From Chrysomallon squamiferum (lineage: Eukaryota; Animalia; Mollusca): a stretch of DNA of 64,000 nucleotides. Where the stretch lies: positions 8,804,001 through 8,868,000 of the forward strand of contig CM022676.1 of assembly GCA_012295275.1 (NCBI GenBank), read 5' to 3'. Below are positions 1 through 64,000 of this stretch, one piece after another (positions within the stretch are counted from its first letter, which is position 1; the number at the start of each line of letters is the position of its first letter). Both the position numbers and the translations under genes were made by a program. The notes under the pieces are model-generated. The model had not been told where the DNA came from and did not search any database. It saw only the letters and a program-made list of their open reading frames with translations.

Positions 1-40
1 ATTATCAATAATGATGATTATGATGCTGATGATGCTGGTG

Positions 41-96
<56 letters not shown>

Positions 97-567
97 AATA
101 AATAAATAAATAAAATATTTTAACTATTTTTATTTAATGGTAACTACTTCCCGGAAAAAAAAAAAAAAAAGAAAGAAAGAAAAAAAAAAAAAAAAGAAAC
201 CTTCCTGTTTTCCTGTTTTATTTTGCACTTCATGTTTTCGCGTTTTAAAATCGGAGTCGAAATGTCTGTTAAACTTAATCTCTTGTCTATCAACCTCACT
301 CGGTTAAATTCGATTTTGTATCTTTTTACACTGGATTAATGAGCTGACTTAAATCCTGGCTGATAACTATGCAGGTTCTCGCTTTCGAAATTAGAAACGA
401 AATCTGTTTTTAATTTTTTAATTTTTATTTAAAAATAAAAATAAAAATAAAAAAATAAAAAATAAAGAAGAAGAAAAAATAAAGAAGAAGAAAAAAAATG
501 AAAAAGAAGAACAAAATAAAAGAAGGAAAAAAGAGCAATTTGAAATACTTAGATGATGATGATAATG

Positions 568-603
<36 letters not shown>

Positions 604-752
604 TATCATTATCATTATCATCATCATTACTAATACGACTACTACTGCTATAACAATACTACTACTACTATTATTGTTGTTATAATTATGATCGTTATTG
701 TTACCATTAATCACGAAAAGGATATAACATAACCATCGAATACTTAAAAGTA

Positions 753-1098
753 CAGGTACCGGACCAATCATCCGGCATCCTGAAATCCGGAAAGACCAGA
801 AAACCCGAAAAAAATTTCTGGACGCTATTTTCATAGTTCGCACGCGCGGGTGTTGTCCTCGCCAGACCGGAACTACTCTTTCAAGCCGCGTGGCGTTCAT
901 TCACTCGCCTCACTGTATACGTTTCGAATCGCCACAGTTGTGTATCGTCGATTTTCTTTATGTTTTCTAATTTTAAAATGTTTATGCCTAATTATTTACG
1001 TATTCAGATGCCTTGGTACCAGAAAACCGGTAAACAAAATCCAGAAATCCGGAATGCCTCAGGCCCGAATGAAGTCCGAATAACTGGTCCGGTGCGTG
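753..1098. mobile_element. ~346-bp MITE-like element, Tc1/mariner-pogo type
   Basis: Imperfect terminal inverted repeats (CAGGTACCGGACCAATCATCCGG vs reverse complement of right end CACGCACCGGACCAGTTATTCGG), TA on both sides, internal repeated CCAGAAAACC/AAATCCGG motifs, no ORF. Confidence 0.6.
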
Positions 1099-1420
1099 TA
1101 TTACATAAACTTTATCACAAAACAATAAACAGAGAGGAAAGAACGTGAAGACGTAAATGAACAAGACAGTCGCAAACCAACAAAAAAATATTTTCAGTGA
1201 TCTCAGTTTCCTTAAGTGATGTGATCTCGTAAATTACCACAAACTCGAAACCCCTTCTTTTTTTTTTTTTTTGGATCAGAGTCACTTTTGAACGTATTAA
1301 TTAGCATAAACTGAATTTTAATGTCGTCTCTCTGTCCTCGAAAACTGCTCTTTACGACCTGGCAAAGAGGTGCGTAAACAGTCAAGACGGGAATCCTGTT
1401 CCGATTAATTGACGGATTTG

Positions 1421-1454
<34 letters not shown>

Positions 1455-1822
1455 AATCCGATATTTCGAGACAAGCAGAAGAGTTCTCCAGGATGCCATT
1501 TCCCATCTCAAACATATCTCTATTATCGACAATTTTTTTTCATTTTTTTTTTTTTTTTTTTCCATATTCTTGTAACGGTGATACGGTCTCCCGGAAATGG
1601 GCCATGTTACAAAGCTTGTATACTCAGTAAAAAAAAAAAGACTACAATAAAAAAAATAAAAAAAAAACCATTTAAAAAATTTAAAAAAACAATAAAATAA
1701 AAAAAATAAAAAATTCCATAACACAAGCAGACAGAAGCGTGCACCGTTTTGTAAAAGTATTAAAGACAGACCCCAAATTTTAACAAAGGTAAGAATGTGC
1801 ATTATGGTATTAGTTAAAAATA

Positions 1823-1861
<39 letters not shown>

Positions 1862-2481
1862 ATATTTATATCTTAACATACACTATAAATAATAATCAAC
1901 AACAACAATCAACAATAAAAATCAACAACATATATTTAAAACTTAACTAACACCATCTAACCAATAGTACTTCCATCATAAATGTCTATGTCCTGTGTGT
2001 GTGTGTGTGTGTGTTTGTATATATATGTGTGTGTGTGTGTGTGTGTTTCTGTGTGTAAAATCTCACTACACATATTTATTCTCCTATCCTGTCCCTTTCG
2101 TTCTGTGGTCTACGCTAATGAAAATGTTCCCAGCATCAACAACAAAAAAAACGTGACTGTTGATATCATCCCCATCAATTTCTTCATCTTCCTCGTTGTC
2201 CTTCCTTCTTTTGTCAAACTCTGACTAAAAGCTACTCTTTCCTCGAGGCGTCCTGCCGAGAAACATAAACTGGGTTCATCTGTCGAGTTATTAGAAAACA
2301 GCCTGTTAACTCATAAACTGCGGTTAGAGTCCCTTTCTTGTTTTATTAGAGTTTTTATTGGTGAATCAAATTGCTTTCAAAGCGGTGACAAGGCCTGTGA
2401 AGGCTTGATCGGCAGGAACACGAAACTAATAAGATTTAAAATATCTATCGATTTATACCCGAGAAGTTATGAGGTGGATTT

Positions 2482-2514
<33 letters not shown>

Positions 2515-2654
2515 CAAAACAGAACTGATTCGATAGAGGTTTCTTGAGAAAATTAAAATAAACGAATGAATGAAATGAATGAAAGAATGAATGAATGAAT
2601 GAATGAATGAATGAATAGTTTATACTTATTTATGTATAATCGGATTCTCTATAT

Positions 2655-2952
2655 TCTGTGAGTAGTAGTAGTAGCAGTGACAATAACAACAACAACAATA
2701 ATGACGATAATGATGATAATAATACTAATAATGATAAACATAACAATAATAATAATAATAATAATGATAAACATAACAATAATAATAATAATAATAATGA
2801 TACTAATATGGATAATAATGATAATGATAATAATAATAATAATGATAATAATAATAATGATGATGATGATGATGATGATAATAATAACAACAACAAACAA
2901 CACAGCAACACAATCTTTCTATAAGTTTGTGACTGCATTAAATATATACAAG

Positions 2953-3040
<88 letters not shown>
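2655..3040. repeat. Compound microsatellite (AAT/GAT)n followed by (TC)n
   Basis: Direct reading; source of the poly-I/N/L and (ER)n ORFs in the track. Confidence 0.95.
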
Positions 3041-3042
<2 letters not shown>

Positions 3043-3377
3043 CCCGAGTGCTAATGAACTCCACCTCCACCCATCCACCCCCATTTCACGCAAGCAGTGA
3101 CGTAATAAATCACGCGCCACCGAGGCCGGCTTTAATTCGTACGTTAGTGCCTCGACTTCCGGTGCACTGGATTCCTCTGTTATTGCGCCTTCAGCGCTAA
3201 TGCACACTGGAACCGGTCCATCAGTATTAATTGATGCGATGTCTCAGTGTTTGTTGAACGCAAATTCGGCCGCCGAACGAAAGCAGTTCTACTGCCACGG
3301 GCTAAAATAAAAAAGATTGAAACAACGGGTTCAAGGAAAGATATGAAAGGAAAGAAACAAAAAATTATTAAAAAAAA

Positions 3378-3409
<32 letters not shown>

Positions 3410-5275
3410 TTATTAAAATGAAAAAATGAAGAAAATGAAGAAAGGGAAAAAAAAAAAAAAAAAAAAAAAAAACTGAGAGTAAATACGGAGACGAACGATA
3501 AGAATCTTCAGAGAAAAAAAACGAGAGCCACGCTTTTCGGTGCACTGAAACCTCGGGGACATCAGATAACGCCCAAAGTGGCTTCGTTATCGGGTTATGG
3601 CCCTTGTGATCGCTCGATGAGGACGCCACCTACCGGCTGTGATCCTCGGTGGATGCGCATTACATCACATTCTGTCACGAAGAATTCCGCGCGTTATGAC
3701 TCACGCTGAAAACAGCGCGAGCAATACGTCAACAGTGGCACACGCGTTTTTACGACTTTATTAAAGCGAGCTTCCCGCACGAGAGGTCGCGGGTTCGAGA
3801 CGCCGCTGGGGTAATTTCATTTAATTCGCTGCGGGTCGAACTTTTAAAACTGATTTATTAACTAACAGCATTCTCGTTACTTGATCAAATTGATCCGTGA
3901 TGGGAAAGAGACGGAGTTATTTCCCTTTTCAAACATACACTAAAAACTGTTGACATTTTTGACAGTATGGCCCAGATATTTAGTCTTGTAAATGGATATT
4001 TTTGGTTTCATGATTATTATTATTATTATTGTTAGAGATTGTTAGAGAGAGATTATTATTAGAGAGAGAGAGAGAGTAGTAGTAGTAGTAGAGAGAGTAG
4101 TAGTTCTAATTATCGAGAGAGAGAGAGAGAGAGACACGCAGAATTTAGGCAAAGAAGAGAAAGGAATAAACAATAATAATTATAATAATAAATATTTACA
4201 AGAAGGCCAGAAGGCAAGATTATAAATTTGCATCCATAACAATTTATTTTTCATAACAAACGATTATTTTCAACTTAATGTCCCTTTGTTTTGTGATGTT
4301 TTCAATCATTTTTCCTTTCTTTTCTCTCCCTGTCTATTTTTTTTTTTTTTTTTTTTTTTTTTCATTTTTATTATTATTATTATTCTTCTTTTTTTTTCCC
4401 CCCTAATCCTCTACACAGAATTCTTGTACGTAAACAGAGTGCAGATTTAATGAGCACCTCGATGGTGGCATGCAACAAAAGAAGAACGACGTCCGCTCGA
4501 TACAAATTCATGGTTTCTAGCACAGAAAACTTCGCGAAAACTCGCGTAGCTGGAGCTGCGGTCAATAACTCCGGGATTCATTTCCGGCCTGCGCTGAAGA
4601 CCACTTAGCGGCACCGGAAGTACATTATCAACGGAAAAGCGTTTTCCAATGAAAATGTGGAATCCAGAAACATGATGAATCAATTTGCGAATTTTAAAAA
4701 AAAAAAAAAAAATTTTTTTATTATTATTATTTTTTTTATTTTATATTTTTAGTTTTTCAGAATTACCTTTTTAATTTTATTTATTTGCTTCTTCTTTTTC
4801 TTTTTTTTAAAAACAACAACAACAAAACAAACTTTATAGCAACAACACTACCACAAATATAAACAATAACGATATTAAAAATAATATACCAAAAAAACCA
4901 AACTTTTTAGTAAGTATAAATTTTAAAAACAACAACAACAACAACAACAACAAAAAATAATAATAATAATAAAATAAAATAAAAATAAGTAAATAAAAAG
5001 GATATTTATATTTTAAAGATTTTAAATTATAACGACAACATTAACAGCAATAACCTAAAGTAATAACTTTGGATATTTATGTTATAAAGGTTTTAAATAA
5101 TAACAACAACATTAATAATAATAAACCAAAGAAACAATTTTGCATCTTCATATTATAACGTTTTTAAATAAAAACAACAACGACACTAACAATAACAACG
5201 ACAACAACATTAATAGTAACGAACCAAAGAAATAATTTTGAAAGTGTGTATTATAATATTTTTAAACCACAGTAT

Positions 5276-5309
<34 letters not shown>

Positions 5310-6215
5310 TCAGCATTGAGAGTAATTAACTATAGAAATAATTCTTGAATATGTACATTATAACGCTTTCAAACGACAATACAAGAAGAAGAACAACAAA
5401 AACGAAATTTTTTATAACAAAGTGAGACAACTAAAACAATTTCTAATGAACAACATCTGCTGTGATGTTTCGTTAATGCACGGCAACGACGGCCACGTTG
5501 GCTGATTACGACACGTTAATGCAATCTTTCTCTCTCGCTTCCGGTTGCCGCGGAGTAAGATGCAATTTGCTGCGTTATTAAGGTGACAGGTTACAGGAAA
5601 AAAAAAAAGATTACAAGGAGACAAATATTGATGTTTTTCTAATTTCAGTTGAATTCAGAAATTTGAAGAATGTGTGAAATTAAAAAACATACACAATGTC
5701 TCTGCATGGTATGTGTGTGTTTTTATACATACAGTGTGTAGATAACTTTCATACATACACACACTTATACATACACATCTCCACACACACATAACCAACC
5801 TCAAATTTCTGTATACATACGTAAGTGTTCAGTGAAGAAGAAGAAAAAGAAGAAGAAGAAGAAGAAGAAGAAGAAGAAGAAGAAGAAGAAGAAGAAGACG
5901 AGGAAGAAAGAAAGTAGAAAACAAAAATAAACAAAACAAGGAAAACAAAACGATACCGAAGAAACACGCGATGGTTAAATGATCGAACTGATAATTTCTA
6001 TTAACGGTAACAAACAAACAAATGGCTGAAATATATTTTACTTACTTCTACTTCATGGCTTCGTTTGTTCTGCTAGGAAATATAACTGATTACGCATACA
6101 CTGAACAAATATCGTCAGAGAGACACAGAGAGCATAAGAGACAGAAATAGAGAGAGAGTGAATAATTTTATTATGTTCGTGTTTTGATGTGTGTGTGTGT
6201 ATGTGTGTTTATATA

Positions 6216-6289
<74 letters not shown>

Positions 6290-7285
6290 CGAAAATGATG
6301 AATTTACGATGAAGAGACCACATTTACAACAGTTACAATATTTCTTTATTTCTCTACCTCTAGGAATATGTTTTTATTATTTTTTGTTTTATTAACCTTT
6401 TTATATAATTTTTATTATTATTATTATTTTTTTTTTTTTTTTTTTTCTAGCAACAGTCATCTCAATAAAAAACCAACCGCATTAGCAAGAAAACGGAAAT
6501 GAACTCACCAGTAGCTGTTAGCGCATGTCACATCACATTCGGAACAAAACAGAGCCGAACATGCCTTCGGCAGTTTTCGTCAGATGCTTTCTAAACACTG
6601 AAGTTGAAAATCTCGAAACCACGACCTCACATTAAGGCCTTGTTTACATTCTATCAGCAATATCGTTGACTTCATTAATCGATTTATTCATTTGTTCATC
6701 GATTAACTCATTATTTTTTTGATTTCAATACGCTGGGTTTAATAAAACGTAAACGATCGATTTTCTAACATTATGCAATGGAAAAGATATTAACTAATTA
6801 CATAGTGTAAACAAACAACTGAGGCATCTTTTGTCAAGACTGGTTATAAAGTATAGTGTGCAAATATATGTAACCTTGATGAACATAATAATAGACAAAG
6901 TATATTAATTCTTGGATCTACATGTATGTATGTATGTATGTATGTATATATGTATGCATCTATGTATGAATGACGTGTGCACACACACGCACACGCACAC
7001 ATATATGGAGCGAGAGAGACAGGTTAAAGGAACATTTGGTACAATATAAATATTGTATCGTTCATTGAAAAGAAACTAATAAATAAATAAATAGGTCAGT
7101 AAGTAAGTAAATGCCGAAGAAGAGAGAAAAAAACCCCAGATAATTTTTCTCTAAGGAAGACATTGCTGATTTTCGGAAATAACCAAATAATGTATCATCA
7201 TCATCACCAACATCATTAATATTAATACTTAACTGAACTACTATCTGAAAATTTCTTAAACACACACCTACACATAGACTACAAC

Positions 7286-7331
<46 letters not shown>

Positions 7332-9221
7332 GTAACGATTAAATAGGCCACGGGAATATTATATTTAAAACAAGTCTTATTTAAAGTCGTTACTTATGTA
7401 TATGACGTCATATAACCTTCGATTTAAAACGTGTAACGTATACCCTTAATGAAAATATTTATACATTCAAATTATCGATTTTGAAACGTTTGCTCTGATC
7501 AATCCAAGGAAAGTTATTCTGTTAATACTAAGAAAAGTGAATCTAATAAGAGTTATCTCTCTTGTCACGTCTCTGTTTAAAAAGATGAGAAAAGGTGTAA
7601 TTACCAACAATAAGGGATTTATTAATCTCCAGTATAAAATCACTGTTTAAAGAGAGGGTTCATTTTGATGGGAAAATTAGTTATATTTGTTTAAAAAAAA
7701 GATATATATTTTTTTTGGAATAATTTTTATAACGTTTCAAAATTTATAAATCACGAAAATGTTTATATCTCAATTTTCCAGAAAATATCTAGATTATTCC
7801 ATTGGAAGGCAACGGTATAAACCATCTTCTCAAATTTAAAAAAAAAATTATTTCATCGTTAAAAAAAATGACCAGTTTTGAATAATTTTATAGTTTCTAT
7901 AAAATGTTTAAGAATATTGTGAATATTATTTGTTTACACTATGAACAGGTGTGAATTTTTTTTTTTTTTTTTTAATAATCAATAAAAGTTAATAAATAAA
8001 TTACTACTACTACTACTATAAAAATCTTTCTTTTATACATTTTATTTGTCCATTCAGAAATTGAAATTCTTCTTATTAATATTAACAAAGTGAAAATATC
8101 ATCAAAATAAATAAATTAATAAATAAATAAATAAATACATTTAAAAAATAATAATAATACTCACGGCTGTAAACAATGCTAAATTGACTGAAAATATTAC
8201 AACAATCACTACTACTGCTGCCAAATTATTTTTGGCATTTGCTAATATTCATAAAACTAGCGCCAAATTTTCCAACTGTCAAAACCAAACGTGAAAACAA
8301 TTCGAGAACATTCGAATAAACCATTGTTGAAATGATGTCACAGAATATGCGACCTTTGATGACCTTTGAGTCGGAGGGCAGATTCTATATTTAGGATAAC
8401 GACCTAGTTAAGAAACTTCCTAACTATCTCCCTTGCTCTGACAGAAACATATCTAAATACATTTGTAAAATTGGGGCAAAAAAAAAACAAACAAAAAAAC
8501 AAACAAACAAAACAAAATCAATAAATAGTAATATTACAAAATACTAAACAGACTTGCCTTTATTGCTGGCCTTTTCTCTTCTCTCTTCCAAGAAATGATC
8601 ATATTAATCGGGAAAATGTTTTAATTTCAACGTTTTATTTTAATTTCATTACTGCAACTGAAGTTCTGTATTAAGAAATTAAGAAAAAAAACATCAAATG
8701 CACGAATTTGAATTGTCATTATTTTTAGCTAGGTCGACTGGTAAAGTCAATTTGGAATTAACAGAACATGTTATATTTACCTTTTTATTAATGTATTACT
8801 TTCAGATCTTCACACGAATTTTTAATGTCTGTATAACAGTAGAGAAGTTGTATAATAATTACTTGTTCCTTTCTGCTTCTTCATCTTTTTTTTTTTTTTT
8901 TTTTTTTTTTTATATATATTCAGAAATAAAACCTGACGACAGTCTAGTCAGTTTATTTTTACATTTAATCCAAGGTCGCAGACAGGTCAAATGTCTGGCA
9001 GACGTAACTAAGTGCATACGAAATATATGTAACTTAGTGTCATATTATTATTATTATTATTATTATTATTCATGTTGTTGTTGTTGTTTTGTTTGTTTTC
9101 ACATCAGTTTTTGAGTTTTTTTTTTTTAAATATTTTTTTTGTTGTTGTGTTTTTTTCCGTGATAATATAACTGGACAGAAATACTAACATGCTACATCCA
9201 TGCATATATACATACACATAC

Positions 9222-9258
<37 letters not shown>

Positions 9259-9924
9259 CATACATAAATGAACATACATACATCCGTAAACACACAGACA
9301 AACGTACACACATACATACACAGACGTACATATTTAAAGAAAATGAAAGTGCAACAGGCAGGTTTATGTTTAGGTGTCTTGATGGCCAAATGGAATTATC
9401 GTCCGTATACAGATTGCGGGCATATGGGTGTCATACGTTCGAGTCTCGTCAGCAGCATCTGACGGGTTTGTGAGGTCGTGATTTGACTTTGTCGATCTGC
9501 GCATGTGCGTTCCCAAATTTTGTCTATGTGCAGAGTCTAATCAGACGTACGTCAAACAACAGAATATTCAGTTCTAAATACAAACATACATACATACATA
9601 CATACGCACACATACACACATAAAAAAAAATTACAAAAAGAAAATGGCGAGAAAAAGAAAGAAATCATGAATTAAAAAAAAAAGAAAAAAAAAAAGTTAA
9701 ATCTTTAAAAGCAATTTATTTCGCCGTAAAGAGAAAAATACAACAGTAGTTATCAAAAAAAAAAAAAAAAAAAAATACCAAATAATTAATCTATTTTTGT
9801 CAGAAACATTTAATTACACAATCAACACAAACTAGATTTTTTACATGTCAAGAAATTTGCAAATCAATGCATTATAAATATTATTTTGATTATGCTCAGA
9901 CACCGAATTTTAAGAATAAGATGG

Positions 9925-10010
<86 letters not shown>

Positions 10011-10672
10011 TTTATGATGAGCTATAAGATATAAAACTTTGAAATTTTGACAAAGTACACAAATCTTACACAAACAGATTACTACTTTTAAATCTAGTTT
10101 TGGACAGAAACAGATTATATTAATTATTATTATTATCATTTTCTCCAAGTTCACTGTAAAATAAAGCTATCAGTCTACCATGCAAGCAATGACATCATGA
10201 CTCCAGCTATAAAATGGCGGAGCTCAAATGATTTGTAATAATATTATATTGTTAGACGGAAGCGATTGAAGATTGTCCAAAACAGTGAAATAATACATTA
10301 AAACTTTATCCACATCCTCATAAGGCACATTTTTATAAAATTCATATTACTTGTCGTAATTTTCTTCTAATTACCTTTTTTTTTTCAGAAACTTATTAAT
10401 TAAACAGAAAACGATAACAAACAAGTAATATTTAACCATGTTGGAATCGAAATTCCTGAGTAACATTTTCACATATAATAATAATAATAATAATAAAAAA
10501 ATTAATATAAAAAATAAAATAAGTAAAAATGCAGTTAACATGAAAATACACGAACTTCAATAAGGAAAGAATTTCAGAATTTCAAAGCCTGCAATAGCAA
10601 TAACAGAAACATTTAATTCAGCTGAAGATAAATATGATACACAGACTGTCATGAAGATATCTTGATTCTTAT

Positions 10673-11561
10673 CTAGTTGTCGAACGGGTTGATGAAGAAG
10701 GTAGTAAGTCTAAAAAAAAAAAAAACAAAATAACCCGATTAAAAAAATATATAATAATAATAATAATAAAAAAAAAAAAAAAAAAAAGGTTAACTATTTT
10801 AAAATCATTATCTAAATTTTTCTTTCTTTTATTTTATTTTATTTAATTATTTCTTACTTTTTTTAAAGTTCGTATTTTCAAAACCATTAAATTATTATTA
10901 CTATAATTTTTACTATTATTATTATTATTACTGGGTGTATTGTTGTTGTTGTTGATGCTGTTGTTGTTGCTGTTGCTGTTGTTGTTCTTCTTCTTCTTCT
11001 TTAAATGGAGATCCCTTCCGTAAAGGAACGAGATTCCTCGAGATTTGGCATCTGTTAATTTTTAATTAGATACGATAATATCCGAAATGTCCCGAAGGAT
11101 CTACAACGGTTTGACAAGCGCCCCACCCCCCACCCTACCCGCATTGCGCTTCGCTATTTGAATAAGAAATATTATTACTATTATTATTGTAATTATTATT
11201 ATAAAATCGATTATAAACCAATAAAAATCATGTTCGACTTACATGATAATTAGCAGAGACATAGGAAAGGCCAATGCCTGACCGGAACTTCGTCTCGGTG
11301 ATTCAGTGTAATTCAGATTTACTATGGGAGTGACTGAAGAAAAGAACCAGTGAACGAATTAAAGAATGAAAGAAAAAAGAATAAAACAATGAAAAATATT
11401 TATAACAAAGAAAAAACAAACAAACAAAAAAAAACATAGTCAGAACCTGACCGGACCTTTATCGAGGGGTTTCTGTTTATGAAACAATGGAAGAAAGGAA
11501 ACAATAAATGAATTAAAGAACGAAAGAAAACAGGAATATAATGATGATGATGATGATGATG

Positions 11562-11626
<65 letters not shown>

Positions 11627-11858
11627 AAGAAGAAGAATTAGTAATAATAATAATAATAATAACAATAGCTTCAAAAACAACAACAATAATACTACTAATA
11701 ATAAATGAATGAAGACGTTAAGGAGATTCAGTCACGTTACGTTACACACCAGTAAAGTATTTCGTGTTTCCAATCATAGATGGTTCAGTGAAGCTACGAA
11801 CATTTTTCATGAATACAGACAGACAAAGGATTAGACAGCGAGGCAGACATACATACAT

Positions 11859-11890
<32 letters not shown>

Positions 11891-12090
11891 TACAGCCGTT
11901 TCACTGAACTTAAAAGAAAAATAATAATAAAAAATTAAACATTACTACGAATTGACGTACTGATATAGTCATTTCTACGATCTTACAAAAATCTACCATG
12001 ACAAATTGACCAATAAACAAACAAAGTACTTCAGATAAGGAAAACATTTTCTTTCAGACATATAAACATGTTTCTTATTATGACGTGGTT

Positions 12091-12131
<41 letters not shown>

Positions 12132-12551
12132 TTAAACTGACAAACAAAAACCGATAAGCAACACACAGAGATATCGTGCATACAGTAGCATGTTAACTTT
12201 TTAAAAAGAAAATATCACATACTAATTGACCATATCCTTAACTTCAAATACAGTTAAATCGTGCCCATTACACACCCATTTCTTAATAATATTCTTTAAA
12301 TGAATCATTTTCCAATTTATATAACCACTAATATCAATATTTCTTACAACTAAATTTGGCTGAGCTCAAAAGTTTTTGTAAGAATTTTATTTCACTGAGT
12401 ATATACTTGTTTCTTAACCTTGTCGTAAAACAATGGAATTACAGAACATTTAGTTAGATCGTCTGATCGAATCCCAACACTTACGCTCAAAAACTAGACG
12501 GCTACAGTTTTGTAACAAAATACGCTGTTATTCACACAGCCAAGCTCTTCC

Positions 12552-12592
<41 letters not shown>

Positions 12593-12702
12593 GTTTTTAT
12601 GTGCGTGTGCGTCTGCATGTTTTAATTACGACTCTCTGATAATGTATTCACAATATTATTGACTTAAATATAACTCATTTTAGCTCGCTGTTAAATTATG
12701 CC

Positions 12703-12749
<47 letters not shown>

Positions 12750-13268
12750 GTAACAACAACAGCAGCAGCAGCAACAAAACAACAACAACAATAATAATAT
12801 TAATGAAAAATAAAATAAAATAAAATAAAATAAAATAAATAAATAAAACAACGACCATACCTTCAGGCTTGAGTAACATAGTCAGATTATTGCTATGGAT
12901 CTTTTTCCTGAATTCTTGACAATGCCAAGTCTTGTTAATGTGCACGTCCGAAATTGTCGTAATGTGTAAAATGTACTTCTTAACCTTCGACCCGTTCACC
13001 AACGTTCCTGCCCCACACGACACAATCTGGTCGTGCAGAGTTATGTCTTCCTCGCACCTGCCAAACCCCTGATACACCACACCCGCGAGGGCTGTGTCCC
13101 GATAGAAGTATATAGTACTGTCGAACAGTTCAGCATCCTCTACCATACATGTTAGTGTGTACGGGCGATTCAGTACTATGTAATCGTCCGAACCGTTCAG
13201 AACCAGGGTATAACCTGCAAACATTATAATTGTAGCATCACTTCAGGTGCATCCCCCCTATCACTATG

Positions 13269-13319
<51 letters not shown>

Positions 13320-13893
13320 GCCTCTACTGCTGTTCCTGTTACTGCAACAACTACTACTGTTGTTGGCATTGCAGCTACCGGTGCTACTGCTATCACTGCT
13401 TTTGCAGAAACCACTACTGTTATTACTGTAGCTGCCACCCTGCAACTTTAGCTACTACTACTGTTACTGCTGCTACTATTACTACTACTACAACTGTTGC
13501 TGCTGTTACTACTATTCCTGCTACTGCTACTATTACTACTATTGGTACTATTACTTACATCACTCCTATTATTATTACTGCTCCTGCTAGTGCTGCTACT
13601 GCTACCACTACTACTTCTACAACAACAGCAACTACTACTACTACTACTACTAACCACTGCTGCTGCTACTACTACAACAACTACTACTACGACTACTACT
13701 ACTACAACAACAACTATTACCACTGCTGCTGCTGCTGCTACAACAATAACAACTACTACTACTACAACTACTACTACTGCTACTGCTGCTGCTGCTACTA
13801 CTACTATTGGTCGTGTACAGCAAAAAACTAACCTATACAAACACCAGCAATTTGGAGAAATATCAACTCAAAAACATTGGTCTTCAGTGACAT
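10673..13893 (-). CDS. Gene A: signal peptide + single Ig-like domain + GPI-signal-like tail, 180 aa; complement(join(13833..13893,12861..13214,11243..11333,10673..10709))
   Basis: Four exons with GT/AG boundaries and compatible phases (1,1,2), total 543 nt. Leader MSLKTNVFELIFLQIAGVCIG; Ig exon GYTLVLNGSDDYIVLNRPYTLTC...CGAGT...KKYILHI...WHC...NLTMLLKPE; tail VTPIVNLNYTESPRRSSGQALAFPMSLLIIILTTFFINPFDN*. Same exon layout as genes B/B'. Confidence 0.85.
13265..13806. repeat. Degenerate (ACT/GCT)n trinucleotide tract filling the leader-Ig intron of gene A
   Basis: Direct reading; source of the poly-T/Y/L/V/S ORFs. Confidence 0.95.
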
Positions 13894-13955
13894 CTCTGCA
13901 AAAGCATAGGTCTGGTGATATCCTGTAAATATAAATATATATGTGTGTGTGCGTA

Positions 13956-13991
<36 letters not shown>

Positions 13992-14504
13992 CATACATAC
14001 ACACTCATACACACACACTTCATCATCATCTCCATAAACATCATTACGTCGTCCATGTTATTACTACTGTTGTCGTCGTTATTAATGTTGTTGTTATTAA
14101 TATTACTGTTTAAAATAATTAGAGCTATAAAGACAAAACGAATAACTAACTAAATAAATAAATAAATAAATAAAAGTAAGTAAATAAATAAAAATAACAA
14201 TAATAAAATTTATAAAATAAAAATAAATAAAACGAAATATATAAATAAAAGAAAAGAACAAAGAAATAAGTGGAAATAATAATAATAACAACAAAAATAA
14301 TAATAAAATTAATGAAAATATATATATAAAAAAAAATTATATAAATAAATAAATATATAATGAAATAAAAATAAATCAATCATAAATAAATATATATATA
14401 TATATATATTGCGCTTAAATAACAGATGACGTAAGAGATCATCCAACGTAAAAAAAAAGCAGTACGCCAGTGTGATTAATATTTTCGGTATGACAACAAA
14501 AAAA

Positions 14505-14518
14505 GGGGGTTTCCCCCC
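14505..14518. promoter_or_regulatory. Candidate NF-kappaB (Rel) site GGGGGTTTCCCCCC ~0.6 kb upstream of the gene A start codon
   Basis: Contains GGGGTTTCCC, matching consensus GGGRNWYYCC; a TGACGTAA CRE-like motif lies near 14427. Motif match only. Confidence 0.3.
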
Positions 14519-14814
14519 ATCTTGAAAATTCAGGCAGCCGTATTTCCGTTTGTTGCATGTTATCATCCCATGTCGATAACATGAGATTAAGGAAATAGGA
14601 AATTTGTGTCACTATCTTCATTTATCGCGACATATTTGCCGAGTTTTAACGTGGTTACGGTCACAGTGTTAATGAATGAGAGACATACAAGACTATACGC
14701 TCATTAAAATGTTTATATCCTTTCTCAGAAGGCAGATATTTACAGTTCAAATTTTGTTTGACGGTAGAAACCGTCTTTACATTTTAATAAAACGACCATA
14801 GAAGCGCCATATTA

Positions 14815-14858
<44 letters not shown>

Positions 14859-14869
14859 TGTTTGTTTGT

Positions 14870-15270
14870 TTGTGTAACCATGGACGACGGACCTTCGCAT
14901 CCCTCGCACCCCGTGAGTAGTGCTAATGGCTGTGACCATGAAAGCAGTAAGAAAATGGACTCGGCGATCTGCATAAATAATGAGCACGCGCACATCGCCT
15001 CACCGGTACCGGGTAAATTAATATGAATTGAAAACGAGACTCCGCTCGTTTCTGATCGACACACGTGGCGTATACCGGATTAAGAGAAATGCGTACACTG
15101 AATCATCCGACTGCGTAATACAGGCGTAAAGCAGGTCTCTTATCGCACTATATGTTGGTTTCCGTAAATAATCGGCTGGAAATGGAGGTCACGACCTCCG
15201 GAACCTGTGTTCGCGATGAATAAACGACAATGACCGAGTAAAATATGTCACGTGACTGCACTTCTTTGCT
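14870..15270. promoter_or_regulatory. CpG-rich non-coding island upstream of gene A, candidate promoter/first non-coding exon
   Basis: Locally GC/CpG-rich; palindromic E-box GTCACGTGAC at 15247-15256 and CCGGAA motif near 15198. The leader exon of A is preceded by a splice acceptor, implying an upstream UTR exon. Confidence 0.3.
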
Positions 15271-16309
15271 CATCTAGCACCACTGTTTAAGAAATTCCAT
15301 AAACAAATAAATAAATAAAAATCAAAATAAAATAACTAACTCACGAAATAAATAAATAAAGTAAATAAATAAATACAAAATAAATAAAATAATTTTTTTT
15401 GACAATTATGTCTAATTTTAAGCATAATTTTTTTTTCATTTTTTCTTATTTTTTCTTCACAGAATTGTCGTTTCTTTTTGCATAAATCTCAGCGAATTTT
15501 CAACAGAACCTTTAAAAATTTCCAGACAGACTTCATAACTGCATCTCCCCATTTTATAACAGTTTTGGAAAAACAACAAAATACCTCTATTTACCTTAAA
15601 AAAAATATGACTGCGTTTAATATAACAATTATGGAAATCAGATTTTAAGCTGCTGCTGAAACCATCCCAATGTGGGCCCCTTGATTTTAACTATTTTTTT
15701 AAAAATATGACTTTCAGCAAATATTTATATATAACAATAATGGAAAACAACATTTTAAGCAAACAACAACAACAACAAATAAAAAATAAAAATAAAAATA
15801 AACAAAATAAACCATCCCAATGTGGGCCCTTTCTGAAAATTAGTACAAGAAAAATAGGTGTCATGTTTTGTTTTGTAATTACAGATTCACATAATAACAT
15901 AACCTTGTATTAATTACTATTAATTACTTTTGTTTGCAAACAGCTGTTGTTTCCCGTATGTGAAAAAGCGAATTATGGTAAATTTCTCGTTTTAATTTGA
16001 GGCATTTAACTAATTATTAAGTACAAACATGTATAAGCTCTTGTCGAATATTGAATTCAAAGTCCTTTCGTTGATGGCGATTGCTGACACCTAGAAACCA
16101 AAACAATGAACGGCAAAACGTTATAGGTTGCCATCACGCCATCGAAGATTCTAGCTGGAAAACGTATATACCTTTAAAAATATCCTCTTCACTTAAAAAA
16201 ACAAACAAATAAATTAACTTATAATCTGCTCGACAAATTTTCTTCTCAAGGACGAAAACTGAGGTAACGTATTTATGAAAATCTTTACGCTGCAAATGAA
16301 ACTGTTTAC

Positions 16310-16540
16310 AAAATGGAGATGCTTTCCCGAAAGAAACGAGATATCTCGAGATTTTGCATCTCTTAATACGATAATATCCGATATGTCCCGAATGGTTTTA
16401 TCTTCGTCCACGGACTTTGTCAAAGATCTTTGAGAGAAAAATACGTCACTATTATATATTTAAATAGCATAGAGGAAAGCGGGGAAGGGATGGGGGGCGA
16501 ATGGGGGGCGCTTGGAAAACAACTGTAGATCGTTATATGC
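16310..16540. repeat. Dispersed repeat fragment related to 11003-11140, 22560-22665 and 41800-41900
   Basis: Shared motifs AAATGGAGAT...AACGAGAT..CTCGAGATTT.GCATCT and CGATAATATC(C/T)GA; family unidentified. Confidence 0.5.
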
Positions 16541-17032
16541 CAAATTTTGCTCCTGTGTATTAAAATTTAAAATAAATAAAATTATTTAACTAATTAATGA
16601 AAACTGAAATAAATGATTATTAATAGAAATTTATAATTAAATTTAAAATATTATCGTTTTTATTATTATCCTTAATGTTATTATTATTACTGTTATTTCT
16701 TTTTTCTTTTCTTTTCTTTTCAAGTTATATTGCTTTTCTGAGCTTTTTTATTTTATCATTCAATTATTTATATGTTTGTTTCCTTTCTAGCTTGGCTTTG
16801 ATTACATTGTTTATTCATTTATGTTTTTGTTTTTATTTAATGTTTTTATTTATTAAATTATTATTATTACCATCATCATCGTTTATTTTTGTTTATTTTT
16901 TGTTTTTGTCTTATATATACACACACATATATAATCATACATATTTATTTTCTTTAATTATTATTATTTTTTTGTTATATTCTTGTGACAAGTCATCCAA
17001 AACAAATCATTTTTAATTATTATTATTATTAA

Positions 17033-17095
<63 letters not shown>

Positions 17096-17343
17096 TACTG
17101 CCACATATATACGTTAAGTCATTATATATCAGAATAAAATAAATAAATAAATAAATAGTAAATAAATGATAATAATAAAAAGAGAAAGAAAAAACCGAAC
17201 GTGTTAATAATTAGAAAGAGAAATATTCAAATGATGAGGTGAATTATTTTAAAGCACATTTTCTAAAACAAACCAGTAGTAGTAATAGTAATAGTAGTAG
17301 TAGTAGTAGTAGTTGTTGTTGTTATGGCACAGTAATAATAATA

Positions 17344-17375
<32 letters not shown>

Positions 17376-18847
17376 CTAATTATTAATATAATAAATTACC
17401 TTTACCTTGACCTTGCATGACCTTCACCTATCATCGACCTGAAATGTATTCCAGATTATCAGGCATGTTTGAAAACCCTACAGCAGAGTCTAACACCATG
17501 AAAGTCGGTCAAGTATCTCTAGAGATAATCCATTTTATGCCTCTTCCATGAGTAGTGGCGGCCATCTTGGATTTTTGTTTAGTTCATATGCATAAGAAAT
17601 TAAATTAATCACTGTTTTACTTTCGGCATCACGTTCCTACGGGACTGTGAAATCCATACATGGCAGTCTACACTACATGAATCATTTATTATCAGCTGAA
17701 TGAAATTTGTCATTAACTGCTGTCGTAAGCGTTCAAAGTGAGGAATGTTTTCTTATTGTTACTGAAAAACTTTGAAACAAAACAGTTATATCATTCGAAG
17801 TAGTAGTAGCAGCAGCAGCAGCAGTAGTGGTAATAGTAGTAGTAGAAACAGAAGTGCTTGTAATAGCAGAAATAGTGGTAATAATAATAATAAACAAAAC
17901 ATATGCACACACAAAATAAAATAATTTTCAACGTCATTCATTTCTTTCAAAAACAATTTATTTATTTCATTTTTTTTAATTTTAACTGTAACAATCATTT
18001 TACTGACAAACCATCTTCAATTTCAAAGATCTAAAACAATATTCTCTATATAAATATTACGATTTTGTGTTTATTTATTTATTTATTTATTTTATTCTTT
18101 CAAGGTACATTTGAGATTAAACGTAAAACACGATTTTGTAATCTGTCAAGTTTATTTTTTTCTAATTTTCTAATGTTGACATTAAATGTGCCATAGGGCG
18201 TGTTATCCATACGGAATATGATTTTTTCCAGTAACATGAGCAATATTACTATTAAAGAATGTTAAACTATTAGGTTAATATTATCTTTTATATTAAGAAA
18301 ATATGAAAAAAAAAAAAGAATTAGCTTTGAATTACATATATATATACACACACATACACACATCCTGATACATATAATGCCACAAGAGTTAATTCTTTTG
18401 CTGTTTTTTTTCATATTTTCGAAAAACATTAATTGATATAACAGAATACTAACATTTGTTTGAAAACTAAAAACAAAAGTAAATATTTATAGCGAAAGGT
18501 TATAGATATTATACCAAATATATATTATGCTCAAAATATAAAGTGTAATTATGAATTTTACGTTCATGATTTTTTATTTATGTATGCATTTAGTTTGTCT
18601 TTCTCTTAGTTATGTATTTCAAATTTGTTTAAATTATTTTTCCCAGTAACATGGACAATATTACTATTACAGAATGTTAAACAATTAACTTAATATTATC
18701 TTTTATATTAAAACAAATATGAATAAAGGGTATAAATATATGTTCGTAGTGTGATTTTCTGTTTGTATTTTTTTTTGGGGGGGTTGTAGATTTGTAAAAA
18801 TAAGTGATAATAATGATAATAATTTTGATAATTATAATGATGATGAA

Positions 18848-18885
<38 letters not shown>

Positions 18886-18911
18886 GAAGATAATAATAAT
18901 AATAATAATAA

Positions 18912-18942
<31 letters not shown>

Positions 18943-19242
18943 AAGAAGAAAAAAATAATAACAACAGTAACAACAACATCAGTAATAGTAATAGTAATAG
19001 TAATAATAATAATAATCATAATAATAATAATAATAATAATAAAAAGCTGTATGAATAACAACAAAATGATGTTCTATAAATATTTGCAATGTTACAATTT
19101 GTCAGTGAACTGTAAACAAAGCAAACTTGACAACATGAGAAATCCATCAAAACTGGATCAAATCCATCAAAATTGGATCAATTTCATCAAAACTGGATCA
19201 ATTCCAATAGCAGACAATTCTGAAGAATACATCATTCCATGT

Positions 19243-19845
19243 TCACCAAGAAATTCTGATGCTAATTTGGTGCCAGCAGACGTTGATGAAGAAGAGAAAT
19301 CTAAAAAAGAAAAAACTGTTCATTATAATTTATCAAAAAGAAAATATTTGAGAGTAAACGTTAGTGAAATTAAGATGCCATTTTCTGCAGTTTTATTTGT
19401 ATTTATTTATTTATTATTATTGTTGTTGTTGTTGTTGTTATTGTTGTCGTTGTTGTTGTTATTATTATTATTATTACTATTTGCATGTGTGTATGTGTGT
19501 GTGTGTGTATTATCTGCATACTGAATAGAGAATGATACTGAAACAGACCCTAGCATAATATCAGATATGAATAAATAAGTTTGTTTATTCTTACGCGCAG
19601 GTTGTCAACAGAATATGAGATTGTGGCTGGACAGTGTCCGAGGTTACATCTAAAACAAACGAACAAACAAATAAATAAATAATTTAGGAAGAAATAAATT
19701 GGCTATTTGTAATCATCATCATTATCAATTTTCATCATTATTGACATTATGTGATCTAGCATATATATAGCTACAAATAATAAATTATACAGTGAAATGT
19801 ATTTTAACATATTTAGTGCTAAATAATAATAACAATTATAATAAC

Positions 19846-19884
<39 letters not shown>

Positions 19885-21605
19885 TACTTTAAAAATTATT
19901 TGTTTTGTCAAAGAATTTTGACAAAAACGTTACTGTTATAATTTCTGACATTAAAATATGACGTCACTGTATGCGAGGTGCTGTAATATATATATATATA
20001 TATATAAACTTGGAAATTAATAATTTGGTTTTATTTATTTATTTACTTATTTTGATTTTTATCTATTATCATTAAAGAGACCAAATGTTGAAATTAAACA
20101 CATAATAACACCGATTAAGTTAATATACAAGTGCGAAATTATTTTTGAAGTCTCAACATGTCTTCATGATTTAAGTCAGTAACAGTATAGAAATAAAACA
20201 ACTGAAATACAGTTGTGTTAGTCTGATTAGTTTCTGAAGAAGGATAATTACTGATTTAATTTCATAACGAACATAGCACTGAAGTGTCAATCACTAAGAT
20301 AATTATTGATATTCCAGGATATTAATAAATAAAAAAAGAAGAAGAAAAAGAGGAAATAATATGTAGTGAAATGAAGGTTTAGGGATAGGAAGCATATCTC
20401 CATAACAGCCATAAACAATATTGTTTTAAGCAGTATAGCAATAACGTCAACTAATTATAAGCCTATGGGGCATGGGGCGTACCATGGTAGATAAAAATAA
20501 ACAAACAAACAAACAAACAAACAAATAAATAACAATTAATAATACAACAACTAGATTAAATAACGTATCATCTATTGGGTGTTACGCAACGATGAAAACA
20601 ACAAAATTGTTTTGTTAATCAATATTAAACTAGCTCTAAAACGATAACACAACAGTTTATATATTTTAAAAGAAATTTTACAGAAAGAAATTGTGAAATT
20701 TTGGCTTCGTTGCTTGGATTCGGATTCAAGACACCACCACACACGCTCGACGTCTTCAGGAAGTTTTCCTATTCTTAGAACGTACGTTTTAACAGTTGAG
20801 CATGTGTCATTTGTTGTTGTGCCGCACTGAGCATCATGATTAGGGTAGACACTAGTTGCGTCACAGACTTTCAATTTCTGGAAGGCTGAACCGAAAGAGC
20901 CGAATTTATTTTCGAAACTAATAGCACCGGTAAAAACGTCAGCCTCTGAGACAGTGCATGTAAGTTCATAAGATTCGTTGAAGACAGCAATTGAAGGGTT
21001 GCCGGACATATCCAATTCAAAACCTGGAAGAACAGTTTTCGTTATTAGATTTTTATATCAAGACGAAAGCGTTGTCATTACTGTCACGATGGTCATCGTC
21101 ATCGTCATCATGAATATCCTCATCCTCATCAATACCACAATGACGAGACTGATCATCATAATGATCATGATTGCTTGCCTTCACTAATCAACATCATCAT
21201 CATCATCATCGTCATCATTAGCAGAATACTCGTCAACGTAATTATCATGACAACGCTGGTTGGCCATGATGGTATGATAATGATGATGATAATCTTCTTC
21301 ACTATAATCGTTATCATCTTAATCATCATAACGGGGTATAAGTAATTCTTTCTGTGTGTGTGTGTGTGTGTATTTGTGTGTGTGTGTGTGTGTGAACATA
21401 CAATTAAACCGGTAACACGAATATTATGTATATTTGAGTACAGACAATCCGCGTGCTTAAGCATTTTTGGAGCGACATGGGACCCACTGGGGAGACTGAT
21501 AAAGCGGTGTGTCTGTATCAGTACTACTACTATCACTACTACTGCTACTACTACTACTACTACTACTACTACCTCTACTACTGCTACTACTACTACTACT
21601 ACTAT

Positions 21606-21662
<57 letters not shown>

Positions 21663-21664
21663 CA

Positions 21665-21702
<38 letters not shown>

Positions 21703-21703
21703 G

Positions 21704-21744
<41 letters not shown>

Positions 21745-21997
21745 GTTCCGCAGGCGGAAGACGATGCTAGAAGATCACGAAGTCAATTTATGTATCTGTA
21801 TGTATGCATTTATGTATGTATATGTATGTATGTAGGTAGCTGGGTATGTATGTATGTATGTATGTATGTATGTATGTATGTATGTTATGCATTCGACCTT
21901 GTACGTAATTCATGAAGTACAAAGGTAAAAACTAACCGTCACAAACGCCGACAATTTGCAGAACTGTGAACAGAGACAAGAAAGTCTTCAAAGCCAT
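19243..21997 (-). CDS. Gene B: signal peptide + single Ig-like domain + hydrophobic tail, 171 aa; complement(join(21937..21997,20682..21023,19595..19649,19243..19300))
   Basis: GT/AG boundaries, phases 1,1,2, total 516 nt. Leader MALKTFLSLFTVLQIVGVCDG is homologous to the gene A leader (both 61-nt CDS, same GTTAGT donor); Ig exon FELDMSGNPS...LTC...CGTTTNDTCS...WWC; tail YVTSDTVQPQSHILLTTCAFLFFINVCWHQISIRISW*. Confidence 0.88.
21522..21743. repeat. (ACT)n tract in the leader-Ig intron of gene B (much shorter in B', 42667-42745)
   Basis: Direct reading and paralog comparison. Confidence 0.95.
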
Positions 21998-22062
21998 ACT
22001 TCTGGAAACTTTTCTAGTAGGAATATCGATAAAATAAAACTGTTGAGAAAATTTGTATACAC

Positions 22063-22111
<49 letters not shown>

Positions 22112-22335
22112 TTATTATTGTTATTCAATAATTTTCATTTGGAAATATTTAAAAAGGGTTAGTGAGATCGTTACACTTGTCACGTCATCTTAACCTTTTG
22201 ACTTCAAGATTCTCATTTTTGTTTTCACTATCAATTTTATATTTATAATAAATACCAAATTCAACAATACATGCAGTTATTTCAATTTGTTATTTAACAA
22301 AAACAACAATTAATAATAACAAGAACAAGATTAAC

Positions 22336-22366
<31 letters not shown>

Positions 22367-23399
22367 TAATATAGTATTTTATATCTAATATTACTGAAAC
22401 GAAAGACTTTCTGAATTAATGAATATAAAATTAAATATAAAACATTCATAAATACGTAAATAAATATAAATCTTTTTGTTTTAAATATTAGTTTATAAAC
22501 TGAACTGAAAAATGTAAGTAATTGAAACCTGTTCAATGAAAATATTTACCGAAGAAGAGAAAATCTATTCCAGATATCTTGTTCTCGTGAAAATACTAAT
22601 TCTTGAGATCTTCCGTTGATGTAAATAAAACCGATAATATCTGGATAATACCGAATGATTTCTAATAAAAATAGAGTTCAAGTACACCCACCCGAAAGCT
22701 GTCCCATTTAAAAGTGCATGCACCGACCTGCAGAACCAGTCAGTGACGTTACCGTAAATTGGATTTATTCTAAGTGAACTAGTCTTGCATCAAGTTTTAT
22801 TTTGGATATTAACATTTTGATGATGAGAAGAAGAAAGAAAAGAAGAAATACAGGAGTAATTATTATAGTCAAAAAAAAATTTCTTTTTTTTTTTTTTTTT
22901 TTTTTCTGCATAATCTTGTAAATTGAAAACATTTTTTTTTTTTTTTTTTTTTGTAATTGTTTGTATTAATTCCAAGTTCATTTTTCCAGGCTATCATGAC
23001 CTATTTAAAAATGGCCAAAGTGACATGTTGTAATATTTGACACAGTATTTTTAATTAGGTCTGTTGTTCGTTCTCAAAAGATTTGTTCTGATAGAGAAAT
23101 TGAATTATGTTTATGTAGTTAATACAAAAATCGAGATATTAAATGTAGACAATTTACGAACTATATTTTTAGATTATATTTACTGATTTTCTATGTTGCA
23201 TAGAAGTGAAAAGGCTTGAAGTGTATTTAGTGGTGCGAGCGTATGAAGACGGATAGCGTTCCCCAACATTTTAGTTTTCAGAGGTTAAGTTTATTAGCTA
23301 GACTTTGTGACGTTGTAGGAGTAAAATTATTTCTAATAATTATACTTGCGTACCTTGTTTAGCTCTCATAAACGACACACATACTAAGTTGGTCTCACC

Positions 23400-23463
<64 letters not shown>

Positions 23464-23969
23464 TAGTGGTTACTTAAGTTGTAACTAACTTTCTATGGGT
23501 ACGTCCAGTGGCGTGCGAAGGCATCCAAATGTGTAGAGAAAGCAATCCGAGAAAAGAACTTAATAAATTCGGTTGATTTATATTTAAATCTAATGAAGTA
23601 TTTATTTTATGTTTCATCTGTGTTTACATATTCAAAACCTCTTCCTTTCTCATAATATTTCTCAGTACTAGGCCTTATTCTTGAGTCGTTGGGGCATACA
23701 CTCAAGGCGTTGGCCCCGAGCATCCCCAGACCTCTGTATGCCTCTGGGGGGGCTTAGTCTCGCTTGCTAGATAGTCTCGATAAACAGATACATGTACACT
23801 AAAGTAGCTTTATTAACATGTCTACAGCCTATGGATGTTTCTTTATGAGATAGATTAACTGAGTCCAGGAAGATATCAATATTGTAGTTAAGTTCCAAAC
23901 TAGAGAAAAAAATGACAAAATGCGAAAAATATGCATGCATGCCTGAAGTGGTTCTTAAAAATAGTTGTC

Positions 23970-24022
<53 letters not shown>

Positions 24023-24223
24023 CAACAATAATCATAATAGAAATAATCATAATTGTAATAATAATTCTTATTATTAATTGATTCATTTAATTATTTGTTT
24101 ATTTGTTTGTTTGTTGTTGGTTTTTTGCTTGTGTGCTTGCTTGCTTTCTTGATTCCAAGTTTGTTTCTAAACAGTTGTTCTTCTTTAAGTATATTGCTTT
24201 TTATACAAGAACATTTTCAAGAA

Positions 24224-24278
24224 ATGACGTTCAGTAGAAACATCATTTTTTTTCTACTATGCTTTAGCACTTGCTCAG
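24224..24278 (+). pseudogene. Orphan type-C leader exon (MTFSRNIIFFLLCFSTCS), donor mutated GT>AT, no Ig exon follows
   Basis: Near-identical to leaders at 27208-27262 and 54616-54670; homology stops at ~24385; orientation is opposite to neighbouring genes. Confidence 0.8.
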
Positions 24279-25110
24279 ATAAAATCTGTTCTAGATAAAT
24301 TGTTCTTCATTTGTACTAAATTTATATATCAGTGGAACACGCACAGACAAGTTACTTTCGCATTTAATTCAGGAAATGAGCTAACTTTATTATTATTATT
24401 ATTAACAACAACTGTTTTCAAGAATCACTTGCGGCATTCATGCATATTTTTCGCATTTTCTGGAGTCAGTTAATCTTTCCCATTAACAAACATCCATAGT
24501 TAGATACTTCGAGTCAGTCAACAACTGAATTCAAAATACAACAAATAAAACACACAAAAAAATAAAAATAATAATAATTCCAATGATAAAAAAAAAAAAA
24601 AAAAAAATGCACAGATCTTTATAATAATTTCAAAATCTCCAGGTATGAAATATGTAACAAAGGAAGTGTATGCTCAGTATCATTATAATAAAGTTATTGA
24701 CTTTGTGGATGTGATCGCGTGTGCCAAAATGGGACGATATATTCTACCATTCCTCAACTGTAACACTAAAAAGTTGTTCAATGTTGTTAACAATGTTATT
24801 ATTTGAGGTTTTGGTTTTGGTGATATTCTGTGTATAAAGTATGTTAGTATTAATATTACTTAACAAAAATGTACTTATTCGTCTGAACTGTTTAACATAA
24901 AGTTGTGTGATGATGCAGAATTGTTACAAAAACAACAACAACAAAAATAAAAACAAATAAAAAAGTAAGAACACAAGATTTTTAAACAAACCTTTTTTTA
25001 TTTTTTCTAAACATTAAGAGTAATCATTACGTATAATATAGAACTATTAAATCCGAAATGGAGAGTTTGTAACTTAATACAGTATTATTAATAATAATAA
25101 TAAAGAAAAA

Positions 25111-25147
<37 letters not shown>

Positions 25148-25860
25148 CATAGTTATAAATAAATAATGCAAAAACAGTACAAACTACTGTAACGGAAAAA
25201 TGTTCAGTTAGGGTCCTTGATAGAATAAAAAAAAACTTTCAGTTAGAGACAGGATATCATCTAAGCAAAAAATATTATAATAATAAAACATTAAAATAGT
25301 ATCTATAATATCATCTCGTAAAAACTGTAATAATAAAAAATATCAATTTATTGTACATGATAGGACCTAAAAACAAACAAAGAAATAAATCAAAGGAAAT
25401 AAATAATATGAACAACATAAATGAAAGAGAAAAGAAAAATAAATAAATCTATAAATAAATAGATAGATAAACTATGAAGAAAGCTGAAATAATACAAATA
25501 AACTGAAATGAAACAAACACCTAAATAAATAATTAAAATACAAAAATAAAATAAAATAAAATAAAGTAAAATAAAATAAATAAATAAATAAATAAATAAA
25601 GAATAGTCTTTGAATTTATAAACAAGAGAATATAAATGATTTGAAAAATACAAGAAAGAAAAAAGCAAACTATATACATGTAACAATGTATCTTCATTTT
25701 CTGAACATTAGAACAAATTTTGAAACTGCAACAGGAATAATGTAAACAAATGTCCATCGAATATTACTTCAGTGGTGATTGTTGGTAAACCAGCTATGTG
25801 GATTAAGCTGACTAATCTACAAAACCAAAGATATAAATTAATTGCTATATCTATAATACA

Positions 25861-25934
<74 letters not shown>

Positions 25935-26054
25935 TGTGTGTGTGTGTGTGTGTGAAGCTGGAGAGATCTATATTATTAGATTCAAATCCAAATATTTAAT
26001 ATTTATTAATCATTGTAAATAAATAAATAAATAAATAAATATTATTTTCCTTAC

Positions 26055-26419
26055 ATGTAAATCATCGAATGACACGAAGCACTCTGTGACTAGATTTTTC
26101 TAATCTGACTAAAAAGAAAAATGTTTAAATTATTTTATTTTTATTATATTCTTCATTACTGAATTTGTTGTTATTATAAGTGGAAACTGAAACATTAGAT
26201 AAGCTGTAGGTCATGACATTTTAAAACTATTACTTAATATAAAACCAATGTTTTTACTTTTATCAAGAACCGCATACGTAATCTTGATAATAGCATTGTT
26301 ATTTATTAAATTCAATATTCTTAAAAATGACTACATATATGAACAAACACAAGATGCACACAAATGTAAACAAATTACAAAATACACGCAGTCTGGAACT
26401 TAGCGATATACATATACAT

Positions 26420-26465
<46 letters not shown>

Positions 26466-27262
26466 CATACACAAAAAATCTCACATTAAAACAGATAAAT
26501 ACAAATAAGTAGATAAACACACACACATAAAAAAAAAAAACGAACAGAAAAATCCGCACATATTGACACCCGCACTACATATATACACACACAACTCACG
26601 GACACACAAAATATTTTTTTGTTTCAGAACAAGCATCATCAGTTCCTTCTCCACAGACAGCTACGTAGCCACGAGGTAGATTGCCTTTGAATTCACACGA
26701 ATTGTATTTCTGATCAAATACACCAAGAACGTGTGCGGCAGCATAGATAAATGTCGAGCCACCCTCAAGAGGAGTTTCTGACTCAGTACACGTAACCGAA
26801 AAAGGCTGACTGGTTGTCACTGTCGGGACCGACTTAGTAAGAGACAGCTGTATTGCTGGAACAAAAGTTTAAGAAAGTAAAAGTGAAAACAAAATTTTTC
26901 TCTTTTATTTATAATATTGCTGGACAGGCGCTAATGTCCTGAACTATTTCCGAAAGTAGTTAATGTACAGAATTATTTGAGAAAGTAGTTAATGTACAGA
27001 ATTATTTGAAAAAGTAGTTAGTGTACTGAATTATTTGAGACACTACCTTATGTAGTAAATTATTTCACAAAGTAGCTGATGCACTGAATTATTTGAGAAA
27101 GTAAGCTAATTTCCTGAATTAAATGCGAAAGTAACTTGTCTGTGCGTGTTCCACTGATATATAAATTTGGTGCAAATGAGGAAGAATTTATCTAGAACAG
27201 ATTTTACCTGAGCAAGTGCTAAAGCATAGTAGAAAGAAAATGATGTTTCTACTGAACGCCAT
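26055..27262 (-). pseudogene. C1: type-C gene with a 123-bp deletion removing the C-terminal third of the Ig domain (WWC motif) and the splice donor
   Basis: Leader 27208-27262 intact; Ig exon starts at 26855; reading ...ACSETKKY joins directly to intronic FVCP* (74 vs 115 aa in the ORF track). Confidence 0.85.
26935..27125. repeat. ~29-bp minisatellite in the leader-Ig intron of C1; also 34335-34545, 39570-39720, 48255-48570, 54760-54940, 60405-60590
   Basis: Unit approximately CAAATAATTCTGTACATTAACTACTTTCT; copy number differs between paralogs. Confidence 0.9.
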
Positions 27263-27459
27263 TTCTTGAAAATGTTCTTGTACTAAAAGCAATATACCTA
27301 AAGAAGAACAATTTTTTAGAAACAAACTTGGAATCAAGAAAGCAAGCAAGCACACAAGCAAAAAACCAACAACAAACAAACAAACACATAATTAAATGAA
27401 TCAATTAATAATAAGAATTATTATTACTATTATGATTATTTCTATTATTATTATTGTTA

Positions 27460-27491
<32 letters not shown>

Positions 27492-28123
27492 GATAACTAT
27501 TTTTAAAAAACACTTCAGGCATGCATGCATATTTTTCGCATTTTATAATTTTTTTCTCTAGTTTGGAACTTAACTACAATATTAGTATCTTACTGGAATC
27601 AGTTAATCTACCTCATAAAGAAACATCAATAGGTACATACTTCAAATCAGTGAACAACAGAATTCCAAAATCCAGAAAAAAAACAATAAAAAAACGTTCC
27701 AAATGATAAAAAAAAAACACTAATCTTCACAGATATGTATAACAATATTAAATTCTCCAGATATAAAATATGTAAGAAAGCAAATGTCTCTTCAATATCT
27801 TTATAATAAAGTTGTTAGCTTTCTGGATGTCGTCTCCAGATATAATGCCAACACGTGACAATAGGATCTCGTATCTCAATTTGCTCGTAAATGAAATTAA
27901 TTTTCCCAACTGAAATTAATTGAAAAACCATTAATCCTTTCCAGCCCACCAAAATCCACCCCACTTTATATATATATATTTTTTTATTTGTAACGACGAC
28001 TTCGCCCACCATTCTGCAGCAGCGGCAGCAATATCCGCCACCCGTTTGTCTAGTCTGGCTGTCATACCATTGTTTTGCACTTTTGGTTTCACCAGTTCAC
28101 GTGTCTTGTCCTTTAAAAAAATA

Positions 28124-28852
28124 CAGTGGTACCTTTACTTAAGTGTTTAATTCGTTCTGTGACACAGCTCGTTTCTCAATTTGTTCGTATATCAAATTAA
28201 TTTTCCCAACTGAAATTAATTCAAATGCCATTAATCCGTTCCAGCTCCTCCAAATCCACCGCAATTTTTTAATTTTCTTTCTATTTGTAACGCGTTTTTA
28301 AATAAGAAAAATGTATGTATAAATGACAAATATTGTAAAAAAAAAAAAAAATAGAGACAAATAAATTCGTTTCGTAAAGTGTAGATATCTTTGATTTCAG
28401 ACAAATTATTTCAACGCCTTTGCCTGGAGTTACAGCCTTTATCGACTCCTTCAGCTTCGGTATGGTACACATCGTGGAAGTACTACGCTCGTTCTGCCAA
28501 GCCAAGTCACTCACATTTTCTATGAATTCAAGCTTTAATGCAATAAGATCATCCGATTCTTGTTCTCAGTACTGTCCTTTGCACTAATTTTCTTACGACC
28601 CATGGAAATTTGTGAAAATACTCCACATAACGCGAGCACAACACAACAGAGATACTTCCGCGGCGAGGAACCACGTGAAGTAAACGAGTGAGACGCGGGA
28701 TGCTGGCCGGATGTTACGTTGTTCGTTACGCCAATTAGCGGCGTCCTATCTGAAGGTCGCTCGTAACTCGGATTTAGGCCTACAACTCAAAGCAAAAATC
28801 TGCCCCGGCGACTGCTCTTAACTCGAAAAACTCGTAAGTTGAGGCAGTGGTA
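28124..28852 (-). mobile_element. Internally deleted pogo/Tigger-like DNA transposon
   Basis: TA+CAGTGGTACCTTTACTTAAG terminus at 28124 and CTCGTAAGTTGAGG at the other end; decayed frame MGRKKISAKDSTENKNRM...VSDLAWQNERSTSTMCTIPKLKESIKAVTPGKGV resembles the N-terminal HTH of Tigger/TIGD1-type transposases (recognised from memory, not searched). Confidence 0.8.
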
Positions 28853-29317
28853 GCTCTACTATGTAATCCGAAGCTGAGACTGTCATTTTTACAAATGACC
28901 ACCTCTGACGTTTCGAGGAGACGCGATTCGATTCCTGTGAAATCTCCGACTTTTCACGATGCCTGTGTAATCAAGGCTGCTATAGCAGACTTTGCATTGC
29001 TAAATTATTGCGCATGAATTTCAGTGATCGCTACAAATGTTTTAACATCCCACTGTATAAAGATACATTCATAACTTTTTAAAATATTTTCTTCGTCCTT
29101 CGAAAACAGATATGCGCTTGATCCACTGAATATAAAAAATGATTATTATTAACAGCGCATCGCCAACTCAACGTCACATTCTCATAAATATCAATTATCA
29201 CAATGCGTGGCGATCTTTTACTTTCAGAGCCATAGAAACTATCTTACATTTCACACACCGACAGACACACATAAACACACACACGTAGATATATAATACA
29301 TACAGAATGTTACAAAG

Positions 29318-29350
<33 letters not shown>

Positions 29351-29730
29351 TCGCCCGCAAAGATACTTGGTTTTTATTTAATTGCAAATAATAATAAACT
29401 TGTTAATAGTAAATTCCTTTGATGGAATATTACTTATAGGAGTATTTTGACAAACAAGTAATTTGAACATTGTTCTGTACCATCCCTTCGTTTAACTTGC
29501 ACCAGTTACGCCGATTCCCGACATCCATTTCACAAATGCTGGGGAGATCAACTTTAATTTCAAAATTAACAAGAACATGGACCCAGGTTTTTTAATATTT
29601 CAATTACCAATATGTGAAACATATGTCAAAGGTGAATATTAGGACCATGTCGTCCGAAAAAGGGGATAAATCCGAACTTTCCCGAATGCAGTCTTAGCTT
29701 CTATCGTCTGCTTGACGGTCTTCCGATTTC

Positions 29731-29787
<57 letters not shown>

Positions 29788-29946
29788 TTTTTTTTTTAAC
29801 TGTTTTTTTTTAATTGGTTGGTTAATTTGGTTTATTAATTTCGAACCCTGTTGTATTTAGTATTTTCTTTCATTTTAGTAAGTATATTGTTTATTTATAT
29901 TTATATTTATTCACTGTACTAAAATAAATAAATAAATAAACAAATA

Positions 29947-29980
<34 letters not shown>

Positions 29981-30368
29981 TAATAGACATGAAAATTTCA
30001 AATCAATGAATATTTTAAAGAACAAATGCAAAACGTTACCAAATCGAAATCCTTTTCTTGCAAAAAGATAATTCTAGTGACCTTGACTGATTTCGTAATC
30101 AGCAACGTAGACATAATTTACGTCATTATTTCAAAATAATGTATCGCTATTTGTCAAACAATGTAGCAGTTTGATGAAATACCAGACTTATCCCGTCTCT
30201 ATTGATGTGTTCTTTTCATTGTTATTACTGTTGTTGCTGTTGTTGTTGTTGTTGCTGCTGCTGCTGGACCCAGGTTTTTGAATGTTTCCATTATTAATAT
30301 GGATCGAAAAATAATGAAAATTTTATCAAAATCGGAGATGATCGGTCTACTGCAATAATAATAATAAT

Positions 30369-30431
<63 letters not shown>

Positions 30432-30798
30432 AACAACAACATCAATAATAAAATGAATAGTAACACTAACAACAACAACAATAACAATTATTAAAAGGGC
30501 TTAAAATGTCCAGTCTTCACATCGCCAAATGCGAATATTCGGATTATCTCGGCCGAATACGCGAATAAATCCGAGCCTTCCCTAACGCCATGTTAGCTTT
30601 TTTTGCCGTCTGCTCCGAAATTTTCTGTTTATTTTTTATTTTTTTATTTTTTGAACTGGTTTGTTTTATTGGATGGTTAATTTGGTACTTAGAATGCTAC
30701 ATTTCAGAGAATATTCGAACGGTATAGTATTAAGTATTTTCTTTCAATAGAATCAATATATTGTTTATTTATACTTATATATATTCACTGTACTAAAA

Positions 30799-30830
<32 letters not shown>

Positions 30831-31323
30831 AATAATAATAGACATGAACATTTCAAATCAATGGATATTTTAAAGAACAAATGTAAAATTTTACCAAATC
30901 GAAATCCTCTTCATGCAGAAAGATAAATCTGATGACCTTGACTGATTTCGTAATGAGCGACGTAGATGTAATTGACGTCATTATTTCAAAATAATGTATC
31001 AATGTTGCAGTTTGATGAAAGAACAGACTTGTCCCATCTGTACCGAGGCTTAGTATTCTTTTCATTATTATTATTGTTGTTATTGTTGTTTTTGTTGTTG
31101 TTGTTGTTTCTGCTGCTGCTGCTGCTGTTATTGTTTCTCTTCTCCTTATTATTTTGATTGTTCTTCTTCTTCTTGCTATTTTTCGTCTTCTTCTCTTTGT
31201 TCAGTAAACAGTTTGTTACGAAAATGTGTGTGTATGTGTGGGGGGTCGGTGTGGGTGGGTGGGTCGGTGGGTGGGTGGTTATGTCTTTCCAATGATATAT
31301 AAATTACATGGAACAGAATTTAA

Positions 31324-31378
31324 CTGAGCAAGCGCTAAATGTTTGTAAAAATATAATGATGTTTCTACTGATCTCCAT
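31324..31378 (-). pseudogene. Relic second leader exon (MEISRNIIIFLQTFSACS), phase-1 donor GT>TT
   Basis: Homologous to type-C leader; same relic at 51411-51465 and 57921-57975 (+). Confidence 0.7.
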
Positions 31379-32405
31379 TTCTTGAAAATGTACTTGCTCC
31401 AAAAATTATACTGCTAAAGAAGATTTTTGTTTTCTTTTTAGAAAGAAAGTAAAAAGAAAAAATATATTATAATAATAATAAATTAAAATAAATCAGTAAA
31501 ATAAAAGAAAATAAAACAAAGTATTTCTATAAATAATTAAATTAAAACAAACAAAAAAGAAAAATAAATAAGTAAGTAAACTGTTCATTATTCATTTATT
31601 TATTTTTATTATTCGCATAATATTTTTTATTCTTCTTCTTATTATTATTATTAGTATTAATATTATTAACAACTATTTGAAAGAATCACTTCAGGCATCC
31701 ATGCATGTTTTTCGCATTTTGTAGTTTTTTTCTCAACTTAAGAACTTAACTAAAATTTAAATATTTTACTGGATTCAGTTAATCTTTCCCATAAAGAAAC
31801 ATCCATGGGTAGATACTTGAAATCAGTCAACAACTGAATTCAAAATACAACAAAAAATACAACAAATAAAACACACACAAAAAAAATTAATAATAATAAT
31901 AATCATAATAATTCCAAAAGATAAAAAAAGAAAGAAAAAGAAAGCAGATATTTATAATAATTACAAAATCTCCAGGTAAAGCAAGTGTATGCTCAATATC
32001 ATTATAATAAAGTTATTGACTTTGTGGGACGATAGGTTCTACCATTCCTCAACTGTAACACTAAAAAGTGGTTCATCGTTATTAACAATGTTATTATTTG
32101 CGGTTTTGGTTTCGGTGATATTCTGTGTATAAAGTATGTTAGTATTAATATTACTTAACAAAAATCTAGTTATTCGTCTGAACTGTTTAACATAAAGTTG
32201 TGTGATGATGCAGAATTGTTATAAAAACAACAACAACAAAAATAAAAACAAATAAAAAAGTAAGAACACAAGATTTTTAAACAAACCTTTTTTTATTTTT
32301 TCTAAACATTAAGAGTAACCATTACGTATAATATAGAACTATTAAATCCGAAATGGAGAGTTTGTAACTTAATACAGTATTATTAATAATAATAATAAAG
32401 AAAAA

Positions 32406-32463
<58 letters not shown>

Positions 32464-33166
32464 CATAAATAAATAAATAATGCAAAAACAGTACAAACTA
32501 CTGTAACGGAAAAATGTTCAGTTAGGGTCCTTGATAGAATAAAAAAAACCTTTCAGTTAGAGACAGGATATCATCTAAGCAAAAAATATTATAATAATAA
32601 AACATTAAAATAGTATCTATAATATCATCTCGTAAAAACTGTAATAATAAAAAATGTTAATTTATTGTACATGATAGGACCTAAAAACAAACAAAGAAAT
32701 AAATCAAAGGAAATAAATAATATGAACAACATAAATGAAAGAGAAAAGAAAAATAAATAAATCTATAAATAAATAGATAGATAAACTATGAAGAAAGCTG
32801 AAATAATACAAATAAACTGAAATGAAACAAACACCTAAATAAATAATTAAAATACAAAAATAAAATAAAATAAAATAAAGTAAAATAAAATAAATAAATA
32901 AATAAAGAATAGTCTTTGAATTTATAAACAAGAGAATATAAATGATTTGAAAAATACAAGAAAGAAAAAAGCAAACTATATACATGTAACAATGTATCTT
33001 CATTTTCTGAACATTAGAACAAATTTTGAAACTGCAACAGGAATAATGTAAACAAATGTCCATCGAATATTACTTCAGTGGTGATTGTTGGTAAACCAGC
33101 TATGTGGATTAAGCTGACTAATCTACAAAACCAAAGATATAAATTAATTGCTATATCTATAATACA

Positions 33167-33235
<69 letters not shown>

Positions 33236-33373
33236 AGAGATCTATATTATTAGATTCAAATCCAAATATTTAATATTTATTAATCATTGTAAATAAATAA
33301 ATAAATAAATAAATATTATTTTCCTTACATGTAAATCATCGAATGACACGAAGCACTCTGTGACTAGATTTTT

Positions 33374-33697
33374 CTAATCTGACTAAAAAGAAAAATGTTT
33401 AAATTATTTTATTTTTATTATATTCTTCATTACTGAATTTGTTGTTATTATAAGTGGAAACTGAAACATTAGATAAGCTGTAGGTCATGACATTTTAAAA
33501 CTATTACTTAATATAAAACCAATGTTTTTACTTTTATCAAGAACCGCATACGTAATCTTGATAATAGCATTGTTATTTATTAAATTCAATATTCTTAAAA
33601 ATGACTACATATATGAACAAACACAAGATGCACACAAATGTAAACAAATTACAAAATACACGCAGTCTGGAACTTCGCGATACACATATACATAAAA

Positions 33698-33737
<40 letters not shown>

Positions 33738-34686
33738 CGTACACAAAAAATCTCACATTAAAACAGATAAATACAAATAAGTAGATAAACACACACACAT
33801 AAAAAAAAAAACCGAACAGAAAAATCCGCACATAATAACACCCGCACTACATATATACACACACAACTCACGGACACACAAAATATAATTTATCTATACT
33901 TACGTTCACAGCTATAGTTACATTGTTGCTAGTTCTGCCGCTTTGAAAGTGTTCACACCACCATGCTCCGTATGTGAGAGGGTCAACTTTCTCAATGTTT
34001 ACAATATATGTTTTTGTTTCAGAACAAGCATCATCAGTTCCTTCTCCACAGACAGCTACGTAGCCACGAGGTAGATTGCCTTCGAATTTACACGAATTGT
34101 ATTTCTGATAAAATACAACAAGAACGTGTCCGGCAGCATAGATGTATATCGAGCCACCCTCAAGAGGAGTGTCTGACTCAGTACACGTAACCGAAAAAGG
34201 CTGACTGGTTGTCACTGTCGGGACCGACTTATTAAAAGACAGCTGTATTGCTGGAACAAAAGTTTAAAAAAGTAAAAGTGAAAACAAAATTTTTCTCTTT
34301 TATTTATAATACTGCTGGACAGGCGCTAATGTCCTGAATTATTTCCGAAAGTAGTTAATGTACAGAATTATTTGAAAAAGTAGTTAATGTACAGAATTAT
34401 TTGAAAAAGTAGTTAGTGTACTGAATTATTTGAAAAAGTAGTTAGTGTACTGTATTAGTTGAGACACTACCTTATGTAGTAAATTATTTCACAAAGTAGT
34501 TAATGCACTGAATTATTTGAGAAAGTAAGCTAATTCCCTGAATTAAATGCGAAAGTAACTTGTCTGTGCGTGTTCCACTGATATATAAATTTGGTGCAAA
34601 TGAAGAACAATTTATCTAGAACAGATTTTACCTGAGCAAGTGCTAAAGCATAGTAGAAAGAAAATGATGTTTCTACTGAACGCCAT
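33374..34686 (-). CDS. Gene C2: signal peptide + single Ig-like domain, ~136 aa; complement(join(34632..34686,33904..34250,33374..33382)); 3' end uncertain
   Basis: Leader MAFSRNIIFFLLCFSTCS with G|GTAAAA donor; TTCCAG acceptor; open 347-nt exon AIQLSFNKSVPTV...VTC...CGEGTDDACS...WWC...VTIAVN|GTAAGT; next exon 33329-33382 reads SD*; further exon acceptor at 33122. Confidence 0.75.
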
Positions 34687-34879
34687 TTCTTGAAAATGTT
34701 CTTGTACTAAAAGCAATATACCTAAAGAAGAACAATTTTTTAGAAACAAACTTGGAATCAAGAAAGCAAGCAAGCACACAAGCAAAAAACCAACAACAAA
34801 CAAACACATAATTAAATGAATCAATTAATAATAAGAATTATTATTACTATTATGATTATTTCTATTATTATTATTGTTA

Positions 34880-34943
<64 letters not shown>

Positions 34944-35576
34944 TGATAACTATTTTTAAAAAACACTTCAGGCATGCATGCATATTTTTCGCATTTTATA
35001 ATTTTTTTCTCTAGTTTGGAACTTAACTACAATATTAGTATCTTACTGGAATCAGTTAATCTACCTCATAAAGAAACATCAATAGGTACATACTTCAAAT
35101 CAGTGAACAACAGAATTCCAAAATCCAGAAAAAAAACAATAAAAAAACGTTCCAAATGATAAAAAAACCCCACTAATCTTCACAGATATGTATAACAATA
35201 TTAAATTCTCCAGATATAAAATATGTAAGAAAGCAAATGTCTCTTCAATATCTTTATAATAAAGTTGTTAGCTTTCTGGATGTCGTCTCCAGATATAATG
35301 CCAACACGTGACAATAGGATCTCGTATCTCAATTTGCTCGTAAATGAAATTAATTTTCCCAACTGAAATTAATTGAAAAACCATTAATCCTTTCCAGCCC
35401 ACCAAAATCCACCCCACTTTATATATATATATTTTTTTATTTGTAACGACGACTTCGCCCACCATTCTGCAGCAGCGGCAGCAATATCCGCCACCCGTTT
35501 GTCTAGTCTGGCTGTCATACCATTGTTTTGCACTTTTGCTTTCACCAGTTCACGTGTCTTGTCCTTTAAAAAAATA

Positions 35577-36305
35577 CAGTGGTACCTTTACTTAAGTGTT
35601 TAATTCGTTCTGTGACACAGCTCGTTTCTCAATTTGTTCGTATATCAAATTAATTTTCCCAACTGAAATTAATTCAAATGCCATTAATCCGTTCCAGCTC
35701 CTCCAAATCCACCCCAATTTTTTAATTTTCTTTCTATTTGTAACGCGTTTTTAAATAAGAAAAATGTATGTATAAATGACAAATATTGTAAAAAAAAAAA
35801 AAAATAGAGACAAATAAATTCGTTTCGTAAAGTGTAGATATCTTTGATTTCAGAAAAATTATTTCAATGCCTTTGCCTGGAGTTACAGCCTTTATCGACT
35901 CTTTCAGCTTCGGTATGGTACACATCGTGGAAGTACTACGCTCGTTCTGCCAAGCCAAGTCACTCACATTTTCTATGAATTCAAGCTTTAATGCAATAAG
36001 ATCATCCGATTCTTGTTCTCAGTACTGTCCTTTGCACTAATTTTCTTACGACCCATGGAAATTTGTGAAAATACTCCACATAACGCGAGCACAACTCAAC
36101 AGAGATACTTCCGCGGCGAGGAACCACGTGAAGTAAACGAGTGAGACGCGGGATGCTGGCCGGATGTTACGTTGTTCGTTACGCCAATTAGCGGCGTCCT
36201 ATCTGAAGGTCGCTCGTAACTCGGATTTCGGCTGACAACTCAAAGCAAAAATCTGCCCCGGCGACTGCTCTTAACTCGAAAAACTCGTAAGTTGAGGCAG
36301 TGGTA
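35577..36305 (-). mobile_element. Second copy of the deleted pogo/Tigger-like element (duplicated with the unit)
   Basis: Near-identical to 28124-28852, same flanks. Confidence 0.8.
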
Positions 36306-37360
36306 GCTCTACTAATGACCACCTCTGACGTTTCGAGGAGACGCGATTCGATTCCTGTGAAATCTCCGACTTCTCACGATGCCTGTGTAATCAAGGCTGC
36401 TATAGCAGACTTTGCATTGCTAAATTATTGCGCATGAATTTTAGTGATCGCTACAAATGTTTTAACATGCAACTGTATAAAGATACATTCATAACTTTTT
36501 AAAATATTTTCTTCGTCCTTCGAAAACAGATATGCGCTTGATCCACTGAATCTAAAAAATGATTATTATTAACAGCGCATCGCCAACTCAACGTCACATT
36601 CTCATGAATATCAATTATCACAATGCGTGGCGATCTTTTACTTTCAGAGCCACAGAAACTATCTTACATTTCACACACCGACAGACACACATAAACTATC
36701 TTACATTTCACACACCGACAGACACACATAAACACACACACGTAGATATATAATATATACAGAATGTTACAAAACAATATATATATATAAAAAGTCGCCC
36801 GCAAAGATACTTGGTTTTTATTTAATTGCAAATAAAATAAACTTGTTAATAGTAAATTCCTTTGATGGAATATTACTTATAGGAGTATTTTGACAAACAA
36901 GTAATTTGAACATTGTTCTGTACCATCCCTTCGTTTAACTTGCACCAGTTATGCCGATTCCCGACATCCATTTCACAAATGCTGGGGAGATCAACTTTAA
37001 TTTCAAAATTAAGAAGAACATGGACCCAGGTTTTTTAATATTTCAATTACCAATATGTGAAAAATATGTCAAAGGTCAATATTAGGACCATGTCGTCCGA
37101 AAAAGGGGATAAATCCGAACTTTCCCGAATGCAGTCTTAGCTTCTATCGTCTGCTTGACGGTCTTCCGATTTCTGTTATTATTATTATTATTATTATTAA
37201 TTTTTTTTTTTAACTGTTTTTTTTTAATTGGTTGGTTAATTTGGTTTATTAATTTCGAACCCTGTTGTATTTAGTATTTTCTTTCATTTTAGTAAGTATA
37301 TTGTTTATTTATATTTATATTTATTCACTGTACTAAAATAAATAAATAAATAAACAAATA

Positions 37361-37412
<52 letters not shown>

Positions 37413-37848
37413 TAATAGACATGAAAATTTCAAATCAATGAATATTTTAAAGAACAAATGCAAAACGTTACCAAATCGAAATCCTCTTCTTGCAAAAAGA
37501 TAATTCTAGTGACCTTGACTGATTTCGTAATCAGCAACGTAGACATAATTTACGTCATTATTTCAAAATAATGTAGCGTTGTTTGTCAAACAATGTAGCA
37601 GTTTGATGAAATACCAGACTTATCCCGTCTCTATTGATGTGTTCTTTTCATTGTTATTACTGTTGTTGCTGTTGTTGTTGTTGCTGCTGCTGCTGCTGTT
37701 ATTGTTGTTGTTCTTCTTATTATTATGATTGTTGTTGTTGTTGTTGTTGTTGGTCTTCTATTTGGTCAGTAAACTGTTGATTACGAAAATGTGTTTGTGT
37801 GTCTGTGTGTGTGTCTTCCTACTGATATATAAATTATAGAGAACATAC

Positions 37849-37903
37849 CTGAGCAAGTGCTAAAGGTTAGTAAAAATATGATGATGTTTCTATTGATCTC
37901 CAC
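37849..37903 (-). pseudogene. Relic leader exon with intact G|GTATGT donor but ATG>GTG
   Basis: Reads (V)EINRNIIIFLLTFSTCS; homologous to the type-C leader. Confidence 0.65.
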
Positions 37904-38207
37904 TTCTTCAAAATGTTCTTTAACCAAAAATAATATAAATAATCTTTTTTTTTTTTAAGCCCAATTAAAGAAATAAATAAATAAAAACAATACAAGGACA
38001 AATAATTAAATGAGTAAATTTTGTTCATTATTCATCTATTTATTATTATTATTAACATTATTATTATTATTATAAATAAGACAAAAGTAAATAAAAAAAT
38101 ACAGACAAATAATTAAAAAAGTGAACGAAGAAAGAAATTAATTTACTTATTTGTGATTACTCTTTCTTTTCTTTCATTATTATTGTTCTTGTTGTAATGC
38201 TGTAACT

Positions 38208-38243
<36 letters not shown>

Positions 38244-39227
38244 TAATGAGAACAACAACATTATTATTAAAATAAATAATAATAGTAACAACAACAACAA
38301 TAACAATAATGAAGACAGTTATAATGGTACAGGGCTCGAAATGGCCAGTAGCCACGTCGCAAAATGTGAACATCCGTATCATCTCGGCCGAATACCCGGA
38401 CAAATCCGAACCTTCCCGAATGTCGTCTTGGCTTGAACCGTTTGCTTCGCGGTGTTCGGATTTCTGGCGTTTTTTTTTTTTTAATCAAAAATACAAATAA
38501 AAAGTGAAAAGAGATAAAAAAAAAAAAAAAAAAAAAAAAGTGAAATTAAATTATATTAAATTAAAGAAAAGAAAAGAAAAAAAAATTAAATTGTTGTTGT
38601 TCTTGTTTTGTTGTTGTTGTTGGTGGTGGTGTTATTATTATTGTTGTTGTTGTTGTTGTTGTTGCTACAAAAGAAAAGAATTAGAATAATTCCGTGCTAA
38701 CTGAACCACCAGAGCTGGTATAGTGAACGTCTCCGATTTTGATAAAATTTCAGTCATTTGTGCAGTCATATAAATGAAACTTGAGTCCAAATTCTTATTA
38801 ATTTTGAAATTACAGTTGATCCAGATGTTTTGGGCTATTTTTGAAAGGTAATAATTTAATTATAATATTAGTGAGCTGAAATGGGTTTTATTACATATTT
38901 CATACCTGGAAAATTTAAAATTGTTATAGATATCTGTGTCGTTTATTTTATTTTATTTTCTCATCATTTGGAACTTTCTTGTTTGTTTCTTTTTTGTTTT
39001 TGTTTTTTTGTATTTTCGAAGTCTATGAATATTTGTCATAGATAAAACCTGTTGACTGATTTGAAGTAAGTACCTGTGGATGTTTCTTTGTAGGAAAGAT
39101 TAACTGAGTCGAGTAAAATATTAATAGTGTAGTTAAGTTCCAAACTAGAGAAAAAATTACAAAATGCGGAAAATATGCATGCATGTCTGAAGTGATTCTT
39201 AAAAATAGTTCTTAATAATAATAATAA

Positions 39228-39258
<31 letters not shown>

Positions 39259-39430
39259 AAGAAGAAAAAGAAGAAGAAGAAGTAAAAGAAGAAGAAGAAG
39301 AAGACGAAATTAACAATACAATAGGCAAAGCTTTTTCTTTATTCTTATTATTAATTGATTAATTTATTTATTTGTTTTCTCGCCTGCTTTCAAATATTTT
39401 TGTTTCTAAAAAAAAAAAAAAAAAAAAAAT

Positions 39431-40156
39431 CGTTCAGTAGAAACATCATTTTCTTTCTACTATGCTTTAGCACTTGCTCAGGTAAAATCTGTTCTAGATA
39501 AATTGTTCTTCATTTGCACCAAATTTATATATCAGTGGAACACGCACAGACAAGTTACTTTCGCATTTAATTCAGGAAATTAGCTTACTTTCTCAAATAA
39601 TTCAGTGCATCAGCTACTTTGCAAATAATTCAGTTCATTAACTACTTTCTCAAATAATTCTGTACATTAACTACTTTCGAAAATAATTCTGTACATTAAC
39701 TACTTTCGAAAATAATTCAGGACATTAGCGCCTGTCCAGCATATTATAAATAAAAGAGAAAAATTTTGTTTTCACTTTTACTTTCTTAAACTTTTGTTCC
39801 AGCAATACAGCTGTCTCTTAATAAGTCGGTCCCGACAGCGACAACCAGTCAGTCTTTTTCGTTTACTTGTAGTGTGTCAGCACCTGCTGCTAGGGGTGGC
39901 ACGATATATATCTTTGGTGGCTGATACATTCTTGCTACATTTACTCAGAGATACGGTTTGTGTAAAATCAACAACGATCTGCCTCGTGGCTACATAGCTG
40001 TCTGTGGAGAACGAACTGATGTTCCTTGTCCTAAAATAAAAAAAGAAAGGATATGTTGTGACCATTGAGAAACTCACTGACGACGTAGAGAGTAGTTGGA
40101 AGTGCAAAGAATGGACTAGCAGAGTAACTAGCGAGATTGTTACTGTGGCAATGAAC
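39431..40156 (+). pseudogene. Divergent type-C pseudogene (psi-C)
   Basis: Leader remnant 39431-39481 lacks ATG; Ig exon 39803-40156 (IQLSLNKSVPTATTSQSFSFTC...CGERTDVPC...WKCKEW) has an in-frame TGA at 39922-39924, a frameshift in the A-run near 40040 and a deleted splice donor. Confidence 0.85.
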
Positions 40157-40619
40157 TATATTTGTGTGTGTGCTTGCGTTCTGTGTATATATTTAGTACG
40201 AGTGTGAATATTTCTTTGAGTGTTTGTGTGCGTGTTTTTTCTATTTTATTTTTTTTGTATATGTGCGTGTGTTTACCTAAATGTTTGTACGTATTTGTTT
40301 GAATGTGAGATTTTGTTTGTATGTGGGTTTTTTTTTTTGGGGGGGGGTTCTTTTCTTGTGTGTATGCATATCTCTGTTTCAGATTACATGTGTTTTGTAT
40401 TATTCTGTACATCTTGTGTTTGTTCATATATGTGGTAATTGCTTAGAATATTTGAATTTAATAAACAACAGCGATATGAGCCTGTGGTCTTGGGTGTTCG
40501 TTTTCGTAACTTTTTTCTTTTCATTCGTTTGACTAAGACGAATGAAAAAGTATTACCCATCACATCCACTGATTGTAGCCTGTCGTAACAACTAATCCAA
40601 AGATATTTTTACAAGAAAA

Positions 40620-40991
40620 CCAGGCTGTGGACATGTTACTAAAACTACTTTGGTGTACATGTATCTGTTTATCGAGACTATCTAGCAAGCGAGACTAAGC
40701 CCCCCCCCCAGAGGCATACAGAGGTCTGGGGATGCTCGGGGCCAACGCCTTGAGTGTATGCCCCAACGACTCAAGAATAAGGCCTAGTACTGAGAAATAT
40801 TATGAGAAAGGAAGAGGTTTTGAATATGTAAACACAGATGAAACATAAAATAAATACTTCATTAGATTTAAATATAAATCAACCGAATTTATTAAGTTCT
40901 TTTCTCGGATTGCTTTCTCTACACATTTGGATGCCTTCGCACGCCACTGCACGTACCCATAGAAAGTTAGTTACAACTTAAGTAACCACTA

Positions 40992-41024
<33 letters not shown>

Positions 41025-41025
41025 G

Positions 41026-41076
<51 letters not shown>

Positions 41077-42086
41077 GGTTAGACCAACTTAGTATGTGTG
41101 TCGTTTATGAGAGCTAAACAAGGTACGCAAGTATAATTATTAGAAATAATTTTACTCCTACAACGTCACAAAGTCTAGCTAATAAACTTAACCTCTGAAA
41201 ACTAAAATGTTGGGGAACGCTATCCGTCTTCATACGCCCGCACCACTAAATACACTTCAAGCCTTTTCACTTCTATGCAAAATAGAAAATCAGTAAATAT
41301 AATCTAAAAATATAGTTCGTAACTTGTCTACATTTAATTTCTCGATTTTTGTATTAACTACATAAATATAATTCAATTTCTCTATCAGAACAAAACTTTT
41401 GAGAACGAACAACAGACCTAATTAAAAATAATGTGTCAAATATTACAACATGTCACGTTGGCCATTTTTAAATAGGTCATGATAGCCTGGAAAAATCAAC
41501 TTGGAATTAATACAAAGAATTTAAATTAAAAAAAAATGTTTTCAATTTCCAAGATTATGCAGAAAAAAAAAAAGAAAAAAAAATTTATGATAATAATAAT
41601 TACTCCTGTATTTCTTCTTTTCTTTCTTCTTCTCATCATCAAAATGCTAATATCCAAAATAAAACATGAAGCAAGTCTAGTTCACTTAGAATAAATCCAA
41701 TTTACGGTAACGTCATTGACTGGTTCTGCAGGTCGGTGCATGCAGTTTTAAATGGTACAGCTTTCGGGTGGGTGTACTTGAACTCTATTTTTATTAGAAA
41801 TCATTCGGTATTATCCAGATATTATCGGTTTTATTTACATCAACGGAAGATCTCAAGAATTAGTGTTTTCACGAGAACAAGATATCTGGAAGACATTTTC
41901 TCTTCTTCGGTAAATATTTTCATTGAACAGGTTTCAATTACTTACATTCTTCGGTTCATTTTATAAACTAATATTTAAAACAAAAAGATTTATATTTATT
42001 TACGTATTTATGAATGTTTTATATTTAATTTTATATTCATTAATTCAGAAAGTCTTTATTTCAGTAATATTAGATATAAAATACTA

Positions 42087-42128
<42 letters not shown>

Positions 42129-42349
42129 GTTGTTCTTGTTATTATTAATTGTTGTTTTTGTTAAATAACAAATAGAAATAACTTCATGTATTGTTGAATT
42201 TGGTATTTATTATAAATATAAAATTGATAGTGAAAACAAAAATGAGAATCTTGAAGTCAAAAGGTTAAGATGTCGTGACAACTGTATTGATCTCACTAAC
42301 CCCTTTTAAATATTTCCAAATGATAATTATTGAATAATAATAATAATAA

Positions 42350-42384
<35 letters not shown>

Positions 42385-42574
42385 ACACATTTTCTCAACA
42401 GTTCTATTTCATCGATGTTCCTACTAGAAAAGTTTTCAGAAGTATGGCTTTGAAGACTTTCTTGTCTCTGTTCACATTTCTGCAAATTGTCGGCGTTTGT
42501 GACGGTTAGTTTTTACCTTTGTACTTCATGAATCACGTACAAGGTCGAATGCATAACATACATACATACATACA

Positions 42575-42606
<32 letters not shown>

Positions 42607-42869
42607 CATACATACAGATACATAAGTTTACTTCGTGATCTTCTAGCCACGTCTTCCGCCTGCGGAATAGTAGTCGTAGTAGTAGTAGTGGTAGTGGTAG
42701 TAGTAGTAGTAGTAGTAGTAGCAGTAGTAGTGATAGTAGTAGTACTGATACAGACAAACCGCTTTATAAGTCTCCCCAGTGGGTCCCATGTCGCTCCAAA
42801 AATGTTTAAGCACGCGGATTGTCTGTACTCAAATATACATAATATTCGTGTTACCGGTTTAACTGTATG

Positions 42870-42921
<52 letters not shown>

Positions 42922-43674
42922 AAGAATTACTTATACTCCGTTATGATGATTAAGATGATAATGATTATAGTGAAGAAGATCATCATCATCATTATCATCA
43001 TCATGGCCAACCAGTCTAGTCATTATAATTACGATAATTATGATGGTCAGTCTGATCATTGTGGTATTGATGAGGATGAGGATGCTGATGATGACGATGA
43101 CGATGATGATCGTGACAGTAATGAGAACGCTTTGGTCTTGATTTAAAAATCTAATAACGAAAACTGTTCTTCCAGGTTTTGAATTGGATATATCCGGCAA
43201 CCCTTCAGTTGCTGTCTTCAACGAATCTTATCAACTTACATGCACTGTCGCAAAGGCTAAGCTTTTTACCGGTTCTATTAGTTTCGAAAATAAATTCGGC
43301 TCTTTCGGTTCAGCCTGGCAGACAATGGAAAAATGTCAAACAACTAGTGTCATATTTAATCATAACGCTGAATGCGGCACAACAACAAATGACACATGCT
43401 CAGCTGTTAAAAAGTACGTTCTAAGAATAGGAAAACTTCCTGAAGACGTCGAGCGTGTGTGGTGGTGTCTTGAATCCAAATCCAAGCAACGGAGCCCAAA
43501 GTTCACAATTTCTTTTGGTAAAATTTATTTTAAAATATAAACTGTTGTGATATCATTTTAGAGCTAGTTTAACACTGATTAACATAACATTTTGTTCTTT
43601 TTACCTCTGCATAACACCTATCCCTAAACCTTCATTTCACTACATATTATTTCCTCTTTTTCTTCTTCTTTCTG

Positions 43675-43706
<32 letters not shown>

Positions 43707-44055
43707 TTAATATCCTGGAATATCAATAATTATCTTAGTGTTTGACACTTCATTTATTATTTATAGCTATATATATGCTAGGTAACATAATGTCAATAAT
43801 GATGAAAATGATGATGATTAAAAATAGCCAATTTATTTCTTCCTAAATTATTTACTTGTTTGTTTGTTAAGTTGTTTTTTGCTTGTTTGTAGGAGATGTA
43901 AAAGTAACTTCGGACACAGTCCAGCCACAATCTCATACTCTGTTGACAACCTGCGCGTAAGAACAAACAAACTTATTTATTCATATCTGATATTATGCTA
44001 GGGTCTGTTTCAGTATCATTCTCTATTCAGTCGTTATACAGGTATTTCATTTGAC

Positions 44056-44104
<49 letters not shown>

Positions 44105-44147
44105 TGTGTGTGTGCAGATACACACACATACCTATATAGATAAATAG

Positions 44148-44191
<44 letters not shown>

Positions 44192-44528
44192 CAATGCAGA
44201 AGATGGCATCTTAATTTCACTAAATTTTACTCTCAAATATTTTCTTTTTGATAAATTATAATGAACAGTTTTTTTCTTTTTTAGATTTCTCTTCTTCATC
44301 AACGTCTGCTGGGACCAAATTAGCATCAGAATTTCTTGGTGAACATGGAATGATGTATTCTTCAGAATTGTCTGCTATTGGAATTGATCCAGCTTTGATG
44401 AAATTGATCCAATTTTGATGGATTTGATGGATTTTTCATGTTGTCAAGTTTGCTTTGTTTACAGTTCACTGACAAATTGTAACATTGCAAATATTTATAG
44501 AACATCATTTTGTTGTTATTCATGCAGC

Positions 44529-44563
<35 letters not shown>

Positions 44564-45137
44564 TAATACTATTACTGATGTTGTTACTGTTGTTATTTTC
44601 TTCTTATTCTTATTATTATTCTTATTATTATTTTCATTATCATTATAATTATTATCAAAATTATTATCATTATTATTACTTATTTTTACAAATCAACAAA
44701 CCCACAAAAAAAATACAAACAGAAAATCACATTACGAACATATATTTAAACCCTTTATTAATATATTTTTTTTAATATAAAAGATAATATTAAGTTAATT
44801 GTTTAACATTCTGTAATAGTAATATTGTCCATGTTACTGGGAAAAATAATTTAAACAAATTTAAAATACATAACTAAGAGAAAGACAAACTAAATGCATA
44901 CATACATAAAAAATCATGAACGTAATATTCATAATTACACTTTATATTTTCAGCATAATATATGTTTGGTATAATATCTATAACCTTTCGCTATAATTAT
45001 TTACTTTTAAATTTAATTTTTAAACAACTGTTAGTATTCTGTTATATCAATTAATGTTTTTCGAAACTATGAGAAAAACAGCAAAATAAATAACTCTTCG
45101 TTCCATCCACTTATGGCTGATATGTATAAGGATTTGT

Positions 45138-45171
<34 letters not shown>

Positions 45172-45399
45172 GTAATTCAAAGCTAATTCTTTAGTGTATG
45201 TTCGCTTAGTGTAGAATAGTTGGTTCATTTAGTTTTTACATTATTTAAGATTGCAGGATAAAAGAAATAACTGGGTTTTGTCTCAGAGTGAATGGTGCAA
45301 TGCAGCACATTCCAGCCTCGTTGAATACGGTCATTCTAACCTTCGCGGGATAAAAATGATAGGAGCTAGTAACTAGTTATTGTTGTTCTTTTTATTGTT

Positions 45400-45438
<39 letters not shown>

Positions 45439-46567
45439 ATAATGGAATATTTAAAGATTTTAATTCATCCCACAATGTCAAATACTGTTAAAATTTTAAA
45501 TTTAGTTCTGGATTATGAAATTTTTCTGTTTAATAATGGTATGGTTTTATTTACCTACTTTGTATTGAGATAGTGCGTGTCGATCAAAACAATAACATAA
45601 TAACCTATAACGACAAATTATTGTATTGGTCTTTTTATTCAACTGTATGTAAACTTTAGCCATGCTAGAACGAAACGAAAGCGTTGTTATTTATAATTAA
45701 CAGTATTAAATAAAATAATTCCGTATGGATAACACGCCCTATGGCACATTTAATGTCAACATTAGAAAATTAGAAAAAAAAAAAATGTTGACAGATTACA
45801 AAATCGTGTTTTACGTTTAATCTCAAATGTACCTTGAAAGAATAAAATAAATAAATAAATAAACACAAAATCGTAATATTTATGTAGAAAATATTGTTTT
45901 AGATCTTCGAAGTTCAAGATGCTTTGTCAGTAAAATGATTGTTACAGTTAATATTAAAAAAATGAAAGAAATAAATTGTTTTTGAAAGAAAATAATGACT
46001 TTGAAAATTATTTTATTTTGTGTGTGCATATGTTTTGTTTATTATTATTATTACCACTATTTCTGCTATTACAAGCACTTCTGTTTCTACTACTACTACT
46101 ACTACTACTACCACTACTGCTGCTGCTGCTGCTACTACTACTTCGAATGATATAACTGTTTTGTTTCAAAGTTTTTCAGTAACAATAAGAACACATTCCT
46201 CACTTTGAACGCTTGCGACAGCAGTTAATGACAAATTTCATTCAGCTGATAATAAATATGATTCATATTGTGTAGACTGGCTTGTATGGATTTCACAGTC
46301 CCGTAGGAACGTGATTCCGAAAGTGAAACAGTGATTAATTTGATTTCTTATGCCTATGAACTAAACAAAAATCCAAGATGGCCGCCACTACTCATGGAAG
46401 AGGCATAAAATGGATTATCTCTAGAGATACTTGGCCGACTTCCATGGTGTTAGACTCTGCTGTAGGGTTTTCAAACATGCCTGATAATCTGGAATACATT
46501 TCAGGTCGATGATAGGTGAAGGTTATGCAAGGTCAGGGTAAAGGTAATTTTTTATATTAATAATTAG

Positions 46568-46600
<33 letters not shown>
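40620..46600 (+). repeat. Right copy of the inverted segmental duplication containing gene B'
   Basis: Reverse complement of ~17340-23830; carries an extra ~0.5 kb at ~45190-45720 and lacks ~19830-20290 of the left copy. Confidence 0.95.
42444..44342 (+). CDS. Gene B': paralog of B, 174 aa; join(42444..42504,43176..43517,43893..43956,44285..44342)
   Basis: GT/AG boundaries, phases 1,1,2, total 525 nt; all exons open despite 37 nucleotide differences from B in the Ig exon; tail GDVKVTSDTVQPQSHTLLTTCAFLFFINVCWDQISIRISW*. Exon 3 has a TAGGAG tandem acceptor (alternative start 43896). Confidence 0.88.
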
Positions 46601-46611
<11 letters not shown>

Positions 46612-46639
46612 GTTATTGCTATTGTTATTATTATTATTA

Positions 46640-46702
<63 letters not shown>

Positions 46703-47269
46703 ATTTTTGAGAATCACTTCAAGCATGGTACGCATTTTGTAATTTGTTCTCTAGTTTGGAACTTAACAACAAGATTAATATTTTTCTGGCCTCAATTAAT
46801 CTTTCCCATAAAAAAATATCCATAGGTTCATACTTGATATCATTGAAACACAGAAAAAAAAAAAGAAGAAAACGTTCGAAATAATAAAAAAGAAAAAAAC
46901 TATACCAACAAGTATACCAATATGAAATTCTCCAGGTATGAAATATGTAACAAAGCAAATGTCTGCTCGAGATCTTTATAATAAAGTTACTGGCTTTCTG
47001 GATGTAGCCGCGAGTGCCAAACTGAGATGAAAGACTCTACCATTCCTCAACTGTAACTTTTAGGATTAATATTACCTAATAAAATTGTACGTATTCGTCT
47101 GCAACAGCAACAACTACAACAGGAACAAAACAACAACAAAAATAAATAAATGAAAATTAACAACACAAGTCTCGTAAACAAAACTTTTTACTTTCTTGCA
47201 AAACATTAACAGTAACCATTATGTATAAAATAGAACTATTATGTTTGCAATGGTTATTTAGTGCACTAT

Positions 47270-47323
<54 letters not shown>

Positions 47324-48111
47324 AATTAATAATAATAATAATAATAGTAATGATAACGATGATAATAATAATAATGATAACATAAATAAATAAATAAATA
47401 AAACTATACAAAAAAAAAAAAAAAACTATTGTAACAGAAAAATGTTATGATAAGGTCCATAACAGAATAAAAAATAAACAACATTCAGTTAGATTCGTGA
47501 TACCATCTAAGCAAAAAATATTTTAATAAAAAATGATAATTTATGAAACTAAACACAAAGTAATAAATAAATAATAGGAAATAAATGAAAAGAAAAAAAA
47601 TAAATGAAAGAGAAGAAGAAAACAAATAATAAATAAAAGTATAAATAAAGAAATATATAAATTAGGAAGAAAAGTGAAATAATAGAAACAAACTGAAATG
47701 AAACAAAGACATAAATAAATAATTAAAACAAAACAAAATAAAATAAAATAAAATAAATCGGATGATCTTATTGCATTAAAGCTTGAATTGATAGAAAATG
47801 TGAGTGACTTGGCTTGGCAGAACGAGCGTAGTACTTCCACGATGTGTACCATACCGAAGCTGAAGGAGTCGATAAAGACTGTAACTCCAGGCAAAGGCGT
47901 TGAAACAATTTGTCTGAAATCAAAGATATATACACTTTACGAAACGAATTTATTCTTATTATTAATTGATTGATTTAATTATTTGTTTGTTTGTTTGTTT
48001 GTTGTTGGTTTTTTGCTTGTGTGCTTGCTTGCTTTCTTGATTCCAAGTTTGTTTCTAAAAAATTGTTCTTCTTTAGGTATATTGCTTTTGGTACAAGAAC
48101 ATTTTCAAGAA

Positions 48112-49379
48112 ATGGCGTTCAGTACAAACATCAGTTTCTTTCTACTATGCTTTAGCACTTGCAGAGGTAAAATCTGTTCTAGATAAATTGTTCTTCATTT
48201 CCACCAAATTTATATATCAGTGGAACACGCACAGACAAGTTACTTTCGCATTTAATTCAGGGAATTAGCTTACTTTCTCAAATAATTCAGTGCATCAGCT
48301 ACTTTGCAAATAATTCAGTATATTAACTAATTTCTCAAATAATTCTGTACATTAACTACTTATGCAAATAATACAGTTCATTAACTACTTTCTCAAATAA
48401 TTCTGTACATTAACTACTTTCGGAAATAATTTCATTAACTACTTTCTCAAATAATTCTGTACATTAACTACTTTTTCAAATAATTCTGTACATTAACTAC
48501 TTTCTCAAATAATTCTGTAAATAATCTCATTAACTACTTTCTCAAATAATTCTGGAAATAATTCAGGACATTAGCGCCTGTCCAGCAGTATTATAAATAA
48601 AAGAGAAAACTTTTGTTTTCACTTTTACTTTCTTAAACTTTTGTTCCAGCAATACAGCTGTCTCTTACTAAGTCGGTCCCGACAGTGACAACCAGTCAGC
48701 CTTTTTCGGTTACGTGTACTGAGTCAGAAACTCCTCTTGAGGGTGGCTCGACATACATCTATGCTGCCGGACACGTTCTTGTTGTATTTTATCAGAAATA
48801 CAATTTCTGTGAAGTCAAAGGCGATGTACCTCGTGGCTACGTAGCTGTCTGTGGAGAAGGAACTGGTGATGCTTGTTCTGAAACAAAAAAATATATTATA
48901 AACATTGAGAGAGTTGACCCTGTCACATACGGAGCATGGTGGTGTGAACACTTCGAAAGCGGCAGAACTAGCAACAATGTAACTATAGCTGTGAAGGTAA
49001 GTATAGATAAATTATATTTTGTGTGTGCGTGAGTTGTGTGTATATATGTAGTGTGTGTGTGTATGTGTATGTGTGTGTGTGTGTTTTATATATACATATA
49101 TCGCTAAGTTCCAGACTGCGTGTATTTTGTAATTTTTTACATTTGTGTGCATCTTGTGTTTGTTCATATATGTATTCATTTTTAAGAATATTGAATTTAA
49201 TAAATAACAATGCTATTATCAAGATTACGTATGTGGTACTTGATAAAAGTAAAAACATTTGTTTTATATTAAGTAATAGTTTTAAAATGTCATGACCTAC
49301 AGCTTATCTAATAACAACAAATTCCGGAATGAAGAATATAATAAAAAGAAAATAATTTAAACATTTTTGTTTTCAGTGA
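48112..49379 (+). CDS. Gene C3: signal peptide + single Ig-like domain, ~134 aa; join(48112..48166,48650..48996,49377..49379); 3' end uncertain
   Basis: Leader MAFSTNISFFLLCFSTCR, open 347-nt Ig exon, AAG|GTAAGT donor, downstream exons 49377-49430 and 49648 onward. Upstream flank truncated at ~47755. Confidence 0.7.
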
Positions 49380-49524
49380 GATTAGAAAAAGCTAGTCACA
49401 AAGTGCTTCGTGTCATTCGATGATTTACATGTAAGGAAAATAATATTTATTTATTTATTTATTTAAAATGATTAATAAATATTAAATATTTGGATTCGAA
49501 TGTAATAATATAGATCTCTCCAGC

Positions 49525-49582
<58 letters not shown>

Positions 49583-50347
49583 TTATAGATATAGCAATGA
49601 ATTTAATCTATGGGTGCCAAATTAATTCAATATCTTTGGTTTTGTAGATTAGTCAGCTTAATCCACATAGCTGGTTTACCAACAATCACCACTGAAGTAA
49701 TATTCGATGGACATTTGTTTACATTATTCCTGTTGCAGTTTCAAAATTTGTTCTAATGTTCAGAAAATGAAGATACATTGTTACATGTATATAGTTTGCT
49801 TTTTTCTTGCTTGTATTTTTCAAATCATTTATATTCTCTTGTTTGTAAATTAAAAGACTATTCTTAATTAATTTATTAATTTATTTTATTTATTTATTTT
49901 ACTTTATTTTATTCTATTTTATTTTTTATTTCAATTATCTATTTATGTGTTTGTTTCATTTCAGTTTATTTCTATTATTTCAGCTTTCTTCATAGTTTAT
50001 CTATCTATTTATTTATAGATTTATTTATTTTTCTTTTCTCTTTCATTTATGTTGTTCATATTATTTATTTCCTTTGATTTATTTCTTTATTTGTGTTTAG
50101 GTTCTATCATGTACAATAAATTAACATTTTTTATTATTACAGTTTTTACGAGATGATATTATAGATACTATTTTAATGTTTTATTATTATAATATTGTTT
50201 GCTTAGATGATATCCTGACTCTAATTTAATGGTTTTTTGTTATTCTATCATGGACCCTAACTGAACATTTTTCCGTTACAATAGTTTGTACTTGTTTTGC
50301 GTCATTCATTTATTTATAACTATTATTATTATTATTATTATTATTAC

Positions 50348-50379
<32 letters not shown>

Positions 50380-52415
50380 TTTGTTTTTTCTTTATTATTA
50401 TTATTATTAATACTGTATTAAGTTACAAACTCTCCATTGCTGATTTAATAGTTCTATTTTATACGTAATGGTTACTCTTAATGTTTATAAAAAATAAAAA
50501 AAGGTTTGTGTAACAATCTTGTGTTCTTACTTTTTTGTTTTTATTTTTGTTGTTGTTGTTTTTGTAACAATTCTGCATCATCACACAACTTTATGTTAAA
50601 CAGTTCAGACGAATAAGTACATTTATGTTAAGTAATATTAATACTAACATACTTTATACACAGAATATCACCAAAACCAAAACCTCAAATAATAACATTG
50701 TTAACAACATTGAACAACATTTTAGTGTTACAGTTGAGGAATGGTAGAATATATCGTCCCATTTTGGTCACATGCGATCACATCCACAAAGTCAATAACT
50801 TTATTATAATGATACTGAGCATACATTTGCTTTGTTACATATTTCATACCTGGAGATTTCGAAATTATTATAAAGATCTGTGCATTTTTTTTTTATCATT
50901 GGAATTATTATTTTTTATTTTTGTGTGTGTTTTTTATTTGTTGTATTTTGAATTCAGTTGTTGACTGATTTAAAGTATCTACCTACGGATGTTTCTTTAT
51001 GGGAAAGATTAAGTGAATCGAGTAAAATATTTAAATTTTAGTTAAGTTCTTAAGTTGAGAAAAACTACAAAATGCGAAAACATGCATGGATGCCTGAAGT
51101 GATTCTTTTAAATAGTTGTTAATAATATTAATACTAATAATAATAAGAAGAAGAAGAATAAAAAATATTATGCGAATAATAAAAATAAATAAATGAATAA
51201 TGAACAGTGTACTTACTTATTTATTTGTCTTTTTTGTTTGTTTTAATTTAATTATTTATAGATATACTTTGTTTTATTTTTGTTTTATTTTACTGATTTA
51301 TTTTAATTTATTATTATTATAATATATTTTTTCTTTTTACTTTCTTTCTAAAAAGAAAACAAAAATCTTCTTTAGCAGTATAATTTTTGGAGCAAGTACA
51401 TTTTCAAGAAATGGAGATCAGTAGAAACATCATTATATTTTTACAAACATTTAGCGCTTGCTCAGTTAAATTCTGTTCCATATAATTTATATATCATTGG
51501 AAAGACATAACCCCTCCCACACCGACCCCCCCACCCAACACACATACACACACACTTTCGTAACAAACTGTTTACTGAGCAACAAGAAGAAGACGAAAAA
51601 TAGCAAGAAGAAGAACAACAATCAAAATAATAAAGAGAAGAGAAACAATAACAGCAGCAGCAGCAGCAGCAGAAACAACAACAATAACAACAATAATAAT
51701 AATGAAAAGAACACTAAGCCTCAGTACAGATGGGACAAGTCTGTTCTTTCGTCAAGCTGCAACATTGTTTGACAAACAACGCTACATTATTTTGAAATAA
51801 TGACGTAAATTATATCTACGTCGCTCATTACGAAATCAGTCAAGGTCATCAGATTTATCTTTTTGCGTGAAGAGGATTTCGATTTGGTAAAATTTTACAT
51901 TTGTTCTTTAAAATATCCATTGATTTGAAATGTTCATGTCTATTATTATTATTTATTTATTTATTTATTTATTTATATATTTAATTTTTATTTATTTATT
52001 TTAGTACAGTGAATATATATATATAAGTATAAATAAACAATATATTCATTCTAATGAAAGAAAATACTAAATACTATACCGTTCGAATATTCTCTGAAAT
52101 GTAGCTTTTTAAGTACCACATTAACCATCCAATAAAACAAACCAGTTCAAAAAAGAAACAAAACAAGAAACAAAACAAGAAACAAAAAAAAAAAAAAAAA
52201 AAAAAATCGGAGCAGACGGCAAAAGCTAACACGGCATTAGGGAAGGCTCGGATTTATTCGCGTATTCGGCCGAGATAATCCGAATATTCGCATTTGGCGA
52301 TGTGGTGACTGGCCATTTGAAGCCCTGTATCATTATTACTCTCTTAATAATTGTTATTGTTGTTGTTGTTAGTGTTACTATTCATTTTATTATTGATGTT
52401 GTTGTTCTCATTATA

Positions 52416-52460
<45 letters not shown>

Positions 52461-53023
52461 GCAGTAGACCGATCATCTCCGATTTTGATAAAATTTACTT
52501 TATTTTTCGATCCATATTAATAATGGAAACATTCAAAAACCTGGGTCCAGCAGCAGCAGCAACAACAACAACAACAGCAACAACAGTAATAACAATGAAA
52601 AGAACACATCAATAGAGACGGGATAAGTCTGGTATTTCATCAAACTGCTACATTGTTTGACAAACAACGCTACATTATTTTGAAATAATGACGTAAATTA
52701 TGTCTACGTTGCTGATTACGAAATCAGTCAAGGTCACTAGAATTATCTTTTTGCAAGAAGATGATTTCGATTTGGTAACGTTTTGCATTTGTTCTTTAAA
52801 ATATTCATTGATTTGAAATTTTCATGTCTATTATATTATTATTATTATTATTATTATTATTTATTTGTTTATTTATTTATTTATTTATTTTAGTACAGTG
52901 AATAAATATAAATATAAATAAACAATATACTTACTAAAATGAAAGAAAATACTAAATACAACAGGGTTCGAAATTAATAAACCAAATTAACCAACCAATT
53001 AAAAAAAAACAGTTAAAAAAAAA

Positions 53024-53080
<57 letters not shown>

Positions 53081-53459
53081 GAAATCGGAAGACCGTCAAG
53101 CAGACGATAGAAGCTAAGACTGCATTCGGGAAAGTTCGGATTTATCCCCTTTTTCGGACGACATGGTCCTAATATTGACCTTTGACATATTTTTCACATA
53201 TTGGTAATTGAAATATTAAAAAACCTGGGTCCATGTTCTTGTTAATTTTGAAATTAAAGTTGATCTCCCCAGCATTTGTGAAATGGATGTCGGGAATCGG
53301 CGTAACTGGTGCAAGTTAAACGAAGGGATGGTACAGAACAATGTTCAAATTACTTGTTTGTCAAAATACTCCTATAAGTAATATTCCATCAAAGGAATTT
53401 ACTATTAACAAGTTTATTTTATTTGCAATTAAATAAAAACCAAGTATCTTTGCGGGCGA

Positions 53460-53500
<41 letters not shown>

Positions 53501-53965
53501 CTTTGTAACATTCTGTATATATTATATATCTACGTGTGTGTGTTTATGTGTGTGTGACGGTGTGTGAAATGTAAGATAGTTTCTTTTGCTCTGAAAGTAA
53601 AAGATCGCCACGCATTGTGATAATTGATATTTATGAGAATGTGACGTTGAGTTGGCGATGCGCTGTTAATAATAATCATTTTTTAGATTCAGTGGATCAA
53701 GCGCATATCTGTTTTCGAAGGACGAAGAAAATATTTTAAAAAGTTATGAATGTATCTTTATACAGTGGCATGTTAAAACATTTGTAGCGATCACTAAAAT
53801 TCATGCGCAATAATTTAGCAATGCAAAGTCTGCTATAGCAGCCTTGATTACACAGGCATCGTGAGAAGTCGGAGATTTCACAGGAATCGAATCGCGTCTC
53901 CTCGAAACGTCAGAGGTGGTCATTTGTAAAAATGACAGTCTCCGCTTCGGATTACATAGTAGAGC

Positions 53966-54458
53966 TACCACTGCCTCAACTTACGAGTTTTTCGAGTTAA
54001 GAGCAGTCGCCGGTGCAGATTTCTGCTTTGAATTGTCAGACTAAATCCGAGTTACGAGCGACCTTCAGATAGGACGCCGCTAATTGGCGTAACGAACAAC
54101 GTAACATCCGGCCAGCATCCCGCGTCTCACTCGTTTACTTCACGTGGTTCCTCGCCGCGGAAGTCTCTCTGTTGTGTTGTGCTCGCGTTATGTGGAGTAT
54201 TTTGCCCAATTTCCATGGGTCGTAAGAAAATTAGTGCAAAGGACAGTACTGAGAACAAGAATCGGATGATCTTATTGCATTAAAGCTTGAATTGATAGAA
54301 AATGTGAGTGACTTGGCTTGGCAGAACGAACGTAGTACTTCCACGATGTGTACCATACCGAAGCTGAAGGAGTCGATAAAGGCTGTAACTCCAGGCAAAG
54401 GCGTTGAAATAATTTGTCTGAAATCAAAGATATCTACACTTTACGAAACGAATTTATT
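53966..54458 (+). mobile_element. Truncated pogo/Tigger-like element copy; also 59614-60105 and fragment 47757-47954
   Basis: Inverted match to ~28362-28852; the 3' part and TIR were removed by a ~0.95-kb deletion shared by right-arm units. Confidence 0.8.
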
Positions 54459-54615
54459 CTTATTATTAATTGATTCATTTAATTATTTGTTTGTTTGTTT
54501 GTTTGTTGTTGGTTTTTTGCTTGTTTGCTTGCTTGCTTTCTTGATTCCAAGTTTGTTTCTAAAAAATTGTTCTTCTTTAGGTATATTGCTTTTGGTACAA
54601 GAACATTTTCAAGAA

Positions 54616-55557
54616 ATGGCGTTCAGTACAAACATCATTTTCTTTCTACTATCCTTTAGCACTTGCTCAGGTAAAATCTGTTCTAGATAAATTGTTCTTC
54701 ATTTGCATCAAATTTATATATCAGTGGAACACGCACAGACAAGTTACTTTCGCATTTAATTCAGGAAATTAGCTTACTTTCTCAAATAATTCAGTACATT
54801 AACTACTTTGTGAAATAATTTACTACATAAGGTAGTGTCTCAAATAATTCAGTACACTAACTACTTTTTCAAATAATTCTGTACATTAACTACTTTTTCA
54901 AATAATTCTGTACATTAACTACTTTCGGAAATAATTCAGGACATTGGCGCCTGTCCAGCAGTATTATAAATAAAAGAGAAAAATTTTGTTTTCACTTTTA
55001 CTTTCTTAAACGTTTGTTCCAGCAATACAGCTGTCTCTTACTAAGTCGGTCCCGACAGTGACAACCAGTCAGCCTTTTTCGGTTACGTGTACTGAGTCAG
55101 ACACTCCTCTTGAGGGTGGCTCGACATACATCTATGCTGCCGGATACGTTCTTGTTGTATTTCATCAGAAATACAATTTCTGTGAAGTCAAAGGCGATGT
55201 ACCTCGTGGCTACGTAGCTGTCTGTGGAGAAGGAACTGATGATGCTTGTTCTGAAACAAAAAAATATATTATAAACATTGAGAGAGTTGACCCTGTCACA
55301 TACGGAGCATGGTGGTGTGAACACTTCGAAAGCGGTAGAACTAGCAACAATGTAACTATAGCTGTGAAGGTAAGTATAGATAAATTATATTTTGTGTGTC
55401 CGTGAGTTGTGTGTGTGTATATGTAGTGCGGGTGTCAATATGTCTTTGTGGGTTTGTGTGCTGGATTTGTTTTTGTTCGGTTTGCTTTTTGTATAAGTGT
55501 GTGTGCTTATCTACTTATTTGTATTTATCTGTTTTAATGTGAGATTTTTTGTGTATG

Positions 55558-55603
<46 letters not shown>

Positions 55604-55895
55604 ATGTATATGTATATCGCGAAGTTCCAGACTGCGTGTATTTTGTAATTTTTTACTTTTGTGTGCATCTTGTGTTTGTTCATATATGTATTCATTTTTA
55701 AGAATATTGAATTTAATAAATAACAATGCTATTATCAAGATTACGTATGTGGTACTTGATAAAAGTAAAAACATTTGTTTTATATTAAGTAATAGTTTTA
55801 AAATGTCATGACCTACAGCTTATCTAATAACAACAAATTCCGGAATGAACAATATAATAAAAAGAAAATAATTTAAACATTTTTGTTTTCAGTGA
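54616..55895 (+). CDS. Gene C4: signal peptide + single Ig-like domain, ~134 aa; join(54616..54670,55023..55369,55893..55895); 3' end uncertain
   Basis: Leader MAFSTNIIFFLLSFSTCS, open 347-nt Ig exon with canonical splice sites, downstream exons 55893-55946 and 56154 onward. Confidence 0.75.
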
Positions 55896-56040
55896 GATTA
55901 GAAAAAGCTAGTCACAGAGTGCTTCGTGTCATTCGATGATTTACATGTAAGGAAAATAATATTTATTTATTTATTTATTTAAAATGATTAATAAATATTA
56001 AATATTTGGATTCGAATGTAATAATATAGATCTCTCCAGC

Positions 56041-56088
<48 letters not shown>

Positions 56089-56857
56089 TTATAGATATAG
56101 CAATGAATTTAATCTATGGGTGCCAAATTAATTCAATATCTTTGGTTTTGTAGATTAGTCAGCTTAATCCACATAGCTGGTTTACCAACAATCACCACTG
56201 AAGTAATATTCGATGGACATTTGTTTACATTATTCCTGTTGCAGTTTCAAAATTTGTTCTAATGTTCAGAAAATGAAGATACATTGTTACATGTATATAG
56301 TTTGCTTTTTTCTTTCTTGTATTTTTCAAATCATTTATATTCTCTTGTTTATAAATTCAAAGACTATTCTTTATTTATTTATTTATTTTATTTTACTTTA
56401 TTTTATTTTACTTTATTTTATTTTATTTTATTTTTTTATTTCAATTATCTATTTATGTGTTTGTTTCATTTCAGTTTATTTGTATTATTTCAGCTTTCTT
56501 CATAGTTTATCTATCTATTTATTTATAGATTTATTTATTTTTCTTTTCTCTTTCATTTATGTTGTTCATATTATTTATTTCCTTTGATTTATTTCTTTAT
56601 TTGTGTTTAGGTTCTATCATGTACAATAAATTAACATTTTTTATTATTACAGTTTTTACGAGATGATATTATAGATACTATTTTAATGTTTTATTATTAT
56701 AATATTGTTTGCTTAGATGATATCCTGACTCTAATTTAATGGTTTTTTGTTATTCTATCATGGACCCTAACTGAACATTTTTCCGTTACAATAGTTTGTA
56801 CTTGTTTTGCGTCATTCATTTATTTATAACTATTATTATTATTATTATTATTATTAC

Positions 56858-56889
<32 letters not shown>

Positions 56890-58454
56890 TTTGTTTTTTC
56901 TTTATTATTATTATTATTAATACTGTATTAAGTTACAAACTCTCCATTGCTGATTTAATAGTTCTATTTTATACGTAATGGTTACTCTTAATGTTTATAA
57001 AAAATAAAAAAAGGTTTGTGTAACAATCTTGTGTTCTTACTTTTTTGTTTTTATTTTTGTTGTTGTTGTTTTTGTAACAATTCTGCATCATCACACAACT
57101 TTATGTTAAACAGTTCAGACGAATAAGTACATTTATGTTAAGTAATATTAATACTAACATACTTTATACACAGAATATCACCAAAACCAAAACCTCAAAT
57201 AATAACATTGTTAACAACATTGAACAACATTTTAGTGTTACAGTTGAGGAATGGTAGAATATATCGTCCCATTTTGGCACATGCGATCACATCCACAAAG
57301 TCAATAACTTTATTATAATGATACTGAGCATACATTTGCTTTGTTACATATTTCATACCTGGAGATTTCGAAATTATTATAAAGATCTGTGCATTTTTTT
57401 TTTATCATTGGAATTATTATTTTTTTATTTTTGTGTGTGTTTTATTTGTTGTATTTTGAATTCAGTTGTTGACTGATTTAAAGTATCTACCTACGGATGT
57501 TTCTTTATGGGAAAGATTAAGTGAATCGAGTAAAATATTTAAATTTTAGTTAAGTTCTTAAGTTGAGAAAAAACTACAAAATGCGAAAAACATGCATGGA
57601 TGCCTGAAGTGATTCTTTCAAATAGTTGTTAATAATATTAATACTAATAATAATAAGAAGAAGAAGAATAAAAAATATTATGCGAATAATAAAAATAAAT
57701 AAATGAATAATGAACAGTGTACTTACTTATTTATTTGTCTTTTTTGTTTGTTTTAATTTAATTATTTATAGATATACTTTGTTTTATTTTTGTTTTATTT
57801 TACTGATTTATTTTAATTTATTATTATTATAATATATTTTTTCTTTTTACTTTCTTTCTAAAAAGAAAACAAAAATCTTCTTTAGCAGTATAATTTTTGG
57901 AGCAAGTACATTTTCAAGAAATGGAGATCAGTAGAAACATCATTATATTTTTACAAACATTTAGCGCTTGCTCAGTTAAATTCTGTTCCATATAATTTAT
58001 ATATCATTGGAAAGACATAACCCCTCCCACACCGACCCCCCACCCAACACACATACACACACACTTTCGTAACAAACTGTTTACTGAGCAACAAGAAGAA
58101 GACGAAAAATAGCAAGAAGAAGAAGAACAATCAAAATAATAAAGAGAAGAGAAACAATAACAGCAGCAGCAGCAGCAGCAGAAACAACAACAATAACAAC
58201 AATAATAATAATGAAAAGAACACTAAGCCTCAGTACAGATGGGACAAGTCTGTTCTTTCGTCAAGCTGCAACATTGTTTGACAAACAACGCTACATTATT
58301 TTGAAATAATGACGTAAATTATGTCTACGTTGCTGATTACGAAATCAGTCAAGGTCACTAGAATTATCTTTTTGCAAGAAGATGATTTCGATTTGGTAAC
58401 GTTTTGCATTTGTTCTTTAAAATATTCATTGATTTGAAATTTTCATGTCTATTA

Positions 58455-58485
<31 letters not shown>

Positions 58486-58650
58486 TATTTGTTTATTTAT
58501 TTATTTATTTATTTATTTTAGTACAGTGAATAAATATAAATATAAATAAACAATATACTTACTAAAATGAAAGAAAATACTAAATACAACAGGGTTCGAA
58601 ATTAATAAACCAAATTAACCAACCAATTAAAAAAAAACAGTTAAAAAAAA

Positions 58651-58707
<57 letters not shown>

Positions 58708-59086
58708 GAAATCGGAAGACCGTCAAGCAGACGATAGAAGCTAAGACTGCATTCGGGAAAGTTCGGATTTATCCCCTTTTTCGGACGACATGGTCCTAAT
58801 ATTGACCTTTGACATATTTTTCACATATTGGTAATTGAAATATTAAAAAACCTGGGTCCATGTTCTTGTTAATTTTGAAATTAAAGTTGATCTCCCCAGC
58901 ATTTGTGAAATGGATGTCGGGAATCGGCGTAACTGGTGCAAGTTAAACGAAGGGATGGTACAGAACAATGTTCAAATTACTTGTTTGTCAAAATACTCCT
59001 ATAAGTAATATTCCATCAAAGGAATTTACTATTAACAAGTTTATTTTATTTGCAATTAAATAAAAACCAAGTATCTTTGCGGGCGA

Positions 59087-59148
<62 letters not shown>

Positions 59149-60263
59149 CTTTGTAACATTCTGTATATATTATATATCTACGTGTGTGTGTTTATGTGTG
59201 TGTGACGGTGTGTGAAATGTAAGATAGTTTCTGTGGCTCTGAAAGTAAAAGATCGCCACGCATTGTGATAATTGATATTTATGAGAATGTGACGTTGAGT
59301 TGGCGATGCGCTGTTAATAATAATCATTTTTTAGATTCAGTGGATCAAGCGCATATCTGTTTTCGAAGGACGAAGAAAATATTTTAAAAAGTTATGAATG
59401 TATCTTTATACAGTGGCATGTTAAAACATTTGTAGCGATCACTAAAATTCATGCGCAATAATTTAGCAATGCAAAGTCTGCTATAGCAGCCTTGATTACA
59501 CAGGCATCGTGAGAAGTCGGAGATTTCACAGGAATCGAATCGCGTCTCCTCGAAACGTCAGAGGTGGTCATTTGTAAAAATGACAGTCTCCGCTTCGGAT
59601 TACATAGTAGAGCTACCACTGCCTCAACTTACGAGTTTTTCGAGTTAAGAGCAGTCGCCGGTGCAGATTTCTGCTTTGAATTGTCAGACTAAATCCGAGT
59701 TACGAGCGACCTTCAGATAGGACGCCGCTAATTGGCGTAACGAACAACGTAACATCCGGCCAGCATCCCGCGTCTCACTCGTTTACTTCACGTGGTTCCT
59801 CGCCGCGGAAGTATCTCTGTTGAGTTGTGCTCGCGTTATGTGGAGTATTTTGCCCAATTTCCATGGGTCGTAAGAAAATTAGTGCAAAGGATAATACTGA
59901 GAACAAGAATCGGATGATCTTATTGCATTAAAGCTTGAATTGATAGAAAATGTGAGTGACTTGGCTTGGCAGAACGAGCGTAGTACTTCCACGATGTGTA
60001 CCATACCGAAGCTGAAGGAGTCGATAAAGGCTGTAACTCCAGGCAAAGGCGTTGAAATAATTTGTCTGAAATCAAAGATATCTACACTTTACGAAACGAA
60101 TTTATTCTTATTATTAATTGATTCATTTAATTATTTGTTTGTTTGTTTGTTTGTTGTTGGTTTTTTGCTTGTTTGCTTGCTTGCTTTCTTGATTCCAAGT
60201 TTGTTTCTAAAAAATTGTTCTTCTTTAGGTATATTGCTTTTGGTACAAGAACATTTTCAAGAA

Positions 60264-61440
60264 ATGGCGTTCAGTACAAACATCAGTTTCTTTCTTCTAT
60301 GCTTTAGCACTTGCAGAGGTAAAATCTGTTCTAGATAAATTGTTCTTCATTTCCACCAAATTTATATATCAGTGGAACACGCACAGACAAGTTACTTTCG
60401 CATTTAATTCAGGGAATTAGCTTACTTTCTCAAATAATTCAGTGCATCAGCTACTTTGCAAATAATTCAGTATATTAACTAATTTCTCAAATAATTCTGT
60501 ACATTAACTACTTATGCAAATAATACAGTTCATTAACTACTTTCTCAAATAATTCTGTACATTAACTACTTTCGGAAATAATTCAGGACATTAGCTCCTG
60601 TCCAGCAGTATTATAAATAAAAGAGAAAACTTTTGTTTTCACTTTTACTTTCTTAAACTTTTGTTCCAGCAATACAGCTGTCTCTTAATAAGTCGGTCTC
60701 GACAGTGACAACCAGTCAGCCTTTTTCGGTTACGTGTACTGAGTCAGAAACTCCTCTTGAGGGTGGCTCGACATACATCTATGCTGCCGGACACGTTCTT
60801 GTTGTATTTCATCAGAAATACAATTTCTGTGAAGTCAAAGGCGATGTACCTCGTGGCTACGTAGCTGTCTGTGGAGAAGGAACTGGTGATGCTTGTTCTG
60901 AAACAAAAAAATATATTATAAACATTGAGAGAGTTGACCCTGTCACATACGGAGCATGGTGGTGTGAACACTTCGAAAGCGGTAGAACTAGCAACAACGT
61001 AACTATAGCTGTGAAGGTAAGTATAGATAAATTATATTTTGTGTGTGCGTGAGTTGTGTGTATATATGTAGTGTGTGTGTGGGTTTGTGTGCTGGATTTG
61101 TTTTTGTTCGGTTTGTTTTTGTATATATACTTATTTGTATTTATCTGTTTTAATGTTTTTTGTGTAGACTGCCAGACTGCGTGTATTTTGTAATTTTTTA
61201 CATTTGTGTGCATCTTGTGTTTGTTCATATATGTATTCATTTTTAAGAATATTGAATTTAATAAATAACAATGCTATTATCAAGATTACGTATGTGGTAC
61301 TTGATAAAAGTAAAAACATTTGTTTTATATTAAGTAATAGTTTTAAAATGTCATGACCTACAGCTTATCTAATAACAACAAATTCCGGAATGAACAATAT
61401 AATAAAAAGAAAATAATTTAAACATTTTTGTTTTCAGTGA
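60264..61440 (+). CDS. Gene C5: signal peptide + single Ig-like domain, ~134 aa; join(60264..60318,60670..61016,61438..61440); 3' end uncertain
   Basis: Leader MAFSTNISFFLLCFSTCR, open 347-nt Ig exon with canonical splice sites, downstream exon 61438-61492. Confidence 0.75.
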
Positions 61441-61586
61441 GATTAGAAAAAAGCTAGTCACAGAGTGCTTCGTGTCATTCGATGATTTACATGTAAGGAA
61501 AATAATATTTATTTATTTATTTATTTAAAATGATTAATAAATATTAAATATTTGGATTCGAATGTAATAATATAGATCTCTCCAGC

Positions 61587-61662
<76 letters not shown>

Positions 61663-62405
61663 TTATAGATATAGCAATGAATTTAATCTATGGGTGCCAA
61701 ATTAATTCAATATCTTTGGTTTTGTAGATTAGTCAGCTTAATCCACATAGCTGGTTTACCAACAATCACCACTGAAGTAATATTCGATGGACATTTGTTT
61801 ACATTATTCCTGTTGCAGTTTCAAAATTTGTCCAAATGTTCAGAAAATGAAGATACATTGTTACATGTATATAGTTTGCTTTTTTCTTGCTTGTATTTTT
61901 CAAATCATTTATATTCTCTTGTTTATAAATTCAAAGACTATTCTTTATTTATTTATTTATTTATTTATTTTATTTATTTTATTTATTTTACTTTATTTTA
62001 TTTTATTTTATTTTTTTATTTCAATTATCTATTTATGTGTTTGTTTCATTTCAGTTTATTTCTATTATTTCAGTTTTCTTCATAGTTTATCTATCTATTT
62101 ATTTATAGATTTATTTATTTTTCTTTTCTCTTTCATTTATGTTGTTCATATTATTTATTTCCTTTGATTTATTTCTTTATTTGTGTTTAGGTCCTATCAT
62201 GTACAATAAATTAACATTTTTTATTATTACAGTTTTTACGAGATGATATTATAGATACTATTTTAATGTTTTATTATTATAATATTGTTTGCTTAGATGA
62301 TATCCTGACTCTAATTTAATGGTTTGTTTATTCTATCAAGGACCCTAACTGAACATTTTTCCGTTACAATAGTTTGTACTGTTTTTGCATTATTTATTCA
62401 TTCAT

Positions 62406-62456
<51 letters not shown>

Positions 62457-62460
62457 TAAC

Positions 62461-62521
<61 letters not shown>

Positions 62522-63029
62522 TTTTATTTTGTTTTTTATTTATTATTATCACAAACTCTCCATTGCAAATGTTATGGTTCTATTTTATACATAATGGTTA
62601 CCCTTAATGTTTAGAAAAAAAAAAAAAAAAGGTTTGTTTAACAATCTTGTTTTGTTACCTTTTTATTTGTTTTTATTTTTGTTGTTGTTTTTTTGTAACA
62701 ATTCTGCATCATCACACAACTTTATGTTAAACAGTTCAGACGAATAAGTACATTTATGTTAAGTAATATTAATACTAACATACTTTATACACAGAATATC
62801 ACCAAAACCAAAACCGCAAATAATAACATTGTTAACAACATTGAACCACTTTTTAGTGTTACAGTTGAGGAATGGTAGAACCTATCGTCCCATTTTGGCA
62901 CACGCGATCACATCCACAAAGTCAATAACTTTATTATAATGATATTGAGCATACACTTGCTTAACCTGGAGATTTTGTAATTATTATAAATATCTGCTTT
63001 CTTTTTCTTTTTTTTATCTTTTGGAATTA

Positions 63030-63754
63030 CAGTATTCCCTCGCTATTCGCGGGGGTTACGTTCTTTACCCCCCCCCGCGAATAGCGAAAAACCGCGAATA
63101 TTGGATGCAGTTTTAAAACGTCTATTATGAGATTATATACGGTACTAAATGCTTCCCAAACACTTTCTAAAGACACTCTTACTCATTAATACAGTAATAA
63201 TGTAGTAATATTGCATGCAGTTATGTATTTCACTAATGTAGTAATGATAATGTAAACACATTTTAATTTTGTACTGAAACAATATTTTAATCAGAAAGAA
63301 ACGTAAGTACAGGAGGACAGTAACACCGCATAGCATAGTTACCCATACTGTATTACTGTACCGTAAAGTCATTTTCTATGCGTACAACATATGTATTAGA
63401 ACTGACAGAAAGTGGAACAAATTTAAAGGCAAACAGACAGATAAATACAGTACGCACAGTTCAGGTAATAATAATACAATTCAGTAATAATATGCAATCA
63501 AAAACATTATTAATACACGGTCACAAAAAATATGCACTGTACATACAGTGTATGCATTTATAAAAAAATACGTACTGTATTGCAATAATAATTGAAAAAA
63601 TTTCATATTGTTTGTGCGGTTTACCGAGCATTTGTTTTTATGACGTTATGACGCTCGCCTGGTATACCAGCATACTATGCGATAGGGTTAAGAGCCTAAC
63701 CCGCGAATATGCGGGGCCGCGAATGGGGAACCGCGAACAGGTGAGGGTATACTG
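63030..63754. mobile_element. 725-bp Tigger/pogo-like MITE with TA target-site duplication
   Basis: TIRs CAGTATTCCCTCGCTATTCGCGG / CCGCGAACAGGTGAGGGTATACTG, TA on both flanks; paralogous units show the empty site (GGAATTATTA at ~50902 and ~57410). Confidence 0.9.
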
Positions 63755-64000
63755 TAATATTATTATTATTATTTTTGTGTGTGTGTTTTATTTGTTGTAT
63801 TTTTTGTTGTATTTTGAATTCAGTTGTTGACTAATTTCAAGTATCTACTTACGGATGTTTCTTTCTGGGAAAGATTAACTGAATCCAGTTCTTTAGTTGA
63901 GAAAAAACTACAAAATGCGAAAAACATGCATGGATGCCTGAAGTGATTCTTTTAAATAGTTGTTAATAATATTAATACTAATAAGAAGAAGAAGAAGAAG

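Follow-up and report, generated by a model that had tools for sequence, protein, structure and literature searches.

Among the described recognition systems built on V-type immunoglobulin (Ig) domains, the protochordate VCBPs are secreted defence proteins in which two V domains are joined to a chitin-binding domain. Secreted V-type Ig domains also serve invertebrate defence in molluscs, where they occur in the VIgLs (FREP, CREP, and GREP; PMC7588048, PMC10875847, both in excerpt). In vertebrates, the CEACAM/PSG genes present a clustered N-terminal V-like domain in transmembrane (TM), GPI-anchored, and secreted versions, with selection and gene conversion focused on this N domain, a pattern that primate CEACAMs display under pressure from bacterial adhesins (PMC8860441, in excerpt); the PSGs are secreted (PMC7893922, in excerpt). 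The Alr genes of Hydractinia are likewise clustered and encode divergent, atypical V-set domains that were seen only by structure prediction; domain 1 is without the B-F cysteines, and after it come domains of I-set and Fn3-like type, a TM segment, and a tail bearing ITAM/ITIM motifs in some members, and some splice forms are secreted (PMC9546547, in excerpt). Finally, Lan et al. 2021 list a 'CEACAM5' orthogroup, OG0000013, with 130 genes in the vent snail Gigantopelta aegis, 101 in Chrysomallon squamiferum, 103 in Bathymodiolus platifrons, and 59 in Lottia gigantea, an expanded Ig family of peltospirid snails that the listing relates to immunity (PMC7895826, in excerpt).

The present study compares these systems with a cluster of Ig-domain genes in the scaly-foot snail C. 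squamiferum, contained in a window of 64,000 nt. The original prediction described seven open genes and two broken copies of one shared design. A family-profile search of all six-frame ORFs of at least 20 aa in the window, together with the exon plan, agreed with this description, recovering exactly seven full domains in the intact genes A, B, B', and C2-C5, a truncated C1, and a copy X in three pieces, with the next match at E 0.39 (Table 1). All copies follow a plan of a leader exon (55 coding nt in A and C, 61 in B and B'), a single-domain exon bounded by AG and GT (354 nt in A, 342 nt in B and B', 347 nt in C2-C5), and two 3' exons, with lengths inside the 55-61 nt and 342-354 nt first proposed. 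The two short 3' exons are indeed present in each copy, but they are coding only in A, B, and B'; in the C copies, phase 0 is reached at the end of the domain exon, and a stop is the first codon of exon 3 in C3-C5 and follows its first two codons in C2. The UTR-intron acceptor of the original prediction has a counterpart in acceptor-like sequence upstream of each leader exon, the exon preceding it being putative. C1 has lost ~105 nt of the 3' end of its domain exon together with the donor and still has exons 3 and 4, and X combines a C-like 5' half with a divergent 3' half. The limits earlier given for the cluster, 10673 and 61492, are the stop of gene A and the end of C5 exon 3, and C5 exon 4 lies beyond the latter.

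Table 1 Features of the cluster, in positions of the window
Feature	Position	Strand	Remarks
A leader exon	13839..13922	-	ATG 13893; predicted signal peptide
A domain exon	12861..13214	-	Phase 1-1; four-Cys V-type Ig domain (predicted)
A exon 3, predicted	11243..11333	-	91 nt; stalk, Ser-Ser-Gly as candidate GPI site, first part of hydrophobic tail
A exon 4, coding part	10673..10709	-	End of hydrophobic tail and stop
B leader exon	21937..22013	-	ATG 21997
B domain exon	20682..21023	-	Phase 1-1; fifth Cys in D-E loop
B exon 3, predicted	19595..19649	-	55 nt
B exon 4, coding part	19243..19300	-	Hydrophobic stretch, then 9 residues, stop
C1, broken	25687..27297	-	Leader intact 27297-27208; domain exon from 26855
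C2	32993..34721	-	Leader 34721-34632; domain 34250-33904, phase 1-0
C2 3' exons	Exon 3 33382-33329; exon 4 from 33122	-	136 aa, predicted secreted
X, broken	39392..40170	+	Leader without ATG; domain exon with in-frame stop and frameshift
B'	42428..44342	+	Leader 42428-42504; domain 43176-43517; exon 3 43893-43956; exon 4 coding 44285-44342; 174 aa with hydrophobic C-terminal stretch
C3	48077..49777	+	Leader 48077-48166; domain 48650-48996; exon 3 49377-49430; exon 4 from 49648; 134 aa, predicted secreted
C4	54581..56283	+	Leader 54581-54670; domain 55023-55369; exon 3 55893-55946; exon 4 from 56154
C5	60229..61857	+	Leader 60229-60318; domain 60670-61016; exon 3 61438-61492 (55 nt, one extra base); exon 4 from 61728; 134 aa, predicted secreted
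Orphan C-type leader exon	24175..24290	+	Donor mutated
Further orphan leader	~31390	-	
Further orphan leader	~37915	-	
Further orphan leader	~51395	+	
Further orphan leader	~57905	+	

The alternative that these are exons of one long multi-Ig gene is not what we found: because each domain exon has its own leader, the copies lie on both strands, and an RNA junction runs into a stop, the evidence supports A, B, B', and C2-C5 as separate genes, in contrast to the Dscam arrangement of Ig exons in series or as alternatives. The initial exclusion of FREP/CREP-, Dscam-, and Alr-type architectures also stands, given that each predicted frame holds a single domain and ends at most 45 residues past it. 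No C-terminal domain of the FREP/CREP/GREP type was found within these frames, and the C stop is seen in RNA. VIgLs and VCBPs thus differ in their C-terminal fibrinogen, lectin, or chitin-binding domain, which the window genes lack; unlike VCBPs, the latter have one V domain with nothing after it, and unlike Alr, they keep the B-F cysteines in a single domain without a tail.

The domain is predicted to adopt a V-type Ig fold with strands A/A', B, C, C', C'', D, E, F, and G (strand letters were read by us off the DSSP order), which sharpens the Ig-like domain first proposed. A model built on a 98-sequence alignment (pLDDT 96.9, pTM 0.89) superseded a first model built on seven sequences (pLDDT 68.6, Z 8.4). 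Its best structural match was CD8 alpha (Z 13.6, rmsd 1.7 Å over 97 residues), the top 50 VIA-align rows were all Ig V-type domains (Z 11.9-13.6), and Foldseek matched TCR V-beta at E 2e-5. The B-strand Cys, the F-strand W-x-C, the second Cys pair, and C-G-x-(G/T)-T...K-x-Y are invariant in all seven window domains; the longer motif CG.(G/T)T...K.Y.L.I of the original prediction holds through K-x-Y, but its L is Ile or Val in the C copies. Disulfides are predicted from B to F and from C'' to D, and the B- and F-strand cysteines, 75-76 residues apart in the window, occur in 161/161 and 167/167 aligned domains. The core C-strand Trp of the C-W-C pin is replaced, by Phe in 148/167 domains and by Ile in the C copies. 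The tyrosine corner, D-x-G-x-Y-x-C in the V-set, has Trp instead of Tyr in 162/167 domains, and the window domains also lack its Asp. Pfam returned no meaningful match, and none to V-set (PF07686), for the seven window domain ORFs at E up to 1. By Trp pin, tyrosine corner, and Pfam, the window domains would therefore sit outside the canonical V-set sequence family. A seven-sequence profile found no solved structure below E 0.3, and an ORF in the upstream repeat gave 0/2 meaningful Pfam matches.

Relatives of the domain were recovered only by a full HMMER scan among the search methods tried, yielding 187 homologous protein clusters at E up to 0.001 and 54 at 1e-10; word-seeded searches with the C4 domain, with the 7-sequence alignment, and with the 98-sequence alignment against longer proteins were empty. 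Thirty clusters were looked up, and the 22 that were named all come from G. aegis. Window and G. aegis domains have in common four Cys, a Gln before the second, C-G-x-G-T, K-x-Y-x-L-x-I, and W-x-C, at a best identity of only 33-39%, and the window domains score 92-98 bits on the family profile. Across the family, the second Cys pair is conserved in 168/168 domains, the Gln of Gln-x4-Cys in 165/168, and the Tyr in 168/168, counts that are partly selected because the set was gathered with a window-gene profile and includes the seven window domains. On these sequence features, the window domains belong to an unnamed four-Cys V-domain family of G. aegis, in which the domain also caps multi-Ig, EGF, and TM receptors; since the module recurs in such receptors, the single-domain design is a minimal form of a larger snail family and not a stand-alone system. 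The named relatives mostly carry further Ig, EGF, or FN3 domains (e.g., XP_041373028.1, XP_041378788.1, XP_041367795.1, XP_041373960.1 'NCAM1-B-like', and the EGF-bearing XP_041372610.1 'draper-like'), under names that come from automatic annotation, and no tested function was found for any. The original prediction recognised no named family, and this remains so: Pfam is silent, the relatives carry no family name, and no publication describing the domain was found among the open-access papers listed by the literature searches. In a FastTree tree of 163 domains, A falls with B/B' and C elsewhere, with deep support so weak that the tree decides neither way on a single origin of the cluster.

New here is the division between A, B, and B', which end in a GPI-like hydrophobic tail, and the C copies, which stop at the start of exon 3. 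The KD11 hydropathy of the C-terminal stretch is 3.05 in A and 2.47 in both B and B', against 0.4 in C, where there is no such stretch. The GPI pattern of small-residue site, spacer, and hydrophobic C-terminus is clear in A and weaker in B and B', and, like the signal-peptide calls, was read from hydropathy alone and here over predicted 3' exons; A, B, and B' are likely GPI-tethered at the cell surface, and the B tail could instead be a short TM helix. The 22 named G. aegis relatives make the same choice, with a TM helix and tail in 11, a GPI-like end in 4, and neither in 7. A hydrophobic relic is readable in another frame of C exons 3-4, from which we infer that two one-base shifts cost the C lineage its ancestral anchor. 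DNA likeness among A, B, and C is not above shuffles in exon 3 (p 0.67-0.92); in exon 4 it is above shuffles for A/B and B/C2 (p 0.003) and not for A/C2 (p 0.11).

RNA evidence comes from runs labelled metatranscriptomic, whose contigs can show presence and not absence, and bears on the C type, splicing of A, B, and B' being predicted from DNA. In one contig (depth 14.3), the domain exon is spliced to exon 3 at the GT-AG sites that had been predicted and runs into the stop, so the C forms are likely secreted, and the concern that spliced transcripts might be missing is answered for this type. The contig is a C1/C2-like variant and no exact copy of any window gene; its identity with C2, suggested by C2 letters at 13/13 listed variants, was rejected (4 differences over 55191-55368 versus 9 for C2). 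RNA run X3 covers the C4 bins of the leader, the domain, and both 3' exons and leaves two intron bins uncovered; the C4 exon bins are covered by contigs of C-type paralogues, and X3 also contains a C1-type 5' half. No RNA run was listed as containing 52500-61600, and RNA runs X2 and X4 have no cover on the C exons, which carries no weight either way.

Domain exons diverge faster than the flanking DNA, in line with the diversification first proposed. Between B and B' there are 31 replacement and 5 silent changes, with pN 0.118 in the domain exon versus 0.035 in 2784 flanking sites (p 6e-8); between C2 and C4 there are 17.5 and 2.5, with pN 0.067 versus 0.036 in 1904 flanking sites (p 0.013). 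The flank comparison covers sites outside the B/B' intron after the domain, microsatellites, and gap margins, and its neutral rate excludes the C2/C4 upstream comparison (81 differences in 281 sites), judged misaligned. A strict dN/dS test is borderline, replacement versus silent sites alone being not significant (p 0.14 for B/B', 0.095 for C2/C4, 0.057 pooled). Silent sites of the B/B' exon (5/76 changed) are also more diverged than the flanks, which means that part of the excess could stem from conversion by a more distant paralogue. Residues 47-59, the C'-C'' edge, hold 8/24 changes in B/B' (scan p 0.038) and 7/17 in C2/C4 (p 5e-4, fixed window), and the changed residues sit on the edge of the A'GFCC'C'' sheet. 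Edge strands tolerate change in any case, and across the family the C-C' and F-G loops vary just as much as residues 47-59; both points weigh against the binding-edge reading. The proposed birth-and-death mode fits the two broken copies, five orphan leader exons, and nested duplications.

Our best reading is a CEACAM/PSG-like set of microbe-binding domains, some tethered and some soluble, that evolves by birth and death. We give roughly even chances to its full form, in which separate snail genes, each with a leader and one V-type domain, tethered in A, B, and B' and secreted in C2-C5, most likely bind variable microbial surface molecules through the C'-C'' edge. The tethered forms would coat epithelium or haemocytes, capturing bacterial adhesins or being targeted by them, and the secreted C forms would serve as decoys, agglutinins, or opsonins, while duplication, gene conversion, and selection would keep altering the binding edge. 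As none of these proteins has a cytoplasmic part, any signalling by them would depend on partners, such as TM relatives with the same domain; an ITAM-consensus motif in just 1/11 tails of those relatives counts against such partners. The window domains share their pattern of change with primate CEACAM N domains, but not a specific homology: CEACAM1 turns up only at E 3e-4 to 5e-4, in matches that span the E-G strands and stand beside those of many other Ig proteins. CEACAM N domains also lack a disulfide, where the window domains have two predicted, and the window genes have no IgC domains. Several relatives of the window domain share the V, C2/I-set, and TM plan that earns a 'CEACAM5'-type label, and overlap of OG0000013 with the four-Cys family is plausible; the orthogroup is defined by a BLAST label (PMC7895826, in excerpt). 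G. aegis entries chosen by the label 'carcinoembryonic' are up in the symbiont organ in 4/43 cases, near the background of 1782/21,438.

Fertilisation and neural wiring likewise employ Ig proteins that are secreted or GPI-linked and evolve fast, and the same locus could be read as a self cell-recognition code in which tethered V domains pair among themselves or with other Ig proteins as partners, as in Dpr/DIP, IgLON, and Hydractinia Alr, with soluble C forms competing. Single V domains with GPI-like ends, changes on the sheet edge, and a best match to CD8 alpha, which forms dimers, speak for such a code, and the 98-sequence profile reaches Dpr, DIP, NEGR1, and neurotrimin (E 3e-5 to 2e-3). 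However, these matches span the E-F strands only, and titin, CD4, and antibody chains match equally; moreover, neural wiring families are conserved across species, whereas the window copies show rapid turnover, and their relatives reach no more than 39% identity. We regard this code as unlikely.

An improbable objection, which touches copy number only, is that B/B' and C1-C2/C3-C5 are two haplotypes assembled into one contig; B and B' would then be alleles whose proteins differ by 22%. In its favour, the two arms are inverted and their non-coding DNA differs by ~3.5%, RNA run X1 contains only 0.34 of the words of 52500-61600, and the X1 and X3 contigs that cover the domain exon's 5' half show C1/C2-type letters at full depth. 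Against this, contigs prove presence only, and some of the depth at 55284 (X1) and 55907 (X3) carries the C3-C5 letter; the window has no N; gene order is neither collinear nor mirrored (read along transcription, the left arm has C2, C1, B and the right arm B', C3, C4, C5); and C3-C5 differ from each other by 5-6 nt in the exon and 0.5-2.4% in the flanks.

Sperm-surface, seminal, or egg-coat recognition under sexual selection is quite unlikely. Small secreted or GPI-like Ig proteins with excess replacement change fit the reproductive class, exemplified by Izumo/Juno and abalone lysin, but the domain recurs in no fewer than 22 G. aegis proteins with many different receptor architectures, draper-like EGF and ITAM-bearing ones among them, and the RNA runs carry the metatranscriptomic label with no tissue given.

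That the C copies are decaying duplicates, with the lost anchor a lesion, the transcripts by-products, and only the A and B types working, strikes us as distinctly unlikely. C1 and X are broken, orphan leaders lie nearby, and the C stop falls 45-52 nt before the last junction, near the limit of nonsense-mediated decay (50-55 nt). Yet all four full C copies keep leader, frame, splice sites, and the four family cysteines, where C5 exon 3 by contrast freely gained a base; at least two C variants are found in spliced or exon-limited RNA contigs, and replacement changes are clustered and above the flank rate. A role as parts of a shell, sclerite, or mucus matrix is very unlikely, for although the scaly-foot snail has an expanded Ig-domain family and its sclerites were found to contain Ig/FN3 proteins (PMC11871041, in excerpt), the window proteins have no low-complexity, acidic, or chitin-binding parts, and rapid change at a single edge is not what a matrix role predicts.

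How chemosymbiotic molluscs choose partners from seawater is an open question, and the candidates named so far for symbiont recognition are conserved pattern receptors, namely PGRPs, TLRs, and lectins (PMC7895826, in excerpt). To this question, the locus brings a V-domain family that is large, changes fast, and escapes Pfam, together with a defined candidate edge for binding, natural pairs of tethered and soluble forms, and an anchored-to-secreted switch recorded in the C exons, and it would be a second invertebrate case, after Alr, of V domains missed by sequence profiles. Because the domain is only ~115 residues long, its binding to symbionts and other bacteria is directly testable. As a tentative and rather doubtful extension of the microbe-binding reading, in vent snails of this lineage a CEACAM/PSG-like recognition system may have arisen independently from an undescribed V domain of theirs, with hundreds of variants displayed on signalling receptors, on GPI tethers, and as secreted decoys, and with copy number and binding edge differing between individuals and deciding which environmental bacteria become symbionts and which are cleared.

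Searches of the window with tblastn and a family profile in all six frames recovered seven whole domains, a truncated copy (C1), and a copy in three pieces (X), with no further domain copies below an E of 0.39. Each of the seven intact genes (A, B, B', and C2 to C5) combines a leader exon of 55 or 61 coding bases with a domain exon measuring 342, 347, or 354 bases and a pair of 3' exons; this plan and the AG-GT exon borders found throughout bear out the design originally predicted to be common to the seven genes and two broken copies. Identity is 24–30% among the A, B, and C types, 78% between B and B', 85–86% between C2 and C3–C5, and 96–97% among C3–C5. Self-comparison yielded an inverted duplication, tandem duplications among C3–C5 (95%), and matches between B and B' of 89–95% by block; together with the two broken copies and five orphan leader exons between genes, the inverted and tandem duplications uphold the original prediction of a birth-and-death family. 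A haplotype artefact, which would bear on copy number only and stands apart from the functional readings, is unlikely. X could be either a chimera or an older paralogue. The window is AT-rich (G+C 23–37% per 2 kb) with many microsatellites and contains no N.

Features of the gene cluster and its surroundings (window positions)
Feature	Position	Strand	Observation
A, B, C2 (intact genes)		minus	
C1 (truncated copy)	26608–26855	minus	3' third of domain exon missing in window
X (broken copy)	39803–40170	plus	54–58% like C in 5' half, only 33–41% like C or B in 3' half
B', C3, C4, C5 (intact genes)		plus	
Inverted duplication	28360–33748 vs 54458–49034		91%
29-base minisatellite, 6–9 copies	54745–54945; also 26930, 34327, 39556, 48241, 60393		in X and all C-type copies, within the leader-domain intron
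Second strong donor-like sequence	55404–55409 and equivalents		C copies, 35 bases downstream of used donor
High-copy repeat	53972–54523; also near 27820–28560, 35270–36010, 47756–47954, 59600–60110		contig depth sums to as much as 38,900 vs about 50 nearby (run X1); ends ~100 bases before C leader exon
Second repeat family	53236–53787		upstream of C genes; depth 1,600–5,700 in X1; in all three RNA runs
730-base insertion	63026–63758		behind C5; 16-base terminal inverted repeats, 94%; absent at matching place behind C3 and C4

The high-copy repeat was duplicated along with the genes and might be a source of promoter or 5' UTR sequence for the C genes. Within it lies a short ORF, without a match in Pfam, that we take to resemble the start of a Tigger/pogo transposase. 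The insertion behind C5 is likely a non-autonomous DNA transposon.

An AlphaFold2 model built with 98 sequences (pLDDT 96.9, pTM 0.89, with each of the five models exceeding 96) was compared with 48,161 chains, and the top 50 rows were Ig V-type domains, including CD8 alpha (Z 13.6, rmsd 1.7 Å over 97 residues, 13% identity). Foldseek agreed on a V-type Ig fold, and an Atlas structure search with a relative gave the same fold (TM 0.68–0.75 to V-set clusters), in keeping with the Ig-like domain first proposed. Across an alignment of 168 domains from profile hits and the window, four cysteines never vary, Phe stands in for the core Trp in 148 of 167 (Ile in the C copies), and Trp takes the place of the tyrosine corner in 162 of 167; these altered positions account for the lack of a Pfam match. 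The domain as modelled thus has the V-type fold of the Ig superfamily, yet fails the canonical V-set sequence marks. The second cysteine pair, a predicted disulfide, falls on strands that we interpret as C'' and D, and B, B', and C carry a fifth cysteine in the D-E loop.

The domain exon of A, B, and B' has phase 1-1, and the predicted frame stays open across exons 3 and 4 and enters a near-terminal hydrophobic stretch (best 11-residue hydropathy 3.05, 2.47, and 2.47, against 0.4 in the C type), giving proteins of 178, 171, and 174 residues, respectively. A has Ser-Ser-Gly about 27 residues before its end, resembling a GPI signal. This pattern is matched less well by B and B', which could instead have short transmembrane anchors. 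The 347-base domain exon of the C type has a phase-0 end, and its exon 3 begins with a stop in C3–C5 or reaches one after two codons in C2, leaving proteins of 134–136 residues with no hydrophobic end. Read in another frame, C exons 3–4 would still give a hydrophobic tail spanning the junction that the tail spans in A and B, and the exon 4 DNA of B resembles that of C2 (shuffle p 0.003); from these sequence features we infer that the C lineage lost an anchor. Exon 3 showed no comparable likeness (shuffle p 0.67–0.92). The cluster proteins likely come in tethered and secreted forms. Use of the second donor-like sequence in the C copies would still give a stop in exon 3; it may serve the truncated C1.

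Four runs were compared with positions 52500–58000. In X3, an RNA run labelled metatranscriptomic, depth fell on the bins of the C4-region leader, domain exon, and exons 3–4 and was zero in intron bins 54708–54891 and 55444–55811, both of which X1 covers. One contig of X3, at depth 14.3, skips from 55368 to 55895 apart from three intervening letters, which match the final base of the domain exon and the two opening bases of exon 3 in the C1/C2 type; this is the predicted splice of domain exon to exon 3, with a stop two codons on. This contig shows 4 differences against 9 for C2 and therefore represents a variant absent from the window, possibly an unbroken C1. Two more X3 contigs over 55072–55220 differ from C4 at 10 and 12 positions, the counts expected of C2 and C1, respectively. 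Both a C1-type 5' half and a complete, spliced 3' half from a related type occur in X3, and other individuals may carry an intact C1.

Replacement divergence in the domain exon exceeded the flank rate in both B/B' (36 of 339 bases differing, 31 replacement and 5 silent; flanks 98 of 2784 sites; p 6e-8) and C2/C4 (20 of 345, 17.5 and 2.5; flanks 69 of 1904; p 0.013), and replacement against silent change alone was borderline (p 0.14, 0.095, and 0.057 pooled); C3–C5 were too similar among themselves for this test. Of the changes, 8 of 24 in B/B' and 7 of 17 in C2/C4 fall within residues 47–59, which span the end of C', the turn, and C''; with the interval chosen from B/B', p was 5e-4 in C2/C4, and scan-corrected values were 0.038 (B/B'), 0.019 (C2/C4), and 0.13 (C2/C3). 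Gene conversion or loose edge-strand constraint may add to this excess.

A full HMMER scan found 187 related clusters, and 30, chosen mostly for length, were looked up among the best 150. All 22 named clusters came from Gigantopelta aegis, a peltospirid vent snail, and the other 8 were ENA records; Atlas clusters at 0.93–0.96 were mostly molluscan. These relatives point to a related gastropod as the probable origin of the window, although none exceeded 39% identity to the window domains. The G. aegis proteins carry one to four copies of the domain, either by itself or combined with Ig, EGF, or FN3 domains; 11 of the 22 have a transmembrane helix and tail (one tail with an ITAM-consensus motif), 4 a GPI-like end, and 7 neither. 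The ITAM-bearing XP_041373960.1 (P0018), with a V domain, two Ig domains, FN3, a transmembrane helix, and the motif in its C-terminal tail, is a candidate signalling partner type. In one cluster all five members are nearly identical and four came from contigs of equal size, which suggests that tandem arrays of the family exist elsewhere too.

With a leader, one V domain, a tether or none, and no cytoplasmic part, the proteins would be confined to extracellular binding. We give microbial recognition about an even chance, because the rapid edge change, gene turnover, tethered and soluble pairs, and receptors bearing the same domain match the CEACAM pattern. PMC8860441 describes a comparable pattern in primate CEACAMs under bacterial adhesin pressure; the window domain shows no specific homology to CEACAM. 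Self-cell recognition is improbable, reproduction and then decay of the C copies follow as doubtful readings, and a matrix role is very unlikely. Confidence in the fold and the gene family is much higher than in the function.

The original prediction's exclusion of FREP/CREP-, Alr-, and Dscam-type architectures held. The genes are not of FREP, CREP, or GREP type as defined in PMC7588048 and PMC10875847, nor of Alr type (PMC9546547), nor of VCBP or Dscam type. No named family had been recognised, and we found no published description of the domain in the open-access literature searched; the available portion of an invertebrate Ig protein review (PMC11999971) names none. Two studies report an expanded 'CEACAM5' orthogroup in peltospirids (Lan et al. 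2021, PMC7895826) and an expanded Ig-domain family in the scaly-foot snail (PMC11871041); multi-domain relatives of the window genes may be among the members of both. G. aegis genes labelled 'carcinoembryonic' were not enriched in the symbiont-organ list of PMC7895826 (4 of 43 entries vs 8.3% background, file 7 being taken as Supplementary Data 2 by file order).

The cluster is real, at least partly expressed, and rapidly turning over, and it consists of single V-type Ig genes from a large snail family that had not been described. Systems of this kind are known in vertebrates and cnidarians; neither this domain nor its use by vent snails appears to have been known previously.

Follow-up and report, generated by a model that had tools for sequence, protein, structure and literature searches.

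An inverted pair of transcribed genes for a predicted V-type immunoglobulin domain in Chrysomallon squamiferum with a conserved core and signs of diversifying selection outside it

Within a 64,000-nucleotide stretch of the Chrysomallon squamiferum assembly GCA_012295275.1 (contig CM022676.1, positions 8,804,001 to 8,868,000; hereafter the window, to which all coordinates refer), the genes B and B′ were found to be a transcribed inverted pair whose products combine a signal peptide with a predicted V-type immunoglobulin (Ig) domain and a hydrophobic tail. In the preferred reading, to which a probability of roughly 0.7 is assigned, the core of this domain is fixed and its surface has been diversified by selection and reshuffled by gene conversion.

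Gene layout and transcription

Features are collected in Table 1. The spliced B′ frame ends 40 residues beyond the Ig exon. Its joint from 41909 to 42428 was seen in three of four runs, and in runs X6 and X8 a B-type exon 3 end was joined to exon 4 (two letters at the joint). Short-read contigs showed both copy types to be transcribed and spliced, with transcripts from two libraries labelled metatranscriptomic, a label that suggests host–microbe tissue. A hydropathy scan gave a best 15-residue value of 2.0–2.3 close to the C-terminus of both products; the tail is likely a GPI anchor signal and may alternatively be a marginal transmembrane helix followed by few residues. A sequence scan found in neither B nor B′ a membrane-spanning segment that continues into a signalling tail. 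The predicted net charge was −6 for B and +2 for B′.

Table 1 Features in the window
Feature	Position	Strand	Basis or remark
Gene A, distant paralog (28% identical to B), GPI-type tail	10673..13893	−	predicted
Gene A, leader	13893–13833	−	predicted
Gene A, Ig exon	13214–12861	−	predicted
Gene A, exon 4	11333–11243	−	predicted
Gene A, exon 5	from 10709	−	predicted
Gene B, exon 5, coding part to stop, hydrophobic tail end	19243..19300	−	
Gene B, exon 4, short linker	19595..19649	−	homology to spliced B′ exon
Gene B, exon 3, V-type Ig domain	20682..21023	−	113 full codons, both ends in phase 1; structure model; splice evidence
Gene B, exon 2, coding part, 20-residue leader	21937..21997	−	predicted signal peptide
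C1, leader and Ig exon, breaking off after about codon 81	26605..27262	−	
C2, leader and Ig exon	33904..34686	−	predicted secreted
Broken C-like copy, leader without ATG, Ig exon with stop and frameshift	39427..40153	+	
Gene B′, exon 1, untranslated	41808..41909	+	left end is furthest contig reach only
Gene B′, exon 2, leader, ATG at 42444	42428..42504	+	splice joints in contigs
Gene B′, exon 3, V-type Ig domain	43176..43517	+	both splice joints in contigs
Hot zone, codons 47–65 (20827–20883 in B)	43316..43372	+	12 of 24 replacements; strands from structure model
Polymorphic patch V81F, R83T, G85E, K86Q, predicted strand E	43418..43435	+	contigs of other runs
Gene B′, exon 4, linker	43893..43956	+	splice joints in contigs
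Gene B′, exon 5, tail with stop codon at 44342 followed by 3′ UTR	44285..44521	+	right end is furthest contig reach
C3, leader and Ig exon	48112..48996	+	predicted secreted
C4, leader and Ig exon	54616..55369	+	predicted secreted
C5, leader and Ig exon	60264..61016	+	predicted secreted

Fold and family of the domain

The structure model of the B domain (mean pLDDT 97.2) is a nine-strand sandwich with the C′ and C″ strands of a V-type Ig fold. All 50 Foldseek matches listed were antibody or nanobody V domains, and the best structural match had Z 13.1 and rmsd 2.1 with 102 residues aligned. Cys22 and Cys97, predicted on the B and F strands, are conserved in 100% and 99% of 88 relatives and lie within the spacing of V-type domains of the Ig superfamily (65–75 residues); we infer a disulfide bond between them. 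The preliminary description of this DNA had taken this for an Ig exon, which the confident model and the fold searches support; the binding surface of which it spoke is putative.

Canonical V-set domains (PF07686) carry a C-strand Trp and a D-x-x-x-Y-x-C motif. In B and B′, Phe36 stands for this Trp and Trp95 for the Tyr, and Val91 is found where 84% of relatives carry Asp. No Pfam Ig family matched B or B′ at E values up to 1, and all five window domains lacked such a match; standard annotation therefore misses B-type domains. Cys22, Cys53, Cys66, Tyr80 and Trp95 were invariant across 95 aligned sequences, and the additional Cys53/Cys66 pair marks out a separate subfamily.

A PDB sequence search with B returned nothing below E 0.1. 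A word-indexed protein search yielded no candidate for B, and with the alignment as query it likewise found nothing in longer proteins; these negatives weigh little, because another search found at least 186 clusters of relatives. In the Atlas, unnamed mollusc clusters ranked first (0.95–0.96) and V-set clusters followed at 0.90–0.91, which was taken as a lead only. A two-copy complex prediction for B scored 0.02. All 21 named relatives checked were proteins of Gigantopelta aegis, either uncharacterised or carrying a loose name, among them XP_041373028.1, XP_041347269.1 and XP_041367795.1, which share the domain of B and are uncharacterised. Identity of the G. aegis relatives to B is only 17–38%, and many are multi-domain proteins that span the membrane and carry repeats of C2/I-set Ig or EGF type; five of the 21 end in a hydrophobic stretch plus 0–4 residues, resembling a GPI signal. 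No function or selection analysis of them was found in print, and a literature search mostly outside subscription journals found no paper on the B/B′ cluster or its domain.

Divergence between the two copies

The Ig exons of B and B′ align without gaps and differ at 37 of 342 nucleotides, the 37th difference being the last base, in an intron-split codon. Read in the frame set by splicing, 24 codons change their residue and two (R105, F113) are purely silent; Cys 22, 53, 66, 74 and 97 are all kept, and no stop occurs. The leader and the last coding exon each show a single base difference, which in both cases alters one residue. The counts given in the preliminary description are confirmed. The ratio of 24:2, correct by codon, is overstated as a measure of change, since 8 of the 26 changed codons carry two or three substitutions and multi-hit codons conceal silent changes; path counting gave 5 silent (range 4–6) and 31 replacement differences. 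Charge class is altered by 12 of the 24 replacements. The small exon 4, overlooked earlier, differs by two silent bases, one replacement base and a length change.

The exon had also been placed above its non-coding flanks, by comparison with an upstream segment said to hold about 10 differences in some 700 bases. Eight of 743 aligned bases differ there, and the exon does exceed this segment, the most similar part of the whole duplication, but it does not stand clear of the nearest introns, which are 6–14% diverged, not 1%. With repeats masked, introns 2, 3 and 4 differ at 27/462 (5.8%), 19/242 (7.9%) and 14/173 (8.1%) sites, and the intron bases nearest the Ig exon at 11/130 and 11/79 (nearest 130 and 100 bases). 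Along the duplication, flank divergence is patchy, from 0 to more than 10%, and the Ig exon overall is the summit of a broad hump. Its replacement sites (31/254) were indistinguishable from the nearest flank (22/209; p = 0.34) and more diverged than introns 2 and 3 (p = 0.004). GC bias or CpG effects were rejected as a cause: exon and introns share the direction of change, and CpG-type transitions account for only 3 of the 37 differences.

The replacements are clustered, 11 of the 23 non-core ones (see below) lying within 19 codons (p = 0.001). The hot zone corresponds to the predicted end of C′, the C″ strand, the C″–D loop and the D strand. Codons 34–46 and 87–100 (strands C, most of C′, and F) are identical in B and B′; a 21-codon stretch without B/B′ changes was not significant (p = 0.10). 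Silent divergence in the hot zone is also high (0.24; 3/12.4 sites), and its unchanged residues show no silent differences between the two window copies.

Tests for selection

Strong positive selection had been claimed from the 24:2 count on the pair alone, a claim that could not be upheld. Whole-domain dN/dS was 1.9–2.4 (95% range about 0.8–8) with p = 0.08–0.14, so that the pairwise ratio is not significantly above 1, an outcome the preliminary description had itself listed as counting against selection; whole-domain dN/dS was dropped as proof. Values of p = 0.001–0.007 obtained from two silent changes at base level were likewise discarded because they neglect silent steps within multi-hit codons.

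Codons were divided into a core of 37 of the 113, classed from 88 outside relatives, and the remaining 76 non-core codons. This split was adopted after the non-significant whole-domain test, and the p values are uncorrected for several tests; surface exposure was read off the conservation of alignment columns and the alternation along strands rather than off coordinates. Replacements amounted to 1 in 84 core sites and 30 in 170 non-core sites. A fixed-partition codon model gave dN/dS of 0.22 for the core and 3.78 for the non-core (p = 0.007), and 0.32 and 4.47 with double and triple hits (p = 0.019); two entropy-based site splits gave p = 0.002–0.021 and five threshold pairs p = 0.006–0.034. 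The non-core rate was higher than at silent sites (p = 0.006) and in introns 2 and 3 (p = 2e-5). It was also above that of the nearest flanks (p = 0.03), though no longer with one event per codon (p = 0.23); the core lay below introns (1/84 vs 46/704, p = 0.03). The free site model M2a was preferred to M1a at p = 0.0006, an advantage lost (p = 0.24) with multi-nucleotide mutations in the model. A joint model of B/B′ and the C copies gave p = 0.0003–0.003 for all three C pairs tried, and p = 0.0006–0.003 with multiple hits. Positive selection is hence supported when sites are split by conservation, with the C copies trending alike, and not by the argument first put forward for it; diversifying selection on the non-core sites of B and B′ is quite likely.

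It is unlikely that positive selection was absent, with neutral drift of the surface, flanks homogenised by recent conversion, and a hot zone produced by a few multi-base mutations or by one tract from an unseen older paralog. Such an account is in keeping with the non-significant pairwise test, the loss of M2a significance under multi-hit rates, the silent divergence of codons 47–65, the patchy flanks and the apparent activity of conversion, but the partition test survives multi-hit rates, alone and jointly, and outside codons 47–65 non-core replacement still exceeds silent change (0.096 vs 0.028), the pair alone giving p = 0.063 and the full set of variants 0.043. A donor tract is also at odds with the unchanged residues of the hot zone, which lack silent differences, and no third whole-exon type at ≥80% identity was present among the contig pieces listed. 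Conversion, named earlier as a rival to selection, does seem active, and acts alongside selection, not instead of it.

Loci, alleles and gene conversion

Of the 37 B-type bases, 36 were recovered in short-read contigs of other runs (two one-base gap pairs were put back in register by hand); the codon 79 change was the one difference seen in none of eight runs. This recurrence, the splicing of both types and the low divergence of the core relative to introns make it scarcely credible that the differences stem from faulty sequencing or assembly or that B and B′ are decaying pseudogenes, even in a microsatellite-rich window of 29% GC with two broken C-like copies close by.

Exon-end depths of B-type to B′-type were 11.4:11.1, 59.7:64.1, 96.7:101.1 and 35:29.5, about 1:1 in all four DNA runs from three studies. 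Since this holds in every DNA run and the inverted copies have different neighbours, B and B′ are two separate loci. They could otherwise be alleles of one locus, misassembled side by side and kept as an old balanced polymorphism: among the pieces listed, runs X1, X4 and X5 never held more than two types per segment, and a run may be a pool. The constant depth ratio, the inversion, the unlike neighbours and large private insertions make this very improbable.

Across samples, codon 51 takes four residues and codon 11 three, and the strand E patch was present in five of eight runs, whereas neither copy in the window has it. Variants found only in other samples comprised 10 non-core replacements and 3 silent changes, by themselves not beyond neutral expectation (p = 0.32). 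Run X1 held two 5′ types, two 3′ types and one middle type, and in one X9 contig a leader and 5′ part of B type continue into a B′-type middle. Such mosaic alleles suggest gene conversion between the two loci, which appears to be ongoing.

Neighbouring copies

For gene A the same exon plan as for B is predicted, with a cleaner GPI-type signal than in B/B′. C1 is likely a pseudogene on its sequence. The five C copies showed 23.5 replacement against 4.5 silent changes; C2 and C1 differ at 11/232 exon sites and by 0.3–2.2% in seven of eight flank bins. All three possible splits occur at five informative sites among the four whole C exons, which is evidence of conversion. In C pairs the core is unprotected (dN/dS 1.1–3.1, on very few changes), and the partition test gave p = 0.015, 0.051 and 0.096 for single pairs. 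Hot sites common to B and C were no more than chance (8/17, p = 0.24), and the C copies vary in strands C and C′.

Comparison with known systems

In the available part of PMC7895826, orthogroup OG0000013 of vent snails is given by count and by the name ‘CEACAM5-like’. The best PDB match of the top relative of B, P0001, was human CEA (E 4.9e-44), mainly over constant domains (query 304–625) that B does not possess; relatives of B therefore probably carry this label. Vertebrate CEACAM/PSG N domains are described, in the sections accessible, as encoded by a V-type exon with paralog dN/dS up to about 1.5–2.4 and gene conversion, in a family of anchored and secreted members with a proposed role as pathogen receptor or decoy (PMC7893922). 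There, as far as that text goes, variation sits on the CC′C″FG face and leaves strands D and E untouched, whereas in B/B′ D, E and C″ vary and C and F are nearly fixed. No CEACAM was among the 40 PDB matches listed for B or the best 60 of 580 for the profile, and the resemblance is more probably one of convergent logic than of homology.

Biomphalaria FREP, CREP and GREP proteins (VIgL) and PTC clusters are presented, in the portion of the source at hand, as secreted or surface polymorphic recognition candidates (PMC10875847). B/B′ share a signal and an Ig superfamily domain with VIgL, the clustered gastropod Ig-bearing recognition candidates, which are defined there by a C-terminal fibrinogen or lectin domain that the spliced B′ transcript lacks. 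In opsin-type duplicates divergence peaks around the selected exon under gene conversion, and such a peak is a described mark of selection, according to the passages available (PMC3924837). The hump around the Ig exon is proposed to have the same origin, selection resisting conversion around the exon; in B/B′ segments of the exon itself likewise seem to be exchanged between the loci, which is nearer to what that review outlines for MHC and R genes.

Proposed function

If it sits outside the cell on a GPI anchor and lacks a signalling tail, the B/B′ protein would serve for binding or as a decoy. Its variable surface would be made up of the tip loops, the C″–D edge and those faces of strands D and E that point outward; B and B′, oppositely charged, might prefer different ligands. 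Given selection on the non-core sites, a microbial ligand, from pathogen or symbiont, is somewhat favoured by analogy.

A partner encoded by the snail itself, for self/non-self or gamete recognition or cell–cell sorting, is possible though less probable. Hydractinia Alr2 is a precedent: its first domain is a polymorphic V-set domain with positive selection acting on one side, it binds homophilically, and its exons are shuffled with adjacent pseudogenes. The accessible text, however, describes Alr2 as a transmembrane protein of three domains whose variation centres on C and C′ (PMC8282982), and B/B′ are single-domain without a long tail. The unchanged codons 34–46 and 87–100 could form a conserved docking face; the lack of a transmembrane segment with signalling tail and the metatranscriptomic origin of the transcripts argue against a snail partner. 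The snails are solitary, so that colony fusion is irrelevant.

Returning to a microbial ligand, it is a doubtful but attractive extension that A, B and B′ (anchored) and the C copies (secreted) form part of a lineage-expanded repertoire of single V-domain receptors used by vent snails to recognise and select bacterial symbionts, with selection and gene conversion in the germ line as the source of its diversity. If so, alleles of the strand E patch would track local symbiont strains.

CEACAMs, MHC and Alr genes already provide familiar examples of a V domain under diversifying selection and conversion, and the B/B′ case is the less surprising for it. B and B′ are small, expressed, polymorphic and confidently modelled, with their variable residues mapped, so that direct binding tests are feasible; these would touch on how invertebrates without antibodies discriminate microbes and how vent animals take up symbionts from seawater.

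Divergence of the two Ig exons

The Ig exons (exon 3) of B and B', the two gene copies in inverted orientation, were aligned without gaps, and a recount confirmed the 37 differences over 342 bases given in the preliminary description. Its counts of 24 residue-changing codons against two silent ones (spliced frame) and of five retained cysteines also stood, one difference lying in the split last codon, as did its side figures for the leader and the last coding exon (one base apart each) and for the upstream window (8/743). The differences are real, because 36 of the 37 B-type bases recur in contigs of other public sequencing runs (read by hand; eight runs, pieces listed); among the rows listed, none of the eight runs examined, out of 11 listed, showed the change at codon 79.

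The exon had been described as more divergent than its non-coding flanks. It does rank at the top, with 150-site windows peaking within it at 14.7%, but the gap is smaller than claimed: introns 2–4 diverge by 5.8–8.1% and the nearest intron bases by 8.5–14%, and the peak crowns a broad hump. Higher window values near 45000–45800 are poorly aligned insertion edges.

Tests of selection

Counted by path, the exons are separated by 5 silent (4–6) and 31 replacement substitutions; the ratio of 24 to 2 is unsuited as a test of selection, eight of the changed codons having two or three hits. Estimates were 0.128–0.136 for dN and 0.058–0.069 for dS. Pairwise maximum-likelihood dN/dS was 2.1–2.4, not significantly above 1 (p 0.08–0.14) and distinct from 0.5 (p below 0.003). 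The strong positive selection proposed earlier was right in direction and overstated in strength.

After this whole-domain test had failed, codons were classed as core or non-core by 88 outside relatives alone. Replacements numbered 1 in 84 sites for the 37 core codons and 30 in 170 sites for the 76 others. A fixed-partition codon model gave dN/dS of 0.22 (core) and 3.78 (non-core; p 0.007), or 0.32 and 4.47 with multi-base mutations (p 0.019). Over five threshold pairs p was 0.006–0.034, with the partition omitted 0.083, and in a joint model of B/B' plus any of three pairs with the C-type copy C2, 0.0003–0.003. In a free site model, p rose from 0.0006 to 0.24 once multi-base mutations were allowed. 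Silent divergence is raised in codons 47–65, and the remaining codons gave p 0.063 for the pair alone. Variants new in other samples, taken alone (10 non-core replacements, 3 silent), fell within neutral expectation (p 0.32), and the core is unprotected in the C copies. All p values of these selection tests are uncorrected for multiple testing. On balance, diversifying selection of moderate strength on non-core sites is favoured. The core is under purifying selection, and the fold is therefore needed.

Changes are densest in the predicted BC loop and from the end of C' through C'' to the C''-D loop (19 codons hold 11 of the 23 non-core changes, p 0.001). On strands D and E they occupy alternate positions, presumably pointing outward; codons 34–46 and 87–100 carry no B/B' change. 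Half of the replacements switch charge class, and the net charge is −6 for B and +2 for B'.

Evidence for two loci and probable sequence exchange

Both B-type and B'-type exon ends, each with its own intron, were present in all four DNA runs examined (depths, B-type to B'-type, 11.4:11.1, 59.7:64.1, 96.7:101.1 and 35:29.5), which together with the inverted layout points to two loci. Segment types are not tied to one locus. In run X1, the pieces shown (6/6) comprised two 5' types and two 3' types but a single type in the middle, matching B' plus an additional patch; in run X9 one contig ran from a leader and 5' part of B type into a middle of B' type. The contigs being unphased, we infer as the simplest reading a conversion of B by B' across at least codons 47–86. 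Among C2–C5, the whole C-type copies, five informative sites back all three possible splits.

Across samples, the residues encoded are K, T, S or E at codon 51 and I, V or Y at codon 11; the strand E patch (V81F, R83T, G85E, K86Q) occurred in five of eight runs. In DNA runs this patch looked all-or-none per locus (every copy of X1, half of X4, zero in X3 and X5), a distribution that may reflect population structure; no donor was seen among the paralogs of the window.

Layout of the cluster

The window has a GC content of 29% and abundant microsatellites. The neighbours of B and B' are A, which is a distant paralog, the C copies (four of them whole, plus C1, which is truncated) and a C-like copy that is broken. 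The Ig domains of A and B are merely 28% identical. C-type units number at least six, in both orientations, with 86–100% identity over long stretches. C1 and C2 are separated by 11 replacements and one silent change, most flanks being 98–99.7% identical, and C1 is a possible conversion donor. The broken C-like copy may be chimeric with yet another type of paralog, so far unseen. The near-identical stretch upstream of B and B' probably represents either recent conversion or a young repeat.

Features of the cluster (window positions)
Feature	Position	Strand	Remarks
A	10673-13893	minus	exon plan as B (predicted); homologous leader; GPI-type tail
B	about 17400-23830	minus	inverted copy of B'; private insertions
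B'	40620-46550	plus	inverted copy of B; private insertions
B' splice joints	41909/42428, 42504/43176, 43517/43893, 43956/44285	plus	contigs
Exon 2 extension, B'	42401-42428	plus	27 bases further upstream than in other runs; one contig, X8
Exon 4 acceptors, B and B'	43893-43896		3 bases apart; window copies differ there by 6 bases too
Cys74	20800-20802 (B), 43397-43399 (B')	minus (B), plus (B')	in B, B' and C copies; wider family mostly Ser
Upstream stretch, B/B'	23200-23760, 40690-41230		about 550 bases; 0-1.3% divergence (150-site windows), far under introns
C-type units	24100-64000	both	
C1	26605-26855	minus	ends after about codon 81, then intron-type sequence
Broken C-like copy	39427-40153	plus	last 36 codons 42% identical to B, differing from C copies
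Stray C-type leader-like exons (five)	24224-24278, 31324-31378, 37849-37903, 51411-51465, 57921-57975		Ig exon not found adjacent; most without splice donor

Transcripts and predicted proteins

B' has five exons, as read from contigs of two RNA runs and from two runs showing splice joints, and the B-type exon end is also spliced (X6, X8). The exon 2 extension may mark an alternative acceptor within the part of B' that forms the untranslated leader. The frames of B and B' encode 171 and 174 residues. Each begins with a hydrophobic leader of 20 residues, continues through the Ig exon and a short linker, and closes with a hydrophobic stretch, no cytoplasmic domain following; from sequence, both are likely GPI-anchored. 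The predicted plan of A matches this one, and its GPI-type signal is cleaner and textbook-looking. The C Ig exons finish in phase 0, and because the candidate next exons (four of five copies) stop immediately or after two residues, the C proteins would be secreted. The cluster would thus contain single V domains of both kinds, anchored and secreted.

Fold and relatives

A profile built from the seven window domains returned 186 clusters of relatives at E up to 0.001, of which 150 were listed; the seven domains and 88 of the listed relatives (the shorter ones) were used as AlphaFold input. The model reached a mean pLDDT of 97.2. V domains filled 50 of the 50 Foldseek rows shown, and the widest structural search matched an antibody heavy chain (Z 13.1, rmsd 2.1, 102 residues). 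No Pfam model matches the domain, which lacks the usual C-strand Trp and has Trp in place of Tyr ahead of the F cysteine; the predicted strands C'' and D carry a second invariant cysteine pair. Cys74 may be unpaired and able to link chains, since the wider family does not conserve it. Thirty relatives were looked up: 21 were named, all from Gigantopelta aegis (19 'uncharacterized', two loosely named), and nine were unnamed. The host is therefore likely a vent snail related to G. aegis.

Comparison with known systems and proposed function

The 'CEACAM5-like' family is expanded in G. aegis, and four of its members are listed as having high expression levels in that snail's oesophageal gland (PMC7895826). 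The best PDB match of the top relative of B is CEA, chiefly via domains absent from B, so B is linked just indirectly to that family. As portrayed in PMC7893922 and PMC8282982, vertebrate CEACAM/PSG N domains and Hydractinia Alr2 work like B/B', yet by the tests possible B/B' belong to neither. A FREP-type protein, as outlined in PMC10875847, was rejected because B/B' have no lectin domain. A structural role of Ig-domain proteins in the hard parts of these snails is on record (PMC11871041); such a role would not predict diversifying selection. A literature search found nothing on the cluster or the domain. The system is probably new in itself and of an already known kind (V domain, selection, conversion).

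B and B' would act as two anchored binding modules, each tuned to a different ligand, and having no signalling tail they might serve as decoys, adhesins or co-receptors. A microbial ligand is favoured, by analogy and by weak contextual hints, in that two of the public runs carry a metatranscriptomic label and G. aegis shows the 'CEACAM5-like' expansion. Conversion would create new combinations, and selection would preserve the differences around the exon, a pattern documented for duplicates undergoing conversion (PMC3924837).
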